The notes beneath the pieces are model-generated. The model had not been told where the DNA came from, did no database searches, and saw only the letters and a list, made by a program, of their open reading frames with translations. The position numbers were made by a program, and so were the translations under genes. A stretch of 41,916 nucleotides of DNA from the UHGV virus genome UHGV-0326656; one strand, given 5' to 3'. Positions within the stretch are counted from its first letter, which is position 1. Each line of letters starts with the position of its first letter. Shown piece after piece: positions 1 through 41,916 of the stretch. The DNA is from a virus.

Positions 1-150
1 CCTGGTAAAGCGGCGATTGGTCGTCTGAAAGGTGAGGAACTGGCGCAATATAATTTGTGGCTGGATTATCTGGACGCACTGGAACTGGTCGATACTTCCG
101 GTGCGCCAGATATTGAATGGCCTACTCCTCCGGCAGTTCAGGCCAGATGA
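1..150 (+). CDS. tail fibre assembly protein (Tfa), C-terminal part; 5' end lies outside the window
   Basis: Frame 1 is open to the TGA at 148-150; translation ...GRLKGEELAQYNLWLDYLDALELVDTSGAPDIEWPTPPAVQAR is nearly identical to the C-terminus of the 40731..41162 ORF. Confidence 0.8.
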   Translation, partial: PGKAAIGRLKGEELAQYNLWLDYLDALELVDTSGAPDIEWPTPPAVQAR

Positions 151-724
151 CATCCGGCGCGGTGCTGGTATCCGTTGCCGTCACCGCGTCAATGTAATCC
201 AGCACAGCGTTTAGTCGGGTGGTTTCTGTCTGCGTCAGCTTCCTCCCGGCCTGCAATTTCAGTTGAATCAGACTAATGGAAGCCATTGCAGTATCAATTA
301 GTGACTGTCGCTGTACTTCTGCCGCTTTTACTGCGGCACCATATTGTGCCTCAGTATCTGTCACCCATTTCTCACCATCCCATTTATCGTATGGCGTTAA
401 TGGGACGATAGTGGTTGTATTTTCAGGGTAATCACCCGGAGCTGTGATTTCTTTTGATTCTCCTGTTTCAGTGCTATAGACAAATTCACCACGATGGTCT
501 GGCACATATATCCACGAGTTAAAATCTTCAGAACGGCAAATTGCATAACCAGTTTTGTATGGGCCAGGGGCATCTAAACAGGAACATGCCGGAATGCCGA
601 CACCAATGGCAAGATATTCTGTTGATGTGGAAATATATTCCCGCGTTTCACCATCATAATTATAAACGGTTATGTCTCCCGCTTTTATGGCAATGAGTTC
701 GTTATTTAAGACAACTTTATTCAT
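122..724 (-). CDS. tail fibre assembly protein, inverted-orientation copy (Tfa')
   Basis: 200-aa ORF about 85% identical to the 41134..41736 ORF; convergent with the + strand Tfa, as in Mu G / e14 P invertible segments. Confidence 0.8.
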   Translation of the reverse strand: MNKVVLNNELIAIKAGDITVYNYDGETREYISTSTEYLAIGVGIPACSCLDAPGPYKTGYAICRSEDFNSWIYVPDHRGEFVYSTETGESKEITAPGDYPENTTTIVPLTPYDKWDGEKWVTDTEAQYGAAVKAAEVQRQSLIDTAMASISLIQLKLQAGRKLTQTETTRLNAVLDYIDAVTATDTSTAPDVIWPELPEE

Positions 725-1179
725 CAGGCAGCCCTCACGATATAATTAAAGGCAATGTTACGAGGTCGGTTTTCGTTTGCAGTTGGAACAACTCTGGAAG
801 CATCGAATGTTACTCGCTTTGCATAACCACCTTTAATTGAATCCGATGAAGCATCTCCGATGACGCTGGTTGTAAAAACGCCAGAATCAGAAGGATAGGT
901 ATTGAACCTGACATCCACTAATGCACCAATTATATTTCGAATGGCATCGCCCTGTGATGAAAGCAAGCTACGGTTAGTATCTATTCCTCTTCCGTCATCC
1001 CAGCCACGAATAAACTCACCACGTAAATCTGGCAATTTATTTGTCGGATAAACTTTTGCCAGTTCCGGATACTCTTCGGCAGAAAAAGGCGCACCATTGC
1101 ATTTCAGCCAGCCTGTTGGCGGAGTGGCTGAAGGCCACGGAACAGGCACACCAACGGGTAATGCCGAACCTTCTCCCAA
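724..1179 (-). CDS. alternative tail fibre C-terminal (receptor-binding) segment; no ATG of its own, opens inside the crossover site
   Basis: Frame opens with TTG inside the gix-like site; Gly/Pro-rich tip sequence ending NIAFNYIVRAA; stop overlaps the Tfa' start. Confidence 0.6.
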   Translation of the reverse strand: MGEGSALPVGVPVPWPSATPPTGWLKCNGAPFSAEEYPELAKVYPTNKLPDLRGEFIRGWDDGRGIDTNRSLLSSQGDAIRNIIGALVDVRFNTYPSDSGVFTTSVIGDASSDSIKGGYAKRVTFDASRVVPTANENRPRNIAFNYIVRAA

Positions 1180-1196
1180 ACCAACCTTTTAGAAAA
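1171..1196. other. hix/gix-type 26-bp invertase crossover site
   Basis: TTCTCCCAAACCAACCTTTTAGAAAA matches the remembered hixL site at about 20 of 26 positions; lies between the variable fibre segment and the invertase start; its reverse complement shares core TT and half-site GGTTTGGGAGAA with 40359..40384. Confidence 0.6.
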
Positions 1197-1249
1197 TGCA
1201 GTAATTCCGCTCAGATGGCATGATCCAAGCTTTTTAAGGGGCATTTCTC

Positions 1250-1360
1250 ATGCTCATCGGTTATGTACGTGTGTCAACAAATGACCAGAACACCGCATTG
1301 CAACGAAACGCACTGGAGTGCGCAGGATGTGAACTGATATTCGAGGATAAGATCAGCGGC
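1250..1360 (+). pseudogene. serine DNA invertase (Pin/Gin/Hin family), 5' fragment of 37 codons
   Basis: MLIGYVRVSTNDQNTALQRNALECAGCELIFEDKISG matches the invertase N-terminus including the catalytic-Ser motif; similarity stops after codon 37. Confidence 0.7.
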
Positions 1361-1588
1361 AGATGGGGGGGCAGTCAGGGGGTTGCCCAGCTCAATTTGT
1401 TTGATGAAAACGCGCCACGCCCGGGTAGTGAGAAACTGATGGAAGTGTTGGATCACCTCAACGCCAAAGACGGCAGGGGAACCTTGTACTTTACCAGGCA
1501 GGGTATCCAGCCACAGTTGCAGATGAAACGCGAGATGCTTTCACCTAGATATACAACGAGATATGATGACATATTAAGAGTTAAATAG
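1361..1588 (+). pseudogene. UmuC-like Y-family polymerase subunit, 3' fragment fused in frame to the invertase remnant
   Basis: Tail ...QLNLFDENAPRPGSEKLMEVLDHLNAKDGRGTLYFTRQGIQPQLQMKREMLSPRYTTRYDDILRVK resembles the UmuC/MucB C-terminus as remembered; no upstream umuC body. Confidence 0.5.
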
Positions 1589-1607
1589 AACATCAGCGAG
1601 GTGATAA

Positions 1608-2603
1608 ATGAAAGGGATATATTATGAGAATACTCGAACCTCTATACCGGGGTGGATATCAAACCTTCATGAAACTCAAAGGTTTGGTTACGCTTATGAA
1701 ACAAGTACTCACTTTGTTCATTTATATGGTAAAGCTGAACCTTTTAATGTCATATCAGTTGGCCTTACCGCAATACAAGGTAAAAGTGGGACTCTAAATG
1801 ATTGGGTTATAAATACATTTGGAGCAACTAACATCCAAACATTACAAAATGATATCGGACATGTTGTTGAAGGTGTCTGGAGACCATCTTTATATTATAG
1901 CGATGACATTCAAGGTGCGTTGTTAGTTGATCCGTTCGAGAAAATGTCGTCAGGACAAGCTCTGCGCAATCTTATTAATAAACTCGATGAATTATTTTTG
2001 TACATTGAGCCAAGCATCACAGGTCTGAAAGCATATAGCCATAAATGCAGGGAGCTATTAATTTTGGCTTGTACAGAAGTTGAGAATCAGTGGGTGTCAC
2101 TGATAAAAAAAACAAACCTAAATAATGTAGGGGCTAGATATACAACTAGGGACTATGTACGGCTTGCAGATAAATGTTTTTTAAAAGAATACAAGGTGAA
2201 TTTTAAAAATTACTCAGGCTTAAGAGATTTCACACCATTTTTATCTTGGGTTCCGACTGCCTCTACTGGCTCTTTACCTTGGTACGATGCTTATAATGGA
2301 ACTAAGCATGATAGGGAAGCAGGTTTTAATCTCGCATCATTGGAGAATGTGATGGATGCCTTATCTGCTTGTATAGTATTGTATTGTGTTAAATATGGAC
2401 CTTATGATTTGGTGTCTGGTGGGGATCTGCTTTCAGGAACGTTTAACGAGCATTTTTCTCTTAGTTTCATAAATAGTGATAAAAGTAGCTATTACGTTCC
2501 CGAATTGAATTTTAACGCAAACGCAATAACAGACTTGTGTGTGATTGACTGTTATAGAGAAAAACTCAACAAAGCATGGGTTACAGAACCTCTTGTTTTA
2601 TAG
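1608..2603 (+). CDS. hypothetical protein, 331 aa, AT-rich orphan (candidate accessory/defence gene)
   Basis: Long ORF with GAGGTGA ribosome-binding site 7 nt upstream; markedly AT-rich versus flanks; no family recognised. Confidence 0.65.
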   Translation: MKGIYYENTRTSIPGWISNLHETQRFGYAYETSTHFVHLYGKAEPFNVISVGLTAIQGKSGTLNDWVINTFGATNIQTLQNDIGHVVEGVWRPSLYYSDDIQGALLVDPFEKMSSGQALRNLINKLDELFLYIEPSITGLKAYSHKCRELLILACTEVENQWVSLIKKTNLNNVGARYTTRDYVRLADKCFLKEYKVNFKNYSGLRDFTPFLSWVPTASTGSLPWYDAYNGTKHDREAGFNLASLENVMDALSACIVLYCVKYGPYDLVSGGDLLSGTFNEHFSLSFINSDKSSYYVPELNFNANAITDLCVIDCYREKLNKAWVTEPLVL

Positions 2604-2841
2604 GTAGTATTAATTCAGCACCTTGATTTTTTGTATTTCCCACGGCACGCGTCACGGCGTGCCAGATAAACGTGTCGGCAGACGCTGTACCCTTAGCAAC
2701 AATCTCCTCCACCACTCTACCTACGACATTCTGCCGTATCCACTCACGAGCTGCTTCCGGTGATAGCACCAGCGGCCGGCGATCATGAATATCTACCAGC
2801 CCTTTATCCGCAGCAGTAGTTACAATCAGGAACCCCTCAGC
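2581..2841 (-). pseudogene. yedK: SRAP (YedK-like abasic-site peptidase), C-terminal part, separated from N-terminal part by IS3
   Basis: Minus-strand frame reads AEGFLIVTTAADKGLVDIHDRRPLVLSPEAAREW...GNTKNQGAELI, matching the YedK C-terminus; in frame with 4100..4525 once IS3 and one AGC copy are removed. Confidence 0.8.
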
Positions 2842-2897
2842 TGATCTTACCCAGCAATAGTGGACACGCAGCTAAGTGAGTAAACTCTCAGTCAGAG

Positions 2898-3206
2898 GTG
2901 ACTCACATGACAAAAACAGTATCAACCAGTAAAAAACCCCGTAAACAGCATTCGTCTGAATTTCGCAGTGAAGCCCTGAAGCTTGCTGAACGCATCGGTG
3001 TTACTGCCGCAGCCCGTGAACTCAGCCTGTATGAATCACAGCTCTACAACTGGCGCAGTAAACAGCAAAATCAGCAGACGTCTTCTGAACGTGAACTGGA
3101 GATGTCTACCGAGATTGCACGTCTCAAACGCCAGCTGGCAGAACGGGATGAAGAGCTGGCTATCCTCCAAAAGGCCGCGACATACTTCGCGAAGCGCCTG
3201 AAATGA
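2898..3206 (+). CDS. insE: IS3 transposase OrfA (HTH subunit)
   Basis: [42 protein letters not shown]... recognised as IS3 OrfA. Confidence 0.9.
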
Positions 3207-4069
3207 AGTATGTCTTTATTGAAAAACATCAGGCTGAGTTCAGCATCAAAGCAATGTGCCGCGTGCTCCGGGTGGCCCGCAGCGGCTGGTATACGTGGTG
3301 TCAGCGGCGGACAAGGATAAGCACGCGTCAGCAGTTCCGCCAACACTGCGACAGCGTTGTCCTCGCGGCTTTTACCCGGTCAAAACAGCGTTACGGTGCC
3401 CCACGCCTGACGGATGAACTGCGTGCTCAGGGTTACCCCTTTAACGTAAAAACCGTGGCGGCAAGCCTGCGCCGTCAGGGACTGAGGGCAAAGGCCTCCC
3501 GGAAGTTCAGCCCGGTCAGCTACCGCGCACACGGCCTGCCTGTGTCAGAAAATCTGTTGGAGCAGGATTTTTACGCCAGTGGCCCGAACCAGAAGTGGGC
3601 AGGAGACATCACGTACTTACGTACAGATGAAGGCTGGCTGTATCTGGCAGTGGTCATTGACCTGTGGTCACGTGCCGTTATTGGCTGGTCAATGTCGCCA
3701 CGCATGACGGCGCAACTGGCCTGCGATGCCCTGCAGATGGCGCTGTGGCGGCGTAAGAGGCCCCGGAACGTTATCGTTCACACGGATCGTGGAGGCCAGT
3801 ACTGTTCAGCAGATTATCAGGCGCAACTGAAGCGGCATAATCTGCGTGGAAGTATGAGCGCAAAAGGTTGCTGCTACGATAATGCCTGCGTGGAAAGCTT
3901 CTTTCATTCGCTGAAAGTGGAATGTATCCATGGAGAACACTTTATCAGCCGGGAAATAATGCGGGCAACGGTGTTTAATTATATCGAATGTGATTACAAT
4001 CGGTGGCGGCGGCACAGTTGGTGTGGCGGCCTCAGTCCGGAACAATTTGAAAACCAGAACCTCGCTTAG
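3203..4069 (+). CDS. insF: IS3 transposase OrfB (DDE catalytic subunit)
   Basis: 288-aa ORF overlapping orfA, with integrase-core motifs (...[10 protein letters not shown]..., ...HTDRGGQY...). Confidence 0.9.
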
Positions 4070-4099
4070 GCCTGTGTCCATATTACGTGGGTAGGATCA

Positions 4100-4525
4100 A
4101 GCTTCATCGCCACGTTCAAATGGTGTGCTGCCAATAGCGGCCATGAATATAGGCTGGCCGTCAGCCCTGCGAATGAAGTAGGGCTGTTTTATAATGCCTT
4201 CGCGCTTCCATTCGAACCAACCATCAGCAAAGCAAATTGCACGTCCATGCAACCAGAGAGGTTTGAACATTCGGCTGGTGGCCGCAGTTTCTGAGCGTGC
4301 GTTAATCAGCGGAGGTTTATTCCACCATCCGGGAGCGAATCCCCAGATAACAGGATCGAGGTGCAACTGTTCGTCGCGTTCGCTCAAAAGCAGAACTTTG
4401 GTACCGGGTGCAACGTTGAATCGTCCAATTGGTTCTGGAACGTATGGGATGTCACGCTCAGCTTCTTCTGATAGGAGGGCAAGATAGTCTTCACGCGTCA
4501 TTGATTGGGCGAAACGTCCGCACAT
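4100..4525 (-). pseudogene. yedK: SRAP (YedK-like), N-terminal part, truncated by IS3
   Basis: MCGRFAQSMTREDYLALL...FMAAIGSTPFERGDEA has the Cys2 catalytic start of SRAP/YedK; the frame runs into the IS3 end. Confidence 0.85.
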
Positions 4526-4566
4526 AGAAACCTCCAGTCACCAGACTGAAAGTATAGGGTAGGGAT

Positions 4567-4590
4567 ACAAAAAAGCCCGCATAAGCGGGC
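4567..4590 (-). terminator. rho-independent terminator-like hairpin
   Basis: On the minus strand GCCCGC-TTAT-GCGGGC followed by TTTTTT, between the ssrA fragment and the SRAP start. Confidence 0.45.
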
Positions 4591-4721
4591 TTTCATGTCA
4601 CTCGGGAGCCGCGGCTCCTTTACGTATCCTTTTTTGTCTCCTCACCGTCTAGTCGGTGTCCTGCTGAGACTGCTAACTTCCTGTTTTTGTTAGTGCTGTC
4701 CTGGCACTGTCCAATCATGAT

Positions 4722-4749
4722 TGGTGGAGCTGGCGGGAGTTGAACCCGC
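4722..4749 (-). other. ssrA: 28-nt 3' end of tmRNA (ssrA) ending CCA; att-core-like relic
   Basis: Minus strand reads GCGGGTTCAACTCCCGCCAGCTCCACCA, identical to the ssrA 3' terminus as remembered; upstream sequence does not continue ssrA. Confidence 0.7.
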
Positions 4750-5040
4750 AGACACGTCGTATGCAAGAACTTGCTGCGGCTGGATGGTGGACTTTCGATA
4801 GTGCGAGTATTGAATGATGTCCAGCCGTTATTGATTTTACGTATTTTTTGCATGAAAAGATTAGCACCTCATCCCACCGCTCCTCCATGATTTTACACCA
4901 CTGTCTCTAGAGCTCTGTGTGCCAGAAGCGGAAGTTCATACCTCTAAGTGGATATTTTGTTAAAATATGCCATCAAAATCCTTGCTACCTCATGGTTGAC
5001 AGTGATAAAAGTTGCACAAATTACTGAGAGAGAAATTACA

Positions 5041-5478
5041 ATGAGTGGAGATACCTCTGAGTTTCCTAATAAACTTCCCAGAAAGCCAATTGGTTGGCGT
5101 GAAGAATATAGTGATTTTACAGGTAGTATTATATTCTATATGATATTCCCGTTGCTTCCATTACTTTTTGAGTCAATTAACACAGGAACTCACCCTTCAA
5201 TACAATCATTAACAATTACTGCATCAATATACTCTTTTTCCATCGGTGTATCTTCTCGAGATAAAGCTATTTTTTGCTTAGGGATTTTTTGTGGTTTCAT
5301 TCTCGCTTATCTTTACGGTAAAGTTAGTGAGCCAAAAGTTATTATATATACCTGGTACTATGTAGTTACGGTGATACTACTGGCTGTAATATTTATATTT
5401 CATCTTCTCGAACGATTTAATAAACACGTGGTAGAATGTGAACCTGTTTTCTCCTTTAAGTTTACGAGAGGTATGTAA
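5041..5478 (+). CDS. hypothetical multi-pass membrane protein (alternative start at 4948)
   Basis: AT-rich ORF with several hydrophobic segments (FYMIFPLLPLLF, IFCLGIFCGFILAYLY, VVTVILLAVIFIF); perfect -35 TTGACA about 40 nt upstream; stop overlaps the next start (TAATG). Confidence 0.6.
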   Translation: MSGDTSEFPNKLPRKPIGWREEYSDFTGSIIFYMIFPLLPLLFESINTGTHPSIQSLTITASIYSFSIGVSSRDKAIFCLGIFCGFILAYLYGKVSEPKVIIYTWYYVVTVILLAVIFIFHLLERFNKHVVECEPVFSFKFTRGM

Positions 5479-5945
5479 TGGAGGATATTATATTTATGTA
5501 TGCTGGGTTGATAGTGTCTTCTTTAGCGGCAATTGTAGGCTTAGCTACATCTATCATGCATACTCGTAAAAAAGTTAAAGCTAATGAAGAGCTTGCAACT
5601 GAAATGGCAAAGAGCTTTAGTGAGCTTGAATCTATCAATAAAAGCATAGGGGATTTGGAAGCGACAATTAAAAGGATAGATGAAGATGAATTAAAGTTAA
5701 GAATAGCAATTGAATCTTTAAAGGAAATGACTTCTGATGAAAAAAAAGAATCTAGGGATATGTTGAAAAACATCGTTAATGATGAGGTGTTCATTAAAGT
5801 TCTTCTCGAAAGCTATAAAAAACTGGATACCCAGTCAAAGAAGGAGATTTATTTGACTTTTTCCAAGTCGACAGATAGAGGCCTTTATCGATATATAAAA
5901 AGAATAGCTTCATCAGTACTCGATAACTTAATGGTTAAAATATAA
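5478..5945 (+). CDS. hypothetical protein with N-terminal transmembrane helix and charged coiled-coil-like C-terminal region
   Basis: AT-rich; MEDIIFMYAGLIVSSLAAIVGLATSIM then K/E-rich heptad-like sequence; translationally coupled to the upstream ORF. Confidence 0.65.
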   Translation: MEDIIFMYAGLIVSSLAAIVGLATSIMHTRKKVKANEELATEMAKSFSELESINKSIGDLEATIKRIDEDELKLRIAIESLKEMTSDEKKESRDMLKNIVNDEVFIKVLLESYKKLDTQSKKEIYLTFSKSTDRGLYRYIKRIASSVLDNLMVKI

Positions 5946-6500
5946 ATGCGTGCGCGCGAGATACAATTTCTCGCGCATTGTGTAACCGGCGACAAAACCC
6001 TGTTATCATTATAGCGACCCGTTTAGATGGGCCATTTGTGCCCCAACAGCTTCTGGGTATAGATTTCCTCGGCCCTGTATAGATACTTTGCTAAAGAGTA
6101 TTTTAATGGTATTTTGCTTACGTACCATTCTTCTAACGAATGTCTGCCTTATCCTGTGAGCTGCCTTCGCTCAGCATTGGCCTGTTTCTCGTTGATTTAT
6201 ATACTGCGACACTAACATAGGCGGATATGTCCGCTCCTCGCTCATAACAGACATTCACTACAGTTATGGCAGAAAGGTATGCATGCTGGGTGGGGAAAGT
6301 ATGAAGGAAAAGAAAACTGCTGCGCTGTTTGTCGTCACGTTTATCTTCATTGGCTATGCAAGTCATAATACAAGGTGGGACAAAACTGAGACACATAAGG
6401 CCTCACAATGGCTTGCAAGGCTTTACATGTTTTGATGTGGTGGGACGTGTGAGCGCAGTGTTGATGGGGTAATGCTTTGAATTAGAAGCGGATTCTTATA

Positions 6501-6546
6501 ATTCGTAATGCGAAGGTCGTAGGTTCGACTCCTATTATCGGCACCA
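6501..6546 (+). other. thrW: 3' 46 nt of tRNA-Thr(CGU) (anticodon loop to CCA); prophage att core, not a complete tRNA
   Basis: ATTCGTAATGCGAAGGTCGTAGGTTCGACTCCTATTATCGGCACCA matches the tRNA-Thr(CGU) 3' part; upstream 30 nt cannot form acceptor/D arms; integrase gene starts 15 nt downstream on the opposite strand. Confidence 0.75.
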
Positions 6547-6560
6547 TTTAAATCAATAAG

Positions 6561-7724
6561 TTACACATCATTAGTACCTTCCTTATTTTTTGACTGGGAC
6601 AAATTTGGGACCGATGGGTTCAGGATCGAGTCTATTTGCCGTGCGTGCTCGGTAAGGTGATTAGGTGCAAGGTGAGCATATCGACGAACCATTTCGATAG
6701 ACTCCCAGCCTCCCATTTCCTGTAACACTGACAACGGGACTCCGGCTTGAACCAGCCAACTTGCCCAGGTGTGTCTCAGGTCGTGAAATCTGAAATCATC
6801 AATACCAGCCCGTCTCAGCGCCGCTTTCCAGGCTGTGTTTGCGTCATACCGCATCTTCCTTACTGTTGGCGCTTTCGTTCCGTCTGGTTTGGTACAGCTT
6901 TCCTTGTACACAAATACCCAACGGTGATGATTCCCGATTTGTTTTTTCAAAACGCGACATGCAGTATCATTCAGCGCAACGCCGATTGCGCGGTTTGATT
7001 TACTCTCTTCCGGGTTTATCCATGCCACTCGGCGCTGCATATCTATTTGTTGCCATTCAAGGTTGATGATGTTCGAGCGTCTTAAGCCTGTTGCCAGTGC
7101 AAATTCAACAACAGACTTTAATGGCTCCGGACATTCATCAATCAGCCTTTGTGCTTCATGGGGCTCCAGCCAGCGGATCCGTTTATTCTTTGGTTGAGGC
7201 ACTTTAATAATTGGTGCCTTATCCAGCATTTTCCATTCACGCTCTGCGGCTCTTAGTAGGGCCTTTATAAATGAAAGATGCGTAGCCTTCGTTGCAACGG
7301 ACGCTGGTTTTGGCGTGTATTCTGGAACAGGTTTCCCTTTTTTTCTGCATGCTTCTGCCCTGAGTTTCCAGTTTTCCTCATGACGCCGGTTCGTCATTTT
7401 CTGCATTGCTGAATAAATTTTTGATTCAGTAATGTCTCTTAGTTGCATTCCTGCGAAATGTTGAAGCCAGAATCCGATCCGGCTTTTGTCATCGTCCAGT
7501 GATTTTTTATGTGCTTTCTCTTCAAGCCACCTGACACATGCTTCCTCGAACGTTATATCAGGTATTTCACCAAGTTTACTGACCCGCCATGCTTCAGCCT
7601 TTAGCTTGTCATGGAGTTCTGTCGCCTGCCTTTTGTCCTTTGTTCCAAGAGACTGTTTAAATCTTTTACCGTTCGGCAATGTGAAACTGGCGTACCATAT
7701 TTCACCTCTGCGGAAGAGTGACAT
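6561..7724 (-). CDS. int: tyrosine-type phage integrase
   Basis: 387 aa with C-terminal catalytic region ...[39 protein letters not shown]; adjacent to tRNA fragment. Confidence 0.95.
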
Positions 7725-7951
7725 TTTCTTTCCTCTGTTATGCCATCACCCGCGCTCACCTGGACAGTATGCAGCGGAGACTGAAGAGCCGCAATGCAGG
7801 CTTGTCGTGTTGTGAGGTAAGGAGATTTATTCTTAGTGGGATCTTTGCGTGTTGCCTGAAGACGCCCTGTGCGTATCCAGTTAATAGCAGTCGGTCTGGA
7901 TATCTTGAGAAAATGACAGGCCTCATCGAGTGTGAGGCTGTATGGCTCCAT
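7601..7951 (-). CDS. xis: excisionase / AlpA-like HTH DNA-binding protein
   Basis: [31 protein letters not shown]... typical Xis/AlpA HTH; directly upstream of and overlapping int; C-terminal extent uncertain. Confidence 0.6.
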
Positions 7952-8295
7952 TATTTCACCTCTTGCTGTGACATTGTTGAAAAACGGATACCAGCTCGTT
8001 GCTGCCAGACGATCCAACCGAGAGTCATATCCCATGCCATGTATTCGTTATCGCCGTTTTTTGCTCTCCGACGATCGACTGTTTTACCGAAACGCTTTTC
8101 CATAAATAATTCATAGGCTGCGCGTTCATCTGGCTCAACTTCCAGAGATGCCAGTGCAATCCGTGCCAGTTCTAAATCATTTTCAAGCTCAGCGCGAATC
8201 TCAGCGAATGCACTCTGTGTTAAGGCGAACTCAATGCTCTGCACTTTATTCCGTGCGCGCTCAAGCAGTGCATGGTAGTTAATTTCGGTTGTCAT
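7951..8295 (-). CDS. hypothetical phage protein
   Basis: 114-aa ORF in the leftward early operon, stop overlaps xis start. Confidence 0.6.
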   Translation of the reverse strand: MTTEINYHALLERARNKVQSIEFALTQSAFAEIRAELENDLELARIALASLEVEPDERAAYELFMEKRFGKTVDRRRAKNGDNEYMAWDMTLGWIVWQQRAGIRFSTMSQQEVK

Positions 8296-9170
8296 ACCCC
8301 TACCTCTTCGAATTCCAATTCCAATTGATCACCCCAGATTTCACATGACTCTGAACACGAACCGGTATCGAATCGCCTGGCCTGTACCATCGCCTGATAC
8401 AAATTTCTGTAGTCGCTGTTGGCAGACATTCTGGCAATTCCGTCAAGCGTCAGGTGACCACGGTACATAATGTCTTTACCTGTTCTGCGATGACCATCCC
8501 TGACGTGTTTGCCTGTAACCAGCTCATTAAAAACTCGCATCAGACCTGGTTCGTCTTTACATGCAAGCCCCAGCTTTTGCGTTGACTTTTTGATGCAGAA
8601 AACACAGTTCCCGAGATGCTCCGGGATTTGCAAATCAAAAGGTTGTTTTCGCCACCACCGGATAACATCCGACTTATCAAAATCTGACAGCTCGGCAAGA
8701 TACCGGACGCCCGATTTCGGTTTCAGCCTACGGGGTTCGTCTGCACGAATACCCAGCCATGTGATGTAATTACCTCGCCCGAAATGGTTATCGCAGTATT
8801 TCGTGAAAGGGATGAGTTTTAGCCTGTCAGTACAGAACGCGCCGCCGATGTATGGCGTGCCGTACTTTTTAACCATGTCCATAAACGGTTTAAGCACCGG
8901 CATTCGTGTCTGAATATCCTTTGGCTCCCATTCTGTATAACCATTTGGCTGCCCAAGCTCAGGATTTATATCGACCTGTAACACAGTTAGTGGTATGTCC
9001 CAGAGCTTTACAACCTCCCGGATAAAGCGGTATGTCAGCGGATGTTCGCAACCGGTATCCATAAAGATGTAGCAGACGTTATTGCCAGCCTTTCTTTGTT
9101 CTTCCATCAGGTGAACAAGATATGCGGATGTTCTCCCGCCAGAAAAACTAACTACATGAGTTATGCACAT
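8292..9170 (-). CDS. PAPS reductase-like (PP-loop ATP pyrophosphatase family) phage protein
   Basis: SFSGGRTSAYLVH PP-loop motif near N-terminus; start taken at MCITHVV... (the upstream in-frame extension overlaps the neighbouring gene). Confidence 0.7.
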   Translation of the reverse strand: MCITHVVSFSGGRTSAYLVHLMEEQRKAGNNVCYIFMDTGCEHPLTYRFIREVVKLWDIPLTVLQVDINPELGQPNGYTEWEPKDIQTRMPVLKPFMDMVKKYGTPYIGGAFCTDRLKLIPFTKYCDNHFGRGNYITWLGIRADEPRRLKPKSGVRYLAELSDFDKSDVIRWWRKQPFDLQIPEHLGNCVFCIKKSTQKLGLACKDEPGLMRVFNELVTGKHVRDGHRRTGKDIMYRGHLTLDGIARMSANSDYRNLYQAMVQARRFDTGSCSESCEIWGDQLELEFEEVGV

Positions 9171-9697
9171 TTGCGTAATTCCGATAACTCGTTGAAGCGT
9201 TCCATAAACATCCCGTAGGCATGGCCCGGTGCCAGTGGAATAACTTTGAACATCTCTGTTGCCGGGATACCTTCCAGTACAGGCCATAAAGAGCCATCAT
9301 CAAGCCCGAGATCACGGCGTTCGGTTGCCAGCATAATGAGATCGGCATATTTCACTGGCGTGCTCATAACAGGAGGTAACCCGTATTTCTCACGGATTAC
9401 TGCATCTATTTTTTCTTCCATCCGTTTATAGTCAGGAAGAAGGCGTTTCAGTGGTGCGGGGATGTCCTGGCAATACGCTTCTGTTGCATCATGCATTAAC
9501 GCTTCAAAAGCAAACTCCTGCGGCACCAGCTGGCTGCAAAGCACCGCATGTTGGGCGACACTGTAGAAGTGAGAAAGATGACCGGCAAAGCGACAGATAT
9601 TTGAAAGGGAAACCGCGATATCGTTAATCACGATGTCGTCTTTATTTATCTTGTCATAATAAAAATGCTTCCCGGAAAAAGTTTTAATAAATGACAT
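9161..9697 (-). CDS. HD-domain phosphohydrolase (YfbR/YfdR-like 5'-deoxynucleotidase)
   Basis: 178 aa from MSFIKTF... with GGAG ribosome-binding site 6 nt upstream; HD-type motifs (...FAGHLSHFYSVAQHA..., ...LMHDATEAY...). Confidence 0.6.
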   Translation of the reverse strand: MSFIKTFSGKHFYYDKINKDDIVINDIAVSLSNICRFAGHLSHFYSVAQHAVLCSQLVPQEFAFEALMHDATEAYCQDIPAPLKRLLPDYKRMEEKIDAVIREKYGLPPVMSTPVKYADLIMLATERRDLGLDDGSLWPVLEGIPATEMFKVIPLAPGHAYGMFMERFNELSELRKCA

Positions 9698-9824
9698 TTT
9701 GTTCTCCACGTATATGCGCTGCACCGCGCTGAGTTTGGGTAAAAGGAAGCCCTCACCATCCGGTGATTATTGAGTTAATTACGTTTCCATAAATGCCCCC
9801 GCAGGGGCATTTGCAGTAATGAAA

Positions 9825-10649
9825 TCAGGCGGTGAAAGTACCAATAAAGGTTTCTACTTTGCTGTCTTTGAATTTCTCAACAAGCAGATCACGAAATTCG
9901 TTAGCCATATCTTCCTGCACTGCTTCCAGCTGAATAATGCGCAGAACCAGTACAGGACGATCGCCAGTGATAATGCTGAGGCGTAATTTAAACGGACGTT
10001 CTTTCAGACCTTCAAACGGAACGCATTTAAATTCAAATGCCACTGGCATAATGTCTTTGGTCTTCGCTTCGACAGATTCCATCAGGGAGCGTTTGCCGCT
10101 GAAGTCATTATCTTCAAAATCAGCGGTCTGGTTTGCTTCAATCGTGATTTTACGGATTGCCGCAGCCGCTTTTGTTGCCTGAATGGCGTCACCATTAGCA
10201 TCAAAGCCCACAAGGTAGTCGGCCCAGTCTTCAATCCATTCTGCCAGTGACTTCTGGGAGTTACGCTCGCCGTTAACAGACAACAGAGCAGAGAACGGTG
10301 CTGTCTTTTTCAGTTTGAGTGTGGCGGTGTTATCTGCGTGACCTGGTTCATCAATAGTACCCAGGTTAAGCACACTGACGGCACGCATATTATCAGCATC
10401 GATAAAGCAGCGGGTGCCTTCATCTGCAAGATCTTTAGAATAACGGGTAAAGTCATCGATGCTGGCAGTGGAAAGCGCACCACGGAAACGGAAGCGATTT
10501 AAATTAAATTTTTCCAGATCATGAATGCGGAAATTCTCAGGCAATGCCACAGCATCGGCACCAATCTTACTGATAATTTCATTAACACCCTGAGCAGAAA
10601 TAAGGGCATGGATTTGATTAATTGCGGTTGCGTCTAAGTTCTGAGACAT
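9825..10649 (-). CDS. DUF2303 (YfdQ-like) phage protein
   Basis: 274-aa ORF; length and gene neighbourhood (next to the HD protein) match the CPS-53 yfdQ-yfdR pair as remembered. Confidence 0.55.
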
Positions 10650-10714
10650 AATAAGTCCTCACTATATAAAGATATTCAGTGATGAGATAAATAATCAGTT
10701 AATTAAAAACGATA

Positions 10715-11077
10715 TTAACGACCTGCTGCGCGGAGTTTTCCGTCAGGTTCACCGGCAAGAGTCAGCAACTGTCCCTGGTCTTCCTGCAGAATAGTCAGGC
10801 GACCACCGCGATTGACATACATCGGCGTTTCGGTGGTGTCTTCTTCGGAAATTTTCCCGCGGTTAGTCGGGCGAACATATGAGAGTTTGTGTTTGATTTT
10901 CACTCGGTTCTCATCAAACGGTTCGATTTCCAGGTTGAGCGAGACCTTACCTTTGGTTTTCGTGTTCATCACACCGGAAGCGACTTCACTGAGAACTGCG
11001 CCGATTTTGGTTTCAAATACGCCGCCGTCCAGCTCCCCGATAAATGCCTGCACATCAGTACTGCGTTCGCTAGCCAT
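10715..11077 (-). CDS. hypothetical phage protein, 120 aa
   Basis: Start at MASERSTDVQ... with GAGGAG 7 nt upstream; the 100-codon upstream extension in the ORF track is GC-rich, Arg/Cys-rich and looks non-coding. Confidence 0.6.
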   Translation of the reverse strand: MASERSTDVQAFIGELDGGVFETKIGAVLSEVASGVMNTKTKGKVSLNLEIEPFDENRVKIKHKLSYVRPTNRGKISEEDTTETPMYVNRGGRLTILQEDQGQLLTLAGEPDGKLRAAGR

Positions 11078-11545
11078 TTTGCTGCTCCTCATCATATCGA
11101 CCCTGCAAGGTCGGTTAGTTTCTCCACAAAACAGAGAAGAACACCTGCGGTGGCTGCCGCCCGGATGGATTGGGTTATGAGCCCGTCGTCCGGTGATGCT
11201 CTTCTCTGTTTTGTAAAAAGGACGGTACCAGCCGGAAGCAAGGGTACAAGCTGGTACCGCCAAGACTACACACAGCATAAAGTTGTGGTGCCGGGTGCCT
11301 CCCGGTGCCTGGCGAAGGTTGCACACCAGGCGGGTGGGTATCCACAGAAGGTCGACTGTCAGCCTCAACCTTAACCCGCGTGCGCTGAGCCGCATTCACC
11401 ACAACGCTAAGGATTCTCTCTGGTTGAAAATACTTAGCTGTTATGTGCCTGCTTTTAGCCACATCAGGCGAGGTGGACCTAGTTATTCCCCAACAACAAG
11501 GATTCGGTTAATCTGGTTATCCCCAACAACGCAAAAGGAAAAGAA

Positions 11546-11980
11546 ATGTCCGGTAATATCTATACGCTGTACAAATCCCACTGTGAAAATGTTGGAAAGT
11601 ATCGGGGCATTGAAATCAGTGGGGTAGTGTCATCAGTCGAAATAAGCAAAGTTGAATCAAGGGCAACATTACTTACTCTTCTGGACCTTGTCTTACATGA
11701 GCACCGGAAGAAATTCGGCACTCCCTATAATCAGTTGAATGGGAAAAAGGCTCTGGTTCACCTTATTCTGATGAAGCATCACTGGATGCCAAAACAGATT
11801 AATGAGATGAAATTTGATGAACTTCTTCTTTCAATTCAGGATGAACTCACACTTGATAAAATAAGCGTAACCGCCCAGAAATTTTTAGATTATCGAGACT
11901 GGAGATCACAAATTCATCACTTTGATGATTTTGACGAAAATGAATGGGATCCTAATTTGTCTGCACAATATCTAAAGTAA
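11546..11980 (+). CDS. hypothetical protein, 144 aa, AT-rich moron in the immunity region
   Basis: AAGGA ribosome-binding site; oriented against the leftward early operon; preceded by two TTATYCCCCAACAAC direct repeats. Confidence 0.55.
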   Translation: MSGNIYTLYKSHCENVGKYRGIEISGVVSSVEISKVESRATLLTLLDLVLHEHRKKFGTPYNQLNGKKALVHLILMKHHWMPKQINEMKFDELLLSIQDELTLDKISVTAQKFLDYRDWRSQIHHFDDFDENEWDPNLSAQYLK

Positions 11981-12158
11981 CATCCTGTGATAAAACCGTG
12001 ATTTCCTGATCCAGTTTTTTTAAGGAGTCTATTGTTTCCTGTCGATAAGACAGCACTTCACGAAGCTGGTTTATAGCTGCCAGCTTCTTTGTCATCCACT
12101 CATAAATTTCCTCATCTGTGTAGCCAGGCGCGACGATTTTGGGTTCTGTTTTGTGCAT
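11952..12158 (-). CDS. hypothetical small protein, 68 aa, first gene downstream of the putative pL
   Basis: ATG at 12158 preceded by GAGGAGA at 6-nt spacing; the TTG start in the ORF track lies inside that ribosome-binding site. Confidence 0.55.
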   Translation of the reverse strand: MHKTEPKIVAPGYTDEEIYEWMTKKLAAINQLREVLSYRQETIDSLKKLDQEITVLSQDVTLDIVQTN

Positions 12159-12195
12159 TTCACATCTCCTCAAGTTATCAGTTACTTGTTGATGG

Positions 12196-12236
12196 GGACC
12201 AGATTGTTAAAGAGCTAAGCGTCCTGTAGGGCGCTT
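12196..12236 (-). promoter_or_regulatory. boxA-like element (GCTCTTTAACAA) with adjacent hairpin; candidate nut-like site; same hairpin plus T-run reads as a + strand terminator
   Basis: Minus strand: hairpin AGCGCCC-TACA-GGACGCT, then TAG, then CTCTTTAACAA, which matches the remembered rrn boxA TGCTCTTTAACAA at 12 of 13. Confidence 0.4.
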
Positions 12237-12406
12237 TTTTGTTGCTAACGAATCATCCTGGACTTCATATGCCCCAGGCGGCTACTTCGTGGGCGTCCTG
12301 CCTGTTCGTTTTTGACATTTACTGACTGCTTACGACACATGCACCGTGTTGCAACCAGATTTTGTTGTAATCCTGTAGTTGGTCTGGAACAAAAGATAAA
12401 ATTAAA

Positions 12407-12443
12407 TTGCGAGATATGCAAGTTATATTTGCGAGATATGCAA
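12407..12443. promoter_or_regulatory. oL-like operator pair, two copies of TTGCGAGATATGCAA 22 bp apart
   Basis: Identical 15-mers at 12407-12421 and 12429-12443; same TTGCG-N5-GCAA pattern as 13211-13225 beside cI; reverse complement gives TTGCAT -35-like hexamers for a leftward promoter. Confidence 0.55.
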
Positions 12444-12454
12444 ATTTATAGGTA

Positions 12455-12477
12455 ATAAAAAGCCACCTTTCGGTGGC
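12455..12477 (-). terminator. rho-independent terminator downstream of cI
   Basis: Minus strand GCCACC-GAAA-GGTGGC followed by TTTTTA, about 20 nt after the cI stop. Confidence 0.6.
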
Positions 12478-12497
12478 CGATGGATGGGATATTGAGG

Positions 12498-13190
12498 TTA
12501 ATTATGTCTCTTAAGGGTTTGCGACTGACTGATTAAGACCTTTCCAAAGACCATGAATCGGTGTTCGTTTTCGCTAGTAATTCCCCATTCACGGTAAATC
12601 TGGTTATCAGAAATCACCAGCAGTTTGTCAGGAATCATTTGAAGTCTTTTAACGTATATTTTGTCATCAAAACCAAAGACATATATACCATCACCATCAA
12701 ACTGATTGATGCTGACATCAACGAAGATGAGATCTCCTGGCTCAATGGTTGGACACATACTGTCCCCACGAACGTTGATAACTTTGATGTGATTGGCTGG
12801 TCGTCCGCCGAACATTGATACAGCATTATCAGTTCTGTATTCGATGGCATGAATCACATCAATGACATCACCGCCCTGGATAAGGCCATTTCCCGCACTG
12901 GCACTGATATCCAGCATTTCAATACGGAACACATCCTTCACCTGCGCAACATCCTCATTGTTACTGTTTTTATATACAGTATTACTTTTGTGGGCAGAGG
13001 TAAAGAGATCAGCAATATCAACACCTAAGCTCTTGGCAATATTACTCAGTGTTTGTTCGGTAAATTGTTTTTGCTTACCCGTTTCTAAGCGCGAGATGTT
13101 CGCCGCATCTACTCCTATCGCTTCAGCGAGATCGGCGATTTTCATGTTCTTCGCTTGGCGAAGTTGTCTGACTCGGTTTCCTATGTTCAT
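12498..13190 (-). CDS. cI: CI-type repressor (N-terminal HTH, C-terminal S24 LexA-like peptidase domain)
   Basis: N-terminal HTH (VRQLRQAKNMKIADLAEAIGVDAANISRLETGK) and C-terminal ...INVRGDSMCPTIEPGDLIFVD...KIYVKRL with Ser/Lys dyad; divergent from cro. Confidence 0.9.
   Translation of the reverse strand: MNIGNRVRQLRQAKNMKIADLAEAIGVDAANISRLETGKQKQFTEQTLSNIAKSLGVDIADLFTSAHKSNTVYKNSNNEDVAQVKDVFRIEMLDISASAGNGLIQGGDVIDVIHAIEYRTDNAVSMFGGRPANHIKVINVRGDSMCPTIEPGDLIFVDVSINQFDGDGIYVFGFDDKIYVKRLQMIPDKLLVISDNQIYREWGITSENEHRFMVFGKVLISQSQTLKRHN
12962..12981. promoter_or_regulatory. near-consensus LexA (SOS) box inside the cI coding sequence
   Basis: TACTGTTTTTATATACAGTA = CTGT-N8-ACAG with AT-rich spacer, about 18 of 20 to the consensus TACTGTATATATATACAGTA; falls in the cI interdomain linker. 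Confidence 0.5.
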
Positions 13191-13210
13191 GCGTTTATTA
13201 CATTTCTTTA

Positions 13211-13225
13211 TTGCGTGATAAGCAA
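13211..13225. promoter_or_regulatory. oR-like operator in the cI-cro intergenic region
   Basis: TTGCGTGATAAGCAA differs from the two 12407-12443 copies at two positions; further ATTGCG/CGCAAT repeats follow up to the cro start. Confidence 0.5.
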
Positions 13226-13287
13226 ATCAACTTGCGCAAAATAATTGCGTGAAATAACATGCATAACGCGCAATATTTGGAGGGCGT

Positions 13288-13548
13288 ATGCAATCACCAT
13301 TACGAAATGTGCGTAAGGCGCATGGTTTCACTTTGCAGCATGTTGCTGCGGGTGTTCAAGTCAATCCAGCGACGTTGAGTCGTATTGAGAGGCTGGAGCA
13401 GATTCCATCTATCGAGCTTGCAGAACGTTTAGCCAATTTTTTTAAGGGTGAAGTCAGCGAAATGCAGATTCTTTATCCGGCACGTTTTCAATCTAGCCAA
13501 AACCAGAATGGGTTTAAACCACAGGAACAGGAGGTGAACCGTGGGTAA
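13288..13548 (+). CDS. cro: Cro-like HTH regulator
   Basis: 86 aa, HTH (FTLQHVAAGVQVNPATLSRIER), GGAGG ribosome-binding site, divergent from cI. Confidence 0.8.
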   Translation: MQSPLRNVRKAHGFTLQHVAAGVQVNPATLSRIERLEQIPSIELAERLANFFKGEVSEMQILYPARFQSSQNQNGFKPQEQEVNRG

Positions 13549-14092
13549 GCATCACTGGAAAGTAGAAAAACAGCCTGAGTGGTACGTGAAAGCTGTCAGA
13601 AAAACTATCGCAGCGTTGCCGGGGGGGTACGCTGAAGCTGCTGACTGGCTGGATGTAACAGAGAACGCATTATTTAACCGCCTTCGTGCCGATGGCGATC
13701 AGATTTTCCCGCTGGGATGGGCAATGATTTTGCAACGTGCTGGTGGAACTCACTTCATTGCTGACGCTGTGGCGCAGTCTGCAAATGGCGTCTTTGTGTC
13801 TCTTCCTGATGTCGAGGATGTGGACAACGCCGATATCAACCAACGCCTGCTGGAGGTCATTGAACAGATCGGCAGTTATTCAAAACAGATTCGTTCAGCA
13901 ATTGAAGACGGTGTAGTGGAACCGCATGAGAAGACAGCAATTAACGACGAGCTGTACCTCTCAATTTCGAAGCTGCAGGAGCATGCAGCACTGGTCTACA
14001 AAATTTTTTGCATTTCAGAAAGTAATGACGCCCGCGAGTGTGCAGCTCCGGGCGCCGTGGCGTGTCGTGACTGTGGAGAAACTAACGCATGA
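13541..14092 (+). CDS. phage regulatory protein, CII-like (CP76-type) (tentative)
   Basis: 183 aa, GTG start with AGGAGG ribosome-binding site, in the position of cII; family assignment from memory only. Confidence 0.45.
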
Positions 14093-14447
14093 ACAGTTTA
14101 ACAACACACTACCGTCGCTCGCAACTGATTGCGCTTCCTGTACCGGGTGGAAAAGCGAAGGTGGAGTATTGCTATGCAGTAAATGTACCAGGTGGCAGGG
14201 TAATTGTAACCCACAGCTTTGCAGAGTGGGCTGTGGGTGATTTTAACCGGCAAAAGGAGACAGTCCTTTGCGACAAGTTAACCGCTGGTTCAAAGATCAC
14301 TACGGAGTACCCGTCAGAGTCATTCGTTGGGAGCCGGAAACACAACGGGTTATCTACCTCCGTGAAGGCTATGAGCATGAGTGCTTCAGCCCGCTCGAAC
14401 AGTTTCGTCGTAAATTCAGGGAAATAGAGGTCGGTCATGAGCACTAA
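14089..14447 (+). pseudogene. small phage gene apparently split by a frameshift at an A-run (frame change near 14252-14255)
   Basis: ATG at 14089 with GGAG ribosome-binding site; after about 55 codons the product turns Ser-rich and low-complexity, while the other frame from 14247 encodes protein-like ...[50 protein letters not shown]... ending at 14447. Confidence 0.4.
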
Positions 14448-15378
14448 ATTAACCGGCTATGTATGGGATGGTTGCGCAGCGTCAGGCATGAAATTATCCA
14501 GCGTGGCAATTATGGCCCGCCTGGCTGATTTCAGTAATGACGAAGGTGTGTGCTGGCCATCAATTGAAACCATTGCCCGTCAGATTGGCGCGGGGATGAG
14601 TACCGTCAGGACGGCTATCGCACGGCTGGAAGCAGAAGGCTGGTTAACGCGTAAGGCGCGTCGCCAGGGTAACCGCAATGCGTCGAATGTTTATCAGCTT
14701 AACGTTGCGAAGCTTCAGGCAGCGGCATTTTCTCAACTGTCAGATTCTGACCCGTCAAAATCTGACGCATCAAAATCTGACCCGTCAAAATTTGATGCGT
14801 CGAAATCTGGCAAAAAAGCGGGTTTTCACCCGTCAGAATCTGGCGGGGATCCGTCAGTAAAATCAAAACATGATCCGTCAGATAAAAAACCTTCTCGTCC
14901 GGACGCTTCGCAACCGGACACGCAGACGGATGAACAGGATTTTTTAACTCGCCATCCTGATGCGGTTGTATTCAGCCCTAAAAAGCGCCAGTGGGGAACG
15001 CAGGATGATTTGACCTGCGCACAGTGGCTCTGGAAAAAAATCATCGCCCTGTACGAGCAAGCCGCCGAATGTGACGGCGAGGTGGTTCGTCCCAAAGAAC
15101 CGAACTGGACAGCCTGGGCAAACGAAATTCGCCTAATGTGTGTGCAGGATGGTCGTACTCACAAACAAATCTGCGAGATGTACAGCCGCGTCAGCCGAGA
15201 TCCGTTCTGGTGCCGTAACGTGCTCAGCCCGTCGAAGCTGCGGGAAAAATGGGATGAGCTTTCCCTGCGCTTATCACCGTCCGTCAGCACGTACACCGAA
15301 AAACGCGAAGACCCGTACTTCAAATCCAGTTACGACAACGTGGACTACAGCCAGATCCCGGCAGGATTCAGGGGGTGA
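14437..15378 (+). CDS. replication initiator (lambda O-like, winged-helix N-terminus) with internal iterons
   Basis: N-terminal winged-helix region (LSSVAIMARLADFSNDEGVCWPSIETIARQIGAGMSTVRTAIARLEAEGWL); central SKSD-type peptide repeats encoded by the DNA iterons. Confidence 0.75.
   Translation: MSTKLTGYVWDGCAASGMKLSSVAIMARLADFSNDEGVCWPSIETIARQIGAGMSTVRTAIARLEAEGWLTRKARRQGNRNASNVYQLNVAKLQAAAFSQLSDSDPSKSDASKSDPSKFDASKSGKKAGFHPSESGGDPSVKSKHDPSDKKPSRPDASQPDTQTDEQDFLTRHPDAVVFSPKKRQWGTQDDLTCAQWLWKKIIALYEQAAECDGEVVRPKEPNWTAWANEIRLMCVQDGRTHKQICEMYSRVSRDPFWCRNVLSPSKLREKWDELSLRLSPSVSTYTEKREDPYFKSSYDNVDYSQIPAGFRG
14738..14890. repeat. about eight direct 15-bp iterons (CCGTCAAAATCTGAC-like); candidate phage replication origin
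   Basis: Units at 15-bp period: CCGTCAAAATCTGAC, GCATCAAAATCTGAC, CCGTCAAAATTTGAT, GCGTCGAAATCTGGC, CCGTCAGAATCTGGC, CCGTCAGTAAAATC, CCGTCAGATAAAAAA. Confidence 0.7.
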
Positions 15379-15380
15379 TC

Positions 15381-15869
15381 ATGAGTCTTTTGAATGAAGT
15401 TCAGAAATTCATTGAAGCCCATCCGGGGTGTACTTCCGGAGACATTGCGGATGCTTTTGCAGGTTACTCACGGCAGCGCGTTCTGCAGTCAGCAAGCAAG
15501 TTACGTCAGAGTGGGCGTGTGGCTCACCGTTGTGAAGGAGATACACGCAGACATTTCCCACGCCTGACTGAGAGAGCGCAGAAGCCGGAACCACAACCAG
15601 TTCGTGAAACCAGACCTGTGCGCAATTTCTATGTCGGCACTAACGATCCCCGGGTGATTTTGTGCCTGACCCGCCAGGCGGAAGAACTGGAGTCCAGGGG
15701 CTTATACCGTCGTGCTGCAACGGTGTGGATGGCGGCATTCCGTGAAAGCCACTCCCAGCCAGAACGAAACAATTTTCTGGCGCGTCGTGAGCGGTGCTTA
15801 CGGAAAAGCAGCAAGCGCGCTGTATCGAGTGATGAGTGGTATCTGTCAGGGAATTACGTGGGGGCGTAA
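15381..15869 (+). CDS. PerC-family transcriptional regulator-like protein (tentative)
   Basis: C-terminal ...LESRGLYRRAATVWMAAF...RRERC resembles the PerC motif as remembered; start chosen at ATG with GGGGG 5 nt upstream. Confidence 0.45.
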   Translation: MSLLNEVQKFIEAHPGCTSGDIADAFAGYSRQRVLQSASKLRQSGRVAHRCEGDTRRHFPRLTERAQKPEPQPVRETRPVRNFYVGTNDPRVILCLTRQAEELESRGLYRRAATVWMAAFRESHSQPERNNFLARRERCLRKSSKRAVSSDEWYLSGNYVGA

Positions 15870-16195
15870 TGACGACGTTAACTCAATGCCAGCAGCAGGT
15901 GCTGGATATGCTGATTTCTTACCAGAAAGAGCGTGGCTTTCCGCCAACCAATCAGGAGGTGGCAACCATGCTGGGATACCGTTCAGTGAATGCAGCGGTA
16001 GAGCATCTTCGTGCACTGGAGAAAAAAGGCGTCATCACGATAAAGCGTGGCGTGGCCCGGGGGATAACGCTTCATACCGCGGTGAAGGACGACGACAGCG
16101 AGGCGGTCGGGATTATCCGCGCACTGCTTGCCGGTGAGGAAAACGCCAGGCTGCGTGCAGCCCACTGGTTACATGAGAGAGGCCTGAAAGTATGA
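15869..16195 (+). CDS. LexA DNA-binding-domain-like protein with no peptidase domain
   Basis: MTTLTQCQQQVLDMLISYQKERGFPPTNQEVATMLGYRSVNAAVEHLRALEKKGVITIKRGVARGITL aligns along its length with the LexA N-terminal winged helix; only 108 aa. Confidence 0.65.
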   Translation: MTTLTQCQQQVLDMLISYQKERGFPPTNQEVATMLGYRSVNAAVEHLRALEKKGVITIKRGVARGITLHTAVKDDDSEAVGIIRALLAGEENARLRAAHWLHERGLKV

Positions 16196-16581
16196 AGCTG
16201 ATCTTGCCTTTCCCGCCCAGCGTGAACACGTACTGGCGACACCCCAACAAAGGGGCGTTTGCTGGTAAGAGTCTGATAAGCGCGGCGGGGCGAAAATTCC
16301 AGAGCGCGGCGTGCGCAGCAATAGTTGAGCAGTTACGTCGTCTGCCGAAACCAACGTCGGCACCTGCTTCAGTGGAGATCGTGTTGTTTCCTCCGGATAA
16401 CCGGATCCGCGATCTGGACAACTATAACAAGGCGCTGTTTGACGCCCTGACCCACGCGGGTGTGTGGGAAGACGACAGTCAGGTGAAAAGAATGCTGGTG
16501 GAGTGGGGACCGGTTATCCCGGAAGGGAAGGTCGAGATCACTATCAGTAAGTACGAGAAAACGGCGGGTGCAGCCGCCTGA
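16192..16581 (+). CDS. rusA: RusA Holliday-junction resolvase
   Basis: ...DLDNYNKALFDALTHAGVWEDDSQV... RusA catalytic motif, 129 aa. Confidence 0.9.
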   Translation: MKLILPFPPSVNTYWRHPNKGAFAGKSLISAAGRKFQSAACAAIVEQLRRLPKPTSAPASVEIVLFPPDNRIRDLDNYNKALFDALTHAGVWEDDSQVKRMLVEWGPVIPEGKVEITISKYEKTAGAAA

Positions 16582-16600
16582 TCAAGAGGAGAAACGAAGT

Positions 16601-17398
16601 ATGAATAATCTGATGGTCATTGATGGTATTGAAGTTCGTCGTGATACTTATGGGCGTTACAGCCTGAACGATCTGCACAGGGCTGCCGGTTCTCTGGATA
16701 AGCATAAGCCTGCATTCTGGCTCCGCAATGAGCAAACTGAACGTTTAATAAGCGAGTTGCAGATTTGCAACTCGGTCAATATAGAGCCAGTTAACGTTAT
16801 TCGTGGCGGAAATAACCAGGGGACGTATGTCTGCAAAGAACTGGTGTATGCCTATGCAATGTGGATCAGCCCGTCATTCCATCTGAAGGTGATCCGTACT
16901 TTCGACATGGTAACCAGCGCACCGGAAAAATTATCCGGACAGGCTGCTGACAAGATGCAGGCTGGTGTGATTCTGCTGGACTTTATGCGCCGGGAATTAA
17001 ACCTGTCTAACTCTTCAGTGCTTGGTGCCTGTCAGAAGCTTCAGGAGGCTGTTGGCTTACCGAATCTGGCACCGCGCTATGCCATTGATGCTCCTGCTGA
17101 TGCACACGATGGCTCAAGTCGCCCGACACTGTCACTGAGTGCATTGCTGAAACAGTATGGTATCCGCCTGACGGCTAATCAGGCATATCACCAGATGGCG
17201 AAGCTGGGGATCGTCGAACAGCGCGAACGATACAGCCGTACCGCGATTAACAACATTAAAAAATTCTGGTCGCTGACGGCGAAAGGCTGCATGTTCGGCA
17301 AGAACATCACCAGTCCCGCAAATCCGCGCGAGACGCAGCCGCATTTCTTCGAATCCCGGTTCCCTGAGCTGTTAAAGCTGCTCGATACCGTTCATTGA
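16601..17398 (+). CDS. KilA-N domain protein
   Basis: MNNLMVIDGIEVRRDTYGRYSLNDLHRAAG...KPAFWLRNEQT KilA-N/APSES-type N-terminus; AGAGGAG ribosome-binding site. Confidence 0.7.
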   Translation: MNNLMVIDGIEVRRDTYGRYSLNDLHRAAGSLDKHKPAFWLRNEQTERLISELQICNSVNIEPVNVIRGGNNQGTYVCKELVYAYAMWISPSFHLKVIRTFDMVTSAPEKLSGQAADKMQAGVILLDFMRRELNLSNSSVLGACQKLQEAVGLPNLAPRYAIDAPADAHDGSSRPTLSLSALLKQYGIRLTANQAYHQMAKLGIVEQRERYSRTAINNIKKFWSLTAKGCMFGKNITSPANPRETQPHFFESRFPELLKLLDTVH

Positions 17399-17399
17399 G

Positions 17400-18395
17400 G
17401 TGACCGTGAGAGCACTACTGACCCCTGAAATTGCCCCGCGTATGGGGATCGTATTGTTCAGACCAGGTTCAGAGCTGATGCCCCTGTTTATGCAGGGGCG
17501 TGTCCTGCTGGAGCCTGAGCCGGAACGTTATTCATCTTTCCCCAGTGGTGCCGTTCCGGCGGCATCACAACCGCTGGCGGATGATCCTGCCGTTCGGGCC
17601 GTGTTCCGTAATGAGGCAGTGATCCGTCGTGCTGGTGGCGTGGAATGTCTTGAAAGCTGGTTACTTCGTGAAAAAGGCTGCCAGTGGCCTCATTCCGACT
17701 GGCACAGCGAGAACATGACCACAATGCGACACGCGCCGGGCGCGATCCGTCTGTGCTGGCACTGCGATAACCAGCTGCGCGATCAGTTCACGGAACGGCT
17801 GGAATCAATGGCAACGGATAACTGTGCCCGCTGGGTGTTGTCTGTTGTGCGTCGGGATCTCGGTTTTGATGACAGTCACGTTGTGACAATGCCGGAACTG
17901 TGCTGGTGGCTGGTTCGTAATGATCTGGCGGATGCCTTACCGGAAAGCGCAGCCCGTAAGGCACTGAGATTACCGAAGCCTGTTGTGCCGTCTGTCACCC
18001 GGGAAAGTGACCTTGTGCCTTCGGTTCCAGCCACCAGCATCATGCAGGATAAAGCGAAAAAGGTGCTGGCGCTGAAAGTGGAGCCGGAGTCGCCGGAGTC
18101 TTTTATGTTACGCCCCAAACGTCGCCGCTGGGTTAATGAAAAGTACACGCGCTGGGTTAAGACACAGCCGTGTGCATGTTGTGGAAAGCCTGCTGATGAT
18201 CCCCACCACCTGATAGGCCACGGTCAGGGTGGAATGGGTACAAAAGCGCATGACCTTTTTGTGTTGCCTTTGTGCAGAAAGCATCACGACGAGCTGCATG
18301 CGGATACCGTGGCATTTGAAGAGAAGTATGGTTCCCAGCTGGAGCTGATATTTCGTTTTATCGATCGTGCGCTGGCAATAGGCGTACTGGCGTAA
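17400..18395 (+). CDS. DUF968 phage protein (YdfU-like)
   Basis: C-terminal Cys/His cluster CACCGKPADDPHHLIGHGQGGMGTKAHDLFVLPLCRKHHDELH; sits between rusA and Q. Confidence 0.6.
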   Translation: MTVRALLTPEIAPRMGIVLFRPGSELMPLFMQGRVLLEPEPERYSSFPSGAVPAASQPLADDPAVRAVFRNEAVIRRAGGVECLESWLLREKGCQWPHSDWHSENMTTMRHAPGAIRLCWHCDNQLRDQFTERLESMATDNCARWVLSVVRRDLGFDDSHVVTMPELCWWLVRNDLADALPESAARKALRLPKPVVPSVTRESDLVPSVPATSIMQDKAKKVLALKVEPESPESFMLRPKRRRWVNEKYTRWVKTQPCACCGKPADDPHHLIGHGQGGMGTKAHDLFVLPLCRKHHDELHADTVAFEEKYGSQLELIFRFIDRALAIGVLA

Positions 18396-18408
18396 GTGGA
18401 GAACGAGC

Positions 18409-19161
18409 ATGAACCTTGAAGCCTTACCGAAATATTACTCCCCGAAATCTCCAAAACTGAGCGATGACGCACCGGCGACAGGCTCTGGTGGTTTAACGAT
18501 TACGGATGTGATGGCTGCGCAGGGGATGGTGCAGTCGAAAGCACCGCTTGGGTTTGCCTTATTCCTGGCAAAAGTTGGTGTTCAGGATCCTCAGTTTGCG
18601 ATTGAAGGTCTGCTCAATTACGCGATGGCACTGGATAACCCGACATTGAATAAATTGAGTGAAGAAACCCGGCTACAGATCATTCCTTACCTTGTGAATT
18701 TTGCCTTTGCTGATTATTCCAGGTCTGCGGCAAGTAAGGCTCGCTGTGAGCATTGTGCTGGTACTGGATTTCATAATGTATTGCGCGAAGTGGTGAAACA
18801 CTCCAGAAGCGGGGAGTCTGTTATCAAGGAAGAGTGGGTGAAGGAACTATGTCAGCATTGTCATGGTAAGGGAGAAGTCAGCACAGCGTGCAGAGGGTGT
18901 AAGGGTAAAGGTATTGTCCTGGATGAAAAAAGAACCCGGCTTCATGGTACGCCTGTTTATAAGATTTGTGGGCGTTGCAATGGAAAACGGTTTAGTCGTT
19001 TACCAACCACACTGGCGCGGCATCATGTCCAGAAACTGGTACCAGACCTGACGGATTATCAGTGGTACAAAGGATATGCAGATGTCATTGATAAACTGGT
19101 TACAAAGTGCTGGCAGGAGGAATCTTACGCTGAAGCACAATTGAGAAAGGTGACAAGATAA
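18409..19161 (+). CDS. late-gene antitermination protein Q
   Basis: 250 aa, MNLEALPKYYSPKSPKLSDDAPATG... with Cys-rich zinc-binding C-terminus; immediately upstream of the late region. Confidence 0.8.
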   Translation: MNLEALPKYYSPKSPKLSDDAPATGSGGLTITDVMAAQGMVQSKAPLGFALFLAKVGVQDPQFAIEGLLNYAMALDNPTLNKLSEETRLQIIPYLVNFAFADYSRSAASKARCEHCAGTGFHNVLREVVKHSRSGESVIKEEWVKELCQHCHGKGEVSTACRGCKGKGIVLDEKRTRLHGTPVYKICGRCNGKRFSRLPTTLARHHVQKLVPDLTDYQWYKGYADVIDKLVTKCWQEESYAEAQLRKVTR

Positions 19162-19363
19162 GTGATCTTCGCCGAAAATGGTGACATCATGCTTGCAATT
19201 TTCAAAAAACATGGATAAGATTTTCTCAACGATGGGCTTTATGTATCTGCTGTTGATAACCTTCAAGAACTCGCCATTGAGCGGGTTTTTTATTGTGTAA
19301 AAACAGAATGACGGTATTAATTAGTAATATAATTATTCGACCATACAACTAGGGGTCGAAAAA

Positions 19364-20149
19364 ATGTATGTTTTTGAGTTAATCAAGCCAGGCAGTAATC
19401 TTAAGTTTGAAAACAGAGAGTTAGAATGGACGTTTAATAACTTATTATCCCATTTAGAAACTGCATTTTATGATGCTAATGTAGCATTAAATTTATTCGA
19501 ACAGGAAAGAACTAAGAATAACAGTAAATTCGATAATATTTCTCAGACATGGCAAGCTGATGTACAGAAACGACAAGCACTGGAAATGCTGGTTCGTAAA
19601 GAGTTTGGTTATCAACCTTATGAATATTCAGAACAGGTTTTTTCAGAGGTCGAGCTACGTCTAAAAAGAGAAAAATGGAATAACGGTGAATATCCGTTGG
19701 CTCATCAACACAGATTGATCTTCTTACATGCAAAATCATTTCTCTACGCTTTGGATGCTATTGATAAATTTTTAAAGGTAATTTCAAAAGAAAATGGCGC
19801 GCCAGAGAACATTAAAAAATTGCATGAACAGCTTTCTAAAGACTTTCCGGATTTAAGAAAGGTAAGGAATTCAGCTCAACACATGGAAGACAGAGTTCGT
19901 GGGCTTGGTGCAGAGAAAGAACCAAAGCCAATAAAACTCAAACCTGTAAATAATATTCATGTTGTTGCACCTCAGGGGGCATTGATGTTGAATAACTTAT
20001 TCGGAACTAAATTTGGGTGCACTATGGCTGATGGCTATTATGGTGAAGTAGATATTTCGACAGAGTCTTTGGCAAAGTTGCAAAATTTAATCCAAAAAGT
20101 TTTTAATTCCTTCAGTTGGGAAGGACCAAAGCAACACCTTCCCCGATAA
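19364..20149 (+). CDS. hypothetical protein, 261 aa, AT-rich moron with an Rx4H (HEPN-like) motif
   Basis: Lies between Q and the holin; motif RNSAQH; followed by its own terminator. Confidence 0.6.
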   Translation: MYVFELIKPGSNLKFENRELEWTFNNLLSHLETAFYDANVALNLFEQERTKNNSKFDNISQTWQADVQKRQALEMLVRKEFGYQPYEYSEQVFSEVELRLKREKWNNGEYPLAHQHRLIFLHAKSFLYALDAIDKFLKVISKENGAPENIKKLHEQLSKDFPDLRKVRNSAQHMEDRVRGLGAEKEPKPIKLKPVNNIHVVAPQGALMLNNLFGTKFGCTMADGYYGEVDISTESLAKLQNLIQKVFNSFSWEGPKQHLPR

Positions 20150-20168
20150 CATTTTCTTTTTTATTGAA

Positions 20169-20196
20169 AGCCGCCAAATAATTGGCGGCTTTTTTA
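20169..20196 (+). terminator. rho-independent terminator after the post-Q moron
   Basis: GCCGCCAA-ATAA-TTGGCGGC followed by TTTTTT. Confidence 0.8.
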
Positions 20197-20238
20197 TTTC
20201 ACAGTACCCGCAAATATCGCGAGGTGAGAGATGACGAA

Positions 20239-20565
20239 ATGCCTCATAACCCAAATACCTGGCTGGACTTGGTCCAGAGCTGGTGGCGTGGAGACACACC
20301 GCTGGGCGCAGTGATTATGTCGATTGTTATGGCTGGCTTGCGCATTGCATATTTTGGCGGTGGTGGGGGCTGGAAACGAAAAACACTCGAGATTTTGCTC
20401 TGTGGTGCTCTGACGCTGACTTTTGCATCCGCTCTTGAGTATGTCGGATGGCCTAAATCTCTTTCTGTTGCCATTGGTGGTGGCGTTGGGTTGATCGGTG
20501 TCGATGCTATTCGTGGGGCTGCAATGAGTGTAATCGGTAATAAGTTTGGTGGCTCTAAGGAGTAA
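20239..20565 (+). CDS. holin
   Basis: Two or three hydrophobic helices (AVIMSIVMAGLRIAYFGG, LEILLCGALTLTFASAL, SVAIGGGVGLIGV), charged C-terminus, directly upstream of the endolysin; the longer ORF in the track begins inside the terminator. Confidence 0.75.
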   Translation: MPHNPNTWLDLVQSWWRGDTPLGAVIMSIVMAGLRIAYFGGGGGWKRKTLEILLCGALTLTFASALEYVGWPKSLSVAIGGGVGLIGVDAIRGAAMSVIGNKFGGSKE

Positions 20566-20568
20566 TTT

Positions 20569-21045
20569 ATGCAGGTACTAAATTCCCAGCGTAAAGCTTT
20601 CCTTGATATGGTGGCTTGGTCAGAAGGAACGGATAACGGACGACAACCGACACGTAACCACGGTTATGACGTTATTGTCGGTGGTGAACTCTTCACTGAT
20701 TACTCCGATCACCCTCGCAAACTTGTCACGCTAAACCCGAAACTCAAGTCAACAGCCGCCGGACGTTACCAGCTTCTTTCACGCTGGTGGGATGCTTACC
20801 GTAAACAGCTTGGCCTGAAAGATTTTTCTCCAGAAAGCCAGGACGCTGTAGCTCTGCAGCAGATTAAAGAGCGTGGCGCTTTACCGATGATTGACCGCGG
20901 CAATATTCGTCAGGCAATCGACCGTTGCAGCAATATCTGGGCGTCGTTACCAGGTGCAGGTTACGGTCAGTATGAACATAAAATCGGCGACCTGATTGCC
21001 CGATTTAAAGAGGCTGGTGGGGTAGTAAATGAAGCTGAGATATAA
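20569..21045 (+). CDS. endolysin, lambda R-type lytic transglycosylase
   Basis: MQVLNSQRKAFLDMVAWSEGTDNGRQPTRNHGYDVIVGGELFTDYSDHPRKLVTLNPKLKSTAAGRYQLLSRWWDAYRKQLGL... closely matches lambda R. Confidence 0.95.
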   Translation: MQVLNSQRKAFLDMVAWSEGTDNGRQPTRNHGYDVIVGGELFTDYSDHPRKLVTLNPKLKSTAAGRYQLLSRWWDAYRKQLGLKDFSPESQDAVALQQIKERGALPMIDRGNIRQAIDRCSNIWASLPGAGYGQYEHKIGDLIARFKEAGGVVNEAEI

Positions 21046-21421
21046 GCTGGTTATTGTTGCCTTCTTTGTTACCGTCATTGGTTCCTTCATCTGGTCTGTC
21101 GGGCATTACTACAGCAAATATCAGCACGAAAAGGAGCGTGCTGATGAGGCTGTACGAAATGCTGAATCGGCAACTGCCATTACCAATAACGTCCTGCAAT
21201 CAATACAAATCGTAAATACAGCACTGGAGGCTAGCCAGCATGCAAAACAACAAATCGCACTGGAGTCACAGAGAACCCAGGAAGATATCAAAGTGGCTGT
21301 TGCGAATGATGATTGCGCTTCACGTCCTGTGCCTGCTGCCGCTACTGACCGGTTGCGGAAGTACGCGGACAGTTTACGTGAGCACCCCAGTAGCACCACT
21401 GTCAACCACCCTAACTTCTGA
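21029..21421 (+). CDS. Rz-like inner-membrane spanin
   Basis: N-terminal transmembrane helix (LVIVAFFVTVIGSFIW) then coiled-coil region; overlaps the endolysin stop. Confidence 0.75.
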   Translation: MKLRYKLVIVAFFVTVIGSFIWSVGHYYSKYQHEKERADEAVRNAESATAITNNVLQSIQIVNTALEASQHAKQQIALESQRTQEDIKVAVANDDCASRPVPAAATDRLRKYADSLREHPSSTTVNHPNF

Positions 21422-21554
21422 AACACCGATTCCAATTATACCTAGTCCACTGACATATGGTGCTAGCCTAGACCTGAATGCAAGTTTGTTATCTGCATTA
21501 GGGCAGTGCAATAGAGATAAAAAGGCTATCCGCAGTATAAACAATGCTAGATGA
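21306..21554 (+). CDS. Rz1-like outer-membrane lipoprotein spanin
   Basis: MMIALHVLCLLPLLTGCGS lipobox followed by Pro-rich sequence; +1 frame inside Rz and running past its end. Confidence 0.65.
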   Translation: MMIALHVLCLLPLLTGCGSTRTVYVSTPVAPLSTTLTSETPIPIIPSPLTYGASLDLNASLLSALGQCNRDKKAIRSINNAR

Positions 21555-21632
21555 AGATTTTAATTTAAATTGAAGATGCCTATTACTAGACATCTTTATA
21601 ATTTATGCTCAAACCAAAGTGGATTTGTAATA

Positions 21633-22007
21633 TTAAAGACTATTTAGGAGACTCTGAATAATAGGCCATAAAGTTAATGTGTTTGCACCAGCTGAGTAAA
21701 ATCGCTCCATCAGTTGTAGAGGTGTTGATGACTGATTAAACTTGATATCATTTAAAATGTCGTATATTTCTTGTAGCTTCTCTGCACCAAGTTTATCGTT
21801 AATTTCACTTAAGTTATTTTGTATGGCGATTTCTGCTTCTTTTATAAGCCGAACTGTTTCTGCTGAGTAATGAATATTGTTGGAAAGAAAAGTATTAGCT
21901 GAATCAATAATTTCATAACCAACATCAGCACCAAATGATTTGTTTCCAATTATTTTGATGTTTTCGCATCCCTCAATGCGATAAGCAACGGTTTTCTTTT
22001 CACTCAT
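21633..22007 (-). CDS. hypothetical protein, 124 aa, AT-rich reverse-strand moron
   Basis: Minus-strand ORF between Rz1 and HNH, the slot lambda uses for bor; AT-rich flanks; no signal peptide or recognisable family. Confidence 0.55.
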   Translation of the reverse strand: MSEKKTVAYRIEGCENIKIIGNKSFGADVGYEIIDSANTFLSNNIHYSAETVRLIKEAEIAIQNNLSEINDKLGAEKLQEIYDILNDIKFNQSSTPLQLMERFYSAGANTLTLWPIIQSLLNSL

Positions 22008-22134
22008 GTTATAACCTGTGTTTAGTTACTTTTATTAGAACCTTGTTATCAGATTTTTCTCATAAAGGAAAGAGTGAAAGAGAAAAATGAATCTCTTTTG
22101 TCAAATATGTCTATCAGATTAAAGAGAGTATTTT

Positions 22135-22485
22135 ATGCCAGCACTGATACCTAGAGCCTGCCGTGTTCGCGGCTGCCACCATACCACTACTGACCCGTCA
22201 GGCTATTGTGAAAGCCATAAAAGCGAAGGCTGGAAGCAATACAAGCCAGGCCAGTCCCGTCATCAGCGCGGCTACGGTTCGAAGTGGGACAGTATCCGCG
22301 CGCGCGTCCTGAAGCGTGACAAAGGTTTATGTCAGTTATGTCTGCGTGCCGGTGTGGTGCGTGAAGCTAAAACCGTTGACCACATCATCCCTAAAGCGCA
22401 TGGCGGCACCGATGCAGACAGTAATCTGCAGAGCCTGTGCTGGCCGTGCCATAAGACGAAGACGGCCCGTGAACGGCTAAAGTGA
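22135..22485 (+). CDS. HNH endonuclease (terminase-associated)
   Basis: Cys-rich N-terminus and ...VDHIIPKAHGGTDADSNLQSLCWPCH... HNH motif; directly upstream of terminase genes. Confidence 0.9.
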   Translation: MPALIPRACRVRGCHHTTTDPSGYCESHKSEGWKQYKPGQSRHQRGYGSKWDSIRARVLKRDKGLCQLCLRAGVVREAKTVDHIIPKAHGGTDADSNLQSLCWPCHKTKTARERLK

Positions 22486-22512
22486 TAATAATTCTCAACT
22501 GCCTGAGGGGAG

Positions 22513-22572
22513 GGGCGGGTCAAATCCCTGTGGCCTGACGTCTTCCGGACTGCCCGCCCCATCGTTTTTTTA
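22513..22572 (+). other. GC-rich inverted repeat plus T-run between HNH and terminase small subunit; candidate cos region or terminator
   Basis: GGGGCGGG ... CCCGCCCC (8-bp stem, about 32-nt loop) followed by ATCG and TTTTTTT. Confidence 0.35.
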
Positions 22573-22610
22573 TACCCGCGAAAAATGAAATTTAACCAGG
22601 AGTGCCGCAT

Positions 22611-23105
22611 ATGGCTGGAACGGCGGGGCGTTCCGGGCGTCGCCCCAAGCCAACGGCGCGCAAGGCGCTGGCCGGAAACCCCGGCAAGCGAGCCCTGAAC
22701 AAAGATGAACCTGTTTTTACGCCCATCAAAGGTGTTGAGCCACCGGAGTGGTTCGCAGAAGAAGATCTCCCTCTCGCCACGATCATGTGGCAACTGACAA
22801 CCAAAGAACTCTGCGGTCAGGGCCTGCTGTGCGTGACTGACCTGGCGGTACTTGAGCGGTGGTGCGTGGCCTATGAGTTCTGGCGACGTGCCGTGAAAAA
22901 TATTGCCAGACAGGGCAACACCATCACCGGTGCAATGGGCGGCATGGTCAAAAATCCGGAGCTGACCGCCAAAAAAGAACAGGAGTCCGAGATGAGCAGT
23001 ACGGGGGCAATGCTCGGACTCGACCCCAGCAGCCGCCAGCGTCTGATTGGCCTGGCGGGGCAGAAGAAAGCCACTAACCCGTTTCTGAAAATCATCGAAT
23101 CATGA
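22611..23105 (+). CDS. terminase small subunit
   Basis: 164 aa, basic N-terminus, AGGAG ribosome-binding site 9 nt upstream; immediately precedes the large subunit. Confidence 0.8.
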
Positions 23106-24835
23106 GCCGGAAATCTTACCCCAACGTAAATGCTGCCAATCAGTATGCCCGTGATGTCGTGCGCGGAAAGATTGTGGCCTGCCAGTTTGTGATTCAGGCC
23201 TGCCAGCGCCATCTTGATGACCTGATGGAGGAAAAAAGTAAGTCGTTTCGTTACCGCTTCGACAAGGACCTGGCTGAACGGGCCGCGAAATTTATTCAGC
23301 TGTTGCCGCACACCAAGGGTGAGTGGGCATTTAAGAGGATGCCCATCACGCTGGAGCCGTGGCAGCTCTTTGTGATCTGCTGCGCGTTTGGCTGGGTCAA
23401 TAAAGGCTCCCGGCTGCGCCGCTTCCGTGAGGTGTATACCGAAATCCCCCGTAAGAACGGCAAATCGGCAATCTCTGCCGGTGTCGCCCTGTATTGTTTT
23501 GCCTGTGATAACGAGTTCGGCGCGGAAGTGTATTCCGGTGCCACGACGGAGAAACAGGCATGGGAAGTCTTTCGTCCGGCAAGACTGATGTGTAAACGCA
23601 CACCCATGCTGACGGAAGCGTTCGGGATTGAGGTTAACGCCTCAAACATGAACCGTCCGGAGGATGGTGCGCGTTTTGAACCGCTGATCGGTAACCCCGG
23701 TGATGGTTCATCACCCCACTGTGCGGTGGTGGATGAATATCACGAGCACGCCACAGATGCGCTTTACACCACGATGCTTACCGGGATGGGGGCGCGACGT
23801 CAGCCACTGATGTGGGCTATCACTACCGCCGGGTACAACATTGAGGGGCCGTGCTACGACAAACGGCGGGAAGTCATCGAGATGCTCAACGGCTCGGTGC
23901 CTAACGATGAACTGTTCGGGATCATCTATACCGTTGATGAAGGTGACGACTGGACCGACCCGCAGGTGCTGGAAAAAGCCAATCCAAATATTGGCGTGTC
24001 GGTTTATCGCGAATTTTTGTTAAGTCAGCAGCAGCGTGCGAAAAATAACGCCCGTCTGGCAAACGTCTTTAAAACAAAACACCTCAATATCTGGGTGTCG
24101 GCGCGTTCGGCGTATTTCAACCTGGTGAGCTGGCAGAGCTGCGAGGATAAATCACTGACCCTTGAGCAGTTCGAGGGGCAGCCGTGCATTCTGGCCTTTG
24201 ACCTGGCGCGTAAGCTGGATATGAACAGCATGGCGCGACTTTATACCCGCGAGATTGACGGTAAAACGCATTACTACAGTGTGGCCCCGCGTTTCTGGGT
24301 ACCGTATGACACGGTGTACAGCGTCGAGAAAAATGAAGATCGACGGACAGCCGAACGCTTTCAGAAATGGGTGGAAATGGGCGTTCTGACCGTTACCGAT
24401 GGTGCGGAGGTGGATTATCGCTACATCCTCGAGGAGGCCAAAGCGGCGAACAAAATCAGCCCGGTCAGTGAGTCACCCATCGACCCCTTCGGGGCGACCG
24501 GGTTGTCACATGACCTTGCTGATGAAGACCTGAACCCCATCACTATCATTCAGAACTACACCAACATGTCCGACCCGATGAAAGAGCTGGAAGCGGCAAT
24601 TGAATCGGGGCGCTTTCATCATGATGGCAATCCCATCATGACCTGGTGTATCGGCAACGTGGTCGGCAAAACCATTCCGGGTAACGATGATGTGGTGAAG
24701 CCCGTCAAAGAGCAGGCGGAAAACAAAATCGATGGTGCAGTTGCGCTGATTATGGCGGTTGGCAGAGCCATGCTGTATGAGAAAGAAGACACTCTGTCCG
24801 ACCACATTGAGTCCTACGGGATCCGCTCGCTTTAA
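23102..24835 (+). CDS. terminase large subunit
   Basis: 577 aa with Walker A-like EIPRKNGKS and nuclease-domain acidic residues. Confidence 0.9.
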
Positions 24836-24846
24836 CTGAGGTAATT

Positions 24847-25029
24847 ATGATCATGCTGATTCTCGCGCCTCTGGTGGGCGTGCTGGGGGTGCTTTTGCTG
24901 GCGTATGGTGCCTGGCTGATTTATCCCCCGGCGGGGTTTGTTGTTGCCGGGGCGTTGTGCCTGTTCTGGTCGTGGCTGGTGGCGCGATATCTCGACCGTA
25001 CACAGTCGTCTGTCGGCGGAGGTAAATAG
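24847..25029 (+). CDS. small hydrophobic protein, 60 aa
   Basis: Two predicted transmembrane helices ([26 protein letters not shown] / [18 protein letters not shown]); between terminase and portal. Confidence 0.45.
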
Positions 25030-26270
25030 TGTTCTTTTCGGGATTATTTCAACGAAAAAGTGACGCACCGATGACCACGCCAGCAGAGCTGGCGGATGCT
25101 ATCGGGTTGTCCTACGACACCTATACCGGAAAGCAGATCAGCAGCCAGCGGGCCATGCGACTGACGGCGGTTTTTTCCTGTGTCAGGGTGCTGGCGGAGT
25201 CGGTCGGGATGTTGCCCTGCAACCTGTATCACCTGAACGGCAGCCTGAAGCAGAGAGCCACTGGCGAACGTCTGCATAAGCTGATCTCCACGCATCCCAA
25301 TGGCTATATGACGCCGCAGGAGTTCTGGGAGCTGGTGGTCACCTGTCTGTGCCTGCGGGGAAACTTTTACGCCTACAAAGTGAAAGCATTTGGCGAAGTG
25401 GCTGAACTGCTGCCCGTCGATCCCGGCTGTGTGGTACCGAAGCTTAACAGTAGCTGGGAGCCGGTCTATCAGGTCACATTCCCGGATGGCTCCACGGATG
25501 TACTGAGCCAGGAAGATATCTGGCATGTGCGCACGCTGACGCTGGACGGACTGGTGGGGCTGAATCCCATCGCCTATGCCCGCGAGGCAATATCGCTGGC
25601 GGCAGCGACCGAAGAGCACGGGGCCAGACTGTTCAGCAATGGCGCGGTGACGTCGGGTGTGTTGCGTACAGAGCAGACGCTGTCAGATCAGGCTTATGAG
25701 CGCCTGAAGAAAGATTTTGAGGAGCGTCACACCGGGCTTGGCAATGCTCACCGCCCGATGATCCTTGAGATGGGGCTGGACTGGAAGTCGATGGCGCTGA
25801 ACGCCGAGGACAGCCAGTTCCTGGAAACCCGCAAGTTTCAGCTTGAAGAAATCTGTCGTCTGTTCCGGGTGCCATTGCACATGGTGCAGAACACCGATCG
25901 CGCCACCTTCAACAATATCGAAGAGCTGGGGCTGGGATTTATCAACTATTCACTGGTGCCGTATCTGACCCGCATTGAGCAGCGGATCAACACCGGACTG
26001 GTACGAAAAAGTAAGCAGGGCGTTTATTACGCCAAATTTAACGCCGGGGCCTTACTGCGCGGGGATATGAAGTCCCGTTTTGAAGCCTACGCTACCGGGA
26101 TCAACTGGGGAATTTACTCTCCCAATGACTGCCGCGACCTGGAAGATATGAATCCGCGTCCCGGTGGTGATGTCTATCTCACACCGATGAACATGACCAC
26201 GAAACCCTCCGATGGCAGTAAAGCCGGTAAGCAGAAGGATAACGCCAATGCAGACGAAACAACGTCTTGA
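25029..26270 (+). CDS. portal protein (HK97 family)
   Basis: 413 aa, GTG start with GGAGG ribosome-binding site; position and length typical of an HK97-type portal. Confidence 0.85.
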   Translation: MFFSGLFQRKSDAPMTTPAELADAIGLSYDTYTGKQISSQRAMRLTAVFSCVRVLAESVGMLPCNLYHLNGSLKQRATGERLHKLISTHPNGYMTPQEFWELVVTCLCLRGNFYAYKVKAFGEVAELLPVDPGCVVPKLNSSWEPVYQVTFPDGSTDVLSQEDIWHVRTLTLDGLVGLNPIAYAREAISLAAATEEHGARLFSNGAVTSGVLRTEQTLSDQAYERLKKDFEERHTGLGNAHRPMILEMGLDWKSMALNAEDSQFLETRKFQLEEICRLFRVPLHMVQNTDRATFNNIEELGLGFINYSLVPYLTRIEQRINTGLVRKSKQGVYYAKFNAGALLRGDMKSRFEAYATGINWGIYSPNDCRDLEDMNPRPGGDVYLTPMNMTTKPSDGSKAGKQKDNANADETTS

Positions 26271-26898
26271 TGTACCGCTGAGTCTGAAATCTGTCAGTGA
26301 CTCCGGTGAGTTTGAAGGGTATGGCTCCGTCTTTGGTGTAAAGGACAGCCACGATGATGTGGTGATGTCAGGGGCATTTGCCGCTTCCCTGCGGGCGTGG
26401 AGTGACAGAAAAGCGTTACCTGCGCTGCTCTGGCAGCACCGCATGGATGAACCCATCGGTGTTTACACCGAAATGAAGGAAGACGATGTCGGGCTTTACG
26501 TCAGGGGACGGTTGCTTATTGATGATGATCCCCTCGCAAAACGCGCACATGCACACATGAAGGCCGGTTCGTTAACCGGCCTTTCTATTGGGTACGTCCT
26601 GAAAGACTGGGAATACGACCGGACGAAAGAAGCCTTTCTGCTGAAAGAAATCGACCTCTGGGAAGTCAGTCTGGTGACGTTCCCGTCTAACGACGAGGCG
26701 CGGATCAGCGACGTCAAGAACGCGCTGGCCCGCGGGGAAATCCCCGAACAGAAAAAAATCGAAAGAGTCCTGCGTGATGTCGGACTCTCCCGTACCCAGG
26801 CCAAAGCATTCATGGCCGGGGGCTATGGCGCACTGTCCCTGCGCGACGCTGAGGATGTGAGCTCTGCACTGAATGCACTGAAAAATCTGAACTTCTAA
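26248..26898 (+). CDS. prohead maturation protease (HK97 family)
   Basis: ...FEGYGSVFGVKDSHDDVVMSGAF... protease fold sequence; AAGGA ribosome-binding site before the ATG at 26248. Confidence 0.8.
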   Translation: MQTKQRLDVPLSLKSVSDSGEFEGYGSVFGVKDSHDDVVMSGAFAASLRAWSDRKALPALLWQHRMDEPIGVYTEMKEDDVGLYVRGRLLIDDDPLAKRAHAHMKAGSLTGLSIGYVLKDWEYDRTKEAFLLKEIDLWEVSLVTFPSNDEARISDVKNALARGEIPEQKKIERVLRDVGLSRTQAKAFMAGGYGALSLRDAEDVSSALNALKNLNF

Positions 26899-26912
26899 TC
26901 AGGAGAAATACG

Positions 26913-28118
26913 ATGGCGGTAGATATTAAAGATGTCGAACAGGTCGCGCAGGAGCTGCAGCAGAAGTTTGACGACTTCAAAGCAAAGAACGACAAGCGCG
27001 TGGATGCGATTGAGCAGGAAAAAGGCAAGCTTGCCGGGCAGGTGGAAACCCTGAACGGGAAACTCAGCGAGCTGGAAAACCTCAAAAGCGATCTTGAAAA
27101 AGAGCTGCTTGAGCTGAAACGTCCGGCAGGTGGTGCGCAAAATAAACTGGCCACCGAGCATAAAGAAGCGTTTGTGGGCTTCCTGCGTAAAGGCCGTGAA
27201 GATGGTCTGCGCGATCTGGAGCGCAAGGCATTACAGGTGGGCACCGATGAAGACGGCGGCTATGCCGTGCCGGAAGCACTGGATCGCAACATTCTCACCC
27301 TGCTGAAAGATGAAGTGGTGATGCGCCAGGAAGCCACGGTGATCACCGTTGGTGGTTCCGACTACAAAAAACTGGTGAATCTGGGCGGCACGGCTTCCGG
27401 ATGGGTTGGCGAGACTGACGCGCGCTCCCAGACTGCCACCTCAAAACTGGGCCTGATTGAACCTTTCATGGGGGAAATCTACGGTAACCCGCAGGCCACC
27501 CAGAAAATGCTGGATGATGCCTTTTTCAACGTGGAAGCATGGATCAACAGCGAGCTGGCAACCGAATTTGCCGAACAGGAAGAAATTGCCTTTACCACCG
27601 GCGATGGTACCAAGAAGCCGAAAGGGTTCCTGGCGTATGAATCCACGGATGAAACCGATAAGGTCCGGGCGTTCGGCAAACTTCAGCATATTGTATCCGG
27701 CGACGCGACGGCGGTGACCGCAGACGCCATTATCAAACTGATTTACACGCTGCGTAAGGCACACCGCACCGGCGCGAAGTTCATGATGAACAACAATAGC
27801 CTGTTTGCCATCCGTCTGCTGAAAGACAGCGAGGGTAACTATCTGTGGCGTCCGGGGCTGGAGCTGGGGCAGCCGTCCTCTCTGGCGGGTTACGGTATCG
27901 CTGAAAACGAACAGATGCCGGATATCGCCGCTGATGCGAAAGCCATTGCATTTGGTAACTTCAAACGGGGTTACACCATCGTTGACCGTATCGGCACCCG
28001 CATTCTGCGTGACCCGTACACCAATAAACCGTTTGTCGGTTTTTATACCACCAAACGCACCGGCGGCATGCTGGTCGATTCGCAGGCCATCAAACTGCTG
28101 AAGATTGCAGTGGCGTAA
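26913..28118 (+). CDS. major capsid protein (HK97 fold, with N-terminal coiled-coil delta domain)
   Basis: 401 aa; N-terminal coiled-coil about 100 aa then capsid core; AGGAG ribosome-binding site. Confidence 0.9.
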   Translation: MAVDIKDVEQVAQELQQKFDDFKAKNDKRVDAIEQEKGKLAGQVETLNGKLSELENLKSDLEKELLELKRPAGGAQNKLATEHKEAFVGFLRKGREDGLRDLERKALQVGTDEDGGYAVPEALDRNILTLLKDEVVMRQEATVITVGGSDYKKLVNLGGTASGWVGETDARSQTATSKLGLIEPFMGEIYGNPQATQKMLDDAFFNVEAWINSELATEFAEQEEIAFTTGDGTKKPKGFLAYESTDETDKVRAFGKLQHIVSGDATAVTADAIIKLIYTLRKAHRTGAKFMMNNNSLFAIRLLKDSEGNYLWRPGLELGQPSSLAGYGIAENEQMPDIAADAKAIAFGNFKRGYTIVDRIGTRILRDPYTNKPFVGFYTTKRTGGMLVDSQAIKLLKIAVA

Positions 28119-28124
28119 TCACTC

Positions 28125-28146
28125 AGGGGCGCGGAACCGCGCCCCT
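28125..28146 (+). terminator. GC hairpin after the capsid gene (weak U-tract)
   Basis: AGGGGCGCG-GAAC-CGCGCCCCT; only a short T-run follows. Confidence 0.35.
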
Positions 28147-28166
28147 GTTCTGACGGGTGAAGAATC

Positions 28167-28367
28167 ATGATCCTGAAACAAGATCTGAAATGGTCACCGG
28201 ACGGTATGCGTGTTGAGGTCATTCGGGCCGGTGAGTATGACGACGGGGCGCTTCATGCCCGGGTGCAGGAGATTGCACTTCAGGCCGGGTTAGCAGAGCG
28301 CGGAACCAGTGCAAAAAGCAGTAAAGCGACAAAAGAGAAAAAAGCCACGACCAGTAAAGAGGGCTGA
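28167..28367 (+). CDS. small phage protein, 66 aa
   Basis: ORF in the head module, Lys-rich C-terminus. Confidence 0.5.
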   Translation: MILKQDLKWSPDGMRVEVIRAGEYDDGALHARVQEIALQAGLAERGTSAKSSKATKEKKATTSKEG

Positions 28368-28369
28368 GT

Positions 28370-28693
28370 ATGCTTCTGACAATGGAAGAGATTAAAGCCC
28401 AACTCCGGCTGGATGAGGATTTCGATACTGATGACCGCCATCTGCAACTGCTGGCCTGTGCGGCACAAAAGCGGACGGAAACGTATCTGAACCGGACGCT
28501 CTATGCACCGGATGAAACCATTCCGGACAACGATCCGGACGGTCTGCACCTGCCGGATGATATTCGTCTGGGGATGCTGATGCTTATCAGCCATTTTTAC
28601 GAAAACCGCTCGTCGGTTACGGAAGTGGAGAAACTCGACATGCCGCAGAGTTTTGGCTGGCTTGTTGGCCCGTACAGGTACTTTCCGCAATGA
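28370..28693 (+). CDS. head-tail connector protein (gp6-like)
   Basis: 107 aa, MLLTMEEIKAQLRLDEDFDTDD... typical connector N-terminus. Confidence 0.7.
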   Translation: MLLTMEEIKAQLRLDEDFDTDDRHLQLLACAAQKRTETYLNRTLYAPDETIPDNDPDGLHLPDDIRLGMLMLISHFYENRSSVTEVEKLDMPQSFGWLVGPYRYFPQ

Positions 28694-29100
28694 AAATTCG
28701 TCAGGCGCAGACCAGCGCAACCTACATTCTGCCGGACCCCGGCGAACTGAATAAACGCGTCCTGATTCGCCAGCGGGTGGATATGCCCGCGGATAACTTT
28801 GGCGTGGAGCCTCAATACCCGGTTACGTTCCGGACATGGGCGAAGGTTATCCAGACCAGTGCCACCACCTGGCAGGAAACCGCGCAGACCGGGGACGCCA
28901 TCACCCATTACATCACCATTCGTTACCGCCGGGGGATCACCGCTGATTATGAGGTGGTCTGCGGTGACAGTGTGTACCGGGTGAAACGTCAGCGCGATCT
29001 GAACGGGGCGCGGCGCTTTCTGCTGCTGGAGTGTACGGAGCTGGGCGAATGTAGGCAGAGTCACGGAGGCAACAATGACGACTTCCTTTTTGCACGTTGA
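28690..29100 (+). CDS. head closure / head-tail adaptor protein
   Basis: Position and size in the head-tail joining cluster. Confidence 0.6.
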   Translation: MKIRQAQTSATYILPDPGELNKRVLIRQRVDMPADNFGVEPQYPVTFRTWAKVIQTSATTWQETAQTGDAITHYITIRYRRGITADYEVVCGDSVYRVKRQRDLNGARRFLLLECTELGECRQSHGGNNDDFLFAR

Positions 29101-29581
29101 TTTTCAGCAGCCCGCGGAGATGCGCTTTAACCGCGCCCGTGTCCGGCGGGCGTTTGTCACGATTGGTCAGCGTCATATGCGTGATGCCCGTCGGCTGGTG
29201 ATGCGCCGTGCGCGGTCGGCAGCGGGTGAAAACCCCGGTTATCAGACCGGACGCCTGGCTCGTTCGATTGGTTACATGGTACCCAGAGCCAGTAAACATC
29301 GCCCTGGTTTTATGGCACGTATAGCCCCTAACCAGCGTAATGGAGAGGGAAACCGTCGTATCACCGGTGATTTTTATCCGGCTTTTTTGTTCTATGGCGT
29401 GAGGCGAGGGGCAAAGCGTCGTCGCAGCCATCATCGTGGTGCATCCGGTGGCAGCGGCTGGCGACTGGCTCCACGTAATAACTTCATGGTGGAAACGCTT
29501 GAAAAGAACCGCAGCTGGACACGCTATTTTCTGGCGCGGGAATTGCGTAAATCACTGAAGCCGGAGAGACGACACAGATGA
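29075..29581 (+). CDS. virion morphogenesis protein, Arg-rich (tentative)
   Basis: 168-aa ORF with GGAGG ribosome-binding site. Confidence 0.5.
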   Translation: MTTSFLHVDFQQPAEMRFNRARVRRAFVTIGQRHMRDARRLVMRRARSAAGENPGYQTGRLARSIGYMVPRASKHRPGFMARIAPNQRNGEGNRRITGDFYPAFLFYGVRRGAKRRRSHHRGASGGSGWRLAPRNNFMVETLEKNRSWTRYFLARELRKSLKPERRHR

Positions 29582-30138
29582 AACTGACGCCTGTTATTGC
29601 TGCACTGCGTGCCCGCTGTCCGTATTTTGAAAACCGGGTTGCAGGCGCGGCACAGTTCAAAAATCTGCCGGAGGTCGGAAAGCTGAGACTCCCGGCGGCG
29701 TATGTGGTACCGGGTGATGACTCTCCGGGAGAAAACAAAAGCCAGACCGACTACTGGCAGGAGCTGAAAGAGGGCTTCTCCGTGGTTGTCATACTGAGTA
29801 ACGGGCGTGATGAGCGCGGTCAGTTTGCCTCGTATGATGTGGTGGACGATGTCCGGCAGATGCTCTTTAAGGCCCTGCTGGGCTGGAACCCGGAAGCGTG
29901 CGGTAACCCGATTACCTATGACGGCGGCACGCTGCTGGATCTGAATCGTCATGAGCTGATTTATCAGTTCGATTTTTCGGTCATCAGCGAGCTGACTGAA
30001 GACGATACCCGCCAGCAGGATGATCTGAACAGTCTGGATGAACTGCAAACGCTGGCGATTGATGTTGATTATCTCGAGCCCGGTAACGGGCCTGACGGCG
30101 ATATCGAACATCACATCGAAATAACCCTTCCTTCCTGA
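29578..30138 (+). CDS. tail completion / neck protein (tentative)
   Basis: 186-aa ORF immediately upstream of the sheath cluster. Confidence 0.5.
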   Translation: MKLTPVIAALRARCPYFENRVAGAAQFKNLPEVGKLRLPAAYVVPGDDSPGENKSQTDYWQELKEGFSVVVILSNGRDERGQFASYDVVDDVRQMLFKALLGWNPEACGNPITYDGGTLLDLNRHELIYQFDFSVISELTEDDTRQQDDLNSLDELQTLAIDVDYLEPGNGPDGDIEHHIEITLPS

Positions 30139-30146
30139 GGATCCTC

Positions 30147-30317
30147 ATGTTTGTCAAACCTGTTAAAGGGCGGTCAGTTCCTGACCCTGCCCGCGGCGAC
30201 CTTTTGCCCGCCGAAGGGCGAAATGTTGACGAGAACAACTACTGGCTGCGCCGTGAAGCAGCGGGTGATATCCGGCGCGTGAATAAAAAGGTGAACACCG
30301 ATGACGATAAGCTTTAA
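30147..30317 (+). CDS. small ORF, 56 aa, upstream of the tail sheath gene
   Basis: Not in the ORF track (under 60 aa); ATG with GAGG ribosome-binding site; MFVKPVKGRSVPDPARGDLLPAEGRNVDENNYWLRREAAGDIRRVNKKVNTDDDKL; overlaps sheath start. Confidence 0.45.
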   Translation: MFVKPVKGRSVPDPARGDLLPAEGRNVDENNYWLRREAAGDIRRVNKKVNTDDDKL

Positions 30318-31797
30318 CACCATTCCGTCGAATACGCTGGTTCCGCTGTTTTATGCGGAAATGGATAACCAGGCGGCGAATACTGCACAGGACAGCGGAG
30401 CATCGCTGCTGATTGGTCATGCCAATAACGGTGCAGAGATTGTTGCCAACAGTCTGGTACTGATGTCGTCGGCAGACTATGCACGCCAGATTTGTGGTGC
30501 GGGAAGTCAGCTGGCGCGTATGGTCGAGGCTTATCGCCAGACCGACCCGTTTGGCGAGCTGTATGTGATTGCCGTTCCTGAATCCACAGGCGCGGCGGCA
30601 ACGGTTACGCTGACGGTGACCGGGGCGGCAACCGAAACCGGCACGGTGAATGTCTATGTGGGACGTACCCGCGTGCAGGCTCCGGTGACCAACGGCGATA
30701 ACGTCACGACGATTGCCAGCAGTATCAAAGATGCCATCAATGCCGTTCCGGCCCTGCCGTTTACGGCTTCATCTTCGGCAGGCGTGGTCACACTGACCGC
30801 GCGTCATAAGGGGCTTTGCGGGAATGAAATTCCTGTCAGCCTCAATTACTACGGCTTTGGTGGGGGCGAAGTGCTGCCAGCGGGCGTACAGATTGCCGTG
30901 GCGACGGGTACCGCCGGAACGGGTGCTCCGGTTCTCACCGGCGCGGTGGCTGCAATGGCGGATGAGCCGTTTGATTATATCGGTCTGCCGTTCAACGACA
31001 CGGCCTCCGTTAACACGCTGGTGACCGAGATGAACGATACCAGCGGTCGCTGGAGCTATGCGCGTCAGCTGTATGGTCATGTGTATACGGCAAAGATCGG
31101 CACGCTGTCAGAACTGGTGACCGCAGGTGACCAGTTTAACCAGCAGCACATTACCCTGGCGGGGTACGAAAAAGAGACCCAGACGCCTGCCGACGAACTG
31201 GCGGCAAGCCGTACCGCCCGCGCAGCGGTGTTTATTCGCAACGATCCGGCACGTCCCACGCAGACCGGTGAGCTGGTGGGTATGCTGCCTGCGCCGAAGG
31301 GGAAACGGTTCACGATGACCGAACAACAGACCCTGCTGTCTCATGGCGTGGCAACGGCGTATGTCGAAAGCGGGGTACTGCGCATTCAGCGTGATGTCAC
31401 CACGTACAGGAAAAACGCTTACGGGGTTGCGGATAACAGCTACCTAGACAGTGAGACTCTGCATACCAGCGCGTATGTACTGCGCAAACTGAAATCCGTC
31501 ATTACCAGTAAGTACGGGCGTCACAAGCTTGCCAGTGACGGTACCCGCTTTGGTCCCGGTCAGGCGATTGTCACCCCGGCGGTGATCAAAGGGGAACTGC
31601 TGGCAACCTACCATCAGCTTGAGCGTGCGGGGATCGTGGAAAACTACGAACTGTTTAAGCAGTACCTGGTTGTGGAGCGTGATGCCAGCGATCCGAACCG
31701 CCTGAACACGCTGTTCCCGCCTGACTATGTTAACCAGTTGCGTGTCTTTGCCGTGGTTAACCAGTTCCGTCTTCAGTATTCAGAGGAGTCCGCATAA
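30301..31797 (+). CDS. contractile tail sheath protein (Mu L-like)
   Basis: 498 aa; position before tube and tape measure. Confidence 0.85.
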   Translation: MTISFNTIPSNTLVPLFYAEMDNQAANTAQDSGASLLIGHANNGAEIVANSLVLMSSADYARQICGAGSQLARMVEAYRQTDPFGELYVIAVPESTGAAATVTLTVTGAATETGTVNVYVGRTRVQAPVTNGDNVTTIASSIKDAINAVPALPFTASSSAGVVTLTARHKGLCGNEIPVSLNYYGFGGGEVLPAGVQIAVATGTAGTGAPVLTGAVAAMADEPFDYIGLPFNDTASVNTLVTEMNDTSGRWSYARQLYGHVYTAKIGTLSELVTAGDQFNQQHITLAGYEKETQTPADELAASRTARAAVFIRNDPARPTQTGELVGMLPAPKGKRFTMTEQQTLLSHGVATAYVESGVLRIQRDVTTYRKNAYGVADNSYLDSETLHTSAYVLRKLKSVITSKYGRHKLASDGTRFGPGQAIVTPAVIKGELLATYHQLERAGIVENYELFKQYLVVERDASDPNRLNTLFPPDYVNQLRVFAVVNQFRLQYSEESA

Positions 31798-32153
31798 TGG
31801 CCCGTATCGGGGGAACCTGTTATTTCAAAATTGACGGTCAGCAGCTATCGCTGACCGGCGGCATTGAGGTGCCCATGAACAGGACGGTCAATGATGACAT
31901 CATCGGCCTGGACGGTTCAGTGGACCGCAAGGAAACTCACCGTGCGCCTTATGTCAAAGGGACCTTCAAGGTGCCGAAGAATTTTCCGGTGAGCAAAATC
32001 ACTTCGTCTGATGAGATGACCATCACTGCCGAGCTGGCGAACGGTCAGGTCTATGTATTGTCGTCCGCCTGGCTGCACGGCGAAGCGAACCATAATGCCG
32101 AAGAAGGCACGGTTGATCTTGAGTTCCACGGTGAAGAAGGGGATTACCAGTAA
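31797..32153 (+). CDS. tail tube protein (Mu M-like)
   Basis: 118 aa following the sheath; GAGGAG ribosome-binding site. Confidence 0.8.
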   Translation: MARIGGTCYFKIDGQQLSLTGGIEVPMNRTVNDDIIGLDGSVDRKETHRAPYVKGTFKVPKNFPVSKITSSDEMTITAELANGQVYVLSSAWLHGEANHNAEEGTVDLEFHGEEGDYQ

Positions 32154-32422
32154 TGAAAGAGCTTGAGTTAAAGAAACCGATTATCGCTCATGGTGAGACA
32201 CTCTCCGTACTGGAGTTTGATGAACCCACCGGGAAGGATGTCCGCGAGCTGGGGTATCCCTACCAGATGAATCAGGATGAGTCCGTCAGACTTCTGGCGC
32301 ATGTGGTGTCGAAATACATTGTGCGGCTGGCGAAAGTGCCGCAAAGCTCTGTCGACCAGATGTCTCCGGCAGACCTGAATGCAGCGGCGTGGCTTGTGGC
32401 TGGTTTTTTCCTCCAGGCCTGA
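32153..32422 (+). CDS. tail assembly chaperone, short form
   Basis: 89-aa ORF directly upstream of the tape measure gene. Confidence 0.7.
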   Translation: MKELELKKPIIAHGETLSVLEFDEPTGKDVRELGYPYQMNQDESVRLLAHVVSKYIVRLAKVPQSSVDQMSPADLNAAAWLVAGFFLQA

Positions 32423-32571
32423 CGGCTGAATACCTCACTGATCGCTTCTTTGACTGCGCCAGCTACTGGCGCATTAATCCCTTAGAATTGCTGAATATGC
32501 CGATCAGTGAAATTCCCTTGCTGGTCAGTCAGGCAAACAGGATAGAGCAGGAGAAACGCACACATGGCTGA
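32153..32571 (+). CDS. tail assembly chaperone, long form made by programmed -1 frameshift at T_TTT_TTC (32404-32410)
   Basis: Slippery heptamer in the zero frame near the end of the short form; -1 frame stays open (FFPPGLTAEYLTDRFF...) to 32571, overlapping the tape measure start. Confidence 0.6.
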
Positions 32572-34396
32572 ATTTGAGCTTAAGGCGTTGATCACCGGTG
32601 TCGACAGGCTTTCTCCCGCGCTGTCGAAAATGCAAAAGAAAATCCGGGGATTTAAACGCCAGGCGGAAGAAGCGTCACAGGGTGGGCTGGCGCTTGGTGG
32701 CGGACTGGCAGCGGGTCTGACGCTTTCCCTGAAATCTTATGCCGATCAGGAAAACGCCGCCACCGGGCTGAAAGTCGCCATGATGGATGCGAACGGCGAG
32801 GTTGGAAAGAGCTTTCAGGACATCAATAAACTGGCTATTGGCCTGGGTAACCAGCTACCCGGTACAACGGCTGATTTCCAGAACATGATGCAGATGCTGG
32901 TGCGTCAGGGGATCCCGGCAGAAAACATTCTTGGTGGTGTGGGTAAAGCGACAGCTTATCTTGCGGTACAACTGAAAAAAACACCGGAAGCGGCTGCTGA
33001 GTTTGCTGCAAAGATGCAGGATGCTACCGGAACGGCGTCAGAAGACATGATGGGGCTGTTCGACACTATCCAGAAGGCGTTTTATCTGGGCGTTGACGAT
33101 ACCAACATGTTGTCCTTCTTCACTAAAACCAGTTCTGTTCTGAAGATGGTGAATAAGGACGGACTTCAGGCTGCACAGAGCCTTGCCCCTATCAGCGTCA
33201 TGATGGATCAGATGGGGATGAACGGGGAGTCGGCAGGTAATGCCCTGCGAAAAGTTATCCAGTCCGGATTAAGCGTTAAGAAAATCAGGGACGTCAATAA
33301 AGTCATGGCCCGCCAGAAACTCGGGGTACAGCTCGATTTTACTGACGGCAAAGGAAGTTTTGGCGGTCTTGATAACATGTTCAGGCAACTGGCAAAGCTG
33401 CGAAAACTGACCGACGTTAAGCGAACAGGTGTACTTAAGGCAATATTTGGTGATGATGCCGAAACCCTTCAGGTGGTCAATGCACTAATCGATAAAGGAA
33501 AGGATGGCTACGATCAGATCCAGCAGAAGATGAATAAACAGGCCAGCCTGAATAAACGTGTTCAGGCCCAGCTTGGTACGCTGTCCAACCTGTGGGAGGC
33601 AATGACGGGGACCGCAACTAACGGCCTTGCGGCTATTGGTGGCGCATTTTCTGGTGACGCCAAAAATATCACGCAATGGCTGGGGGAGTTAGGGGAAAAA
33701 TTCACGAAGTTTGCGGATGAAAATCCCCGGGTTATTCGCGGCGTCGTCGGGCTTGCTGCCGGTCTTGCGATTCTGAAACTGGGATTGATGGGCGTTGGCG
33801 GTGCCATCAGTATTGTCAGCAGGATCATGTCGATGACGCCGATTGGAATGATTGCGACGGCGATAGCCCTGGCTGCGGGATTAATTATCACTAACTGGGA
33901 TGTTGTCGGACCTTATTTCAAGAAGCTCTGGGAAACCATTGGTCCTTATTTTGAGGCTGGCTGGGAACTTCTGAAGAAGGTTTTTGCCTGGTCGCCGCTG
34001 GGGATGGTAATCAATAACTGGGGACCGGTTGTTAAGTGGTTTCAGGATATGTGGGACAAGCTGAAGCCAATTATTGAGTGGTTTACCGACAGTTCCGGTG
34101 ACACGGTCGATGCCATTAACTCTGCGCAGTGGGGCGCGGGTGCTTATGATGCTTATGGGACGGGAATACTGGCGCGGGGATACACACCTTATCAGGCGGT
34201 AGATCCGGCTCAGTCAAACAACGCCTCCGATGCCACAGGCTCGAATCCCTTCATGATTAATAAAGCTACCGCGCCAAAAGTTGATGGTGAGATCAAGGTA
34301 TCATTTATAAATATGCCACCAGATATGCGGGTTACGGAAACACGCTCCAGTGGCATTGATATAAATCACGATGTTGGCTATACCCGATTTTGGTAG
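32564..34396 (+). CDS. tail tape measure protein
   Basis: 610 aa, Ala/Gly-rich with hydrophobic stretches (...GLAAGLAILKLGLMGVGGAISIV..., ...MTPIGMIATAIALAAGLIITNW...); follows the chaperone pair. Confidence 0.85.
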   Translation: MAEFELKALITGVDRLSPALSKMQKKIRGFKRQAEEASQGGLALGGGLAAGLTLSLKSYADQENAATGLKVAMMDANGEVGKSFQDINKLAIGLGNQLPGTTADFQNMMQMLVRQGIPAENILGGVGKATAYLAVQLKKTPEAAAEFAAKMQDATGTASEDMMGLFDTIQKAFYLGVDDTNMLSFFTKTSSVLKMVNKDGLQAAQSLAPISVMMDQMGMNGESAGNALRKVIQSGLSVKKIRDVNKVMARQKLGVQLDFTDGKGSFGGLDNMFRQLAKLRKLTDVKRTGVLKAIFGDDAETLQVVNALIDKGKDGYDQIQQKMNKQASLNKRVQAQLGTLSNLWEAMTGTATNGLAAIGGAFSGDAKNITQWLGELGEKFTKFADENPRVIRGVVGLAAGLAILKLGLMGVGGAISIVSRIMSMTPIGMIATAIALAAGLIITNWDVVGPYFKKLWETIGPYFEAGWELLKKVFAWSPLGMVINNWGPVVKWFQDMWDKLKPIIEWFTDSSGDTVDAINSAQWGAGAYDAYGTGILARGYTPYQAVDPAQSNNASDATGSNPFMINKATAPKVDGEIKVSFINMPPDMRVTETRSSGIDINHDVGYTRFW

Positions 34397-34424
34397 CCAG
34401 GATTCCCCTCACAGGTATTGCTGG

Positions 34425-34452
34425 TTGTAAGTCATAAATAGAGTGATAGAAT
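34425..34452 (+). promoter_or_regulatory. sigma70-like promoter for the tail-module moron
   Basis: TTGTAA, 16-bp spacer, TAGAAT; about 35 nt upstream of the 34488 start. Confidence 0.55.
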
Positions 34453-34487
34453 TAATGCACATTTAGAAAAATGTTAATAGGCGAAAA

Positions 34488-35018
34488 ATGAAAGGCTATA
34501 TCACAGCAAGTGTAATTCTTGGAGCAGCGGCTATTTTTTCATCTCTCATAATCTCTGGCAACATCTCCTTTAAAGATGAACATATTATTCAGTTATCTGG
34601 AGGAGCCATAAAACTTGGTGATGTTTATAAAGAAAATAAATTGATAAGTGCAAAGATTATTTTTCCAGATAATCAGGGTGAACAGATTCTTGTTGTCGAC
34701 GGCAATCCTGAAAACTTTAAGGAGGATTTTCAGGAGAAATTAAATAAAGTAATAAAAACTTTAAATGCGTCAAAGAAAAAAGATGAAGAGAAAGTTAGCC
34801 TGGATAATTTAAGTGTTATTGAAGAGTCTAAACTAGAGCTCGTTTCTGCGGTGCGTTACTCTGCTCAGTATGTTCCTATGTTTACTCTGACGCTGGACAA
34901 AAAAGAAATTACCATGCCTAAAAATACGGTAATATTTCCATTTGCCAGCGATGAAACAGCTAAGTATTTAAATGAACAACAGCAAAAGTATAAAGATTCG
35001 TTGTTTCTGACTCGCTAA
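34488..35018 (+). CDS. hypothetical membrane-anchored protein, 176 aa, AT-rich moron
   Basis: N-terminal signal/anchor (ITASVILGAAAIFSSLIISG); own promoter and terminator; interrupts the tail gene cluster. Confidence 0.65.
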   Translation: MKGYITASVILGAAAIFSSLIISGNISFKDEHIIQLSGGAIKLGDVYKENKLISAKIIFPDNQGEQILVVDGNPENFKEDFQEKLNKVIKTLNASKKKDEEKVSLDNLSVIEESKLELVSAVRYSAQYVPMFTLTLDKKEITMPKNTVIFPFASDETAKYLNEQQQKYKDSLFLTR

Positions 35019-35036
35019 TTAATAAAATTCATTACA

Positions 35037-35066
35037 AGGCCACCTTCTAATAGGTGGCTTTTTTAT
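35037..35066 (+). terminator. rho-independent terminator after the tail-module moron
   Basis: GCCACC-TTCTAATA-GGTGGC followed by TTTTTTATTTT. Confidence 0.8.
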
Positions 35067-35079
35067 TTTCGGAGTGTAT

Positions 35080-36408
35080 ATGACGTGGAAAGACAGGCTT
35101 CAGGATGCGTCATTTCGAGGTGTGCCGTTTAAGGTTGAAGAAGAAAGTGCGGGAACCGGTCGCCGTGTGGAAACACATGAATACCCGAACCGCGACAAGC
35201 CCTATACCGAAGATCTGGGAAAAGTCACTTTCCGCCCGTCCATCACAGCTTATGTGGTGGGAGATGACTGCTTTGACCAGCGCGATCGCCTGATTGAAGC
35301 GCTGAATAAACCAGGTCCCGGCACGCTTGTCCACCCGACATATGGTGAGCTGAAAGTCTGTGTTGACGGGGAAGTTCGGGTCAGCACATCGAAAAGTGAA
35401 GGGCGTATTGTCCGCTTTGACCTGAAGTTTGTCGAAGCGGGAGAACTCTCTTACCCCACATCAGGCGTGGCGACGGCGCAGACGCTGATGTCATCCTGTT
35501 CTGCACTGGATGACTGCATCAGTGACAGTTTCAGTAGTTTCAGTATCGATGGCGTGGCAGATTTTGTGCAGAACGACGTCGTCGGTAATGCCAGCACAAT
35601 GCTTGGGTATGTTTCTGATGCGATGAAAGTGGTGGATTCTGCCGTATCGGATGCCGCCAGGCTGTTGCAGGGGGATATCTCGGTACTTCTGCCGCCGCCA
35701 TCGTCAGGCAAAAATTTCGTTGAGCAGGTGCAGAAAATGTGGCGTACCGGGAAACGCCTTTATGGTAACGCCAGCGACCTGGTCACCATGATCAAAACGC
35801 TTTCCGGTGTCAGCCTCGGCAGCGATCTGCAACCGCGCGGCGTCTGGAAAACGGACAGTAAAACCACCGCCACGGCTACGCAGCAGCGTAACGTGGTTGC
35901 CAGCACCCTTCGTACGACCGCAATCAGCGAAGCGACGTATGCCGTCACCCGATTGCCTGCGCCAACAACTTCCGCGGTGATGCAGAATGCCGCAGTGGGG
36001 CAGGCAACAACACCTGCGCAGAGCACTGGCTGGCCTTCCGTCACGCATCCGGCACTGAACAATGCACCGGCGGTGAAAAACACAGTTGACCTGCCGACGT
36101 GGGAAGAACTGACTGACATTCGCGACACACTGAATACGGCAATTGATAAGGAGTTGTCCCGTACAACCAGTGATGCGCTGTTTCTGGCGCTGCGCCGGGT
36201 GAAAGCAGATCTGAATGCGGATATCAACACGCGCCTTGAACAGTCTGCACGGATCATTCAGCGCGCACCGGATGAGGTTTTACCCGCGCTGGTGCTGGCG
36301 GCGACCTGGTTTGATAACGCGGCGCGTGACGCGGACATTATTCGGCGTAATGCCATTACGCATCCCGGCTTTGTGCCGGTGATCCCTCTGAAGGTGCCAG
36401 TGCAATGA
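35080..36408 (+). CDS. DNA circulation protein (Mu N / gp43-like)
   Basis: MTWKDRLQDASFRGVPFKVEEESAGTGRRVETHEYPNRD... characteristic N-terminus; GGAG ribosome-binding site. Confidence 0.85.
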   Translation: MTWKDRLQDASFRGVPFKVEEESAGTGRRVETHEYPNRDKPYTEDLGKVTFRPSITAYVVGDDCFDQRDRLIEALNKPGPGTLVHPTYGELKVCVDGEVRVSTSKSEGRIVRFDLKFVEAGELSYPTSGVATAQTLMSSCSALDDCISDSFSSFSIDGVADFVQNDVVGNASTMLGYVSDAMKVVDSAVSDAARLLQGDISVLLPPPSSGKNFVEQVQKMWRTGKRLYGNASDLVTMIKTLSGVSLGSDLQPRGVWKTDSKTTATATQQRNVVASTLRTTAISEATYAVTRLPAPTTSAVMQNAAVGQATTPAQSTGWPSVTHPALNNAPAVKNTVDLPTWEELTDIRDTLNTAIDKELSRTTSDALFLALRRVKADLNADINTRLEQSARIIQRAPDEVLPALVLAATWFDNAARDADIIRRNAITHPGFVPVIPLKVPVQ

Positions 36409-37484
36409 ACGACAATGTCACGCTACGGGTAAATGGCCGGGAGTGGAATGGCTGGACATCGGTGCGCATCGGTGCCGGTATTGAACGGCTGGCGCGGGAT
36501 TTCAGTGTGGAGATCACCCGCCAGTGGCCGGGTGATGAGGGTATCACCACGCTTCAGCCGCGCATTAAAAACGGTTCAAAAGTGGAGGTGCTGATTGGTG
36601 ATGAGCTGGTGATCACCGGCTGGGTGGAGGCGACGCCCGTTCGTTACGATGCCCGTTCGGTCAGCACCGGTATTGCCGGACGCAGTCTGACCGCTGACCT
36701 GATTGACTGTGCAGCCGAACCGACACAGTTTAACGGACGATCGCTGGTACAGATTGCGCAGGCGCTTGCTGCGCCTTTCGGCATTGAGGTGGTGAACAAC
36801 GGTGCGCCGTCGGGTGTTATTCCTGACATCCAGCCTGATCACGGCGAAACGGTGATTGAGGTGATCAACAAAATACTCGGTCAGCAGCAGGCACTGGCTT
36901 ACGACGACCCGCACGGCAGGCTGGTGATTGGCGGTATTGGCTCAACTCGGGCACATACCGCGCTGGTACTTGGGGAAAACATCCTTTCCTGCGATACGGA
37001 GAAGAGTATCCGGGAGCGGTTTTCAGTTTACCAGGTGGCGGGGCAGCGTGCCGGAAACGACGATGATTTCGGTGAGGCCACCACCACCGCGCTGCGGGCC
37101 CGCACAGAGGACGCATTTATTGCCCGTTACCGTCCGATGTATATCAGGCAGACAGGGCAGGCCACGGGGGCAGGCTGTATTGCGCGTGCTGACTTTGAAG
37201 CCCGACAACGGGCGGCGCGGACGGATGAAACCACTTATGTGGTGCAGGGCTGGCGACAGGGTAACGGTACGCTGTGGCAGCCCAACCAGCGGGTGATTGT
37301 CTTCGATCCGGTCTGTGGTTTCGACAATACCGAACTGCTTGTTTCGGAAGTCACGTTTACTCAGGACCAGAACGGCACCCTGACGGAAATCCGTGTCGGC
37401 CCGCCTGATGCTTATCTGCCTGAACCCGAAGATCCCGGCGCGCGGAAAAAGAAAAAAGCCAGAGTACAGGAGGACCCGTTCTGA
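36405..37484 (+). CDS. baseplate hub protein (Mu P / gp44-like)
   Basis: 359 aa in conserved Mu-like order. Confidence 0.8.
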   Translation: MNDNVTLRVNGREWNGWTSVRIGAGIERLARDFSVEITRQWPGDEGITTLQPRIKNGSKVEVLIGDELVITGWVEATPVRYDARSVSTGIAGRSLTADLIDCAAEPTQFNGRSLVQIAQALAAPFGIEVVNNGAPSGVIPDIQPDHGETVIEVINKILGQQQALAYDDPHGRLVIGGIGSTRAHTALVLGENILSCDTEKSIRERFSVYQVAGQRAGNDDDFGEATTTALRARTEDAFIARYRPMYIRQTGQATGAGCIARADFEARQRAARTDETTYVVQGWRQGNGTLWQPNQRVIVFDPVCGFDNTELLVSEVTFTQDQNGTLTEIRVGPPDAYLPEPEDPGARKKKKARVQEDPF

Positions 37485-38032
37485 TGAGGGCGATTGAAGC
37501 CATGCAGCGACAACTTCTCGGCCTGATTGGGCGGGCCGTGGTGAAAAGCATCAGTGCCGGCACGAAATGTCAGACCGTGGATGTGTCCCTGATTGCCGGT
37601 GAACCCAAAGCCGGGGTTGAACATCTTGAACCCTACGGTTTTACCGCAAGGGCAAACAGCGGTGCGGAAGCGGTGGTGTTGTTTCCGGATGGCGACCGTT
37701 CTCATGCGGTGGTTGTTACGGTGTCGGACCGGCGCTACCGCCTGAAAGGGCTGCAGACGGGTGAGGTGGCTGTCTATGACGATCAGGGGCAGTCCGTGAC
37801 GCTGACCCGGGAGGGGATCGTGGTGGACGGTGCAGGTAAAACGATCACGTTTCGCAATTCACCTAAAGCACGTTTTGAAATGGACCTGGAAGTGACAGGA
37901 CAGGTGAAAGACCTGTGCGACTCCAGCGGCACTACCATGTCAGCGATGCGGCTTGCCTATAACGGGCATCGTCACAGAGAGAACGGTCAGGGCAGTAACA
38001 CCGACAAACCGGATAAAGCGATGGAGGCATGA
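37484..38032 (+). CDS. baseplate spike/assembly protein (Mu gp45, P2 V-like)
   Basis: 182 aa in conserved order. Confidence 0.75.
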   Translation: MRAIEAMQRQLLGLIGRAVVKSISAGTKCQTVDVSLIAGEPKAGVEHLEPYGFTARANSGAEAVVLFPDGDRSHAVVVTVSDRRYRLKGLQTGEVAVYDDQGQSVTLTREGIVVDGAGKTITFRNSPKARFEMDLEVTGQVKDLCDSSGTTMSAMRLAYNGHRHRENGQGSNTDKPDKAMEA

Positions 38033-38457
38033 TGGAACTGTGGCTGACGGTGAACGGTAAACGCACCTGCGCCAGCGCACCGCTGGATCCGCTGACCCGC
38101 GCCGTGGTGATTTCCCTGTTTACCTGGCGGCGGGCGGAGCCTGATGACAACGCCGACGTCCCGATGGGATGGTGGGGGGATACCTGGCCTGCGGTACAGA
38201 ATGACCGTTACGGCTCCCGACTGTGGCTGCTTCAGCGCAGCAAACTGACCAATCAGCTGGTGCAGACGGTAAGGGGGTATATCCGCGAATGCCTGCAATG
38301 GATGATTGATGACGGCGTGGTGTCCCGTATTGATCTGGATATCCGCCGCACCGGGATTAATGAGCTGGGTAACAGTATCACCCTCTGGCGTCGTGACGGA
38401 CCGGTAATGATTTCTTTTGATGATCTGTGGAGTGCGATAACGCATGGCGGACAGTGA
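38029..38457 (+). CDS. baseplate protein (Mu gp46, P2 W / T4 gp25-like)
   Basis: 142 aa in conserved order. Confidence 0.75.
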   Translation: MMELWLTVNGKRTCASAPLDPLTRAVVISLFTWRRAEPDDNADVPMGWWGDTWPAVQNDRYGSRLWLLQRSKLTNQLVQTVRGYIRECLQWMIDDGVVSRIDLDIRRTGINELGNSITLWRRDGPVMISFDDLWSAITHGGQ

Positions 38458-39502
38458 ATTTCAGCGCCCGACGCTGGCAGAAAATATCAGTATGCTCCGT
38501 AACGATTTATTCGCCAGGCTGGACGTCAGCGACACGCTCCGGCGCATGGATGAAGACGTGCGGGCAAAGGTGTATGCGGCGGCGCTGCATACGGTTTACG
38601 GGTACATCGATTATCTGGCAATGAACATTCTGCCTGACCTGTGCGATGAGTCCTGGCTGGCGCGACATGCTGCGATGAAACGGTGTCCGCGCAAGGGGGC
38701 CACGGCTGCCAGCGGGTATATGCGCTGGGAAGGTGTCAGCGATGGCCTGAAGGTGACCGCCGGGAGTGTTATTCAGCGCGATGACCTGGTGCAGTACACG
38801 GCAACTGCCGATGCAACCAGCTCCGGTGGTGTCCTGCGCGTGCCGATCGCCTGCTCAAATGCAGGCGCGGTCGGTAACGCTGACGACGGTACGGCATTAA
38901 TCCTGGTCACGCCGGTGAATGGTCTGCCGTCTTCCGGTGTGGCTGACACCCTGACAGGCGGATTTGATACTGAAGAGCTGGAAACGTGGCGCGCCCGCGT
39001 CATTGAGCGGTATTACTGGACGCCGCAGGGTGGGGCTGACGGGGACTATGTCGTCTGGGCTAAAGAAGTGCCCGGCATTACCCGCGCATGGACATACCGT
39101 CACTGGATGGGAACGGGAACTGTCGGTGTGATGATTGCCAGCAGTGACCTGATTAATCCCATTCCGGAAGAATCAACGGAAACGGCGGCAAGACAACATA
39201 TCGGGCCACTGGCCCCGGTGGCAGGCTCTGATTTGTATGTGTTCAGGCCGGTGGCACATACGGTGGATTTTCATATCCGCGTGACGCCGGACACACCGGA
39301 AATACGGGCTGCCATCACCGCGGAGTTGCGTTCGCTCCTGCTGCGTGATGGTTATCCGCAGGGAGAACTGAAGGTATCGCGTATCAGTGAGGCGATTTCC
39401 GGTGCGAACGGGGAATACAGCCATCAGTTGCTTGCACCGGCAGACAATATCTCCATTGCAAAAAATGAACTGGCGGTACTGGGGACGATTTCATGGACGT
39501 GA
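38444..39502 (+). CDS. baseplate J-like protein (Mu gp47)
   Basis: 352 aa in conserved order. Confidence 0.8.
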
Positions 39503-40077
39503 CAAACGATGATTACATCCGTCTGTTGTCGGCACTGTTGCCCCCCGGTCCGGCGTGGTCAGCCAGCGATCCGGCGATTGCCGGTGCGGCACCGTCATTA
39601 ACCCGCGTTCATCAGCGTGCGGATGCCCTGATGCGGGAGCTGGATCCGCGCACCACCACTGAACTGATAAACCGCTGGGAGCGTCTGTGCGGTCTGCCGG
39701 ATGAATGTATTCCCGCAGGGACACAGACCCTTCGCCAGCGTCAGCAACGGCTGGATGCGAAGGTTAACCTGGCGGGCGGCATCAACGAGAATTTTTATCT
39801 TGCACAGCTTGCTGCCCTGGGCAGACCAGACGCTACCATCACGCGATACGACAAAAGCACGTTCACCTGCTCATCGGCCTGTACTGACGCGGTGAATGCG
39901 CCGGAATGGCGGTATTACTGGCAGGTCAACATGCCAGCCGCCACAAACACCACCTGGATGACATGTGGCGATCCCTGTGATTCCGCGCTGCGTATCTGGG
40001 GCGACACCGTTGTCGAATGTGTGCTTAACAAACTCTGCCCGTCGCATACCTACGTAATTTTTAAATATCCGGAGTAA
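39493..40077 (+). CDS. tail protein (Mu gp48 / P2 I-like, YmfQ-type)
   Basis: 194 aa immediately upstream of the tail fibre gene. Confidence 0.7.
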
Positions 40078-40080
40078 TCC

Positions 40081-40728
40081 ATGCATCGTATAGACACGAA
40101 AACCGCGCAGAAGGATAAGTTCGGCGCGGGTAAGAACGGTTTTACCCGTGGTAACCCCCAGACAGGCACGCCTGCCACCGATCTGGATGATGACTACTTT
40201 GACATGTTGCAGGAAGAACTCTGCAGCGTGGTGGAGGCATCCGGTGCCAGCCTGGAGAAGGGGCGAAACGACCAGTTGCTTACCGCGCTTCGTGCTCTGC
40301 TGTTAAGCCGCAAGAATCCGTTTGGTGATATCAAATCGGATGGCACGGTGAAAATGGCTCTCGAAAACCTTGGTTTGGGAGAAGCGGCAAAACGGAATGT
40401 GGGGACAGGAGAAAATCAGGTACCGGATATGAACAACTTTGGTAACTCATTGACCGCCAATGGATACCAGAAATTACCTGGGGGGATGATTATTCAATGG
40501 GGGAGTTTTTCTGTCTCACCAACCGGAGGAAGTGTTGGAACAGTTGATATAACATTACCTGTAGCTTTCCCTGCTGCTTGTCGTTCGGTAAACGCTCTTA
40601 TTTCAACTAATGATCCTTCTGCCCGTTCTGTGGGCTTTGATATTGGAAGTACCAACAGAACTAAAATCAGATTTACTTACACTTCTGCTACAACAAATTC
40701 AATTTACTGGATGGCTGTGGGGTATTAA
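40081..40728 (+). CDS. tail fibre protein with conserved N-terminus and swappable C-terminal tip
   Basis: [24 protein letters not shown]... fibre N-terminus; composition turns AT-rich after the crossover site at 40359-40384. Confidence 0.8.
40359..40384. other. hix/gix-type crossover site inside the tail fibre gene (left boundary of the invertible segment)
   Basis: CTCTCGAAAACCTTGGTTTGGGAGAA: two 12-bp half-sites around a TT core; right half-site identical to the reverse complement of 1171-1196; encodes ...ALENLGLGE... at the constant/variable junction. Confidence 0.6.
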
Positions 40729-40730
40729 CT

Positions 40731-41162
40731 ATGGAAAAGACATATTATTTTAATCCCTCTGATTCGGGATTTTATATTTCACCAGATAGCCAAACCATTC
40801 CTGAGAACGCTACGAAAATAAACTTTACTATTTATTCTGAGTTCGCAGGAGTTGCATGGCCTGATGGTAAAATACTTGGTTCAGATAAAAATGGTTTTCC
40901 AGCATGGCAGGATGCGCCACCACTTACCAGCGAAGAATTAATCTCAATCGCTGAATCAAATAAACAGCGATTAGTTAATCAGGCCAACGAATACATGAAC
41001 AGTAAACAATGGCCTGGTAAAGCGGCGATTGGTCGTCTGAAAGGTGAGGAACTGGCGCAATATAATTTGTGGCTGGATTATCTGGACGCACTGGAACTGG
41101 TCGATACTTCCAGTGCGCCAGATATTGAATGGCCTACGCCTCCGGCAGTTCAGGCCAGATGA
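40731..41162 (+). CDS. tail fibre assembly protein (Tfa)
   Basis: 143 aa immediately after the fibre gene; C-terminal 50 aa shared with the inverted copy. Confidence 0.85.
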   Translation: MEKTYYFNPSDSGFYISPDSQTIPENATKINFTIYSEFAGVAWPDGKILGSDKNGFPAWQDAPPLTSEELISIAESNKQRLVNQANEYMNSKQWPGKAAIGRLKGEELAQYNLWLDYLDALELVDTSSAPDIEWPTPPAVQAR

Positions 41163-41736
41163 CATCCGGCGCGGTGCTGGTATCTGTTGCCGTCACCGCG
41201 TCAATGTAATCCAGCACAGCGTTAAGTCTGGTTGTTTCTGCCTGCGTCGGTTTACGTCCGGCCTGCAATTTCAGTTGAATCAGACTGATGGAAGCCATTG
41301 CTGCATCAATCAGTGACTGGCGCTGTGCTTCTGCCGCTTCTACTGCGGCACCGTATTGTGCCTCAGTATCTGTCACCCATTTTTCACCATCCCATTTATC
41401 GTATGGCGTTAACGGGGCGATAGTGGTTGTATTTTCGGGATAGTCGCCTAGTGCTGTGATTTCTTTGGCATCTCCCGTTTCGGTGTTATAGACTATTTCA
41501 CCTCGATGGTCTGACACATATTCCCATGATTTTAAATCCACAGAACGGAAAATTGTATAACCAGCCTTATATGTACCAGGAGCGTCTAAACAGGAATATG
41601 CAGGGATACCGACACCAATGGCAAGATATTCATTTGAAGTGGAAATATATTCCCGTGTTTCGCCATCATAGTTATAGACGGTAATATTTCCCGCCTTTGT
41701 AGCAATAAACTCGCTATTTAATACAGCGTTATCCAT
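41134..41736 (-). CDS. tail fibre assembly protein, inverted-orientation copy (Tfa')
   Basis: 200 aa, convergent with Tfa; about 85% identical to the 122..724 ORF. Confidence 0.85.
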   Translation of the reverse strand: MDNAVLNSEFIATKAGNITVYNYDGETREYISTSNEYLAIGVGIPAYSCLDAPGTYKAGYTIFRSVDLKSWEYVSDHRGEIVYNTETGDAKEITALGDYPENTTTIAPLTPYDKWDGEKWVTDTEAQYGAAVEAAEAQRQSLIDAAMASISLIQLKLQAGRKPTQAETTRLNAVLDYIDAVTATDTSTAPDVIWPELPEA

Positions 41737-41737
41737 T

Positions 41738-41916
41738 ATGCAGCCCTCACGATATAGTTAAATGCAATATTCCGTGGGCGAGTATCGGCAGGAACGACAT
41801 ACATTTCACCAATTGCCCGCTCATTAGAGTTGTTCAGCAATAGGCTTGAGCCATTACTGTCATGACCCGTAATTAAGATATCATTGGACAAAATAAGTGA
41901 GCCCGTACCTGCAGGA
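41738..41916 (-). CDS. alternative tail fibre C-terminal segment, partial (runs off the window)
   Basis: Minus-strand frame ...NDILITGHDSNGSSLLLNNSNERAIGEMYVVPADTRPRNIAFNYIVRAA with stop overlapping the Tfa' start; same terminal motif as the 724..1179 ORF. Confidence 0.7.

Follow-up and report, generated by a model that had tools for sequence, protein, structure and literature searches.

SfV, SfII and SfIV are serotype-converting phages of Shigella and E. coli that reside at thrW and combine lambdoid early genes with an HK97-like head and a Mu-like tail. Morons in serotype-converting phages lie between the tail-fibre genes and attP, and int and cargo stand at opposite ends of the prophage (PMC3306764). 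Tandem lysogeny at thrW was described for SfI and SfX, two distinct phages whose junctions with the host were both established (Sun et al. 2011; PMC3306764). The invertible fibre cassettes of the Din family (Mu G/Gin, P1 C/Cin, e14 P/Pin and P2-like examples such as pro483) consist of two inverted 26-bp sites and two opposed fibre C-termini, each with a Tfa chaperone gene, with the recombinase gene immediately outside. For the locus analysed here, a window of 41,916 nt (the whole stretch of DNA under study), all of the following are already described: the phage family and its attachment at thrW, tandem lysogeny at that site, fibre cassettes that invert, and invertases that have decayed.

By its predicted gene content, the window phage is an SfV-like temperate phage of E. 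coli, in which the early region is lambdoid, the head is of the HK97 type and the contractile tail is of the Mu type (Table 1). The integrase/att region and early genes are those of SfV, SfII and SfIV, with 95–96% nucleotide identity over 41–45% of positions 4100–29000, and identical or colinear loci carry the Pfam families Peptidase_S78, Phage_capsid, Phage_portal, Phage_sheath, Phage_Mu_Gp45, GP46, Baseplate_J, Phage_Mu_Gp48 and DNA_circ_N in the head and tail modules. Unlike SfV, SfII and SfIV, it lacks gtrABC and adds an invertible fibre cassette with a dead pin. An identical Int protein stands beside proA-thrW in thousands of assemblies, and it adjoins proA in all 10 places shown. The 46-nt tRNA-Thr part ends in CCA and directly adjoins the 3′ end of int; ARAGORN finds no full tRNA in the window, and Rfam is also without a match. 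Loci of the attL type match the window from 6501 onward and those of the attR type match it up to 6564. The sequence shows that Int and the 64-nt core recombine with thrW, and that the morons are placed between the fibre cassette and attP.

Table 1. Coordinates, strand and supporting evidence of the features of the window.
Feature	Position	Strand	Evidence
Probable wrap-around overlap copy	1..99	+	Exact match to 41013-41111; lies within the 3′ part of the gene for the 143-aa Tfa
Tfa′ (200 aa; 'A-type' allele), alternative gene for tail-fibre assembly, inverted	122..724	-	Pfam Caudo_TAP, E = 7e-31
Alternative fibre tip, inverted (151 aa with Collar domain; C-terminus ...NIAFNYIVRAA)	724..1179	-	Pfam Collar, E = 5e-15; translation
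Right crossover site TTCTCCCAAACCAACCTTTTAGAAAA	1171..1196	+	Sole match in the window, 0 expected by chance
Dead invertase: first ~38 aa of a Pin-type serine recombinase, joined to part of DUF4113 (UmuC C-terminal)	1250..1588	+	Pfam, translation
Cargo gene, 331 aa, without known family	1608..2603	+	Also at the same place in L002-L009
IS3 insertion splitting the SRAP (YedK-like) cargo gene	2843..4099	+	IS3 annotation; L003-L005 comparison
SRAP gene remnant	4097-4525	-	Pfam SRAP profile 1-136 of 214
Cargo gene pair, 176 aa + 155 aa	4948..5945	+	Family search, neighbourhoods
att core: 46-nt 3′ part of tRNA-Thr (thrW) at 6501-6546, plus 18 nt common to attL/attR	6501..6564	+	Sequence, locus matches
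Tyrosine integrase, 387 aa, thrW-integrating SfV family	6561..7724	-	Pfam Phage_integrase, E = 3e-48
Rest of phage: xis-like gene, early/immunity, replication, Q-type antiterminator, lysis, terminase, HK97-type head, Mu-type contractile tail/baseplate	7725..40080	.	Gene and Pfam annotation of loci identical to or colinear with the window
Tail fibre gene (215 aa); N-terminus constant, C-terminus variable and encoded within the invertible segment	40081..40728	+	Pfam Gp53-like_C
Left crossover site, inverted copy of 1171-1196, 21/26 positions matching	40358..40383	-	Sequence
Tfa, 143 aa	40731..41162	+	Pfam Caudo_TAP, E = 5e-30
315-nt stretch identical in A-type and P2-type cassettes; holds the lineage switch	40797..41111	+	Mismatch positions
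Foreign 'P2-type' end, comprising the greater part of the Tfa′ gene (41134-41736, -, 200 aa) and the last 60 codons of a different fibre tip	41112..41916	.	Mismatch profile, locus matches

The tail-fibre cassette is laid out as a Din-type switch, in which inverted crossover sites flank opposed sets of Tfa/Tfa′ and tip genes. The invertible segment measures 1.84 kb, and the window opens inside its own segment. Comparison with L006, in which the segment lies in the opposite orientation, places the inversion breakpoints at 40370–40384 on the left side and 1170–1193 on the right. At the left end, the Tfa C-terminus is encoded across 1–121. The two Tfa′ genes agree at 171 of 201 aligned positions (200 aa plus stop), both tip fragments have the C-terminal end ...PRNIAFNYIVRAA, and the exact A-type Tfa′ protein is found in the SfV-like prophages L002–L009. 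An earlier note on this DNA had described an invertible fibre segment, a destroyed invertase, cargo genes between the dead pin and the core, and an integrase beside a 46-nt tRNA core only; our annotation agrees on all of these and recovers both crossover sites.

The sole internal repeat of the window detected by self-BLAST is direct and joins its two ends, with positions 1–756 matching 41013–41768 at 88.76% identity over 756 nt (E = 0). In an ungapped comparison, 1–99 equals 41013–41111 with 0 mismatches, the first mismatch falls at position 100, a further stretch from 100 to 756 holds 85 mismatches in all, and homology is absent at 757–904 (7–23 matches per 50 nt). The repeat that the earlier note had aligned base for base over positions 1–900 is thus real but shorter, with an offset of 41,012 and not the 41,015 implied by 41016–41916. 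Its protein content (Tfa C-terminus, inverted Tfa′ and shared tip terminus) is seen in the translations as proposed, and the repeat unit, put at about 41 kb, measures 41,012 bp, which makes the window one unit plus 904 nt. Host DNA is present at neither window end. The assertion that the repeat is not a circular overlap does not hold, because the overlap opens with 99 exact bases and the divergence is confined to an 805-nt terminal piece.

Both arms of the window belong to one type of phage. The single lysogen L008, which has a paoD host flank, shows 0 mismatches to the window over 1–2842 and over 31134–41111 (9,978 nt), followed by 89 mismatches over 41112–41780; L002 differs from the tail module over 31134–41111 at one position. 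Positions 1–6564 are 99.92–99.95% identical (3–5 mismatches) to the right ends of prophages L008, L047 and L002. On the other side of the core, three single lysogens with a proA flank (L034, L035 and L036) have 0 mismatches over 6501–19170 (12,670 nt), and L058 is colinear with 9363–30151 at 99.6%. A single chromosome, CP099017.1, supplies both L035 and L002; proA lies at one end of its prophage and paoD at the other. In related strains, one prophage occupies the interval from proA-thrW to paoD, flanked on either side by host DNA. Left arm, tail and early region all match single related prophages, and the 'A' and 'B' prophages of the earlier note are therefore the same phage. The order given there (cassette, dead pin, cargo, core, int, phage, second cassette) stands, whereas two diverged prophages do not, as L008 (over 1–2842 and 31134–41111) and L034–L036 (over 6501–19170) match the window without mismatch.

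Taken literally, that model would have A and B as different but related prophages in tandem, with diverged cassettes and with A an independent element upstream. The cassette copies are indeed 88.8% identical over 756 nt, and the thrW array of E. coli ET201 shows that heterologous tandem pairs occur. However, prophages that share the right end of 'A' also share the tail module of 'B' (L008 identical, L002 with one difference), the L002 chromosome carries the early region of 'B' without mismatch (L035), and the divergence is limited to one 805-nt patch of P2-like origin, which makes the model very improbable. As judged from these comparisons, the window does not show two different prophages in tandem.

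The 805 nt at the right end are 99.5–100% identical to the cassette of P2-like prophages. Loci L010–L012 and L014–L017 have no mismatch anywhere across 40797–41916, and L013 has none over the part that it covers, 41039–41916. The last mismatch that discriminates the P2 lineage is at 40796 and the first A-lineage mismatch at 41112. The exact P2-type Tfa′ occurs on 16 contigs of a large collection, which are P2-like wherever context is visible and none of which is SfV-like, and among complete E. coli genomes none joins the SfV-like tail module to this foreign sequence as far as 41916. In closely related single prophages, the segment is a simple one of 1.84 kb in which 41111 continues directly into the sequence found from window position 100. 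The P2-like contig L013 ends at the equivalent of 41039, an example of how the same cassette repeat appears to break other assemblies.

Our preferred reading, which we hold to be somewhat better than an even bet, is that the window comprises one complete phage unit of 41,012 bp, written in circular (attP) order, then a 99-nt wrap-around and finally 805 nt of a paralogous cassette, and that it is likeliest an assembly contig of a cyclic phage. The phage would form a cycle in the assembly as excised, replicating or virion DNA or, less likely, as identical tandem copies, and the assembly path would exit this cycle via the 315-nt stretch, which a P2-like prophage or phage present in that sample would share without a mismatch. 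The 'diverged second cassette' would then not belong to a second SfV-like prophage. The cargo–core–int junction, continuous over 6150–6950, is in attP order, which is equally expected for a circle or a tandem, so the window alone cannot separate the two topologies. Three circular, phage-sized 'plasmid' records of 39–45 kb (pCE-O153H30-A, NZ_CP172337.1; p4D31-5, CP085522.1; and CP077666.1) are colinear across this junction and along int, attP, cargo, (pin) and fibre cassette. These records close on themselves, whereas the window ends in a non-matching piece, and they carry other cargo; pCE-O153H30-A, for instance, has Avs2 and an intact pinE.

Both the 99-nt exact overlap and the length, which exceeds one unit by 904 nt, favour an assembly contig from a cyclic unit over an array in the chromosome. 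A k-mer size of 99 is commonly used in assembly, and 99 identical bases followed by divergence would be expected where two edges part from a single vertex of a de Bruijn graph with k = 99. Two features of an assembly artefact are found, namely an overlap of 99 bases with divergence from base 100 and a switch within a perfectly shared stretch. The window is unbroken at the att core, where short reads from a tandem pair in the chromosome would probably fail to assemble through, since attL, attR and the hybrid junction would have equal coverage. Counting against a contig, no repeat boundary able to stop an assembler was found at 41916, an end that falls ~280 nt short of the P2-type crossover within the hypervariable tip region, and short reads cross the full IS3 only if it is single-copy in the sample. 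Crossing of IS3 is also seen in the related draft L008, and a phage lysate would cross it too. Homologous recombination within the 315-nt identical stretch in a real molecule could give the same mosaic.

Such a molecule could be a true tandem double lysogen at thrW, with two head-to-tail copies of the phage, the window running from cassette 1 to cassette 2, and the distal part of cassette 2 replaced by a P2-type allele that a resident P2-like prophage supplied by homologous recombination or gene conversion. We regard this as possible but unlikely. An array gives the cargo–core–int junction too, and tandem integration at thrW is documented in the SfV family, with SfI at attL of SfX (PMC3306764), as well as in the complete genome of ET201, where an SfV-like prophage is followed by core–int and a second, lambda-like prophage. 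Both arrays, each with two different phages and both host junctions established, pass, like the window, from a cargo end through the att core to the int of the next element, although the window differs in showing one unit plus 0.9 kb with both arms from the same phage. Consistent with a tandem are also a further integrase island beside int in L038, the 315-nt identical stretch, which is ample for homologous recombination, and cassette alleles that are visibly mosaic between SfV-like and P2-like phages. Against this, the junction is found in one piece in only 2 of 5,426 complete E. coli genomes, int adjoins the 155-aa cargo gene in none of 10 distinct neighbourhoods, and the join of an SfV tail to a P2-type cassette is unprecedented in the collections searched. 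A tandem also requires two rare events, duplication and then conversion, and leaves without reason both a window start exactly 99 nt before the switch and a length of unit plus 0.9 kb. Its fuller form, in which two head-to-tail SfV-like copies at thrW, the second with the receptor-binding half of its cassette swapped for the resident P2-like allele, would both be flipped in trans by a P2-like invertase, we consider doubtful and slightly less likely still. If this form were true, as many as four fibre specificities would be available to a single lysogen on the same phage chassis; a tandem would offer a natural example of fibre-cassette exchange between unrelated chassis (SfV-like and P2-like), which would still be incremental.

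Alternatively, a single circular or tandem phage might carry a compound invertible region that includes both Tfa′–tip pairs, with a short unsequenced gap from 41916 to 1. The Min system of p15B is such a multi-segment inversion region, so these arrangements are known in other elements, and both copies here have the same orientation and could stand in series. However, close single prophages have the simple segment described above, two Tfa′–tip pairs in series occur in none of the loci compared, and the 99-nt exact overlap is left unexplained, so that we give this explanation hardly any weight. For the contig of a cyclic phage that we favour, the biological weight is small and the practical value is one of caution: a cargo–core–int junction together with a diverged terminal repeat in a phage-sized sequence is no evidence for tandem prophages, and paralogous tail-fibre cassettes of co-resident phages can mimic diverged duplicates in assemblies.

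In contrast to the Din-family switches, the invertase adjacent to the segment consists of only ~38 N-terminal residues. The remnant covers Resolvase-profile positions 2–46 of 145, with DUF4113 behind it (Pfam), RefSeq annotates the same arrangement as partial genes, and beside the segment only this truncated pin is found, with no functional serine invertase. Any inversion would therefore have to be driven in trans. The proposal in the earlier note that the segment inverts only in this way is reasonable, with indirect support from L006, which has the same dead pin yet carries the segment in the opposite orientation. The enzyme would be a related invertase, such as a P2-like or e14-like prophage might supply; within the Din family, Gin, Cin, Pin and Hin can substitute for one another.

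Next to attP, no O-antigen modification (gtr) cargo is found; the cargo there comprises the 331-aa gene, the SRAP remnant with IS3 and the 176/155-aa pair. Cargo of the gtr type characterises only the serotype-converting subset from Shigella. The 331-aa gene has no match, and the 176/155-aa pair no significant family match, in Pfam or PADLOC. In the 10 distinct neighbourhoods of the pair, the sequence that follows is non-prophage host or island DNA and never int. Loci L003–L005 are without 2843–4099, and in them the SRAP gene is intact at 227 aa.

The window is a temperate phage of the SfV/SfII/SfIV kind. Across 4100–29000 its best phage match is vB_EcoM-689R6 (68% coverage, 97% identity), with SfIV, SfII and SfV at 41–45% coverage and 95–96% identity. 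The features are collected in the table; a full tRNA is absent from the window, and an Rfam search of it returned no match. Between xis and a DUF2303 gene, the early region holds a 292-amino-acid (aa) gene of the PAPS-reductase family (8292–9170, minus strand) that only some related prophages share: L024 (L numbers denote loci fetched from other genomes for comparison) has a PAPS_reduct gene of 292 aa in this position, and most other relatives have 101- and 120-aa genes there.

Main features of the window, by position
Feature	Position	Strand	Remark
Invertible fibre segment, distal half	1–1196		right crossover site at 1171–1196
Dead invertase: Pin-type recombinase cut down to its N terminus (about 38 residues) and joined to a DUF4113 fragment	1250–1588		truncated after about 38 codons; in-frame fusion to the UmuC C-terminal domain fragment
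331-aa cargo gene without a known family	1608–2603
IS3	2843–4099		splits the SRAP gene
Cargo pair, 176 aa and 155 aa	4948–5945
Attachment (att) core	6501–6564		46-nt 3′ part of tRNA-Thr (6501–6546) plus 18 shared nt
Integrase	6561–7724	minus
Early, lysis, HK97-type head and Mu-type tail genes	up to 40080
Fibre gene	40081–40728		left crossover site at 40358–40383, inside the gene
Tfa, then Tfa′ and partial tip	40731 to window end

An earlier note had read the window as two related but diverged prophages in tandem, one forming the left arm and the other running from the integrase onwards. This was not borne out, because single prophages match long stretches of both arms without a mismatch. L008 (GCA_022489165.1) has none against 1–2842 or against 31134–41111 (9,978 nt), and it follows 1–6564 at 99.95% identity, including the same IS3 insertion, before passing into host DNA. 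Three further loci, L034, L035 and L036, show no mismatch over 12,670 nt (6501–19170) and run on into proA; on the complete chromosome CP099017.1, L035 and L002 are opposite ends of one prophage. The stretch 9363–30151 is colinear with L058 at 99.6%. Exact-protein look-ups place the phage in many genomes as a single prophage between proA–thrW and paoD (yagQ), and those made with both Tfa′ alleles, the integrase, the PAPS-reductase-like protein, the 155-aa cargo protein and the product of the 261-aa gene found only single lysogens or P2-like prophages. Since single-prophage genomes match both arms, 1–6564 is the right part of one phage and 6565 onwards is its left part, and from sequence comparison we read the window as that SfV-like phage in circular permutation.

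Self-BLAST found a sole internal repeat, a direct one, in which 1–756 pairs with 41013–41768 at 88.76% identity (E = 0), giving a repeat unit of 41,012 bp. In an ungapped comparison, 1–99 equals 41013–41111 without mismatch, the first mismatch falls at position 100, 85 mismatches follow from there up to 756, and the ends are unrelated beyond that point. The base-for-base match previously described between 1–900 and 41016–41916 was thus right in kind, but 3 nt out of register and about 150 nt too long. Translation confirms what had been said of the ends at the protein level (Tfa C terminus, inverted Tfa′, tip terminus): the terminal part of the 143-aa Tfa covers 1–121, the inverted 200-aa Tfa′ genes lie at 122–724 and 41134–41736 with 171 of 201 aligned positions identical (200 aa plus stop), and both inverted fibre tips end in PRNIAFNYIVRAA. 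A simple segment inversion is ruled out as the cause of the repeat, as the two copies have the same orientation. An inverted-repeat search of the two window ends returned only the known cassette features.

The sole foreign sequence in the window is its last 805 nt (41112–41916). Directly past the mismatch-free 31134–41111, L008 has 89 mismatches in 41112–41780, and 40797–41916 is identical to the invertible cassette of the P2-like prophages L010–L017. Between 40392 and 40796 there are seven positions at which those cassettes and the window disagree, and at these the window has the alleles of its own lineage; as the following 315 nt are identical in both cassette types, the lineage switch lies inside 40797–41111. 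The exact P2-type Tfa′ protein occurs on only 16 contigs in a large collection, P2-like wherever the context is visible, and none of the complete E. coli genomes has this SfV-like tail module joined to the P2-type sequence as far as 41916. The P2-like prophage contig L013 (GCA_014248495.1, AAVLZZ010000074.1) is 100% identical to window 41039–41916. It ends 73 nt before the cassette types diverge, so the repeat does disrupt real assemblies, and this suggests that a second cassette with this repeat is present in its genome as well. A chromosomal rearrangement between SfV-like and P2-like prophages was rejected, because it cannot create the adjacency of cargo, core and integrase.

On the sequence available, we lean towards a cyclic (or circular) unit whose end is chimeric. 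The window is exactly one unit plus 904 nt, has no host DNA and starts exactly 99 nt ahead of the first difference between the phage's own cassette and the P2-type one; the length, the 99-nt start and the right arm's change of lineage inside the 315-nt shared stretch would have no biological rationale in an arbitrarily cut chromosomal array. A de Bruijn-graph assembler with k = 99 would yield all three: the phage would form a cycle and a second element would share a repeat with it; the assembly path would round the cycle and, with the first edge not re-usable, exit by the other branch. A search at the right end, 41916, for a repeat boundary to explain the contig stop found none, which counts against this reading. 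Possible but rather unlikely is a real tandem array of two copies of this phage, the second with a converted cassette. In its favour, homologous recombination within the 315 nt could give rise to this mosaic in an actual second copy; against it, with two identical copies in the chromosome a short-read assembly should break at the att core, the meeting point of three equally covered paths, and the window crosses the core. A further weak point of the cyclic reading is that the window crosses the IS3, which needs a single-copy IS3 in the sample; the L008 draft contig crosses the same IS3. Two distinct prophages are very improbable given the mismatch-free single prophages, and that claim probably reflects an assembly artefact. 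We give similarly little credence to a compound multi-segment cassette with a gap.

The junction of cargo, core and integrase is the phage's attP arrangement and is therefore found in a circular molecule and a tandem array alike. Three circular phage-sized records, pCE-O153H30-A (44.8 kb, RefSeq), p4D31-5 (41.5 kb) and CP077666.1 (38.9 kb), remain colinear with the window across it, and 2 of 5,426 complete E. coli genomes hold it in one piece. In one of the two, ET201, the array is genuine and consists of an SfV-like prophage, then core and integrase, then a lambda-like prophage, and tandem integration of SfI and SfX at thrW has been shown experimentally (PMC3306764). The ET201 array at thrW (L030; NZ_CP100994.1, 3590000–3625000) has a cassette, a dead recombinase and DUF262 cargo before the core; its lambda-like prophage carries bet/exo/gam, P, ren and Q, many genes are frameshifted and the assembly is noisy. 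L038 is another heterologous array at thrW, in which a second integrase (466 aa, Arm-DNA-bind_3 plus Phage_integrase) and an unrelated island follow the phage integrase and replace proA (11672–14183). Ten distinct neighbourhoods around the 155-aa cargo gene and 10 around the integrase all had host or island DNA as the neighbour and showed no hybrid junction.

An exact 116-nt attP-junction pattern had no match in GTDB representative genomes and two in IMG/VR, each a degraded element of the gtr type with a remnant of the integrase. These viral contigs from isolate genomes (L018, 7735–9737, and L019) retain about 450 nt of int, have upstream open reading frames (120 and 305 aa) that match gtrA and gtrB in size, and look like degraded Shigella-type serotype-conversion elements. 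The pattern joining IS3 and cargo had no match in IMG/VR or JGI metagenomes, and the window is not in INPHARED phages, PLSDB or RefSeq complete E. coli genomes. In either topology the window is a known kind of object, and its components are all known: SfV-like phages with thrW attachment, morons beside attP, Din-family invertible fibre cassettes and their decay, and tandem lysogeny at thrW.

Cargo varies in the slot that separates attP from the fibre-cassette invertase (window 1250–6500). The window has the 331-aa gene, the SRAP gene and the 176/155-aa pair there; relatives have Avs2, a DUF262 protein, a HEPN protein with an M78/HTH pair, or a 502-aa unknown protein (slots compared in L031, NZ_CP172337.1, 39222–43676; L030 from ET201, 15704–17591; L007, 6327–8479; and L044, L045, L049 and L051, about 3191–4699). 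PADLOC gave no credible defence match for the window cargo. The IS3 in the YedK-like SRAP gene is shared with L008, L047 and CP099017.1 (the last with an extra IS66), is missing from L003–L005 and L009, and is a marker of a sub-lineage.

Both crossover sites of the fibre switch are intact, and the adjacent invertase is dead. The identical pin junction in many genomes (L003–L006, L008, L009 and TB06052) indicates an old, inherited lesion. In all P2-type relatives, an intact 188-aa invertase begins about 350 nt beyond the point that corresponds to the window end; P2 tail genes come after it, not another copy of the window phage's cargo. L006, identical to window 1170–2842, and L046 share the dead-pin junction and carry the 1.84-kb segment (window 40370–41012 plus 1–1193) the opposite way round (9532–11367 and 853–2909, respectively). 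This implies either a trans-acting invertase, as follows if the truncation arose once, or an inversion older than the pin lesion, and it supports in principle the earlier note's remark that the segment could invert in trans.

Follow-up and report, generated by a model that had tools for sequence, protein, structure and literature searches.

We found that positions 1250-6546 of the virus genome UHGV-0326656 (the window, that is, the whole stretch of 41,916 nucleotides analysed) form a genuine though fairly ordinary patchwork, in which one feature is unusual, namely a pair of fossil att sequences, one derived from ssrA and the other from the spacer between ykgJ and ecpE. This island is quite probably the swappable slot in which an SfV/e14-like temperate phage carries its cargo (morons), located between the tail-fibre inversion cassette and attP and built stepwise by module exchange, through recombination among prophages and other mobile DNA. 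The cargo modules appear to have been swapped at the fossil att pair.

Place, recurrence and cargo of the island

The tail-fibre inversion cassette of prophage A lies to the left of the island; its right end (122-1179, minus strand; Pfam Caudo_TAP and Collar) comprises a tail-fibre assembly gene (122-724, minus) and an alternative tail-fibre C-terminus (724-1179, minus). The gene order of this region is the same in the e14/SfV-like prophages of TB06052, A2 and others. The segment 1-6564 recurs at 99.9-100% identity in many independent Escherichia assemblies, complete chromosomes included, and the copy L019 is 99.95% identical with its IS3 counted. In TB06052 the island is the attR end of a single prophage, with the order proA-thrW-int...island-core, and at loci L014-L022 it adjoins paoD. 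Considering this recurrence in independent assemblies, the island is not an assembly artefact, which the initial annotation had named as a finding that would overturn its interpretation. All of the features that it had listed (pin'-umuC', a 331-aa ORF, an IS3-split SRAP gene, a hairpin, the ssrA end, a membrane-protein pair and the thrW core) were recovered in that order. Its description of the stretch as composite was also borne out, because GC content steps between modules (32% to 60%) and breakpoints lie at matching positions in other genomes. No intact tRNA or tmRNA gene was detected anywhere in the window when the whole stretch was scanned, and none of the island genes matched a catalogued defence system in PADLOC.

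The island opens with an ORF (1250-1588) in which Pfam places Resolvase at residues 3-39 and DUF4113 (73 bits) at residues 61-111. It joins 37 codons from the start of a Pin/Gin-type serine invertase gene (pin', 1250-1360, plus) in-frame to the last ~70-75 codons of UmuC (umuC', 1361-1588, plus). Both fragments are annotated in the RefSeq record of TB06052, pin' as 'DNA-invertase, missing C-terminus', and pin' shares 95% identity with the N-terminal part of the ET201 invertase. The nucleotide identity of umuC' to E. coli umuC is only ~76%, and at the protein level it is 57% identical to the C-terminus of a UmuC encoded by a Klebsiella plasmid; umuC' is a foreign 3' fragment. A deletion would have fused the 37 pin codons to the last ~75 codons of this foreign umuC, which would have arrived jointly with the downstream orf331 (1608-2603, plus). 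The only other umuDC-orf331 linkage seen is on the Klebsiella plasmid CP052288, where umuDC is followed by an orf331 homologue. The 331-aa product of orf331, which had been called an orphan, combines a beta-rich domain at the N-terminus with a helical one of HEPN-like type; in fact 543 homologues were found, and the family is conserved, widespread and of constant length. One homologue is located in the P2-type defence hotspot of phage SEN8. PADLOC, Pfam and NCBIfam gave no match for orf331. It is a candidate abortive-infection or toxin-type gene, and the cargo genes may have a role in defence or exclusion.

Convergent to orf331 is a YedK-type SRAP gene, which is divided by a 1258-bp IS3 (2842-4099, plus; annotated as IS3 in matching genomes) into a 3' part (2581-2841, minus) and a 5' part of 142 codons with Cys2 at the N-terminus (4100-4525, minus; identified by ORF and Pfam). 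The IS3 is flanked by a 3-bp target duplication, AGC, at 2839-2841 and 4100-4102. When IS3 and one AGC were removed, a 227-aa protein was obtained (Pfam SRAP, 165 bits; NCBIfam PRK09951, 430 bits) that is identical at 227/227 residues to the intact SRAP of TB06052. L019 and L020 carry the same insertion. The knockout of this gene by IS3 would be a later event.

On the other side of the fossil att pair there are two membrane-associated genes. The first (4948-5478, plus; phrog_22626; 32-35% GC) encodes a small protein predicted to lie in the membrane, with four hydrophobic segments; translation probably begins at the ATG at 5041. It gave no Pfam, PADLOC or NCBIfam match, and among 5.8 billion proteins just 3 clusters represent it, one of 145 aa. 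Its stop overlaps the start of the second gene (5478-5945, plus), whose product begins with a hydrophobic, probably transmembrane segment and is likely to contain a coiled coil, with only weak coiled-coil-type matches; the segments of both proteins and the coiled coil were read by eye from the translations. The pair always occurred together in the thrW prophages examined (D9, A2, TB06052 and other matching loci). A conserved att-proximal block (6230-6435), which matches the att region of phage 21 and a prophage integrated at icd with 89-91% identity, contains a 50-aa ORF (6283-6435) and terminator-like hairpins on the minus strand (6387-6421). The AT-rich pair and this block lead into a fully intact SfV-type attP, that is, P arm, 46-nt thrW core, int and xis.

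The ssrA- and ykgJ-ecpE-derived blocks

The last 28 nt of ssrA (tmRNA) are present exactly at 4722-4749 (minus; 0 such matches expected by chance), next to a copy of the sequence that follows ssrA (4567-4721, minus; assigned by identity to ssrA flanks) with an intrinsic terminator hairpin at 4571-4596. The initial annotation was right that the ssrA piece is att-derived, but not about its extent: the 28-mer forms one end of a ~183-bp block (4567-4749), over which identity to the 3' end of ssrA with its downstream terminator is 90-93%. Rfam gave a sub-threshold partial tmRNA match to the ssrA piece (E = 7.6e-5). The piece is regarded as att-derived because identity to ssrA stops abruptly at 4749, 28 nt from the ssrA 3' end, and because the flank is shared with ssrA-integrating lambdoid phages. 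The hairpin (-22.6 kcal/mol, z = -4.3) belongs to the ssrA-flank block; being a minus-strand terminator upstream of SRAP, it is not SRAP's own terminator. In Esc12, which carries a lambdoid prophage in ssrA, the prophage end reads tail fibre-pin'-cargo-160 bp-ssrA core, the order of the window, and the 160-bp flank follows both core copies. The block is found at a median of ~4 places per E. coli genome, and K-12-type genomes match it only up to window position 4736. No cognate ssrA-type integrase or remnant was identified in 1-6546, so the reading of an ancestral ssrA specificity is indirect.

Directly abutting the ssrA core, a third att-derived sequence (about 4750-4939) was recognized by alignment where the initial annotation had counted two. 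Compared with the chromosomal spacer of K-12 and with prophage copies, its identity is 78-87%, and its first 90 nt are 85.6% identical to the K-12 ykgJ-ecpE spacer. The block is thus homologous to this spacer, the "attB-in-PP_2" of Nakamura et al. 2021; the origin and role of the attB-in-prophage class are described in that paper (PMC8112680). The joined ssrA and ykgJ-ecpE blocks occur in 194 of 5426 complete E. coli genomes. Breakpoints, where homology to other prophages starts or stops and unrelated cargo lies leftward, recur at 4561-4569, 4651 and 4743, and the prophages that share them are integrated at thrW, icd, prfC and elsewhere. We propose that half of an att site, ~183 bp from a lambdoid phage that integrates at ssrA (28 nt plus terminator flank), came to abut the ykgJ-ecpE-derived block. 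The pair, common to many prophages at different sites, would then serve as a homology patch, a recombination linker for swapping the cargo on its left side.

Two other origins or functions of these blocks were considered. The ssrA piece might be chromosomal DNA taken up by aberrant excision of an ssrA-integrated ancestor (an attR-type P-O-B' junction, cf. specialised transduction), which we regard as unlikely. The block is ~90% identical to the ssrA 3' end and flank in nearly all E. coli genomes, a divergence level that would fit a donor outside E. coli, and since the downstream flank is near-equal in phage and chromosome (93% against 90.5%), the block may come from chromosome capture. However, the best match (93%) is the phage-borne Esc12 copy beside intact ssrA, not the second copy at the prophage far end next to glaH (90.5%), and the tail fibre-pin'-cargo-flank-core order equals that of the Esc12 phage arm. 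It also seems improbable that both blocks are putative functional secondary att sites ('attB-in-prophage') admitting ssrA- or ykgJ/ecpE-specific phages or satellites. Prophage-borne, chromosome-derived attB copies (81-87% identity, ykgJ/ecpE included) are reported near prophage ends and occupied by other phages (PMC8112680), and the window block is homologous to the published ykgJ/ecpE site. The ssrA block, for its part, keeps 28 nt of the gene and 155 nt of flank at 90-93% identity; its abundance is consistent with such a function, and the K-12-type match ending at 4736 would fit short-core ssrA integrases needing only the sequence kept here. Nevertheless, none of the prophages inspected (L001-L004, L011, L012, L034) had an occupied ssrA-like block, and the part of tmRNA that precedes the 28 nt on the 5' side is absent, so integrases crossing over deeper in ssrA could not use the block.

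The thrW core and the probable junction with a second prophage

The island ends in an SfV-type P arm (6376-6500, plus; ~98% identical to SfV, SfI, SfII and SfIV) and a 46-nt att core, the 3' part of tRNA-Thr (thrW; 6501-6546, plus; exact, 46/46), which has been published for SfI/SfII/SfV/SfX/P22/DLP12 (PMC3636060). They are followed by a tyrosine integrase that belongs to prophage B and is cognate to this core (6561-7724, minus; Pfam Phage_integrase, 164 bits; 381/387 residues identical to SfV Int), and by a probable excisionase (7601-8035, minus; weak TIGR01764 match, position as SfV xis). With the P arm on its left and a full-length cognate integrase on its right, the thrW core is not the relic for which it had been taken but an intact SfV-type attP core. 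Because the core is followed by int and not by chromosome, this is the junction of two related tandem thrW prophages or a circular/concatemeric phage form; most simply, the attP-like junction marks two tandem prophages at thrW. SfI integrates into attL of SfX, a precedent for tandem lysogeny at thrW (PMC3306764), and ET201 has a tail fibre-cargo-int junction between duplicate prophages. The core-int junction together with the island was absent from all 5426 complete E. coli genomes; the tandem arrangement is therefore seen in this window only. In line with a tandem arrangement, 41013-41916 is related to 1-904, with identity decaying from 99% to 65%. The window ends could instead be an assembly-graph branch or circular phage DNA.

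The initial annotation had taken ssrA and thrW for two att relics marking the weld of pieces from at least two integrative elements, with an ancestor that carried a umuDC/SRAP mutagenic-repair module. The 3' ends of both RNA genes are indeed present, as are the umuC 3' fragment and SRAP, and the umuDC-orf331 linkage on CP052288 lends the deleted module slight weight. Against it, umuC' is foreign, and SRAP has a different GC content and was linked to neither orf331 nor umuC in any other context examined. Since the thrW core is by its sequence a working attP core with P arm and integrase intact, and a third att-derived block exists, we think such a weld quite unlikely; moreover, the ssrA block is common to prophages at several att sites and was thus inherited as a module, not created here. 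A chimeric contig is very unlikely. The relatedness of the two 904-nt ends of the window, whose identity decays as at an assembly-graph branch, and the junction unseen in complete genomes would suit one, but the 1-6564 segment is reproduced in independent assemblies, the IS3 duplication is clean, the junction is that of a genuine SfV attP, and tandem lysogeny at thrW is documented.

Comparison with known systems

The closest counterpart in position is the gtrABC lysogenic-conversion slot of the thrW-integrating, e14-related Shigella phages SfV, SfI, SfII, SfIV and SfX, which also lies between the tail-fibre assembly genes and attP. The gtr cluster is always immediately upstream of attP (PMC3636060), and the gene order of SfV is tail fibre-tfa-gtrV/B/A-attP-int-xis. 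The 46-nt core is identical, the P arm is ~98% and Int 98% identical, and tandem integration, the probable state here, is reported for these phages. However, the island has no gtr or oac genes; its cargo consists of pin'::umuC', the HEPN-like orf331, the IS3-disrupted SRAP and the membrane pair, and it holds att-derived sequences from other loci. The lambda b region and the P2 cos-proximal hotspot (Rousset et al. 2022, PMC9122126) are likewise non-essential, highly variable, att- or cos-adjacent regions that collect accessory and defence genes, and the P2-type hotspot of SEN8 shares an orf331 homologue with the window, although the window genes match no catalogued defence system.

The attP/attL of ssrA-integrating lambdoid prophages, for example those in E. 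coli Esc12 and 2014C-3599, has the same ~155-nt terminator flank after the 3' end of ssrA, and cargo, pin remnant and tail fibres come next in matching order. The window lacks the rest of the tmRNA, the other arm and the cognate integrase, and its core is 28 nt, whereas that of Esc12 matches at 27/28 plus 5 further nucleotides (33 nt, one mismatch). The attB-in-PP_1/2/3 sequences (Nakamura et al. 2021, PLoS Pathog, PMC8112680) reside in an STEC lambdoid prophage with effector loci, while the window represents an SfV-like myovirus-tailed prophage at thrW; the ssrA-derived block is not among the three sites named there, and neither window block contains an integrated phage. On the other hand, both cases present chromosome-derived att-like sequences (~80-87% identity) near a prophage end, with attB-in-PP_2 and window 4750-4939 coming from the same ykgJ-ecpE spacer, and in both several att-like blocks lie side by side and are common to several prophages.

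The SfV-type thrW module and the tandem prophage reading

All of the elements listed in the initial annotation were found in the window, whose host DNA type was Escherichia; the observation of a composite cargo island is confirmed, and its interpretation is partly supported. The 46-nt core from the 3' part of thrW, ATTCGTAATGCGAAGGTCGTAGGTTCGACTCCTATTATCGGCACCA, occurred once as an exact match (6501-6546), and the same 46-mer is the attP/attL/attR core of SfI, SfII, SfV, SfX, P22 and DLP12 (PMC3636060). The 125 nt to the left of the core were ~98% identical to the P arm of SfV, SfI, SfII and SfIV (core and P arm aligned with SfV), the integrase to its right was identical to SfV Int at 381 of 387 positions, and a xis candidate beyond the core gave a weak excisionase match. 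By its sequence, this is an SfV-type thrW integration module with core, P arm, predicted cognate tyrosine integrase and putative xis. The core had been proposed to be a relic; this was not borne out, since a published attP core is present here with an SfV-like P arm and an adjoining SfV-like Int. The lysogen pattern is shown by E. coli TB06052, which carries the same island in the order proA-thrW (intact)-int ... tail fibres-island-thrW core within a single prophage of ~41 kb; thrW is intact at attL, and attR, beside the cargo, has only part of the core. The window contained no intact tRNA or tmRNA gene (ARAGORN; Rfam at gathering threshold), and the tmRNA match appeared only below threshold with Rfam in E-value mode. 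In SfV, the interval from the tail-fibre assembly gene to attP is taken up by gtrV-gtrB-gtrA, whereas the window has other contents there. Because these genes hold the same position and conversion genes are always immediately upstream of attP (PMC3636060), the island can be regarded as the cargo slot of the SfV family, filled here with other genes.

Within 1-1179, the minus strand encoded a tail-fibre assembly protein and an alternative tail-fibre C-terminus, in the layout of the e14/SfV-like inversion cassette of many E. coli prophages. The integrase and an excisionase-like gene ran from 6561 rightwards, followed by a ~27-kb middle, and baseplate and tail-fibre genes matching related prophages occupied the last ~7 kb (34620-41768). 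In the middle, an ORF at 14437-15378 contained about six 15-nt repeats of the TCAAAATCTGAC type (14725-14847), an array resembling the iterons of a replication origin in a lambdoid O-type gene. Based on int/xis, the tail match and the terminal homology, the window is read as the right-hand end of a prophage (A) and, after it, a related prophage (B) that is nearly complete and includes the repeat-bearing ORF. Tandem integration yields a P-O-P' junction within a chromosome. SfI is known to insert into the attL of resident SfX (PMC3306764), and a tail fibre-cargo-int junction was found between duplicate prophages in E. coli ET201. The island-core-int junction was not found among 5426 complete E. 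coli genomes and was seen in the window only; apart from tandem prophages, phage DNA in circular or concatemeric form, or a branch in the assembly, could also explain it. Positions 1-904 were homologous to 41013-41916, with identities per 100 nt of 99, 98, 87, 95, 82, 79, 84 and 65%, after which register was lost; a circular contig is ruled out because these ends are not identical. The homologous ends fit near-identical tandem prophages with different tfa/stf alleles, or a contig bounded by an assembly-graph branch. Before the point of identity loss, the tail genes of prophage B were 98.8% identical over 7,149 nt to those of the island-bearing prophage in locus L019 from a public assembly, the mismatches probably lying mostly in the terminal tfa region.

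A chimeric assembly, which had been named as a possible refutation, was not borne out for 1-6564: this part was reproduced in independent assemblies, with 99.95% identity in L019, IS3 included, and L016, L021 and TB06052 carried an island version without IS3. The IMG/VR contigs with the membrane-protein pair of the island were predicted proviruses, and they are uninformative on the attP junction because one (L038) stops shortly before the thrW core and the others end inside the cargo.

Just outside the att core, a block at 6230-6435 was 89-91% identical across thrW-, icd- and phage-21-type prophages. Within it, a 50-aa ORF encodes a hydrophobic segment, and two terminator-like hairpins on the minus strand (6387-6421) are positioned like lambda tI/sib, downstream of int and across attP. 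The P-arm stretch 6377-6472 had a 91.7% match in K-12-type genomes at ~586 kb, presumably the right end of DLP12. DLP12 has the same att core (PMC3636060). In E. coli strain 204 (L034, 10361-12052), window 6238-6548 recurs with its thrW core and was followed by a plus-strand tyrosine recombinase and by neither chromosome nor an SfV-type int; the recombinase may belong to a further element stacked at the same att site.

Contents of the cargo slot

The plus-strand ORF at 1250-1588 (112 aa) joined codons 1-37 of a Pin-type invertase in frame with the DUF4113 C-terminus of UmuC, and the same two fragments are annotated by RefSeq in TB06052. The complete Pin/Gin/Hin resolvase catalytic domain and C-terminal HTH were absent, residues 1-37 being all that was present; the catalytic polymerase domains of UmuC, the Y-family polymerase V subunit, were also absent, and the DUF4113 part is annotated without an N-terminus. 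This umuC fragment was only ~76% identical to E. coli umuC. The ORF keeps the peptide AQLNLFD and was annotated by gene callers in several genomes; QLNLF is presumably the beta-clamp-binding motif of UmuC. Nearby, the minus-strand gene for the tail-fibre C-terminus has at its 5' end the sequence TTCTCCCAAACCAACCTTTTAGAAAA (1171-1196), which we take to resemble Hin/Gin/Pin crossover sites; no second match within 3 mismatches was found in the window. The invertible tail-fibre segment occurred in both orientations among genomes with the same island, one in L017, L018 and L022 (locus 5462-7518) and the other in L014-L016 and the window (122-1179). Gene spacing suggests that the inverted genomes have the same truncated 37-codon pin, so inversion would have been carried out by another invertase in trans or before the pin deletion.

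The 331-aa protein encoded at 1608-2603 on the plus strand (orf331) had been described as an orphan. We found 543 homologues of nearly constant length (331-333 aa) with many invariant polar residues, distributed over Proteobacteria, Bacteroidota, Spirochaetes, Bacillota and Planctomycetes. The protein was indexed in 129 blocks of public assemblies, and in 10 of 10 loci inspected it was part of this island, with the island forming the right end of an SfV-like prophage, in most of them next to the chromosomal paoD region. A homologue with 59% identity is encoded by gene 1 of SEN8, a P2-like phage; this gene lies in the interval from cos to the portal gene, which is the P2 defence hotspot (Rousset et al. 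2022, PMC9122126). The protein has a HEPN-like four-helix fold, and R148, T232, K233, H234 and R236 (T232-K233-H234-(D235)-R236) are invariant; no canonical Rx4-6H motif was recognised at the sequence level. Given the homologue in the P2 defence hotspot and the conserved family, a role as a toxin or in abortive infection appears most likely.

The IS3 element (2842-4099, 1258 bp), annotated as IS3 in matching genomes, carried orfA/orfB between imperfect terminal inverted repeats and was flanked by a 3-bp AGC target duplication. Its removal in silico restored precisely a 227-aa SRAP protein, identical at 227 of 227 residues to the intact TB06052 gene product (Pfam SRAP, 165 bits; NCBIfam PRK09951, 430 bits against a cut-off of 349), with a full-length SRAP/YedK domain, N-terminal MCGR and catalytic Cys2. 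Being interrupted, the gene is inactive in the window. SRAP also has a different GC content.

The idea that a mutagenic-repair module had been carried and lost found weak support, for one pair of genes. Klebsiella plasmid CP052288 has umuD-umuC and, beyond 1.6 kb of IS debris, an orf331 homologue, which gives some support to the view that umuC' and orf331 may have arrived together out of a umuDC context. Among the plasmids, phage SEN8 and the 8 distant genomic loci compared, one Klebsiella plasmid was the only case with umuDC upstream of orf331, and SRAP was present in none; a link of SRAP to orf331 was seen nowhere else among the loci examined.

The plus-strand membrane pair (4948 or 5041-5478 and 5478-5945) was AT-rich, with 32-35% GC. 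The first gene had only three clusters (78-99% identity) among 5.8 billion proteins and is far more orphan-like than orf331; the pair had no family beyond a PHROG of no assigned function. Pfam, PADLOC and NCBIfam gave nothing useful on the function of orf331 or the pair, and BFVD gave one uninformative fragment; none of orf331, SRAP and the pair had a significant PADLOC match among catalogued anti-phage systems. The HEPN-like orf331 family and the nearly orphan pair are candidate phage-exclusion units.

The ssrA-derived and ykgJ-ecpE-like blocks

The last 28 nt of ssrA were found exactly (28/28), once, at 4722-4749 on the minus strand. The 28-mer noted in the initial annotation is real, but its extent was underestimated, as homology runs through the ~183 bp of 4567-4749. 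This stretch was ~90% identical to the ssrA 3' end and downstream sequence in nearly every E. coli genome, as judged with a 411-bp probe that spans both this block and the neighbouring ykgJ-ecpE-like one and matched a median of ~4 places per E. coli genome. E. coli Esc12 has a complete lambdoid prophage inside ssrA with two core copies, each followed by a ~155-nt flank, one beside intact ssrA and a partial one at the far end; thus both the phage arm and the chromosome carry the flank (4567-4721 in the window). The window block was 93% identical to the copy beside intact ssrA and 90.5% to the other, and the Esc12 prophage has the same order of tail fibre, pin remnant, cargo, flank and ssrA core. 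A stable minus-strand terminator hairpin in the flank (-22.6 kcal/mol, z = -4.3) is not that of SRAP, since it lies upstream of SRAP. In all aligned copies ssrA identity ended abruptly at 4749, with no similarity to the tmRNA body beyond, which is the signature of an att half-site and not of random capture. No second recombinase ORF or fragment that could be the cognate integrase was found in 1-6546.

The DNA that adjoins the ssrA core opposite the flank (~4750 to ~4939) was ykgJ-ecpE-like. It had matches in 5393 of 5426 genomes, mapping in K-12 to the ykgJ-ecpE intergenic spacer (85.6% identity over 90 nt; 78% over 174 nt). For this reason 4750-4947 was rejected as the P arm of an ssrA-type attP, which had been sought beside true ssrA junctions. 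The ykgJ-ecpE locus is the origin of attB-in-PP_2, a prophage-borne 96-bp att sequence targeted by lambda-like phages entering prophages (Nakamura et al. 2021, PMC8112680). As far as sequence comparison goes, the block is an attB-in-prophage, that is, a prophage-borne homologue of a chromosomal att locus (ykgJ-ecpE, attB-in-PP_2); among ~10 loci inspected, none had it occupied by another integrated phage. A second, more diverged ykgJ-ecpE-like copy was found in the same cargo region of L002 (5034-5225), L004 (4694-4789), L012 (3446-3600) and L039 (2288-2479).

Proposed cargo exchange and comparison with known att-like sites

The two blocks were joined in 194 of 5426 complete genomes. They lay in prophage cargo at thrW (TB06052, A2, D9), icd (FXCREC004), prfC (RIVM_C040348) and a site without assignment (EC21Z-144). 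Homology of these prophages to the window began or ended at 4561-4569, 4651 or 4743, and the cargo to the left was unrelated. The pattern gives support, though not proof, to the idea that the joined blocks act as homology patches for cargo exchange. With ssrA identity ending at 4749 and a match from 4743 onwards in copies that lack the ssrA block, so short an overlap does not distinguish integrase-mediated from illegitimate joining. Conserved att-derived sequences stay as scars, and the recurrent breakpoints suggest their use as joints for accessory-gene exchange.

A bolder reading combines two proposals: that the ssrA block and the attB-in-PP_2-like block form an unreported prophage-borne ssrA-type landing pad doubling as a cargo-swap homology patch, and, separately, that orf331 is a new single-gene HEPN-type abortive-infection determinant. 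We consider this combination unlikely. If the landing pad were real, phages, satellites or islands targeting ssrA could nest within other prophages, and with the ssrA block as a usable attB the "prophage-in-prophage" mechanism would gain a new site; the orf331 determinant, if real, would be common to SfV-like phages, P2-like phages and plasmids. Fragments resembling ssrA are frequent within E. coli prophages and can mislead att-site-based prophage delimitation. The 3' piece of a tRNA or tmRNA within a prophage need not be a dead relic, nor need it mark where the prophage ends.

The region is a well-bounded example of temperate phages remodelling the compartment beside their attachment site. 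Several att-like sequences adjacent to one another and common to different prophages have been described (PMC8112680), and the region is a phage moron slot that modular exchange has shaped and that contains att-derived sequences as in Nakamura et al. Only the ssrA-derived att-like block, which is absent from the three sites named there (PMC8112680), and the uncharacterised cargo genes are mildly novel.

What the first reader, a model, noticed from the sequence alone, without database searches (positions are those of the whole stretch)
1608..2603. AT-rich 331-aa orphan gene downstream of the invertase-umuC' scar
A long, clean ORF with a strong ribosome-binding site (GAGGTGA) and GC content far below the flanks, 20 nt after the chimeric pseudogene and just before the IS3-disrupted SRAP gene. 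No transmembrane segment or catalytic motif that I can assign. Its position (between tail fibre/invertase and the att core) and composition fit a horizontally acquired single-gene accessory function.
Basis: partly seen in the sequence, partly recalled or inferred. Interest (0 to 1): 0.65.

Follow-up and report, generated by a model that had tools for sequence, protein, structure and literature searches.

The report
Uncharacterised HEPN-fold prophage cargo gene
The AT-rich 331-codon gene is real and intact, but it is not an orphan: it belongs to a large, unnamed family spread by gene transfer across many bacterial phyla, it has a HEPN-like helical core, and it sits where mobile elements keep anti-phage genes, so it is most likely a new single-gene phage-defence effector, still untested.

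Summary
The ORF at 1608-2603 (+), with its GAGGTGA ribosome-binding site, its low GC (36.5% against 50% for the window) and its flanks, is confirmed. "Orphan" is wrong. There are 1,594 relatives at the 50%-identity cluster level. A full-length subfamily of 331-333 aa is 40-68% identical across at least 8 phyla. Every member is named "hypothetical". There is no Pfam, NCBIfam or PADLOC match; the only family match is PHROG 19461, of unknown function.

The gene has no conserved partner. Full-length homologues lie in the P2 gpA-gpQ defence hotspot, next to Gabija or AIPR, 9 nt after a type IIG-like enzyme, in ICE cargo, and on an IncF plasmid. Distant homologues lie inside type I R-M operons between hsdS and hsdR, the slot PrrC occupies.

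Best reading (confidence about 0.5): a stand-alone, HEPN-derived abortive-infection effector with a non-canonical active site. It is a new variant of a known kind and has not been tested.

The parts
1250..1588 (+). Chimeric pseudogene: the N-terminus of a Pin-type serine invertase (about 37 aa) fused to the C-terminal DUF4113 part of UmuC.
   Evidence: Pfam finds Resolvase at residues 3-39 and DUF4113 at residues 61-111. BLASTP matches UmuC of L007 at residues 351-416 and serine recombinases over residues 1-37. RefSeq annotates both pieces as partial pseudogenes in TB06052.
1398..1588 (+). The umuC 3' remnant. It is the left edge of a transferred module [umuC' - ORF - SRAP] that is also present in Enterobacter hormaechei.
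   Evidence: Window 1398-2842 plus 4101-4579 is collinear with L011 7779-9712 at 69-79% nucleotide identity (alignment A6).
1598..1604 (+). Shine-Dalgarno sequence GAGGTGA.
   Evidence: Read directly from the sequence. It is conserved as GAGGTGAT in the Enterobacter and metagenome copies.
1608..2603 (+). Intact 331-aa gene, the subject of the finding.
   Evidence: It is 100% identical in E. coli TB06052, and exactly this protein is seen on 62 contigs. PHROG 19461 matches full length at E 5e-139.
1608..1892 (+). N-terminal α/β domain (residues 1-95), specific to the family. Invariant residues: Y6 N8 T9 T11 H21 G27 Y30 E31 H35 H38 G41 W66 F71 G72 A73 I76 W91 R92 P93.
1899..2453 (+). Helical core with a HEPN-like fold (residues about 98-282), including a variable insert at residues 167-223.
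2037..2093 (+). Conserved helix S-H-K-x-R-E-L-L-I-L-A-C-T-E-V-E-N-x-W (residues 144-162). It carries R148, E157 and E159, candidate active-site residues.
   Evidence: E159 is invariant, and R148 and E157 are conserved in at least 90% of 93 superfamily sequences. This stretch has the lowest entropy in the protein.
2280..2315 (+). Conserved motif W-Y-D-A-Y-N-G-T-K-H-D-R (residues 225-236), the candidate catalytic motif. It has the N-x3-H spacing of the R-N-x3-H form of the HEPN motif, with Tyr in place of Arg.
   Evidence: W225, Y229, K233 and H234 are invariant, and Y226, N230 and R236 are conserved in at least 90% of the superfamily. No R-x(4-6)-H occurs anywhere in the protein.
2454..2600 (+). 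C-terminal β-rich tail (residues 283-331), the most variable part of the protein.
   Evidence: Only 1 of 49 positions is invariant, and mean entropy is the highest of any region. Secondary structure.
2581..2841 (-). 3' part of the SRAP (YedK-like) gene. It converges on the ORF and overlaps it by 23 nt.
   Evidence: The same convergent overlap occurs in Enterobacter L011, with 84% amino-acid identity.
2842..4099 (+). IS3 (1258 bp) inserted in the SRAP gene, with an AGC target-site duplication.
   Evidence: Comparison with TB06052. The insE/insF-type ORFs are at 2898-3206 and 3203-4069.
4100..4525 (-). 5' part of the SRAP gene.
   Evidence: Pfam SRAP, E 9e-33, profile positions 1-136 of 214.

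Best explanation
The gene encodes a self-contained, single-protein anti-phage (abortive-infection type) effector. It is carried as cargo at the end of a tailed prophage.

Shown here:
- The ORF is intact, and the protein is under strong constraint. Its length is 331-333 aa and it is 40-68% identical across at least 8 phyla.
- It moves by horizontal transfer and has no conserved partner gene.
- Its helical core has the fold of HEPN domains.
- Two helices carry invariant polar residues: R148/E157/E159 and Y229-N230-x2-K233-H234-x-R236.
- Full-length relatives sit in recognised defence locations.
- Distant relatives are translationally coupled inside type I R-M operons.

Inferred, not shown:
- The core helices form a non-canonical HEPN-type active site, in which Tyr replaces the Arg of R-N-x3-H and Lys/Arg flank the His.
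- The protein is held inactive in uninfected cells.
- The family-specific N-terminal domain, the variable insert and the variable C-terminal tail act as the regulatory or sensing part.
- On infection the enzyme cleaves RNA (tRNA, rRNA or mRNA), stopping translation and phage growth, as HepS, PrrC, RloC, AbiV and ApeA do.
For: Fold:
- The AF2 model has pLDDT 92.9 and pTM 0.91.

Conserved site:
- In 93 superfamily sequences E159, W214, W225, Y229, K233 and H234 are invariant.
- R148, E157, N230 and R236 are conserved in at least 90% of them.

No partner gene.

Context of full-length homologues:
- P2-like prophages, between gpA and gpQ, in Salmonella (SEN8, L095) and in 11 E. coli genomes. This locus is a validated defence hotspot (PMC9122126).
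- Next to Gabija on an E. coli island and a Klebsiella IncF plasmid, and in Pseudomonas.
- Next to AIPR and a methylase.
- 9 nt downstream of a ResIII+Eco57I enzyme in Treponema.
- At prophage tail ends and in ICE cargo.
- Among the two nearest neighbours on each side in 47 loci, PADLOC finds type IIG R-M, Lit, SoFic, RT-Toprim, GajA/B, AriA, DRT and mad3.

Context of the distant subfamily:
- 8 of 23 loci read hsdM-hsdS-[homologue]-hsdR-YgjP, with start/stop overlaps.
- Other loci have Eco57I-like enzymes, AIPR, AAA_21, PLD or HindVP nearby.

Precedent:
- Many HEPN families are embedded in R-M operons, and some keep the His but lack the Arg (PMC3710099).
- HepS is a solo HEPN Abi protein encoded by a prophage (PMC13043305).
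Against: - The canonical Rx4-6H motif is absent. No R-x(4-6)-H occurs anywhere in the protein, so RNase chemistry is not established.
- No sequence-level link to any HEPN family was found. Pfam gives nothing, and the superfamily profile against PDB sequences finds nothing at E up to 10.
- Foldseek E-values are not significant; the best is 0.077.
- No model coordinates were available, so it could not be checked whether the invariant residues sit at the position of the HEPN active site.
- No member matches any PADLOC model, including candidate systems.
- The defence association was not tested against a background. Many neighbours are housekeeping genes.
- The very high conservation of the N-domain is unusual for a phage-sensing domain.
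- No experimental data were found.
Confidence: 0.5

Rival explanations
1. An accessory factor of DNA-damage tolerance or the SOS response, not an immune protein. In this reading the gene belongs functionally with umuDC, SRAP (YedK-like abasic-site crosslinking protein) and DinI, and acts on damaged nucleic acid.
For: - The module [umuC 3' end - ORF - SRAP] is conserved between E. coli and Enterobacter. The ORF starts 19 nt after the umuC stop codon, and DinI lies beside it in Enterobacter.
- Intact umuDC lies upstream of the homologue on the Klebsiella plasmid and the E. coli island.
- A DinI-like gene sits in the P2 hotspot copies.
Against: - These linkages are confined to enterobacterial relatives. 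Only 1 of 94 immediate neighbours in 47 loci is SRAP.
- umuDC, SRAP and DinI are themselves common cargo of mobile elements (background knowledge).
- SRAP is 84% identical between the two species and the ORF 67%, so the two do not evolve in step.
- No LexA box lies near the ORF.
- Distant relatives sit inside R-M operons.
Confidence: 0.1
2. A toxin, or addiction or stabilisation module, of mobile elements (post-segregational killing or exclusion of competing elements). Its antitoxin would be a small RNA or peptide that was not detected.
Against: No conserved adjacent ORF is found in any of about 78 loci. In the window the gene has 19 nt upstream and overlaps SRAP downstream, which leaves no room for a protein antitoxin. 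RNA antitoxins were not searched for.
Confidence: 0.1
3. A catalytically inert HEPN-like ligand-binding or regulatory protein (as with MtlR or the substrate-binding domains of nucleotidyltransferases), or a phage-beneficial function such as counter-defence.
Against: About ten invariant polar or aromatic residues on two helices, conserved from Patescibacteria to E. coli, point to chemistry rather than mere binding. Same-strand, overlapping placement between hsdS and hsdR in cellular chromosomes fits a host defence gene rather than an anti-defence gene.
Confidence: 0.12

Closest known systems
HepS (Gifsy-1 'HEPN solo' abortive-infection protein; PMC13043305)
   Same: A single prophage-encoded gene with no partner, a HEPN-fold core, and an accessory location in a temperate phage. 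It is presumed to be inactive until triggered.
   Different: HepS is under 250 aa, has a canonical R100-x4-H105 motif, and has a proven tRNA anticodon nuclease activity triggered by the siphovirus tail-tip protein J. The present protein is 331 aa, has an extra N-terminal domain of unknown fold, lacks Rx4-6H, and is untested. Homology between the two was not tested.
PrrC / RloC anticodon nucleases of type I R-M loci
   Same: Distant homologues occupy the same operon slot, between hsdS and hsdR. PrrC's C-terminal nuclease is classed as HEPN (PMC3710099).
   Different: PrrC and RloC carry an N-terminal ABC ATPase, and nothing of the kind is found here (no Pfam ATPase match). The window gene itself is not R-M linked.
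HEPN/MNT (HepT-MntA) toxins, e.g. SO_3166 (5YEP), 8XDJ, 7AE2
   Different: Those are proteins of about 130 aa with an R-x4-H-x-Y motif and an adjacent MNT antitoxin. Here there is no MNT neighbour, no such motif, and two extra regions.
HEPN families that keep the His but lack the Arg (c2405, some AbiV members; PMC3710099)
   Same: They are a precedent for non-canonical HEPN active sites in Abi or R-M-linked proteins.
   Different: No sequence similarity to these Pfam families was detected.
Unannotated cargo of the P2 gpA-gpQ hotspot (Rousset 2022, PMC9122126; PMC13586616)
   Same: Homologues in Salmonella and E. coli lie exactly in this hotspot. Table S1 of Rousset 2022 lists the C21-type locus with a 'hypothetical' in this position, as well as 'HNH_2 + hypothetical' cassettes.
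   Different: No paper that was searched tested or named it. The window copy is in a different prophage type (contractile tail with a Pin-invertase tail-fibre module).

Membership tests
HEPN superfamily | Helical-bundle fold that superposes on solved HEPN domains. | tested here: met
HEPN superfamily | Conserved Rx4-6H motif. | tested here: not met
   No R-x(4-6)-H occurs anywhere in the protein. The invariant H234 is preceded by Y229-N230, not by Arg.
HEPN superfamily | Sequence or profile match to a described HEPN family. | tested here: not met
   Pfam, NCBIfam and PADLOC give no match. The superfamily profile against PDB sequences gives 0 hits at E up to 10.
HEPN superfamily | Metal-independent endoribonuclease activity from a dimeric composite site. 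| not testable with these tools
   This needs biochemistry, or at least multimer modelling with coordinates.
Solo-HEPN Abi proteins (HepS-like) | Single gene with no conserved partner, on a prophage. | tested here: met
   No recurrent neighbour in 47 full-length loci. Prophage locations are shown.
Solo-HEPN Abi proteins (HepS-like) | Homology to HepS (under 250 aa, with R100-x4-H105). | not tested
The length and motif differ from the published description.
PrrC/RloC-type R-M-linked anticodon nucleases | Gene embedded in a type I R-M operon. | tested here: inconclusive
   Met for 8 of 23 distant-subfamily loci. Not met for the window gene. One full-length homologue follows a type IIG-like enzyme.
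PrrC/RloC-type R-M-linked anticodon nucleases | N-terminal ABC ATPase regulatory domain. | tested here: not met
   Neither Pfam nor the model shows an ATPase domain.
Type II toxin-antitoxin module | Conserved adjacent antitoxin gene. | tested here: not met
   Neighbour clustering finds none. In the window the gene has 19 nt upstream and overlaps SRAP downstream.
Known or candidate defence systems in PADLOC-DB 2.0.0 | HMM match to a listed protein. | tested here: not met
   The window protein and 10 diverse relatives give 0 families at E up to 1.
PHROG 19461 | Full-length profile match. | tested here: met
   E 4.8e-139, residues 1-331 against profile positions 1-331. The family is annotated 'unknown function'.

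The most novel reading that the evidence does not exclude
The family is a previously unrecognised class of single-protein immune effector. It would be HEPN-derived but have a re-invented active site (E-x-E on one helix, Y-N-x2-K-H-x-R on another) and an N-terminal domain of new fold whose invariant His/Glu cluster (H21, E31, H35, H38) binds a conserved cellular or viral ligand or a metal. Because the whole protein is nearly frozen in sequence across phyla, it would sense a universal feature of infection rather than a variable phage protein. Its chemistry might not be RNA cleavage at all.
Probability: 0.25. Interest if true: 0.75.

Novelty: new variant of a known kind. Interest (0 to 1): 0.58.

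Why it matters
If it is confirmed, a family of more than 1,000 sequence clusters would gain a function and would add a compact single-gene system to the defence catalogue. The family is found from E. coli, Salmonella, Vibrio, Acinetobacter and Klebsiella plasmids to Bacteroidota, Cyanobacteria, Spirochaetes and Patescibacteria. It is currently invisible to Pfam, NCBIfam and PADLOC.

It would also show that a HEPN scaffold can work without the Rx4-6H signature. Motif-based surveys of HEPN immunity would therefore undercount. The family would also be an unusually conserved effector with which to ask what such proteins sense.

Tried and rejected
- Sequence libraries: Pfam, NCBIfam and PADLOC gave nothing for the window protein or for 20 distant relatives. 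phmmer and a superfamily profile against PDB sequences found nothing meaningful.
- Foldseek against PDB found no hit with E below 1e-3. The afdb50 library was unavailable.
- A profile of the N-domain was searched to look for other domain architectures. It found only fragments of the same family.
- A profile search with the 93-sequence superfamily alignment returned no hit carrying a Pfam domain.
- No conserved partner or antitoxin was found.
- LexA-box scan: none lies near the ORF or the SRAP promoter.
- Promoter and terminator scan: hits were no more frequent than in shuffled sequence. One weak -35/-10 pair lies at 1540-1567.
- tRNA or att site: there is no tRNA gene in the window.
- Literature: accession numbers and locus tags gave no hits, and topic searches found no description of this family.
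- Pseudogene reading: rejected, because the frame is intact, the gene is identical in TB06052, and the family is strongly conserved.

Full report
**Observation**

The window has an ATG-to-TAG ORF at 1608-2603 on the + strand, coding for 331 aa. GAGGTGA lies at 1598-1604, three bases before the ATG. The ORF has 36.5% GC and 29% GC at third codon positions. The window as a whole has 50%, and the SRAP gene next door has 52%.

The ORF begins 19 nt after the stop of a 112-codon chimera (1250-1588). Residues 3-39 of the chimera match the N-terminus of a serine invertase, and residues 61-111 match DUF4113, the C-terminus of UmuC.

Upstream, on the minus strand, are a tail-fibre assembly gene (Caudo_TAP) and a tail-collar fragment.

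Downstream, an SRAP gene runs on the opposite strand, and its 3' end overlaps the ORF's 3' end by 23 nt. SRAP is split by a 1258-bp IS3 (2842-4099) with an AGC target duplication.

E. coli TB06052 has the same region at 99-100% identity, without the IS3. There the ORF follows the tail sheath, tube, tape-measure, baseplate and tail-fibre module of a prophage.

So the description is correct, apart from two points. The gap is 19 nt, not 20. And there is no tRNA-type att site: no tRNA gene exists in the window. The locus is followed by an AT-rich gene pair and then the integrase of a second element at 6564-7724.

**Not an orphan**

The word-indexed protein search found 543 clusters at 90% identity. 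The exhaustive HMMER search found 1,594 representatives at 50% identity with E below 1e-3, of which 1,102 have E below 1e-10.

A full-length subfamily keeps a length of 331-333 aa and is 40-68% identical to the window protein. It occurs in:
- Gamma-, Beta- and Alphaproteobacteria
- Campylobacterota
- Bacteroidota
- Planctomycetota
- Cyanobacteria
- Spirochaetota
- Bacillota
- Verrucomicrobiota

More distant relatives share only residues about 82-298. They are found in Fusobacteria, Patescibacteria, Elusimicrobia, Acidobacteria and gut Alphaproteobacteria.

Essentially every source calls these proteins "hypothetical". Pfam, NCBIfam and PADLOC give nothing for the window protein or for 20 distant relatives. 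The only family match is PHROG 19461, full length, of unknown function.

The gene is rare in E. coli. One of 5,426 complete genomes has this allele, and 14 have two other alleles.

One cluster at 90% identity or more spans E. coli, Salmonella, Citrobacter, Vibrio cholerae, V. vulnificus and V. mimicus, which means recent transfer between families.

**Structure**

AlphaFold2, run with a 41-sequence alignment, gives pLDDT 92.9 and pTM 0.91. The model has:
- a β-rich N-terminal domain (residues 1-95)
- a helical core (residues about 98-282) with an insert at 167-223
- C-terminal strands (residues 283-331)

Foldseek also ranks HEPN toxins first, but its best E-value is 0.077. The similarity is therefore at the level of fold.

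**Conserved residues**

In 41 full-length sequences, 41 positions are invariant.

In a 93-sequence superfamily alignment, the invariant positions are E159, W214, W225, Y229, K233 and H234. R148, E157, N230, R236 and ten more positions are conserved in at least 90% of sequences.

These residues lie on two helices:
- S-H-K-x-R-E-L-L-I-L-A-C-T-E-V-E-N-x-W (residues 144-162)
- W-Y-x-A-Y-N-x-T-K-H-x-R (residues 225-236)

These two helices are the lowest-entropy stretches of the protein. The insert and the C-terminal tail are the most variable.

The canonical HEPN signature Rx4-6H is absent. No such spacing exists anywhere in the protein. The N230-x3-H234 spacing does recall the common R-N-x3-H form, with Tyr in place of Arg and with Lys and Arg flanking the His.

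Anantharaman et al. describe HEPN families that keep the His but lack the Arg, and they argue that alternative active sites occur (PMC3710099).

No model coordinates were available. I could not check whether these residues occupy the position of the HEPN active site.

**Genomic context of full-length homologues**

Clustering of the neighbours in about 78 loci shows no recurrent partner. A Pfam scan of the 94 immediate neighbours is heterogeneous.

The annotated contexts are:
- Salmonella phage SEN8 and a Salmonella prophage: between cos/gpA and the portal gene gpQ.
- Eleven complete E. coli genomes: the same place, together with an HNH gene, a CDI-type RNase/immunity pair, and DinI.
- An E. 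coli island and a Klebsiella IncF conjugative plasmid: umuDC, an IS fragment, the homologue, GajB and GajA, with a NACHT protein nearby.
- Pseudomonas GM102: between an integrase and Gabija.
- Mucilaginibacter: beside an N6 methylase and AIPR.
- Treponema: 9 nt downstream of a 1302-aa ResIII+Eco57I enzyme.
- Pectobacterium: ICE cargo next to the type IV secretion genes.
- Acinetobacter: at a prophage tail end.
- Another E. coli island: next to a DUF4145 protein.

The gpA-gpQ interval is the P2 defence hotspot (PMC9122126). That paper's Table S1 lists the C21-type locus with an unannotated "hypothetical" in this position.

PADLOC scans of the two nearest neighbours on each side in 47 loci find type IIG R-M, Lit, SoFic, RT-Toprim, PDC-S04, GajA/B, AriA, mad3 and DRT proteins. 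This looks like more than a background rate, but I could not test it against a control.

IMG/VR holds 20 viral contigs with a relative, one of them identical to the window protein.

**Genomic context of distant homologues**

In 8 of 23 loci the gene lies inside a type I R-M operon, in the order hsdM, hsdS, homologue, hsdR, YgjP. Starts and stops overlap or are within 13 nt of each other. This is the slot PrrC occupies in the prr locus (PMC3710099).

Other loci in this group carry Eco57I-type methylase-nucleases, PLD-SNF2 helicases, AIPR, AbiEii-like AAA_21 or HindVP.

**The local module**

Window 1398-2842 plus 4101-4579 is collinear with Enterobacter hormaechei L011 7779-9712. The same truncated umuC 3' end, the same Shine-Dalgarno sequence, the ORF, and the convergent overlapping SRAP gene are all present there, with DinI beside them.

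The unit that was transferred is therefore [umuC' - ORF - SRAP], and the fusion to the invertase stub is specific to the E. coli prophage.

Together with the intact umuDC upstream of the plasmid copy, this raises an SOS-linked rival explanation. Against it:
- The linkage is confined to enterobacterial relatives.
- SRAP is 84% identical between the two species while the ORF is 67%.
- No LexA box is nearby.

**Interpretation**

The most likely reading is a stand-alone abortive-infection type effector built on a HEPN scaffold with a non-canonical active site. The family-specific N-domain and the variable insert and tail would serve regulation or sensing.

The closest mechanistic analogue is HepS, a solo HEPN protein of prophage Gifsy-1 that cleaves tRNA anticodon loops when it meets a phage tail-tip protein (PMC13043305).

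What is shown: an intact gene, strong constraint, horizontal mobility, the absence of a partner, the fold, the conserved site, and the contexts.

What is inferred: RNA cleavage, auto-inhibition, a trigger, and the phenotype.

I put this reading at about 0.5. The rivals are:
- an SOS or DNA-damage accessory factor (0.10)
- an addiction toxin with an undetected antitoxin (0.10)
- a non-catalytic, regulatory or counter-defence protein (0.12)

**Novelty and value**

The family is not in Pfam, NCBIfam or PADLOC (including PADLOC's candidate systems), and I found no paper that names or tests it. It is best filed as a new variant of a known kind, the HEPN-type single-gene defence. It is not a member of any described HEPN family, because the defining motif and any profile match were both tested and not met.

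It is a good candidate for cloning and phage challenge. Without an experiment it remains a prediction.

Noticed in passing
window 4948-5942: A second AT-rich cassette (GC 0.32-0.35): a 176-aa hydrophobic protein followed, with a 2-nt gap, by a 155-aa protein that looks like a coiled coil. Neither has a credible Pfam match. The pair is also present in TB06052 (L001 14488-15485). It may be further prophage-end cargo.
   Followed up: partly
window 2842-4099: An IS3 of 1258 bp, with a 3-bp AGC target duplication, splits the SRAP (YedK-like) gene. SRAP is intact in E. coli TB06052, so the insertion is recent.
   Followed up: yes
window 6561-7724 and rightwards: A tyrosine integrase lies on the minus strand. 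The window and TB06052 diverge at 6563, so a second integrated element starts here.
   Followed up: partly
window 1-756 and 41013-41768: A direct repeat at 88.8% identity covers the tail-fibre assembly region. Two related tail-fibre modules therefore lie about 41 kb apart, which suggests two related prophages in tandem.
   Followed up: partly
window 12964-12979: A perfect LexA-box-like palindrome, CTGTTTTTATATACAG, lies inside the second element. None is near the ORF studied here.
   Followed up: no
L002 1183-2142; L095 9053-10012; L099 8053-8565: In P2-like prophages the homologue is repeatedly paired, convergently, with an HNH_2 endonuclease gene. Table S1 of Rousset 2022 lists 'HNH_2 + hypothetical' cassettes in this hotspot. 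Whether the two genes work together is unknown. The window copy has no HNH neighbour.
   Followed up: partly
L007 4458-13583; L100 3669-10278: The same module (umuD, umuC, IS fragment, homologue, GajB, GajA) is present on an E. coli chromosomal island and on a Klebsiella pneumoniae IncFIB/IncFII conjugative plasmid.
   Followed up: partly
window 1250-1370: Only about 37 codons of the Pin-type invertase remain, so the adjacent invertible tail-fibre segment is presumably locked in one orientation.
   Followed up: no

Follow-up and report, generated by a model that had tools for sequence, protein, structure and literature searches.

A minus-strand SRAP gene (positions 2581–4525) in virus genome UHGV-0326656, whose whole 41,916-nucleotide stretch is referred to here as the window, has been split by a 1258-bp IS3 element that occupies positions 2842–4099 on the plus strand. 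The arrangement is that of a plain IS3 insertion, accompanied by a 3-bp target-site duplication and by no deletion, and a natural empty site in Escherichia coli TB06052 settles that the insertion is real. The most convincing explanation, and in our judgement very probably the right one, is a stepwise decay in which IS3 entered an orphaned, redundant, prophage-borne SRAP paralogue, with effectively neutral consequences.

The split gene and its empty site

The elements of the interrupted gene, apart from IS3 itself, are as follows:

4097–4525, minus strand: truncated 5' part of the SRAP gene; a 142-aa open reading frame (ORF) that starts with the ATG at 4525 and keeps Cys2, Asn75 and Glu105
4100–4102: right target-site duplication, AGC, directly after IS3
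2839–2841: left target-site duplication, AGC, which on the minus strand is the codon GCT for Ala142
2581–2841, minus strand: detached 3' part of the SRAP gene, codons 142–227 and the stop codon, holding His160 (in DIHDRRP)

IS3 starts with TGATCTTACCC (TGATC...) and ends with GGGTAGGATCA (...GGATCA), and its imperfect terminal inverted repeats match ungapped at 27 of the first 39 positions. All 1258 bp are present and a copy of AGC flanks either side, so that both ends are intact and the duplication is unmutated, as the original prediction had held. For a 3-bp repeat alone, the probability of a chance occurrence is 1/64. When IS3 is excised and one AGC is dropped (2581–2841 joined to 4103–4525), the two halves form a single, uninterrupted minus-strand ORF of 227 aa. 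This agreement of frame after precise excision in silico, previously reported from a check by hand, holds upon recomputation, and there is no frame clash between the halves.

What did the gene look like before IS3 arrived? When window positions 1200–6600 were compared by megablast with 5,426 complete E. coli genomes, one genome, that of TB06052 (NZ_CM129848.1), matched everything except IS3, with 99.7% identity over 4,106 bp. RefSeq annotates the gene in this strain as intact, under the name "SOS response-associated peptidase" (WP_057075763.1). The SRAP gene excised in silico is identical to the TB06052 gene at 684 of 684 nucleotides (the detached 3' part is 100% identical to the corresponding part), and the empty site reads ...CCCCTCAGCTTCATC..., with a single AGC. 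Comparison with an IS-free allele from a related strain, which had been proposed as a check on the insertion, thus bears it out.

The restored 227-aa protein matches the Pfam SRAP family (PF02586) over profile positions 1–213 of 214, with E=2.5e-48 and a score of 164.9 bits, the cut-off being 27.1 bits. It is 81% identical to E. coli YedK (182 of 224 residues) and matches the YedK chains in the PDB (6NUA, 6KBS and 2ICU) with E-values of 1e-126 to 2e-127. The earlier assignment of the split gene as SRAP, or YedK-like, is therefore secure. Cys2, Asn75, Glu105 and His160 are all conserved. In YedK, Cys2 makes the thiazolidine link to the abasic site, and Glu105 and His160 provide acid–base catalysis (PMC9436759).

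In the interrupted gene, His160 is parted from Cys2, Asn75 and Glu105. The reading frame halts after codon 142, at a TGA (4097–4099) that is contributed by the IS3 terminus, leaving a 142-aa product without the last 85 residues; an intact, expressible SRAP gene is thus absent from the window. The remnant is most likely inactive, to judge from its sequence, mainly because 85 structural residues have been lost and not because of His160 alone: in vitro, the drop in cross-linking by YedK upon H160A mutation is only some 10-fold (PMC9436759). The appropriate annotation for the locus is an IS3-disrupted SRAP pseudogene in decaying prophage cargo, not a pair of small ORFs.

The inserted element

IS3 carries two open reading frames:

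2907–3206, plus strand: orfA, 99 aa, with the Pfam domain HTH_Tnp_1; open
3203–4069, plus strand: orfB, 288 aa, with a DDE integrase core (Pfam rve, rve_2 and HTH_21); open

IS3 proper is 1258 bp long and makes a 3-bp target duplication (ISfinder and older literature). The copy in the window is 100% identical over 1258 bp to many E. coli copies annotated as "IS3-like element IS3 family transposase", and its identity and its two intact ORFs are as originally predicted. It shares with IS3 of E. coli (IS3 family, IS3 group) not only the sequence, the TG...CA ends and the imperfect inverted repeats, but also the arrangement of its ORFs (orfA in frame 0, orfB in frame −1), the AAAAG motif, the 387-aa fusion and the 3-bp duplication. 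The element itself shows no difference; the insertion site alone is specific to the present allele. Database records with a best match of at least 99% to this copy number 4,071, with a median of three places per genome having any, and the window holds only one.

The two ORFs overlap at 3203–3206, with orfB in the −1 frame. The AAAAG motif lies at 3169–3173, and the orfB frame is open from 3173, so this motif is presumably the site of a −1 frameshift. A slip of one base back after the AAG codon would lead to a predicted fused OrfAB of 387 aa. A 387-aa fused product is in fact annotated for the identical IS3 copy in one of the assemblies discussed below (L004), and RefSeq labels it "programmed frameshift"; in four other assemblies (L005 and L008–L010), gene callers have called orfA as 99 aa. 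By its sequence, then, this copy looks fully competent for transposition.

Elements of the IS3 family, which encode OrfA, OrfB and OrfAB, as a rule move by a copy-and-paste mechanism (PMC11708052). Since such elements copy out and paste in, the suggestion that this IS3 is possibly still mobile does not mean that the SRAP gene could be restored by its departure; the copy stays put.

A module in decay

The cargo around the SRAP gene includes the following:

1250–1588, plus strand: pin'::'umuC, an in-frame fusion of about 38 aa of the N-terminus of a Pin-type invertase to the UmuC C-terminal domain DUF4113
1608–2603, plus strand: a gene for 331 aa between the umuC remnant and the SRAP gene, matching phrog_19461 over its full length
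4726–4753, minus strand: a 28-nt copy of the 3' end of ssrA (tmRNA), recognized by similarity to E. coli 19AR1321

The fusion matches Pfam Resolvase and DUF4113, as well as the PHROG families for DNA invertase and DNA polymerase (profile positions 355–425 of 425). Homology to pin of other E. coli prophages stops at position 1363, and positions 1372–1562 share 76% identity with the 3' end of the intact umuC-like genes of E. coli 20A24 and 19AR1321. The fusion is the scar of a deletion in which umuD, the greater part of umuC and the remainder of pin were lost. All that is left of the UmuDC (Pol V) module in the window is the C-terminal DUF4113 of UmuC, about 70 aa, and the deleted umuDC-like module that had been noticed beside the SRAP gene is confirmed by this remnant, with its DUF4113 and its PHROG DNA polymerase match.

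The intact order of such a module can be seen in E. coli 20A24 and 19AR1321, where an S24 peptidase (UmuD) and a Y-family polymerase are followed by a convergent SRAP gene, the 3' end of which overlaps that of umuC. Aravind et al. (2013) also described a linkage between SRAP and UmuCD, on the basis of gene neighbourhoods (PMC3765255). As in these modules, the SRAP gene of the window and the 3' end of umuC converge. Unlike them, the window has lost umuD and most of umuC, with the remainder fused to pin, and its SRAP gene is separated from the umuC remnant by the 331-aa gene. Moreover, whereas those modules lie at the side of ssrA, that of the window sits in a thrW prophage. Window positions 4101–4749, which include the 5' flank of the SRAP gene and the intergenic region, are 83% identical to the stretch of 19AR1321 (L014) that runs from SRAP to the 3' end of ssrA, and the 28-nt ssrA fragment would accordingly be the relic of a SRAP module that once lay beside ssrA and took a piece of this att region along. 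No tRNA, tmRNA or Rfam family was called anywhere in the window, where ssrA and thrW are represented just by fragments. Neither the E. coli nor the phage collections yielded an intact ancestor with pin, umuD, umuC, the 331-aa gene and SRAP in the same arrangement.

The 331-aa gene is convergent with the SRAP gene, their 3' ends overlapping by 23 bp, and has a homologue in phage SEN8 that adjoins cos. Pfam and PADLOC returned no hit for this gene, nor did PADLOC give a convincing defence-system hit for it or for the neighbours of 176 and 155 aa. Neither the SRAP gene nor the umuC remnant has a LexA-box-like site (CTGT-N8-ACAG) in its vicinity, such matches occurring at chance level, and a scan of positions 1100–6700 for promoters and terminators stayed at background.

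Two observations concern the window at large. The sole exact match to the LexA-box-like pattern lies at 12964, in a second prophage. The possibility that the window is one circularly permuted prophage was rejected, as its terminal overlap (1–756 versus 41013–41768) is just 88.8% identical and stops there.

A paralogue of yedK

The disrupted gene is not the chromosomal yedK. At the sensitivity of megablast, the allele is intact in one of 5426 complete E. coli genomes (TB06052), and relatives at about 79% identity occur in five. With the more sensitive blastn, annotated yedK genes, at 73–77% nucleotide identity, are found in 5378 of the 5426. The same search finds two SRAP places in TB06052, which we read as the prophage gene and yedK. 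Compared with E. coli YedK (PDB 6NUA, 6KBS and 2ICU), the restored protein belongs to the same length class and has the same four residues. However, the gene itself sits elsewhere, as prophage cargo next to a umuC remnant and not at the chromosomal yedK site; it is only 73–77% identical at the nucleotide level, it is rare, and it is split by IS3. On these comparisons, the disrupted gene is an extra, mobile paralogue of yedK. From the near-universal presence of yedK in E. coli, the chromosomal gene very probably persists in the source strain as well.

The original prediction had left open whether loss of SRAP was neutral decay or altered damage tolerance. The near-universal chromosomal yedK favours the former, and the loss would probably have been neutral. 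The two alleles nevertheless form a natural pair, intact in TB06052 and disrupted in the window, that could be used to probe the role of a second, phage-borne YedK paralogue in tolerance of abasic sites.

Spread and age of the disrupted allele

Several public assemblies, independent of one another, encode precisely the same 142-aa product. In five of these (L004, L005, L008, L009 and L010), both IS3 junctions are found on single contigs and are identical to those of the window. The assemblies that span both junctions are:

GCA_036919395.1 (a 552-kb NCBI contig)
ERR5311152
SRR22784968
SRR35009035
SRR12704876

The 142-aa allele is also carried by GCA_023874585.1, GCA_012598365.1 and SRR12183986. 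In three further short-read contigs (L006, L007 and L011), the sequence breaks off at the IS boundary, and most of the contigs that bear the allele are 100% identical to the window across several kilobases. The allele is absent from the representative genomes of a one-genome-per-species collection that was searched for the exact junctions, and among the complete E. coli genomes, the megablast comparison of the 5.4-kb region turned up none that has IS3 at the site.

A large protein collection has the exact pin'::'umuC fusion protein on 43 contigs and the intact SRAP protein on 37. For the 142-aa truncation it gave 10 contigs, and a separate look-up gave 18. The disrupted allele thus accounts for about a fifth to a third of the contigs with the prophage module (10–18 versus 37 intact), a share for which clonal sampling or weak selection might be responsible. 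The pin'::'umuC fusion is also present in TB06052, which is free of the IS. Together with the contig counts, this indicates that the umuDC deletion predates the IS3 insertion, which arose within that lineage.

Is the insertion recent? The original claim holds only insofar as there is no substitution in either IS3 or the halves of the gene. An allele found in at least five independent assemblies is not private to one strain. Identity of the copies thus points to one insertion event that has been inherited or is spreading, and not to a private transposition that has just happened. The perfectly conserved IS3 could serve as a lineage marker for strains that share the insertion. It is otherwise a known IS in a known gene family, and the allele is already in the public databases as a partial SRAP protein. 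This is ordinary biology, with little significance beyond annotation.

Why was the SRAP gene lost?

The account of neutral decay that we favour would have proceeded in several steps. A prophage integrated at thrW would have acquired a umuD–umuC–SRAP cargo module near its right end. A deletion reaching into pin would then have removed umuD and most of umuC and fused pin to the umuC tail, leaving the SRAP gene an orphan that was redundant with the chromosomal yedK. Later, a canonical IS3 would have inserted in codon 142 of this gene, with the usual 3-bp duplication, and the disrupted allele would afterwards have been inherited by, or spread among, several E. coli isolates.

Alternatively, the knock-out might have been adaptive: once the Pol V genes were gone, an orphan SRAP protein, by trapping abasic sites covalently, could have been costly or could have perturbed lesion bypass, and cells or prophages with the IS3 allele would have been selected. 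Gene neighbourhoods link SRAP functionally to UmuCD (PMC3765255), and the disrupted allele is not rare among carriers (10–18 contigs versus 37 intact). It also occurs in at least two genomic configurations, as a single prophage by a LysR-type fragment and paoD (L004) and, in the window, in tandem with the second prophage. However, all copies go back to one identical insertion event, and no convergent hits were seen. Most carriers retain an intact SRAP gene in spite of the identical umuDC deletion, and E. coli tolerates its chromosomal yedK constitutively. Selection of the allele is thus unlikely.

A more elaborate version of this idea would have umuD, umuC and SRAP travelling as a self-contained, mobile damage-tolerance cargo between integrated elements and bringing the 28-nt ssrA fragment, as a relic of an att site, into the thrW prophage. 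Subsequent loss of Pol V would have made the orphan SRAP a liability, with positive selection for its inactivation by IS3. We consider this chain of events quite improbable; if true, it would constitute a natural genetic test of the interplay between SRAP and Pol V in bacteria.

Could IS3 instead have altered the expression of neighbouring cargo? IS3 has been reported in the older literature to act as a mobile promoter. As a promoter or terminator, it might affect the 331-aa gene (1608–2603) or the two ORFs at 4948–5945, and read-out in the direction of the transposase is indeed aimed at the latter, which are on the plus strand. However, a strong, GC-rich hairpin with flanking runs of A and T (at about 4570–4597) lies between IS3 and these ORFs. 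The 331-aa gene, for its part, is upstream of IS3 and convergent with it, with its stop codon 239 bp away, and the sites predicted by a promoter scan do not outnumber those in shuffled sequence. An effect of this kind is very doubtful.

Finally, IS copies are a classic cause of misassembly, and the three related short-read contigs that end at the IS boundary might suggest that collapse of repeats had misplaced IS3 into the SRAP gene. Such an artefact is effectively refuted by the five independent assemblies, the 552-kb NCBI contig among them, in each of which one contig spans both junctions, the sequence is identical and the duplication is perfect.

Apparent tandem prophages at thrW

A fragment of a tRNA gene closes the prophage with the SRAP module, and a second element begins beyond it:

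6501-6547, plus strand: 3' fragment of a tRNA-Thr gene, thrW type (ATTCGTAATGCGAAGGTCGTAGGTTCGACTCCTATTATCGGCACCA), adjoining the integrase gene
6561-7724, minus strand: integrase gene, beside the tRNA-Thr fragment
6561 to beyond 41916: right (second) prophage

No full tRNA was called at the fragment, which marks the right attachment site of the SRAP-module prophage. In strain D9 and in L004, an assembly with identical IS3 junctions, homology to the window stops at 6564 and is followed by a truncated LysR-type gene and paoD, whereas the window continues into the second integrase and its prophage. Since these take the place of the LysR-type gene and paoD, two related prophages appear to lie in tandem at thrW.

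In the left and right prophages, the Mu-like baseplate and tail modules are near-identical, but the tail-fiber tip cassettes differ. A tfaE-type tail-fiber assembly gene is present in both copies of a direct repeat (1-756 and 41013-41768; 88.8% identity), at the ends of which the similarity also ends. In ERR5311152, another assembly with the same IS3 junctions, the prophage with SRAP has a tail region that is 99.97% identical to the second prophage of the window (37109-40384).

Inversion of the tail-fiber segment

The left prophage also contains an invertible segment:

1-1184 (5990-7173 in ERR5311152): invertible tail-fiber segment
around 1170-1195: crossover site (TTCTCCCAAACCAACCTTTTAG)

This segment is reversed in ERR5311152 relative to the window, L004 and the IS-free E. 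coli strain TB06052, with 100% identical sequence. The truncated pin and the IS3 insertion are the same in the window and in ERR5311152, and the flip therefore postdates the loss of the cis invertase. Presumably, it was catalyzed in trans by another Din-family invertase.

Cargo genes and island relics

Three further genes accompany the SRAP remnants:

1608-2603, plus strand: 331-aa protein, full-length match to phrog_19461
4948-5478, plus strand: 176-aa small ORF, terminal cargo region
5478-5945, plus strand: 155-aa small ORF, terminal cargo region, adjacent to the 176-aa ORF

The 331-aa gene separates umuC and SRAP ends that once overlapped. Its product had no match in Pfam or PADLOC, and its sole phage homologue (59% identity) is encoded by the P2-like Salmonella phage SEN8, as the first gene past cos. 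The first of the two small ORFs looks to encode a membrane-embedded product. The matches of both are limited to PHROG families without an assigned function and to weak PADLOC matches below threshold (capH, LmuB). Both are conserved at the terminus of another prophage, which occupies this chromosomal site in strains D9 and D4.

Positions 6230-6360 are 85% identical to non-coding sequence upstream of umuD (L014 2776-2909) in the island that flanks ssrA in E. coli 19AR1321, and are a second relic of that island, now apart from the umuC and SRAP remnants. The single exact LexA-box-like palindrome (CTGT-N8-ACAG) in the window, at 12964-12979 (CTGTTTTTATATACAG), is located in the second prophage, within a 230-aa ORF (12498-13190, minus strand).

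What the first reader, a model, noticed from the sequence alone, without database searches (positions are those of the whole stretch)
4722..4749. Orphan 28-nt ssrA 3' end on the minus strand
GCGGGTTCAACTCCCGCCAGCTCCACCA matches the tmRNA 3' terminus exactly, but the upstream sequence is unrelated to ssrA. That is the signature of an att core left by an ssrA-integrating element. It is followed on the same strand by a hairpin plus T-run and then the SRAP start.
Basis: partly seen in the sequence, partly recalled or inferred. Interest (0 to 1): 0.45.

Follow-up and report, generated by a model that had tools for sequence, protein, structure and literature searches.

The report
Relic ssrA attachment site inside thrW prophage
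The 28 bases really are the end of the tmRNA gene, but they sit inside a prophage that integrates at a tRNA-Thr gene, as a leftover attachment site from a relative that integrates at the tmRNA gene; this is ordinary phage mosaicism.

Summary
Window 4722-4749 (-) equals the last 28 nt of E. coli ssrA, occurs once, and has unrelated sequence upstream.

Homology to the ssrA locus covers 183 nt (4567-4749): the 28 nt, the 155-nt 3' trailer and the ssrA terminator.

The window is not at ssrA. A 46-nt tRNA-Thr (thrW) 3' fragment lies at 6501-6546. It is followed by an integrase 99% identical to one beside thrW in E. coli A2. This is the real junction between two tandem prophages related to the Shigella phage SfV.

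The ssrA piece lies 1.75 kb inside the left prophage. About 154 E. coli genomes carry the same piece joined to the same upstream block; all six copies I inspected lie at a thrW-prophage right end.

ssrA-integrating relatives (phage LLS; prophages in strains 19AR1321 and A29) carry the same core, trailer and terminator as their attachment site, with an unrelated integrase. So this is a relic half attachment site, left when the integration module was swapped.

Its 5' edge falls at the T-stem/T-loop boundary. One cargo block is 99% identical between an ssrA-attached copy and an orphan copy, so exchange continues.

Low novelty, modest interest.

The parts
4722..4749 (-). Orphan copy of the last 28 nt of ssrA: T-stem, T-loop, T-stem, acceptor 3' strand and CCA.
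   Evidence: Exact and unique in the window. Identical to annotated ssrA. With the following A it equals the 29-bp ssrA identity in phage LLS attP.
4567..4721 (-). Homologue of the ssrA 3' trailer and intrinsic terminator. It corresponds to the right-hand arm (P') of an ssrA-type attP. The hairpin is at 4569-4593.
   Evidence: Together with the 28-mer (alignments spanning 4561/4569-4749), this block is 90.6% identical to the empty-site strain MP1, 92.8% to LLS attP, and 92.6% to the ssrA-attached copy in A29. Over the trailer alone the window is 86.8% identical to native MP1 and 88.8-91.2% to phage-borne copies. Fold and hairpin energy.
4711..4724 (.). Perfect 14-bp palindrome CCAATCATGATTGG spanning the ssrA CCA end. 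It could be an integrase core-type binding site (inference).
   Evidence: Read directly from the sequence. Conserved in native loci, in LLS attP and in the orphan copies.
4750..4935 (.). Conserved non-coding block that in other phages directly follows the stop codon of the invertase gene pinE. It forms the 5' junction partner of the ssrA piece.
   Evidence: Aligns to phage phi458 and to E. coli E1654 immediately after pinE. Also found in the ykgJ-ecpE intergenic region. The junction lies in the microhomology GCGG(G/T)TT.
4097..4525 (-). N-terminal 142 codons of the SRAP gene, cut off by IS3. This is the cargo gene next to the terminator.
   Evidence: Pfam PF02586, profile positions 1-136 of 214. 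Intact in TB06052 and in viral contig L016. In 19AR1321 the homologous gene follows the true ssrA directly.
2842..4099 (.). IS3 insertion in the SRAP gene, with a 3-bp target duplication AGC (2839-2841 and 4100-4102).
   Evidence: 99.7% identical to an IS3 copy in A29. The flanks are contiguous in L001 and L016.
4948..5945 (+). Two phage genes of unknown function (176 and 155 aa) in the variable cargo slot between the relic site and the thrW-type attachment site.
   Evidence: Hits to PHROG families 22626 and 580 only; no defence-system hit. Other genomes carry different cargo between the same flanks.
6501..6546 (+). 46-nt 3' fragment of tRNA-Thr (thrW). This is the real junction: right end (attR) of the left prophage and left end (attL) of the right prophage.
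   Evidence: Longest thrW suffix found in the window is 46 nt. Window 6376-6600, which spans this fragment and the 3' end of the integrase gene, is 98% identical to the annotated integrase/attP region of Shigella phages SfII, SfIV, SfV and SfI.
6561..7724 (-). Tyrosine integrase of the right-hand prophage, thrW-specific type.
   Evidence: PF00589, E 3e-48. 99% identical to the A2 integrase next to thrW. Only 27% identical to the LLS ssrA-type integrase. It is the only integrase-like sequence in the window.
1250..1588 (+). Fused remnant of the invertase N-terminus and the UmuC C-terminus: a deletion scar in the cargo region of the left prophage.
   Evidence: Pfam Resolvase at residues 3-39 and DUF4113 at residues 61-111. 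UmuDC sits next to SRAP in 19AR1321.

Best explanation
The 28-mer is the core of a relic ssrA-type phage attachment site. It now lies inside a prophage that integrates at thrW.

Phages of the LLS type integrate into the 3' end of ssrA. Their attP holds a copy of the ssrA 3' end, plus a copy of the ssrA trailer and terminator. After integration these rebuild a complete, properly terminated tmRNA gene. Cargo genes (SRAP-umuDC, or a restriction-modification set) lie directly after that terminator.

In the window's phage lineage this half of the site (core plus right arm plus cargo) has been joined to a block that normally follows the invertase gene pinE. The joint lies at the T-stem/T-loop boundary. 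The lineage uses a different integration module, a P22/SfV-type integrase with a 46-bp thrW core. The ssrA piece therefore delimits nothing here.

The window itself shows two such prophages in tandem. Their true junction is the thrW fragment at 6501-6546.

Shown: the anatomy, the homologies, the integrase types and the genomic contexts.

Inferred: how the hybrid arose. One route is integration by an LLS-type integrase at a weak secondary site after pinE, followed by deletion between the two collinear prophages. The other is a single illegitimate crossover at the GCGG(G/T)TT microhomology. Also inferred: the relic now has no site-specific role. At most its terminator insulates the cargo gene, and its 183 nt offer homology for RecA-dependent cargo exchange with ssrA-resident prophages.
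For: 1. Identity and extent.
2. True junction: a 46-nt thrW fragment sits 14 nt from the integrase gene, the same spacing as at genuine thrW in A2. The integrase is 99% identical to the A2 thrW integrase, and the junction DNA (window 6376-6600) is 98% identical to the integrase/attP region of SfII/SfV.
3. Genomes with one prophage show the order thrW, int..., tail, pinE, cargo, terminator, trailer, 28-mer, block, cargo, thrW', yagP', paoD (A2; D9; JS316).
4. About 154 of 5426 E. coli genomes hold the ssrA piece joined to the same upstream block. At least 54 listed genomes also pair that stretch with the sequence leading up to the thrW' core, about 2 kb away.
5. ssrA-integrating counterparts exist. 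Phage LLS has the collinear layout invertase, cargo, terminator, trailer, ssrA' (attP), hypothetical gene, int. The 19AR1321 prophage lies in ssrA between 183-nt repeats: the proximal trailer is phage-type and followed by SRAP-umuCD, and the distal trailer is 100% native. Their integrases are 86-87% identical to LLS Int.
6. The window holds no LLS-type integrase.
7. The junction falls at GCGG(G/T)|TTCAACT. The T variant matches the ssrA-less phi458 and E1654 sequence.
8. The D9 copy is decayed: one substitution, a 1-nt deletion and a truncated trailer.
9. Continuing exchange: JS316's restriction-modification cargo plus orphan block is 99.07% identical over 4181 nt to the block attached to true ssrA in A29, and the match ends at the 5' edge of the 28-mer.
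Against: - The left prophage's own integrase lies outside the window. Its thrW type is inferred from its thrW' right end, from A2's complete prophage, and from 100% identity of window 1-2842 to a 41-kb viral contig.
- The ssrA-derived 23-28 nt are perfect in 5 of 6 sampled orphan lineages, yet their trailers differ by 7.5-9.4%. That could mean constraint rather than a dead relic.
- LLS integration at ssrA is deduced in the literature, not demonstrated.
- The crossover position for LLS-type integrases is unknown.
Confidence: 0.78

Rival explanations
1. Live secondary attachment site or recombination hinge. The orphan core, with its intact palindrome and T-arm, is still recognised by LLS-type ssrA integrases supplied by co-resident phages. 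It would then act as a second, prophage-borne attB. This would allow phage-in-prophage integration, integrase-mediated cargo swapping, or rearrangements between the ssrA and thrW loci.
For: The core is perfect in 5 of 6 sampled orphan lineages despite 7.5-9.4% trailer divergence. The junction lies exactly at the T-stem/T-loop boundary and comes in two variants (G or T), as expected for strand exchange in a T-loop overlap. Two different cargo sets (SRAP; restriction-modification) are shared between ssrA-attached and orphan copies, one of them at 99% identity ending at the core edge. A bacterial attB needs only core-type sites (established knowledge of tyrosine integrases).
Against: I found no genome with an LLS-type prophage inserted at the orphan, though I did not search systematically. 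The D9 copy is decayed. Repeated homologous exchange with functional ssrA or attP copies explains both the core conservation and the shared cargo without any integrase.
Confidence: 0.12
2. Direct capture of chromosomal DNA. A prophage sitting at or next to ssrA excised aberrantly, as in specialised transduction. It carried off the native ssrA terminator, the trailer and the last 28 nt of the gene.
For: The 183 nt are homologous to the native unoccupied locus (90.6% to MP1 over 181 nt). The junction has only 4-7 nt of microhomology, typical of illegitimate recombination.
Against: The free phage LLS already carries the same 183 nt as part of its attP, so no fresh capture is needed. The window's trailer is closer to phage-borne copies (88.8-91.2%) than to the native one (86.8%), and it shares LLS-specific variants. 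Capture may still be the remote origin of the LLS-type attP arm.
Confidence: 0.07
3. One reading: the 28-mer is the displaced core (attR or attL) of an element currently integrated in ssrA at this locus, possibly one of a tandem array at ssrA.
For: Exact ssrA 3' end with unrelated upstream sequence. In 19AR1321 the homologous terminator and SRAP gene directly follow true ssrA.
Against: There is no tmRNA gene in 41.9 kb. The flanking junction is a thrW fragment with a thrW-type integrase. The six related copies whose surroundings I inspected all lie at the right end of a thrW-integrated prophage, next to a thrW 3' fragment. In A2, D9 and JS316 that fragment is followed by yagP'/paoD, and in A2 intact thrW next to proA is seen at the other end. 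No ssrA-type integrase is present.
Confidence: 0.02
4. The fragment is part of an expressed tRNA-like or small RNA. It would be a T-arm and acceptor mimic, transcribed from the upstream block and ended at the terminator.
For: The 206-nt stretch folds better than shuffled versions (z = -3.25) and ends in a strong terminator.
Against: That fold signal is expected from the inherited T-arm and terminator. No promoter-like site lies upstream on the minus strand. There is no ARAGORN call and no Rfam family. The 5' acceptor strand is missing.
Confidence: 0.01

Closest known systems
attP of the lambdoid coliphage LLS (PQ299149; Genome Res 2025, PMC12315714) and related prophages integrated in E. coli ssrA (strains 19AR1321, A29)
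   Same: Identical 29-bp ssrA 3' end. The 181-nt aligned block (core plus trailer and terminator) is 92.8% identical to LLS. The position in the genome is the same: after the tail-fibre, invertase and cargo genes. In 19AR1321 and A29 the neighbouring cargo is also the same (SRAP-umuDC; restriction-modification).
   Different: Here the left arm, the 11-nt ssrA-like extension and the cognate integrase are absent. They are replaced by the pinE-downstream block, other cargo and a thrW-type attP with its integrase. The site is therefore not this prophage's attachment site.
Shigella serotype-converting phages SfV, SfII, SfIV and SfI, and P22-type thrW integration
   Same: The functional integration module in the window: a 46-bp thrW core next to the integrase. 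The DNA spanning the core and the integrase 3' end is 98% identical to these phages. A variable cargo slot lies next to attP, where the Sf phages carry their O-antigen glucosylation (gtr) genes (the gtr position is from established knowledge).
   Different: A search of the phage collection with the ssrA piece and its trailer (window 4560-4760) returned none of these Sf phages.
The tDNA-plus-displaced-fragment signature of integrated islands (Islander principle, PMC4383910; Williams 2002 integration sublocations)
   Same: A 3' tDNA fragment that starts at the T-stem. Damaged fragments with a small deletion near the discriminator base are seen in relatives (19AR1321 distal copy, D9).
   Different: The fragment is not paired with its tDNA across an island. 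In the relatives where the far end was seen or the neighbouring genes identify the locus, it lies at the thrW locus rather than at ssrA, so it would fail Islander's length and integrase filters.
P2-like ssrA-integrating phages (Salmonella RE2010 and SEN8, Klebsiella ST437-OXA245phi4.1, Yersinia MLG42) and the E. coli K-12 element CP4-57
   Same: The P2-like phages carry exactly the same 29-nt block (window 4721-4749). CP4-57 uses the same host gene.
   Different: They share no homology beyond the 29 nt. Their integrase families are unrelated: CP4-57 IntA is 17% identical to LLS Int according to PMC12315714.

Membership tests
Boundary (attL/attR) of an element integrated in ssrA | A fragment identical to the 3' end of the tmRNA gene | tested here: met
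   28 of 28 nt identical and unique in the window.
Boundary (attL/attR) of an element integrated in ssrA | An intact cognate ssrA in the same orientation at island distance, with the element in between | tested here: not met
   No tmRNA gene in 41.9 kb. The six related copies inspected all lie at a thrW-prophage right end beside a thrW 3' fragment. Sequence outside the window could not be read.
Boundary (attL/attR) of an element integrated in ssrA | A cognate (ssrA-specific) tyrosine integrase within the element | tested here: not met
   The only integrase in the window is the thrW type: 99% identical to A2, 27% to LLS Int.
Functional LLS-type ssrA attP | ssrA 3'-end identity block plus homologous trailer and terminator arm | tested here: met
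   29 nt identical; 92.8% identity over 181 nt to LLS.
Functional LLS-type ssrA attP | Left arm and cognate integrase/excisionase genes next to the core | tested here: not met
   Upstream sequence is the pinE-downstream block, not the LLS left arm. No LLS-type integrase is present.
Functional LLS-type ssrA attP | Recombination with ssrA catalysed by the integrase | not testable with these tools
   Needs an integration or excision assay. Even for LLS this is deduced, not shown.
P22/SfV-type thrW attachment site (for window 6501-6546) | 46-bp identity with the thrW 3' end, next to an SfV-family integrase | tested here: met
   46-nt thrW suffix. Window 6376-6600, spanning the core and the integrase 3' end, is 98% identical to SfII/SfIV/SfV/SfI. 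Integrase 99% identical to the one next to thrW in A2.
tmRNA or tRNA-like gene | A complete fold recognised by ARAGORN or by an Rfam covariance model | tested here: not met
   ARAGORN found 0 genes. Rfam at curated thresholds found 0. RF00023 scored 16.9 bits against a cut-off of 47.

The most novel reading that the evidence does not exclude
The orphan ssrA core is not dead. It would be a portable secondary attB and homology hinge carried by thrW prophages. LLS-type ssrA integrases, or RecA acting on the 183-nt block, would use it to shuttle cargo modules (SRAP-umuDC, restriction-modification) between prophages at ssrA and at thrW. It could occasionally also drive phage-in-prophage integration or ssrA-thrW chromosomal rearrangements. 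The conserved junction at the T-loop would be the footprint of such an integrase event.
Probability: 0.15. Interest if true: 0.5.

Novelty: new member of a known kind. Interest (0 to 1): 0.25.

Why it matters
This is mainly a cautionary and clarifying result. A perfect tDNA 3' fragment is normally read as an island boundary. Here it lies inside a prophage that uses another site, so boundary callers and readers would place the edge 1.75 kb off and name the wrong target gene.

It also documents, with sequence-level junctions, a swap of integration modules between ssrA-integrating and thrW-integrating temperate coliphages. It shows that LLS-type phages carry a replacement ssrA terminator along with the gene end.

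If the relic still recombines, it would be a concrete route for moving cargo genes between two prophage hot spots.

Tried and rejected
- Tandem array at ssrA. This was my first model, with the 28-mer as the junction of two ssrA prophages. I rejected it once the 46-nt thrW fragment was found at 6501-6546, and once the A2, D9 and JS316 contexts showed thrW and pao flanks.
- Circular or permuted phage contig. The window's two ends match at only 88.8% identity, so they belong to two different prophages, not to an overlap.
- Chromosomal inversion between ssrA and thrW prophages. I worked this through on paper. It does not reproduce the observed gene order.
- A29 prophage at ileY. I first read it this way. 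Its integrase is 87% identical to LLS Int, so it is an ssrA-type prophage whose far end was disturbed by IS3.
- Crossover at the palindrome after CCA. I inferred this from the damaged distal copy in 19AR1321, but that copy is equally explained by the known damage of displaced tDNA fragments. Left open.
- Junction-specific exact pattern search. It found 2 viral contigs and none among species-representative genomes.
- Rfam relaxed search. It gave only terminator-like chance hits and a sub-threshold tmRNA 3' end.
- Consensus terminator scan. It did not list the 4569-4593 hairpin. Folding shows it clearly.
- Defence-system and Pfam searches of the two adjacent genes of unknown function found nothing.

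Full report
**1. Observation**

The minus strand of window 4722-4749 reads GCGGGTTCAACTCCCGCCAGCTCCACCA. This is the only match in the window even with three mismatches allowed, and none was expected by chance. It is identical to the last 28 nt of annotated E. coli ssrA: the T-stem, T-loop, T-stem, acceptor 3' strand and CCA. Sequence 5' of it is unrelated to ssrA.

ARAGORN finds no tRNA or tmRNA gene in the window. Rfam finds nothing at curated thresholds. With a relaxed threshold the tmRNA model reaches only 16.9 bits against a cut-off of 47.

Downstream on the same strand lie a strong hairpin plus T-run (4569-4593, -20.8 kcal/mol) and the start of an SRAP gene at 4525 (PF02586).

**2. The match to the ssrA locus is 183 nt, not 28**

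Strain MP1 has an unoccupied site with the order smpB, ssrA, glaH. Window 4569-4749 aligns to the end of its ssrA and the following 153 nt, through the native intrinsic terminator, at 90.6% identity. Other ssrA loci extend the match to 4567 or 4561. Thousands of E. coli genomes match this stretch at about 90% at their annotated ssrA.

**3. The window is not at ssrA**

- A 46-nt suffix of tRNA-Thr (thrW) lies at 6501-6546 on the plus strand.
- It sits 14 nt from the end of a tyrosine integrase gene (6561-7724, PF00589).
- That integrase is 99% identical to the one next to genuine thrW in E. coli A2.
- The DNA spanning the thrW fragment and the integrase 3' end (window 6376-6600) is 98% identical to the integrase/attP region of Shigella phages SfII, SfIV, SfV and SfI.
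- Window 6547-41916 is a prophage with an SfV/e14-like head and contractile tail.
- Window 1-6546 is the right end of a second, related prophage. The two tail-fibre-assembly regions (1-756 and 41013-41768) are 88.8% identical.
- Window 1-2842 and 4100-6435 are 100% and 99.9% identical to a 41-kb viral contig that lacks the IS3.
- IS3 (2842-4099, target duplication AGC) splits the SRAP gene.

So the window is a tandem thrW array. The true inter-prophage junction is the thrW fragment, and the ssrA piece lies 1.75 kb inside the left prophage.

**4. Related genomes confirm this**

A2 carries a single prophage with the following order:

proA, thrW, int, early genes, head, tail, pinE, cargo, terminator, trailer, 28-mer, conserved block, the same 176- and 155-aa genes as in the window, thrW' (46 nt), yagP', paoD.

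D9, JS316 and F2_81 have the same architecture with other cargo. TB06052 matches the window at 99.5-100% but has a different element in tandem after thrW'.

About 154 of 5426 complete E. coli genomes hold the ssrA piece joined to the same upstream block. At least 54 listed genomes also pair that stretch with the sequence leading up to the thrW' core, about 2 kb away, usually with different cargo in between.

**5. Where the piece comes from**

The isolated temperate phage LLS has this collinear layout:

tail fibres, invertase, cargo, terminator, trailer, "tmRNA pseudogene" (annotated attP), hypothetical gene, int, xis, yfdRQP-like early genes.

Its authors deduce integration into the ssrA 3' end from a 29-bp identity (PMC12315714). 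That 29-mer is window 4721-4749.

In strain 19AR1321 a prophage with an integrase 86% identical to LLS Int sits in ssrA between two 183-nt repeats. The copy joined to the ssrA body carries a phage-type trailer followed by SRAP-umuCD; that stretch, from ssrA's last 28 nt into SRAP, is 87% identical to window 4206-4749. The distal copy carries a trailer 100% identical to the native one, plus a damaged ssrA fragment.

LLS-type phages thus bring their own ssrA end, trailer and terminator, with cargo directly behind. The window holds no LLS-type integrase, and its own integrase is only 27% identical to LLS Int.

**6. The junction**

The 5' partner (window 4750-4935) is a conserved non-coding block. 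In phage phi458 and in E. coli E1654 it follows the pinE stop codon directly, with no ssrA piece. It also occurs between ykgJ and ecpE.

- phi458 reads ...GTGTCTGCGGTTTTATATAA.
- The window reads ...GTGTCTGCGGGTTCAACTCC.
- JS316, F2_81 and D9 read ...GCGGT/ACGGT|TTCAACTCC.

The joint therefore lies within GCGG(G/T)TT, exactly at the T-stem/T-loop boundary, and it comes in two variants.

Two origins fit the data:

- An LLS-type integrase recombined attP with this weak secondary site. A deletion between the two collinear tandem prophages then gave precisely the observed order.
- A single illegitimate crossover occurred at the microhomology.

I cannot decide between them.

**7. Is it still doing anything?**

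- The D9 copy is decayed: G to T, a 1-nt deletion and a truncated trailer. This argues against strict constraint.
- Yet five other sampled lineages keep the 23-28 nt perfect while their trailers differ by 7.5-9.4%.
- JS316's restriction-modification cargo, terminator, trailer and ssrA end are 99.07% identical over 4181 nt to the block attached to true ssrA in A29. The match ends at the 5' edge of the 28-mer. A29's integrase is LLS-type.

The simplest reading is repeated homologous exchange between thrW prophages and ssrA-resident prophages, using the 183-nt block as one flank. This keeps re-seeding the core. A live role as a secondary attachment site is not excluded.

**8. Comparison and verdict**

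The piece works like, and descends from, an LLS-type ssrA attP. It fails membership as a functional attP because it has no left arm and no cognate integrase. It fails membership as a boundary of an ssrA-integrated element because it has no ssrA, no cognate integrase and the wrong locus.

The Islander principle is that a tDNA and its displaced fragment mark the ends of an island (PMC4383910). That principle would mislead here.

The finding is a real and correctly described sequence feature whose interpretation needs correcting. It is a relic half attachment site from an integration-module swap. Novelty is low, with modest interest as a caveat for boundary calling and as a possible hinge for cargo exchange.

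Noticed in passing
window 4750-4935: Conserved non-coding block of about 100-190 nt. In phage phi458 and E. coli E1654 it directly follows the pinE stop codon. It also occurs in the ykgJ-ecpE intergenic region (85.6%). Genome annotation sometimes labels it a 'capsid protein' fragment. No Rfam family matches it and its function is unknown.
   Followed up: partly
window 1250-1588 (+): The ORF fuses the first ~39 residues of a Pin-type resolvase to the C-terminal DUF4113 of UmuC. This is a deletion scar that removed most of pin and umuDC from the left prophage.
   Followed up: partly
window 2842-4099: IS3 copy with a 3-bp target duplication AGC, inserted in the SRAP gene. Absent from the otherwise identical TB06052 and viral-contig sequences.
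   Followed up: yes
window 4711-4724, and native ssrA loci: Perfect 14-bp palindrome CCAATCATGATTGG spanning the CCA end of ssrA. Conserved in native loci, in LLS attP and in orphan copies. It may be an integrase core-binding site.
   Followed up: no
L012 35855-35895 (19AR1321) and L004 about 9070-9100 (D9): Displaced or orphan ssrA fragments with small deletions at the same spot (CAGC^TCCACCA): 5 nt and 1 nt. This recalls the 'damaged tDNA fragments' noted in the Islander paper.
   Followed up: partly
L001 22448-35018 (E. coli TB06052): A 12.5-kb element with its own integrase sits in tandem after the thrW' fragment where the window has a full prophage. It is bounded by an 18-nt thrW fragment and followed by an ABC-three-component system and conjugation genes.
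   Followed up: no
window 4948-5945 (+): Two co-oriented genes (176 and 155 aa) sit in the cargo slot next to attP, where the Sf phages carry gtr genes. They hit only PHROG families of unknown function and no defence-system model. Other genomes have different cargo between the same flanks.
   Followed up: partly
window 6227-6435: About 210 nt near the thrW-type attP are 89% identical to a region of phage 21 and several lambda-like phages. This is another mosaic joint.
   Followed up: no

What the first reader, a model, noticed from the sequence alone, without database searches (positions are those of the whole stretch)
5041..5945. Translationally coupled pair of small AT-rich membrane proteins in the cargo region: candidate undescribed exclusion/defence module
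Two ORFs (about 146-176 aa multi-pass membrane protein; 155 aa with one N-terminal transmembrane helix and a K/E-rich coiled-coil-like tail) overlap stop/start (TAATG) and are much more AT-rich than the surrounding prophage DNA. A perfect -35 TTGACA lies about 40 nt upstream. The pair sits between an ssrA 3' relic and the thrW att core, where temperate phages typically carry lysogenic-conversion or anti-phage cargo. I recognise no characterised family. A membrane pore plus coiled-coil partner is the architecture of several abortive-infection and superinfection-exclusion systems, but the function is inferred from context only.
Basis: partly seen in the sequence, partly recalled or inferred. Interest (0 to 1): 0.75.

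Follow-up and report, generated by a model that had tools for sequence, protein, structure and literature searches.

The report
Uncharacterised two-gene membrane phage-defence candidate
Two overlapping genes for small inner-membrane proteins form a conserved, mobile cassette with no known relatives. It sits in the places where phages and bacteria keep anti-phage genes, so it is a good but untested candidate for a new defence or exclusion system.

Summary
Gene A (5041-5478, 145 aa, four membrane helices) and gene B (5478-5945, 155 aa, one N-terminal membrane helix plus a helical tail) overlap in TAATG. Their GC is 33%, against about 47-50% in the flanks.

Both genes are under purifying selection. 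A belongs to a family of at least 123 distinct sequences, and in 44 of 48 distinct loci it is followed directly by a B-type partner.

Neither protein matches Pfam, NCBIfam, PADLOC v2, PDB sequences or PDB/viral folds. A matches only PHROG 22626, a family of unknown function. Every public source calls both proteins "hypothetical".

The cassette turns up in these settings:
- the P2 slot that holds fun(Z) in P2 itself;
- the nin region of a lambdoid prophage;
- between head and tail genes of Acinetobacter prophages;
- contigs of about 110 kb;
- islands beside Thoeris, PARIS-like, Wadjet, bSEFIR, TIR-TM, AIPR and Mrr/HNH genes.

A is not homologous to lambda RexB, P22 SieA or the 126-aa membrane protein (gp04) of phage P2_AC1.

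Best reading: an undescribed inner-membrane anti-phage module, probably a sensor plus membrane effector. Blocking of phage DNA entry is the main rival. The function rests on context only.

Two corrections. The 176-aa start is wrong. The TTGACA is not conserved, whereas an extended -10 (TGTTAAAAT, 4958-4966) is.

The parts
4948..5040 (+). Conserved 5' leader of the cassette. It is not coding; PGAP's GTG-4948 extension is rejected.
   Evidence: In unrelated contexts homology begins at about 4920 (Citrobacter/Klebsiella-type loci) or 4948 (Pectobacterium). The leader is 88-95% identical across contexts. The family's N-termini and the PHROG profile support the ATG 5041 start.
4958..4966 (+). Extended -10 promoter-like element, TGTTAAAAT. 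This is the inferred promoter.
   Evidence: It is invariant in all five aligned contexts and was located by pattern search. Promoter function is inferred, not tested.
4996..5001 (+).
   Evidence: It is present in the sequence. Other contexts read TGGACA or TGGACG here. The promoter scan did not pair it with a -10.
5041..5478 (+). Gene A: a 145-aa inner-membrane protein with four helices, predicted N-in/C-in. Conserved motifs are LPLLPL.FE, IG.SS and H..ER(Y/F)N(K/R)HV..C.PF.
   Evidence: The AF2 model has pLDDT 90.5, with helices at 21-48, 54-71, 75-95 and 104-131. PHROG 22626 matches at E 7e-27. There are 119 homologous clusters. dN/dS is 0.02-0.16.
5466..5471 (+). GAGAGG Shine-Dalgarno sequence for gene B, inside the 3' end of gene A.
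   Evidence: Read directly from the sequence. The junction ACGAGAGGT.T.TAATGGA is conserved across contexts.
5478..5945 (+). Gene B: a 155-aa bitopic membrane protein. It has a short acidic N-tail, one membrane helix, a basic juxtamembrane patch, a helical K/E-rich tail and the C-terminal motif K.T..G...Y (family form Q.S..G...Y).
   Evidence: The family HMM recognises 44 of 48 partners. Charge asymmetry is 0.28 K+R before the membrane helix against 4.15 after it. dN/dS is 0.26-0.32. The AF2 model is all-helical but low in confidence.
5954..5976 (+). GC-rich hairpin (GCGCGAGA / TCTCGCGC) directly after the B stop codon. It may end or stabilise the transcript.
   Evidence: The stem is invariant in all contexts. 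Folding energy is -15 to -16 kcal/mol, but the z-score is only -0.78 and no T-run follows.
5946..6255 (.). Non-coding 3' tail of about 310 nt that is transferred together with the cassette.
   Evidence: It aligns in E. coli, Pectobacterium, Citrobacter-type and Klebsiella-type contexts and then homology stops. It contains frameshifting indels and no conserved ORF. It is 76-85% identical against 89-94% for the coding part, which is about neutral. In E. coli it is found only together with the pair. It has no Rfam hit.
6501..6546 (+). Context: the 3' 46 nt of tRNA-Thr (thrW), which is the att core between the two tandem prophages.
   Evidence: It matches the annotated thrW of L027 exactly. The integrase gene follows at 6561-7724 on the minus strand.

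Best explanation
Genes A and B form one operon of a horizontally mobile cassette of about 1.3 kb. The cassette encodes a two-protein inner-membrane complex carried as non-essential prophage cargo. I think it is most likely an anti-phage module.

Proposed working:
- A is a compact four-helix membrane bundle. Both its ends and a strictly conserved polar patch (S71, S72, H121, E124, R125, N127, H129) face the cytoplasm.
- B is anchored by one N-terminal helix and puts about 125 residues of helical, fast-evolving sequence into the cytoplasm.
- B acts as the sensor or gate, and A acts as the membrane effector.
- On infection the complex changes membrane permeability or potential and aborts the infection.

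Shown here: the genes are real and constrained. The pairing is near-universal. The fold of A and the charge-based topology are predicted. The cassette is mobile and sits in defence-type genomic contexts.

Inferred: that A and B bind each other, that B senses, that A conducts or perturbs the membrane, and that the outcome is phage resistance.

My odds: about 0.6 for a defence function of some kind, about 0.35 for this sensor/effector abortive mechanism specifically.
For: **Real, co-selected genes.**
- dN/dS is 0.02-0.16 for A and 0.26-0.32 for B.
- 44 of 48 distinct A genes are followed by a B-family gene. Most gaps are -8 to +11 nt.

**Structure and topology.**
- A is a confident four-helix bundle (pLDDT 90.5).
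- Charge bias gives N-in/C-in for A and N-out/C-in for B.
- B diverges faster than A at every distance: 92/80, 97/88, 86/66 and 55/32 % identity. That pattern is expected of a specificity component.

**Mobility.**
- The same 1.3-kb unit, with neutral flanking DNA, lies in four unrelated contexts.
- The pair has lower GC than its flanks in 32 of 34 loci.

**Phage accessory slots.**
- P2-like phages carry it between G and FI, where P2 has fun(Z), which is annotated as blocking T5.
- It lies in the nin region of a lambdoid prophage.
- It lies between head and tail genes of Acinetobacter prophages.
- In this window's prophage family, sister prophages carry type II restriction-modification or DUF262 genes in the same slot.

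**Defence neighbours.**
- ThsA at 1e-206 and ThsB at 6e-67.
- AriA/AriB-like genes.
- JetC/JetD.
- bSEFIR in two loci.
- PDC-S33 (all).
- TIR-TM at 3e-73.
- AIPR and DUF3800.
- Mrr and HNH/McrA-type genes.

**Link to a validated system.** A TIR homologous to the one in the validated P2_AC1 "TIR plus membrane proteins" system sits 54 nt upstream of a distant A gene and its small bitopic partner, which the B-family HMM does not recognise (PMC9122126).
Against: - There is no experimental phenotype anywhere. All the evidence is guilt by association.
- Neither protein has a recognisable sensor, nucleotide-binding, pore or enzymatic domain. The fold of A matches only generic helical bundles.
- The model of B is unusable, so no A-B interface was examined.
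- The conserved His/Glu/Arg/Asn/His patch suggests a specific binding or catalytic site rather than a plain channel.
- The cassette is rare: 6 of 5426 complete E. coli genomes carry this variant and 2 carry the P2-slot variant.
- Several contexts have no defence gene nearby (L023, L026, L041, L067).
- No rate of defence-gene neighbours at random loci was computed as a control.
- Abortive infection cannot be told apart from entry blocking by sequence alone.
Confidence: 0.5

Rival explanations
1. Superinfection exclusion at the inner membrane. The A-B complex sits in the cytoplasmic membrane and blocks assembly or passage of the incoming phage's DNA-delivery conduit, as P22 SieA does. The cell survives.
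For: - Both proteins are small inner-membrane proteins with no enzymatic domain.
- They are carried as prophage cargo near att sites and in tail-gene slots.
- P22 SieA is a 162-164 aa inner-membrane protein with three predicted membrane helices. Its types B and C have one more, and it has a conserved motif close to its C-terminus (PMC10883804).
- The P2 slot is the one holding fun(Z), which blocks T5.
Against: - A shows no homology to SieA (hhalign probability 0.6%).
- SieA works alone, whereas this family keeps two genes together in 44 of 48 loci.
- The family spreads over many Gammaproteobacteria and soil and water metagenomes. It also sits in non-phage defence islands. That fits poorly with blocking one phage group's ejection proteins.
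- The conserved polar sites of A and the bulk of B are predicted to face the cytoplasm, not the periplasm.
Confidence: 0.2
2. A membrane effector cartridge that needs a separate sensor. A and B only execute a response when triggered by a TIR- or SEFIR-type protein encoded nearby or elsewhere. In this window the cartridge is orphaned or uses a sensor in trans.
For: - TIR-TM lies directly upstream of a distant A gene and its small bitopic partner (54-nt gap, same strand). The B-family HMM does not recognise that partner.
- bSEFIR lies upstream on the same strand in two loci that have diverged deeply. Between them bSEFIR is 34% identical, A 40% and B 28%.
- Thoeris lies directly downstream in L050.
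- The same TIR family is paired with a different set of membrane proteins in the validated P2_AC1 system (PMC9122126).
Against: - Only 3 of roughly 25 contexts with enough upstream sequence have such a gene. That count was made by eye.
- A TIR HMM finds it only in L038-L040.
- The window, the P2-slot, Morganella and Acinetobacter versions are compact two-gene inserts with no sensor gene.
- The 1.3-kb unit is transferred by itself.
- B has no known signal-binding domain such as SLOG, SAVED or CARF.
Confidence: 0.1
3. Membrane cargo that is not for defence. Possibilities are a toxin-antitoxin or addiction pair, immunity to a pore-forming bacteriocin, or an envelope-modifying lysogenic-conversion function.
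For: - Overlapping two-gene operons of small proteins are typical of toxin-antitoxin pairs.
- Immunity proteins to pore-forming colicins are small multi-pass inner-membrane proteins (established knowledge).
- The equivalent prophage end in S. flexneri thrW phages carries gtr O-antigen genes (established knowledge).
- Strain D9 has sugar-acetyltransferase genes beside the pair.
- The conserved His/Glu/Arg/Asn/His patch could be catalytic.
Against: - No GtrA, bacteriocin-immunity or toxin-antitoxin family matches, even at E up to 1.
- No bacteriocin genes lie nearby.
- Neighbours are mainly anti-phage systems.
- The pair also lies in lytic-module slots of phages, where addiction modules make little sense.
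Confidence: 0.12
4. Remnant or variant of a phage lysis cassette, with A as a holin-like protein and B as an Rz-like inner-membrane spanin.
For: - B has the size and layout of an i-spanin: an N-terminal membrane helix plus a helical tail.
- B gives weak hits to Rz-like spanin profiles: phrog_739 at E 0.006 and TIGR03495 at E 0.013.
- Holins with four membrane helices exist. The viral fold list contains two holins, though with E above 2.
Against: - All those hits are far below the family thresholds.
- No endolysin or o-spanin gene accompanies the pair.
- Prophages that carry it have their own complete lysis cassette elsewhere, for example holin, lysozyme and Phage_lysis genes in L021/L022.
- The cassette also lies in chromosomal defence islands that are not phages.
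- B's charge pattern predicts a cytoplasmic tail, not a periplasmic one.
Confidence: 0.03

Closest known systems
Lambda RexAB and the analogous pairs of actinobacteriophages (Sbash gp30/31, CarolAnn gp43/44, Butters gp30/31)
   Same: All are two-gene prophage cargo in which one partner is a small four-pass inner-membrane protein. RexB is 144 aa and A is 145 aa. In those systems the other partner controls the membrane protein, which leads to membrane depolarisation and abortive infection (PMC7542560).
   Different: A is not homologous to RexB (hhalign probability 0.6%). The partner here is itself membrane-anchored and only 116-176 aa in most loci, not a soluble protein like the 279-aa RexA. Here the membrane-protein gene comes first. 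No RexA-type domain was detected.
The three-gene system of phage P2_AC1: a TIR protein plus two membrane proteins (Rousset et al. 2022, PMC9122126; I recall it as Rst_2TM_1TM_TIR in DefenseFinder)
   Same: It is carried in a P2 variable locus and consists of small membrane proteins working with a TIR protein. A homologue of its TIR (45% identity over the TIR domain, PADLOC TIR-TM at 3e-73) lies directly upstream of a distant A gene and its small bitopic partner.
   Different: The window has no TIR gene. AC1's membrane protein gp04 (126 aa) is unrelated to A (hhalign probability 0.2%). AC1's gp03 (185 aa) was not compared with B. Most A-B pairs stand alone. The AC1 system sits in the locus next to the large gp05 gene, which I take to be replication gene A; the A-B pair sits in the G/FI slot.
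P22 SieA superinfection exclusion protein
   Same: It is a small prophage-encoded inner-membrane protein of 162-164 aa with three predicted membrane helices (one more in types B and C). It has no enzymatic domain and carries a conserved motif close to its C-terminus (PMC10883804).
   Different: No homology was detected. SieA works as a single gene. It acts only on P22-like phages, whereas the A-B family is spread across many genera and non-phage islands.
PHROG family phrog_22626
   Same: A is a member (E 6.9e-27, residues 17-139 on profile positions 6-130 of 133).
   Different: The family has no assigned function, so membership says only that relatives occur in phage genomes.

Membership tests
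Lambda RexAB-type abortive infection pair | The four-pass membrane subunit is homologous to RexB. | tested here: not met
   hhalign of the 89-sequence A profile against lambda RexB gives probability 0.6% with 10 aligned columns.
Lambda RexAB-type abortive infection pair | The partner is a soluble cytoplasmic RexA-like sensor. | tested here: not met
   B has an N-terminal membrane helix. It has no significant Pfam or PADLOC match.
Lambda RexAB-type abortive infection pair | Infection triggers membrane depolarisation and cell death. | not testable with these tools
   This needs infection assays with membrane-potential dyes.
P22 SieA superinfection exclusion | Sequence homology to SieA. | tested here: not met
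   hhalign of the A profile against P22 SieA gives probability 0.6%. Only a single SieA sequence was used; a deep SieA profile was not built.
P22 SieA superinfection exclusion | A single gene is sufficient. | tested here: not met
   The family keeps two linked genes in 44 of 48 distinct loci. Sufficiency of A alone was not tested experimentally.
P2_AC1 TIR + membrane-protein system (Rousset 2022) | A TIR-domain gene is present in the operon. | tested here: not met
   No TIR gene lies in or next to the window cassette. A TIR HMM built from the L038, AC1 and mEp390 proteins hits only L038-L040 among all the loci, the window included.
P2_AC1 TIR + membrane-protein system (Rousset 2022) | The membrane proteins are homologous to AC1 gp04 and gp03. 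| tested here: not met
   The A profile against gp04 gives probability 0.2%. PADLOC v2 has no model that matches A or B. B was not compared directly with gp03.
PHROG phrog_22626 (unknown function) | A significant full-length match to the profile. | tested here: met
   E 6.9e-27, covering 125 of 133 profile positions.
Phage lysis cassette (holin + Rz-like spanin) | A significant match to holin or spanin families, together with endolysin and o-spanin genes. | tested here: not met
   The best spanin hits are at E 0.006-0.2, far below the cut-offs. No endolysin or lipoprotein ORF lies in 4900-6260. Host prophages have separate lysis genes.
GtrA-type O-antigen conversion genes of thrW-integrating phages | A match to the GtrA-like family, with gtrB/gtr(type) genes nearby. 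| tested here: not met
   No such family appears for A even at E up to 1, and no glycosyltransferase genes are adjacent.
CBASS-type 4TM effector | A match to the PADLOC 4TM effector models. | tested here: not met
   Only 1 of 89 family members matches, at E 0.0067. The window protein has no hit.

The most novel reading that the evidence does not exclude
A-B is a previously unnamed, self-sufficient two-protein immune module of the inner membrane, widespread in Proteobacteria and their phages. Its four-helix subunit carries a conserved His/Glu/Arg/Asn/His site on the cytoplasmic face, which could be a metal- or lipid-binding or catalytic centre rather than a plain pore. The module also serves as a portable effector cartridge that evolution has repeatedly wired to TIR- and SEFIR-type sensors.
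Probability: 0.3. Interest if true: 0.75.

Novelty: new variant of a known kind. Interest (0 to 1): 0.6.

Why it matters
If the pair protects against phages, it would add a defence family built only from two very small membrane proteins with no recognisable domain. Homology-based tools miss this class of system: PADLOC has no model for it, and all databases call both proteins hypothetical.

Three features make it a tractable model.
- It is small (900 bp) and has clear conserved residues to mutate.
- It exists in both stand-alone and TIR/SEFIR-linked versions. That helps ask how membrane effectors are triggered, and whether sensors and effectors are swapped as separate cartridges.
- It would assign a function to part of the unexplained cargo in the P2 tail-gene slot and at the att-proximal end of thrW prophages.

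Tried and rejected
**Profile libraries**
- Pfam, NCBIfam and PADLOC scans of both proteins gave only noise. A gave weak membrane-protein hits. B gave coiled-coil-type hits such as BLOC1_2, capH and LmuB.
- A PADLOC scan of 89 A-family members gave a single marginal 4TM hit.

**Structure searches**
- PDB sequence searches with both family profiles found nothing below E 0.09.
- The A model gave no match at E <= 0.001 by Foldseek in PDB or BFVD.
- The afdb50 library was not available.
- AF2 of B with seven close homologues gave pLDDT 48.6, so no fold search was run on it.

**Database scans**
- The exhaustive HMMER search with the narrow B profile found only B's own subfamily plus two weak hits to long proteins that I take as coiled-coil noise.
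- The scan of GTDB species representatives found no relative.
- The plasmid collection holds no copy of the cassette.
It worked with a narrower alignment.

**The conserved 3' tail**
- Rfam had no hit.
- RNAalifold gave little covariation from four sequences.
- A 109-aa minus-strand ORF is open only in Pectobacterium, is broken in the other contexts, and has no family match.
- The tail diverges at about the neutral rate.
- I concluded it is hitch-hiking DNA plus one conserved hairpin. That hairpin is not statistically unusual and has no T-run.

**Homology tests that failed**
- RexB, SieA and AC1 gp04 showed no relation to A.

**Literature**
- Searches by accession number and by descriptive terms found no paper on these proteins.
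Full report
**What is in the sequence**

On the + strand, an ORF ending at 5478 and an ORF at 5478-5945 overlap by one base, in TAATG. A GAGAGG ribosome-binding site for the second gene lies inside the end of the first.

GC is 0.33-0.35 across 5001-6000. It is about 0.5 to the left and 0.46-0.50 to the right.

The first ORF can be read from GTG 4948 (176 aa, the start PGAP uses) or from ATG 5041 (145 aa). I take ATG 5041 for four reasons:
- The PHROG profile that matches it covers residues 17-139 of the short form.
- Homologues at 36-39% identity are 129-145 aa and start near residue 12.
- In Pectobacterium the gene caller chose the 145-aa form.
- The only upstream element conserved across contexts lies inside the supposed extension.

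**Surroundings**

The window holds two related tailed prophages in tandem at thrW. The 3' 46 nt of thrW lie at 6501-6546, followed by an integrase gene at 6561-7724 on the minus strand. Window 1-756 repeats at 41013-41768.

The pair is the last cargo before the att core of the left prophage. To its left lie:
- a weak tmRNA fragment (4722-4826, minus strand, E 1e-4);
- a SRAP peptidase gene cut short next to an IS3;
- a 331-aa gene of unknown function;
- fragments of an invertase gene and a umuC-like gene.

**Are the genes real?**

Yes.
- Between orthologous cassettes, dN/dS is 0.02-0.16 for A and 0.26-0.32 for B.
- A profile search found 119 clusters of A homologues of 107-224 aa. None has a Pfam domain. 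They come from E. coli, Pectobacterium, Morganella, Proteus, Vibrio, Photobacterium, Pseudoalteromonas, Acinetobacter, Luteimonas and metagenomes.
- A metagenome scan added 44 loci.
- Across all fetched loci, 48 non-redundant A genes have a same-strand ORF directly downstream. A B-family HMM recognises 44 of these. Most gaps are -8 to +11 nt.
- The pair is therefore a conserved two-gene unit, not a chance juxtaposition.

**The proteins**

With an 89-sequence alignment, AlphaFold gives A a confident four-helix bundle (pLDDT 90.5; helices 21-48, 54-71, 75-95 and 104-131). Lys and Arg counts are high in the N-tail, loop 2 and the C-tail, and low in loops 1 and 3. This gives an N-in/C-in topology.

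The following residues of A are conserved in at least 80% of 123 sequences: P37, L38, L39, P40, L41, E44, Y64, I68, G69, S71, S72, G93, H121, E124, R125, Y/F126, N127, H129, V130, P135 and F139. Most of the polar ones fall at the predicted cytoplasmic ends of helices 2 and 4.

B family members share five features:
- an N-tail of about 7 residues with net negative charge;
- one hydrophobic helix;
- about four Lys/Arg in the next 15 residues;
- a helical region of variable length;
- a C-terminal motif, L.Q(P)S..G(R)..Y(I/L).K(L/I), which is K.T..G...Y in the window protein.

This predicts that the tail of B is cytoplasmic. B diverges faster than A at every evolutionary distance. An exhaustive HMMER search with B's own subfamily profile finds nothing outside that subfamily. 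The AlphaFold model of B is all-helical but unreliable (pLDDT 48.6). "Coiled coil" therefore remains a guess.

**Comparison with known families**

- Pfam, NCBIfam and PADLOC v2 gave nothing significant for either protein.
- A matches PHROG 22626, a family of unknown function.
- Profile-sequence tests against lambda RexB, P22 SieA and the 126-aa membrane protein (gp04) of phage P2_AC1 were negative.
- Every public source calls the proteins hypothetical.
- Full-text searches found no paper on them.

**Mobility**

An alignment of the cassette from E. coli (two prophage variants), Pectobacterium, a Citrobacter/Enterobacter-type island and Klebsiella-type contigs of about 110 kb shows clear edges. 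Homology starts at about 4920-4948 and ends at about 6255. Outside these points the sequences are unrelated.

The unit includes about 310 nt of non-coding DNA after B. This tail has frameshifting indels and no conserved ORF, and it diverges at about the neutral rate. The exception is an invariant GC hairpin at 5954-5976. I read the tail as hitch-hiking DNA from a recent common source.

The pair has lower GC than its flanks in 32 of 34 distinct loci.

**Promoter**

It has no good -10, and the other contexts read TGGACA or TGGACG there.
- An extended -10, TGTTAAAAT (4958-4966), is invariant, and in Pectobacterium it lies 10 nt inside the left edge of the unit.
- I propose it as the promoter. This is an inference.

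**Where the family lives**

- Only 6 of 5426 complete E. coli genomes carry this variant, always at the att-proximal end of this prophage type.
- In sister prophages the same slot holds a GIY-YIG gene plus a type II restriction-modification pair, or a DUF262 gene.
- A homologous pair at 36-38% identity occupies the slot between tail-fibre assembly gene G and sheath gene FI in P2-like phages. In P2 that slot holds fun(Z), annotated as blocking T5. A 2026 preprint lists a defence hotspot within the P2 late/tail genes (10.64898/2026.02.27.708500).
- Other phage positions are the nin region of a Morganella lambdoid prophage and the head-tail junction of Acinetobacter prophages.
- The pair also lies on contigs of about 110 kb, carrying Dam and RNase H genes, whose B protein is named from Citrobacter braakii and Klebsiella quasipneumoniae. 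Their size suggests phage-plasmids, but I did not check this.
- Non-phage positions and their neighbours:
  - AIPR plus DUF3800 in Pectobacterium.
  - Mrr, HNH/McrA-type and YjiT/YjiV-type genes in a CP4-like island.
  - In metagenomic contigs: an HNH gene upstream with Thoeris ThsA/ThsB directly downstream; a PARIS-like AriA/AriB pair; Wadjet JetC/JetD; PDC-S33; and bSEFIR.
- Some loci show no defence gene nearby (L023, L026, L041, L067).
- I did not compute a background rate, so the enrichment is a qualitative statement.

**A link to TIR-type proteins**

- In a distant branch (L038-L040), a 309-aa protein matching PADLOC "TIR-TM" (3e-73) ends 54 nt before A on the same strand. In that branch the downstream 138-aa partner has an N-terminal membrane helix but is not recognised by the B-family HMM.
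- Its TIR domain is 45% identical to the TIR protein of phage P2_AC1. The three-gene AC1 system, a TIR protein plus two membrane proteins, was shown to protect against lambda, LF82_P8 and P2 (PMC9122126).
- AC1's 126-aa membrane protein (gp04) is unrelated to A. Its 185-aa protein (gp03) was not compared with B.
- In two loci that have diverged deeply (bSEFIR 34%, A 40%, B 28% identity), a bSEFIR gene lies upstream of A-B on the same strand.
- This suggests that membrane pairs are exchangeable partners of TIR-superfamily proteins in some lineages.
- Such genes are absent from the window and from most contexts, and the 1.3-kb unit moves alone. The window's pair most likely works by itself.

**Most likely mechanism**

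I commit to an inner-membrane anti-phage module in which B's cytoplasmic tail senses infection and A perturbs the membrane, as in abortive infection. This resembles RexAB and its actinophage analogues in logic but not in ancestry (PMC7542560).

- The steps shown are gene reality, pairing, the predicted fold and topology, mobility and context.
- The steps inferred are A-B binding, sensing, membrane action and phage resistance.
- I give about 0.6 to defence of some kind and about 0.35 to this specific mechanism.
- The main rival is SieA-like blocking of DNA entry (0.2).
- Lesser rivals are a cartridge that depends on a TIR/SEFIR sensor (0.1), non-defence membrane cargo (0.12) and a lysis-cassette relic (0.03).
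- The conserved His/Glu/Arg/Asn/His patch hints at something more specific than a pore. I cannot explain it.

**Verdict**

It is a new variant of a known kind of system, namely phage-borne membrane-protein defence or exclusion pairs. It has no detectable homology to any described member.

Noticed in passing
window 1-756 and 41013-41768; 6501-7724: The window holds two related tailed prophages in tandem at thrW. The tail-fibre-assembly region at the window's start repeats at its end. A 46-nt thrW 3' core (6501-6546) and an integrase gene (6561-7724, minus strand) separate the two.
   Followed up: partly
window 2898-4525: An IS3 element (orfA 2898-3206, orfB 3203-4069) abuts a SOS-response-associated peptidase (SRAP) gene. 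That gene is only 142 aa here (4097-4525, minus strand; Pfam SRAP positions 1-136 of 214) but 227 aa in strain TB06052. The IS insertion has apparently truncated it.
   Followed up: partly
window 1250-1588: This ORF is a chimera. Its residues 3-39 match a resolvase/invertase N-terminus and residues 61-111 match DUF4113, a UmuC-type C-terminus. PGAP marks both pieces as pseudogenes in the sister genome. It looks like a scar of recombination in the cargo slot.
   Followed up: partly
window 1608-2603: A 331-aa gene in a low-GC stretch (about 0.36) matches PHROG 19461, of unknown function, at E 5e-139. It has no Pfam domain. It is a second uncharacterised cargo gene in the same slot.
   Followed up: no
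window 5946-6255: About 310 nt of non-coding DNA travel with the two genes into four unrelated genomic contexts and then homology stops. This DNA diverges at about the neutral rate, except for an invariant GC hairpin at 5954-5976. In E. coli it never occurs without the pair.
   Followed up: yes
L027 12190-16042; L028 9923-11812; L002 6294-9752: Sister prophages of the same type carry different cargo in the slot after the invertase and tail-fibre-assembly genes. One has a GIY-YIG protein plus a cytosine methyltransferase and a type II endonuclease. One has a DUF262 protein. One has a NeuD-type acetyltransferase, a MaoC dehydratase and two unknown genes. The slot behaves as a variable cargo hotspot.
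   Followed up: partly
L038 5018-6786; L055 561-3521; L071 498-3750; L050 4001-6744: TIR-superfamily genes recur beside the pair. TIR-TM lies 54 nt upstream in L038. bSEFIR lies upstream on the same strand in two deeply diverged loci. Thoeris ThsA/ThsB lies directly downstream in L050.
   Followed up: partly
L075 4420-7838; L060 1494-2432: Some B proteins are longer. In L075 B is fused to the C-terminal part of DUF1822 (E 1e-14) and is followed by an 837-aa CHAT-domain protein with predicted membrane helices. In L060 B is 312 aa, with an additional hydrophobic stretch (residues 210-268) and Trp/Gly-rich repeats.
   Followed up: partly
L043 2495-3313 (phage mEp390 gp47): A homologue of the AC1-type TIR protein (38% identity) sits alone between the Q antiterminator and the holin genes of lambdoid phage mEp390. 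No membrane-protein partner is annotated next to it.
   Followed up: no

Follow-up and report, generated by a model that had tools for sequence, protein, structure and literature searches.

A divergent STnc100-family RNA core joined to a KilS-like tail in the early-left operon of a lambdoid Escherichia coli prophage

The non-coding block at 11100-11545 of virus genome UHGV-0326656 is a leftward (minus-strand) prophage non-coding RNA locus in three parts, namely a core, a tail and a leader (hereafter, the window is the whole stretch of 41,916 nucleotides that was analysed). The locus is real and conserved, and it is mostly a variant of known things rather than a new RNA class. The core is a divergent member of the STnc100 family and belongs to an early-left subgroup that scores below the Rfam threshold. 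Sequence comparison identifies the tail as orthologous to KilS and as distantly related to DicF. The best explanation of the core and the tail, to which a probability of about 0.6 was assigned, is a composite sRNA of the Hfq type, with a terminator that at the same time gates the early-left genes.

The locus and its setting

The window belongs to the SfV/SfIV/ST64B type of lambdoid E. coli prophages. Pfam identified cI (12498-13190, minus strand), a CII-like gene (13541-14092) and a DUF2303 gene (yfdQ-like; 9825-10649), and the ORF at 13288-13548 is called cro by position only. Two copies of the leftward operator TTGCGAGATATGCAA are located at 12407-12443; they match one at OR and lie across a pL-like promoter, from which transcription is predicted to start near 12386. 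A transcript from this promoter is predicted to contain, in order, a hairpin and an rrn-type boxA (12216-12204, 12 of 13 matches), the 68-aa ORF, the moron (11546-11980) in antisense orientation and the RNA block. The elements of this block are stacked on the same strand as the early-left operon, the minus strand. Both strands of 11380-11620 were searched for sigma-70 promoters with a promoter tool and with our own position-weight scan, and none was convincing, the best scores being close to the median of random 240-bp windows. Pfam and PADLOC gave no matches for the moron, the 68-aa ORF or the yfdP-like protein encoded downstream of the block.

An earlier note on this DNA had described the block as GC-rich and highly structured, which was confirmed. 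The G+C content was 54-57.5% across 11000-11500 versus 34-49% on the flanks. The minus strand of 11205-11445 folded at -100.9 kcal/mol (z = -5.5; none of 200 shuffles was equal), and that of 11070-11222 folded at -62.4 kcal/mol (z = -5.8). All the features listed in the note exist, and some of its coordinates are 7-10 nt off. Its statement that the block has no credible ORF holds, with the caveat that a 226-aa minus-strand ORF (10715-11395) crosses the block.

The RNA is separated from the divergent moron by a 110-bp spacer, which at 11438-11530 is 86% conserved in Klebsiella phage Kp4884-1, where it is located beside a different moron. Both of the direct repeats reported previously were found in this spacer. 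They have the form GTTAT(T)CCCCAACAAC and occur at 11483-11498 as GTTATTCCCCAACAAC and at 11516-11530 as GTTATCCCCAACAAC; for the former, the position given previously, 11474-11486, is incorrect. The possibility that these repeats are relics of truncated cores was rejected, as the core model gave no match there with its filters off. Homology breakpoints were located near 11263, 11476 and 11530, and the region is thus mosaic.

The core, its pseudoknot and its distribution

At gathering thresholds, Rfam gave no matches in the whole window. In a permissive scan, STnc100 (RF02076) matched the minus strand at 11212-11435 with 43.4 bits (E 4.7e-8), and the match covered the whole model (positions 1-206 of 206). 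This falls short of the 47 bits set as the gathering score for membership. The syntenic relatives of the window (phiES15, SfV, ST64B, locus L083, Kp4884-1 and Qin) scored 34-41 bits, and canonical STnc100 copies scored 100-161 bits. The earlier failure to match the block to a known RNA class was overturned by this sub-threshold match, which came from the kind of covariance-model search that had been proposed as a check, and by the KilS orthology of the 3' part. The weak matches to ftsZ-DE and to the Hairpin ribozyme in the permissive scan were considered noise.

The core (11282-11405, minus strand) is supported by Rfam, by covariation and by a covariance model, R1, that was built from 32 diverse cores. 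It comprises P1 (11397-11405 paired with 11282-11290), P2 (11377-11394), a variable P3 region (11332-11365), P4 (11307-11331, with its loop at 11315-11323) and P5 (11291-11305, CCGGG-AGGCA-CCCGG), all on the minus strand. R1 matched the window in a single copy at 11277-11409 with 81.9 bits. The P5/P1 segment includes the invariant 22-mer CACCGGGAGGCACCCGGCACCA, which is present exactly in the window and also in canonical copies. A search with this 22-mer found 120 viral-contig stretches that were reduced to 110 distinct elements and 36 clusters at 80% identity. Directly 5' of the core, folding of the minus strand gave two hairpins, GCUAAG...CUUAGC at 11406-11438 and GCCUG...CAGGC at 11447-11469. 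Both are kept in SfV and in Kp4884-1, and they probably belong to the transcript.

Covariation in the core was counted on a 70-sequence alignment produced by R1, bearing in mind that fitting to a model favours structure: 94.4% of cells were paired, versus 78.4% in shuffles (none of 500 was as high) and 39-55% in slid controls, and 19 of the 25 pairs change on both sides. Within the window subgroup, P2 has undergone three C-G to G-C flips with the stem kept (UGCGGC-UCAGC-GC(A)CGCG versus UCCCCC-UGUGC-GG(A)GGGG). The P5 stem also covaries (CCGGG/CCCGG, CCUGG/CCAGG, GGUGG/CCACC), while its AGGCA loop is constant. Thus, conservation and covariation among related prophages, the second check proposed in the earlier note, were found, with helices covarying across genera on the minus strand; of the explanations offered there, that of a structured RNA was upheld.

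A pseudoknot of the core is well supported. The segment that immediately follows P2 pairs with the P4 loop in almost every member, in at least 10 different pairings. On the minus strand of the window, AAGGUUG in the P2-P3 joining segment (11366-11372) pairs with CAACCUU in the P4 loop (11315-11321). The corresponding strands are AAGGCUG and CAGCCUU in phiES15, and other members have AUCAGC/GCUGAU, CCAGUC/GACUGG, CUGGUG/CACCGG and AGACUGACA/UGUCAGUCU. Because the register shifts between members, duplex energies were calculated for each sequence and compared with mismatched-partner controls, and alignment columns were not used. The mean energy was -8.85 kcal/mol for matched partners versus -4.72 for mismatched ones, with a Mann-Whitney p of 2.6e-25 that is inflated by relatedness. 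This pseudoknot is unmarked in the consensus structure of Rfam STnc100 as displayed by cmscan.

In SfV, SfIV, ST64B, phiES15, L083 and Kp4884-1, the core lies in the interval from the repressor gene to the first early-left gene; in phiES15 it precedes kil and gam. Weaker R1 matches (22.6-31.3 bits) were found in the same slot in mEp460, Flotzy and Kp4866-6. In three other loci (L015, L053 and L063), the core heads a small moron operon in the terminase-portal interval. A genome pattern scan combined with the model revealed cores across Enterobacterales: in Escherichia, Shigella, Salmonella, Citrobacter, Enterobacter, Klebsiella and Raoultella, and likewise in Kosakonia, Trabulsiella, Pantoea, Erwinia, Rahnella, Serratia and others. 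Pattern matches in G+C-rich Actinomycetota were attributed to chance, as the core model found no cores in the scanned loci (L137-L236).

A hairpin with a U tract was present within 150 nt of the core in 82 of 103 distinct members, and in 61 of 81 cases the next ORF with a length of 100 aa or more was on the strand of the core. Arrays contain as many as 6 cores, some of them only 2-14 nt apart, and the Pantoea cores stand head to tail with no terminator between them. A tRNA gene was present no more than 1.5 kb from 56 of 222 distinct cores, on the same strand in all 56; in Citrobacter braakii, the tRNA-Met gene begins at 4749, next to a core match that extends to 4747.

STnc100, the family of which overlaps EcOnc27 / sRNA103 of E. 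coli O157, has in common with the window copy the P1/P2/P4/P5 architecture, the segment CACCGGGAGGCACCCGGCACCA, an intrinsic terminator on the 3' side and the location in prophages. The window copy differs in the P2 flipped to G-C, in the linker and in the seed. The location differs too, since canonical copies occupy the late region of lambdoid prophages, downstream of Q, of tRNA genes (after three of them) or of stx, specifically stx2B, whereas the window copy is early-left, by the repressor gene, between cI and the first early-left gene. Canonical copies are transcribed in EDL933, one of them being visible on a Northern blot (PMC5331693), and EcOnc27, an Hfq-bound sRNA, overlaps with the copy that follows stx2B (PMC12711010, PMC4104026). 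PasD shares structure and ancestry with STnc100 according to Zhu, Shabalina and Storz (bioRxiv 10.64898/2026.05.13.724894). PasD1 and PasD2 of EPEC E2348/69 were accordingly placed in the STnc100 superfamily by the published description rather than by sequence comparison; they differ from the window copy in adjoining Q and lpxR.

The tail, the leader and the copies in K-12

The tail occupies 11215-11277 on the minus strand, and the 60 nt that follow P1 read UAUGCUGUGUGUAGUCUUGGCGGUACCAGC...GCUGGUACCGUCCUUUUU. The motif UGCUGUGUGUAGUC (11264-11277), which is conserved and single-stranded, is followed by an intrinsic terminator, which consists of the hairpin GGCGGUACCAGC...GCUGGUACCGUCC (11220-11262) and a U tract (11215-11219). 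The hairpin has 10-13 bp and, with its UUUUU, ends about 66 nt past P1; the 3' end of the RNA is expected near 11215-11217. A 9-bp stem had been reported at 11225-11259; the stem exists and has 10 bp, CGGTACCAGC at 11223-11232 pairing with GCTGGTACCG at 11250-11259. Of the tL terminators or processing sites suggested earlier, this one good terminator was found, and the long hairpin downstream of it is a plausible processing site by analogy only.

The motif UGCUGUGUGUAGUC is identical in the window, SfV, phiES15, Kp4866-6 and Flotzy and has one change in ST64B; despite this common motif, phiES15, Flotzy and ST64B have unrelated terminators. Together with a homologous hairpin, it constitutes the 3' 60 nt of KilS (b4833) from the Rac prophage of K-12, and the KilS hairpin aligns with that of the window along its whole length. 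KilS is an sRNA detected by Hfq RIL-seq and verified by Northern blotting, with an assigned start of its own and with yncL as a target (PMC8175672). The motif is presumed to be the seed. Computationally, its pairing with yncL was predicted at -18.8 kcal/mol versus -11.5 +/- 2.1 for shuffled seeds, 1 of 500 of which was as good, and the duplex of the window tail with the yncL 5' UTR was predicted at -21.2 kcal/mol.

Both KilS and the window tail are located in a repressor-proximal leftward operon beyond an opposite-strand moron (sieB in Rac). The two differ further 5': KilS is transcribed from its own start, and the window has the STnc100-type core where KilS has a different sequence of 35 nt. 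An independent start of the KilS type about 35 nt upstream of the seed does not apply to the window, where the core occupies this place and no promoter-like site was found. DicF (RF00039) of Qin has the same operon position and a similar hairpin start (UUGGCGGUAYCAGYUU), and it also precedes a core, as KilS does in Rac. However, the DicF model gave only 19.4 bits in the window (E 0.13, below the gathering score of 48) versus 76.7 bits for true DicF in Qin; the seed is another one, and the ftsZ-pairing loop is not conserved.

In K-12, R1 revealed two unannotated cores. The first, in Qin (65.6 bits, NC_000913.3 1649450-1649586), is located between the dicF terminator and the start of dicB, and the second, in Rac (60.3 bits, NC_000913.3 1418257-1418394), between KilS and kilR. 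Each lies about 20 nt upstream of the Shine-Dalgarno sequence of dicB or kilR, with no terminator between. The order of modules is therefore sRNA, core and kil gene in Qin and Rac, and core, sRNA, leader and yfdP-like gene in the window. [quoted passage not shown] It was considered whether the Rho-dependent terminator trac of Rac coincides with the core; trac lies inside racR instead (PMC4150792). The K-12 prophage CPS-53, which carries yfdP, could not serve as a proxy, as the RNA region is lost there.

The leader, a Y-shaped hairpin (11126-11214, minus strand), lies between the terminator and the yfdP-like gene. Its lower stem of about 19-24 bp corresponds to the 15-bp inverted repeat recorded earlier, the arms of which are indeed perfect: ACAAAACAGAGAAGA at 11126-11140 and TCTTCTCTGTTTTGT at 11200-11214, the latter having been placed at 11207-11221. 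The loop between them was measured as 59 nt and not 66 nt, and the repeat extends to 25 nt per arm with 84% complementarity (11126-11150 / 11190-11214). The apical arm CGACGGGCUCAUAACCCAAUCCAUCC is nearly invariant, and the other arm is variable. When 5 phages from 4 genera (Escherichia, Salmonella, Klebsiella and Citrobacter) were compared, the consensus of the leader comprised 39 pairs, and compensatory changes occurred in 6 of these. The stem is a plausible RNase III substrate, as judged by analogy to the dicBF operon and to the lambda N leader.

Further downstream on the minus strand are a small hairpin (11098-11113), the Shine-Dalgarno sequence GAGGAG (11085-11090) and the yfdP-like gene (10715-11077, ATG at 11075-11077). 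Homology to K-12 yfdP begins about 20 nt upstream of the ATG at 11077, and this ATG, preceded by GAGGAG, is the real start of the gene.

The proposed composite sRNA and the alternatives

The proposal of a composite sRNA is built on the homology, structure, covariation, terminator, synteny and seed identity with KilS described above. Its 5' two-thirds would be the pseudoknotted multi-helix STnc100/PasD core, and its 3' third would be a KilS-type (DicF-related) Hfq-sRNA module composed of the single-stranded seed UGCUGUGUGUAGUC, the terminator hairpin and the U tail. The main product would be about 190 nt long, from P1 to the U tract (11405 to ~11216), or about 225-255 nt with the two upstream hairpins. 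Transcription would proceed from the operator-controlled pL or from a promoter in 11440-11545 that the promoter searches missed. Most transcripts would stop at the terminator, releasing the sRNA at ~11216 and limiting entry into the yfdP-like/DUF2303/xis-int genes. The seed would then pair with host mRNAs with the assistance of Hfq, and RNase E may trim the RNA to a short KilS-like form. Read-through RNA would carry the Y-shaped hairpin as the leader of the next gene, likely as an RNase III site. Expression, Hfq dependence, targets and processing were inferred from KilS, DicF and the canonical STnc100 copies; the transcript ends are predictions, and the core would serve as a stable 5' domain, any role beyond that being putative.

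Several observations count against this model. No promoter was found for the window copy on either strand, its Rfam score falls short of the gathering threshold, and the pairing with yncL is a computational prediction. For a base-pairing sRNA, the core is far more elaborate than necessary, with loops that do not vary. In Qin and Rac, the core follows the sRNA terminator and directly precedes the ribosome-binding site of dicB or kilR, the Pantoea multimers are free of terminators, and the Citrobacter core abuts a tRNA gene. The elaborate core, its position before dicB and kilR, the terminator-free multimers and the tRNA neighbours suggest that the core has a function of its own beyond the sRNA model. 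Tentatively, then, the core could be an independent pseudoknotted RNA module with a tRNA-like topology and its own function that has spread through Enterobacterales prophages. Such a module may act as a tRNA mimic or decoy, as a protein sponge, as a punctuation signal for RNase P/E or as a cis element on toxic kil genes. Cores occur one at a time in early-left operons (the dicF-dicB and kilS-kilR spacers of K-12 among them), interspersed with tRNA genes, or in head-to-tail arrays.

It is unlikely that the core is chiefly a cis-acting leader and that the 'sRNA' is a by-product of termination. As such a leader, the core would control read-through of the terminator (as a riboswitch or attenuator), antitermination of the HK022 put type, or mRNA stability or translation. 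The succession of core, short linker, terminator and same-strand genes does resemble an aptamer with an expression platform. The usual co-orientation with the next ORF and the terminator-free position about 20 nt before the Shine-Dalgarno sequences of the toxic dicB and kilR genes agree with a leader as well, and these phages show no N-like protein, the pL leader having an rrn-type boxA. However, no antiterminator pairing between core and terminator holds across the members, and the terminators are unrelated between subgroups; a conserved pairing of this kind was dropped, since a resemblance (of terminator GCCCCUCUCCGGAGGGGC to P2) was found in one cluster only. Furthermore, many canonical copies belong to late operons under Q antitermination, in which a switch at a terminator would be bypassed, and head-to-tail multimers and tRNA-array neighbours are ill-suited to a leader.

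As for put, the likeness is one of position only, namely a structured RNA past an early promoter and before terminators in an N-less lambdoid phage. A put RNA is about 70 nt long and has two stem-loops. The window has a single copy with no rightward counterpart, and R1, run against the complete HK022 genome with its putL and putR, gave no match at E up to 1. Homology of the core to put was thus ruled out.

A somewhat less probable alternative is that the core is an autonomous tRNA-like module to which the KilS-like part is fused incidentally. It would be co-transcribed and, for example by RNase P or RNase E, processed in the manner of a tRNA, and it would act as a decoy or sponge for a protein of the host or the phage, or as punctuation through which adjacent RNAs are released. 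Its helices follow one another as in a tRNA: P1, 3 nt, P2, an expanded middle, and a 5-bp P5 that leads straight into the 3' strand of P1. The loops are invariant while the stems covary. The same-strand tRNA genes near 56 of the 222 distinct cores, the 2-nt distance to tRNA-Met in Citrobacter braakii and the closely spaced arrays are in line with such a module, as is the swapped order of the core and the KilS/DicF module between the window type and Rac/Qin. Against this, neither ARAGORN (tRNA and tmRNA) nor the Rfam tRNA model in the permissive scan matched anything in the window, the module has no known partner protein or cleavage site, and the likeness to tRNA is a reading of topology. ROOL and GOLLD are also prophage RNAs tied to tRNA genes, with ornate conserved folds and no known function. 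They are found in other phyla and, at about 500-800 nt, are much larger than the window RNA, in which Rfam finds no match to them.

The two remaining readings are both highly improbable, being contradicted by covariation and synteny. That insertion of the moron left a scar here, as had been suggested, the region being a product of recombination or junk with chance hairpins, would fit the mosaic breakpoints and the different morons held by the same junction; yet the folding z-scores are -5.5 and -5.8, every module is conserved with compensatory changes in phages of Escherichia, Salmonella, Klebsiella, Citrobacter and Cronobacter, and the same elements occur beside other morons or, as in ST64B, with no moron at this place. 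That it encodes an N-terminal extension of the yfdP-like protein would fit the 226-aa ORF, which is uninterrupted in the window and has in phage SfIV been annotated as gp34, but the extension is Arg/Cys-rich and is absent from ST64B (sb37 is 123 aa), Kp4866-6, mEp460 and K-12 yfdP, substitutions among relatives preserve base pairs rather than codons, and the ATG at 11077 has a good Shine-Dalgarno sequence.

New here are the pseudoknot, an early-left subgroup that is now defined, and the K-12 copies, through which the function of the core can be tested. The region sequence was found in 2782 of 5426 complete E. coli genomes; about half of them therefore carry a region that records leave blank or annotate with spurious proteins. 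The early-left STnc100 subgroup can be annotated with a rebuilt covariance model, and a pseudoknot and invariant loops are added to a family of unknown function. Because K-12 copies precede dicB and kilR, the role of the core in the expression of cell-division inhibitors and in sRNA biogenesis is directly testable where genetics is easy. The family of the core is among the most abundant 'sRNA' families of enterobacterial genomes (PMC9029176), and if the core is active on its own, this would explain that abundance.

STnc100-type cores and predicted KilS pairing sites in E. coli K-12

When E. coli K-12 was searched with our own covariance model, two unannotated cores of the STnc100-type structured RNA were found in its prophages. 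One lay in the dicF-dicB spacer of Qin (L132 2951-3087, corresponding to NC_000913.3 1649450-1649586) and scored 65.6 bits; the other lay in the kilS-kilR spacer of Rac (L135 8758-8895, NC_000913.3 1418257-1418394) and scored 60.3 bits. In both cases, the core ended approximately 20 nt ahead of the toxic gene's Shine-Dalgarno sequence. For the KilS motif, the presumed seed, two pairing sites were predicted in the yncL mRNA of K-12 (L257 9100-9345): one in the 5' UTR at about -38 to -28 (GUACUAUACAC) and one immediately 3' of the stop codon. In CPS-53 of K-12 (L133 5200-5640), homology to the window started only approximately 20 nt ahead of the start codon of yfdP; the RNA block and everything to the right of it are lost from this cryptic prophage.

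Core arrays and annotations over the RNA region

Cores arranged head to tail or interleaved with tRNA genes were found in four scanned loci (L217 6395-7022, L188 944-1993, L236 3737-5465 and L172 3110-4649). Some arrayed cores were spaced by just 2-14 nt, with no intervening terminator, and others were interspersed with tRNA genes of the same orientation. Cores scoring 90-94 bits were also present in L208, L232 and L157, from assemblies that carry the labels Mucilaginibacter, Vagococcus and Prolixibacteraceae, the last being a scaffold of 388 nt; these are probably contaminating enterobacterial DNA.

Several annotated proteins overlapped or started within the RNA region, namely gp34 and gp35 of SfIV (L002 3636-4548), gp36 of mEp460 (L003 3071-3214) and XSB42132 of PhiR29_1 (L126 2755-3483). 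All of them are probably mis-annotations. In ST64B (L001 6732-6920) and mEp460 (L003 5673-5861), the immunity region contained isrK and a C4 antisense RNA on its rightward side; in the window, both were absent at Rfam gathering thresholds.

The pL leader and the moron slot

A pL-like promoter (TTGCAT, 17 nt, TATCTT) was predicted to start transcription near 12386 and was overlapped by both copies of the OL operator repeat TTGCGAGATATGCAA (within 12407-12443); the OR repeat TTGCGTGATAAGCAA was at 13211-13225. On the minus strand, the pL leader contained a hairpin (12217-12236) followed directly by an rrn-type boxA-like sequence, AGCTCTTTAACAA (12204-12216, 12/13 match). This was the only near-perfect boxA copy in the window, the segment at 6088-6100 being a single match with two mismatches. 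The 68-aa ORF downstream of boxA (12158-11955, minus strand) lacked an arginine-rich motif and gave no Pfam or PADLOC hits. Together, boxA and the features of this ORF hint at Nus-factor antitermination without an N protein.

The 144-aa moron (11546-11980, plus strand) belonged to no family in Pfam or PADLOC. The slot that it occupies, right of the RNA block, held unrelated morons in PhiR29_1, Kp4884-1 (L128) and mEp460. In PhiR29_1 and Kp4884-1, the moron was located immediately past the conserved spacer 11438-11530, and the sequence common to mEp460 and the window was limited to 11080-11263. This slot looks like an exchange point for morons.
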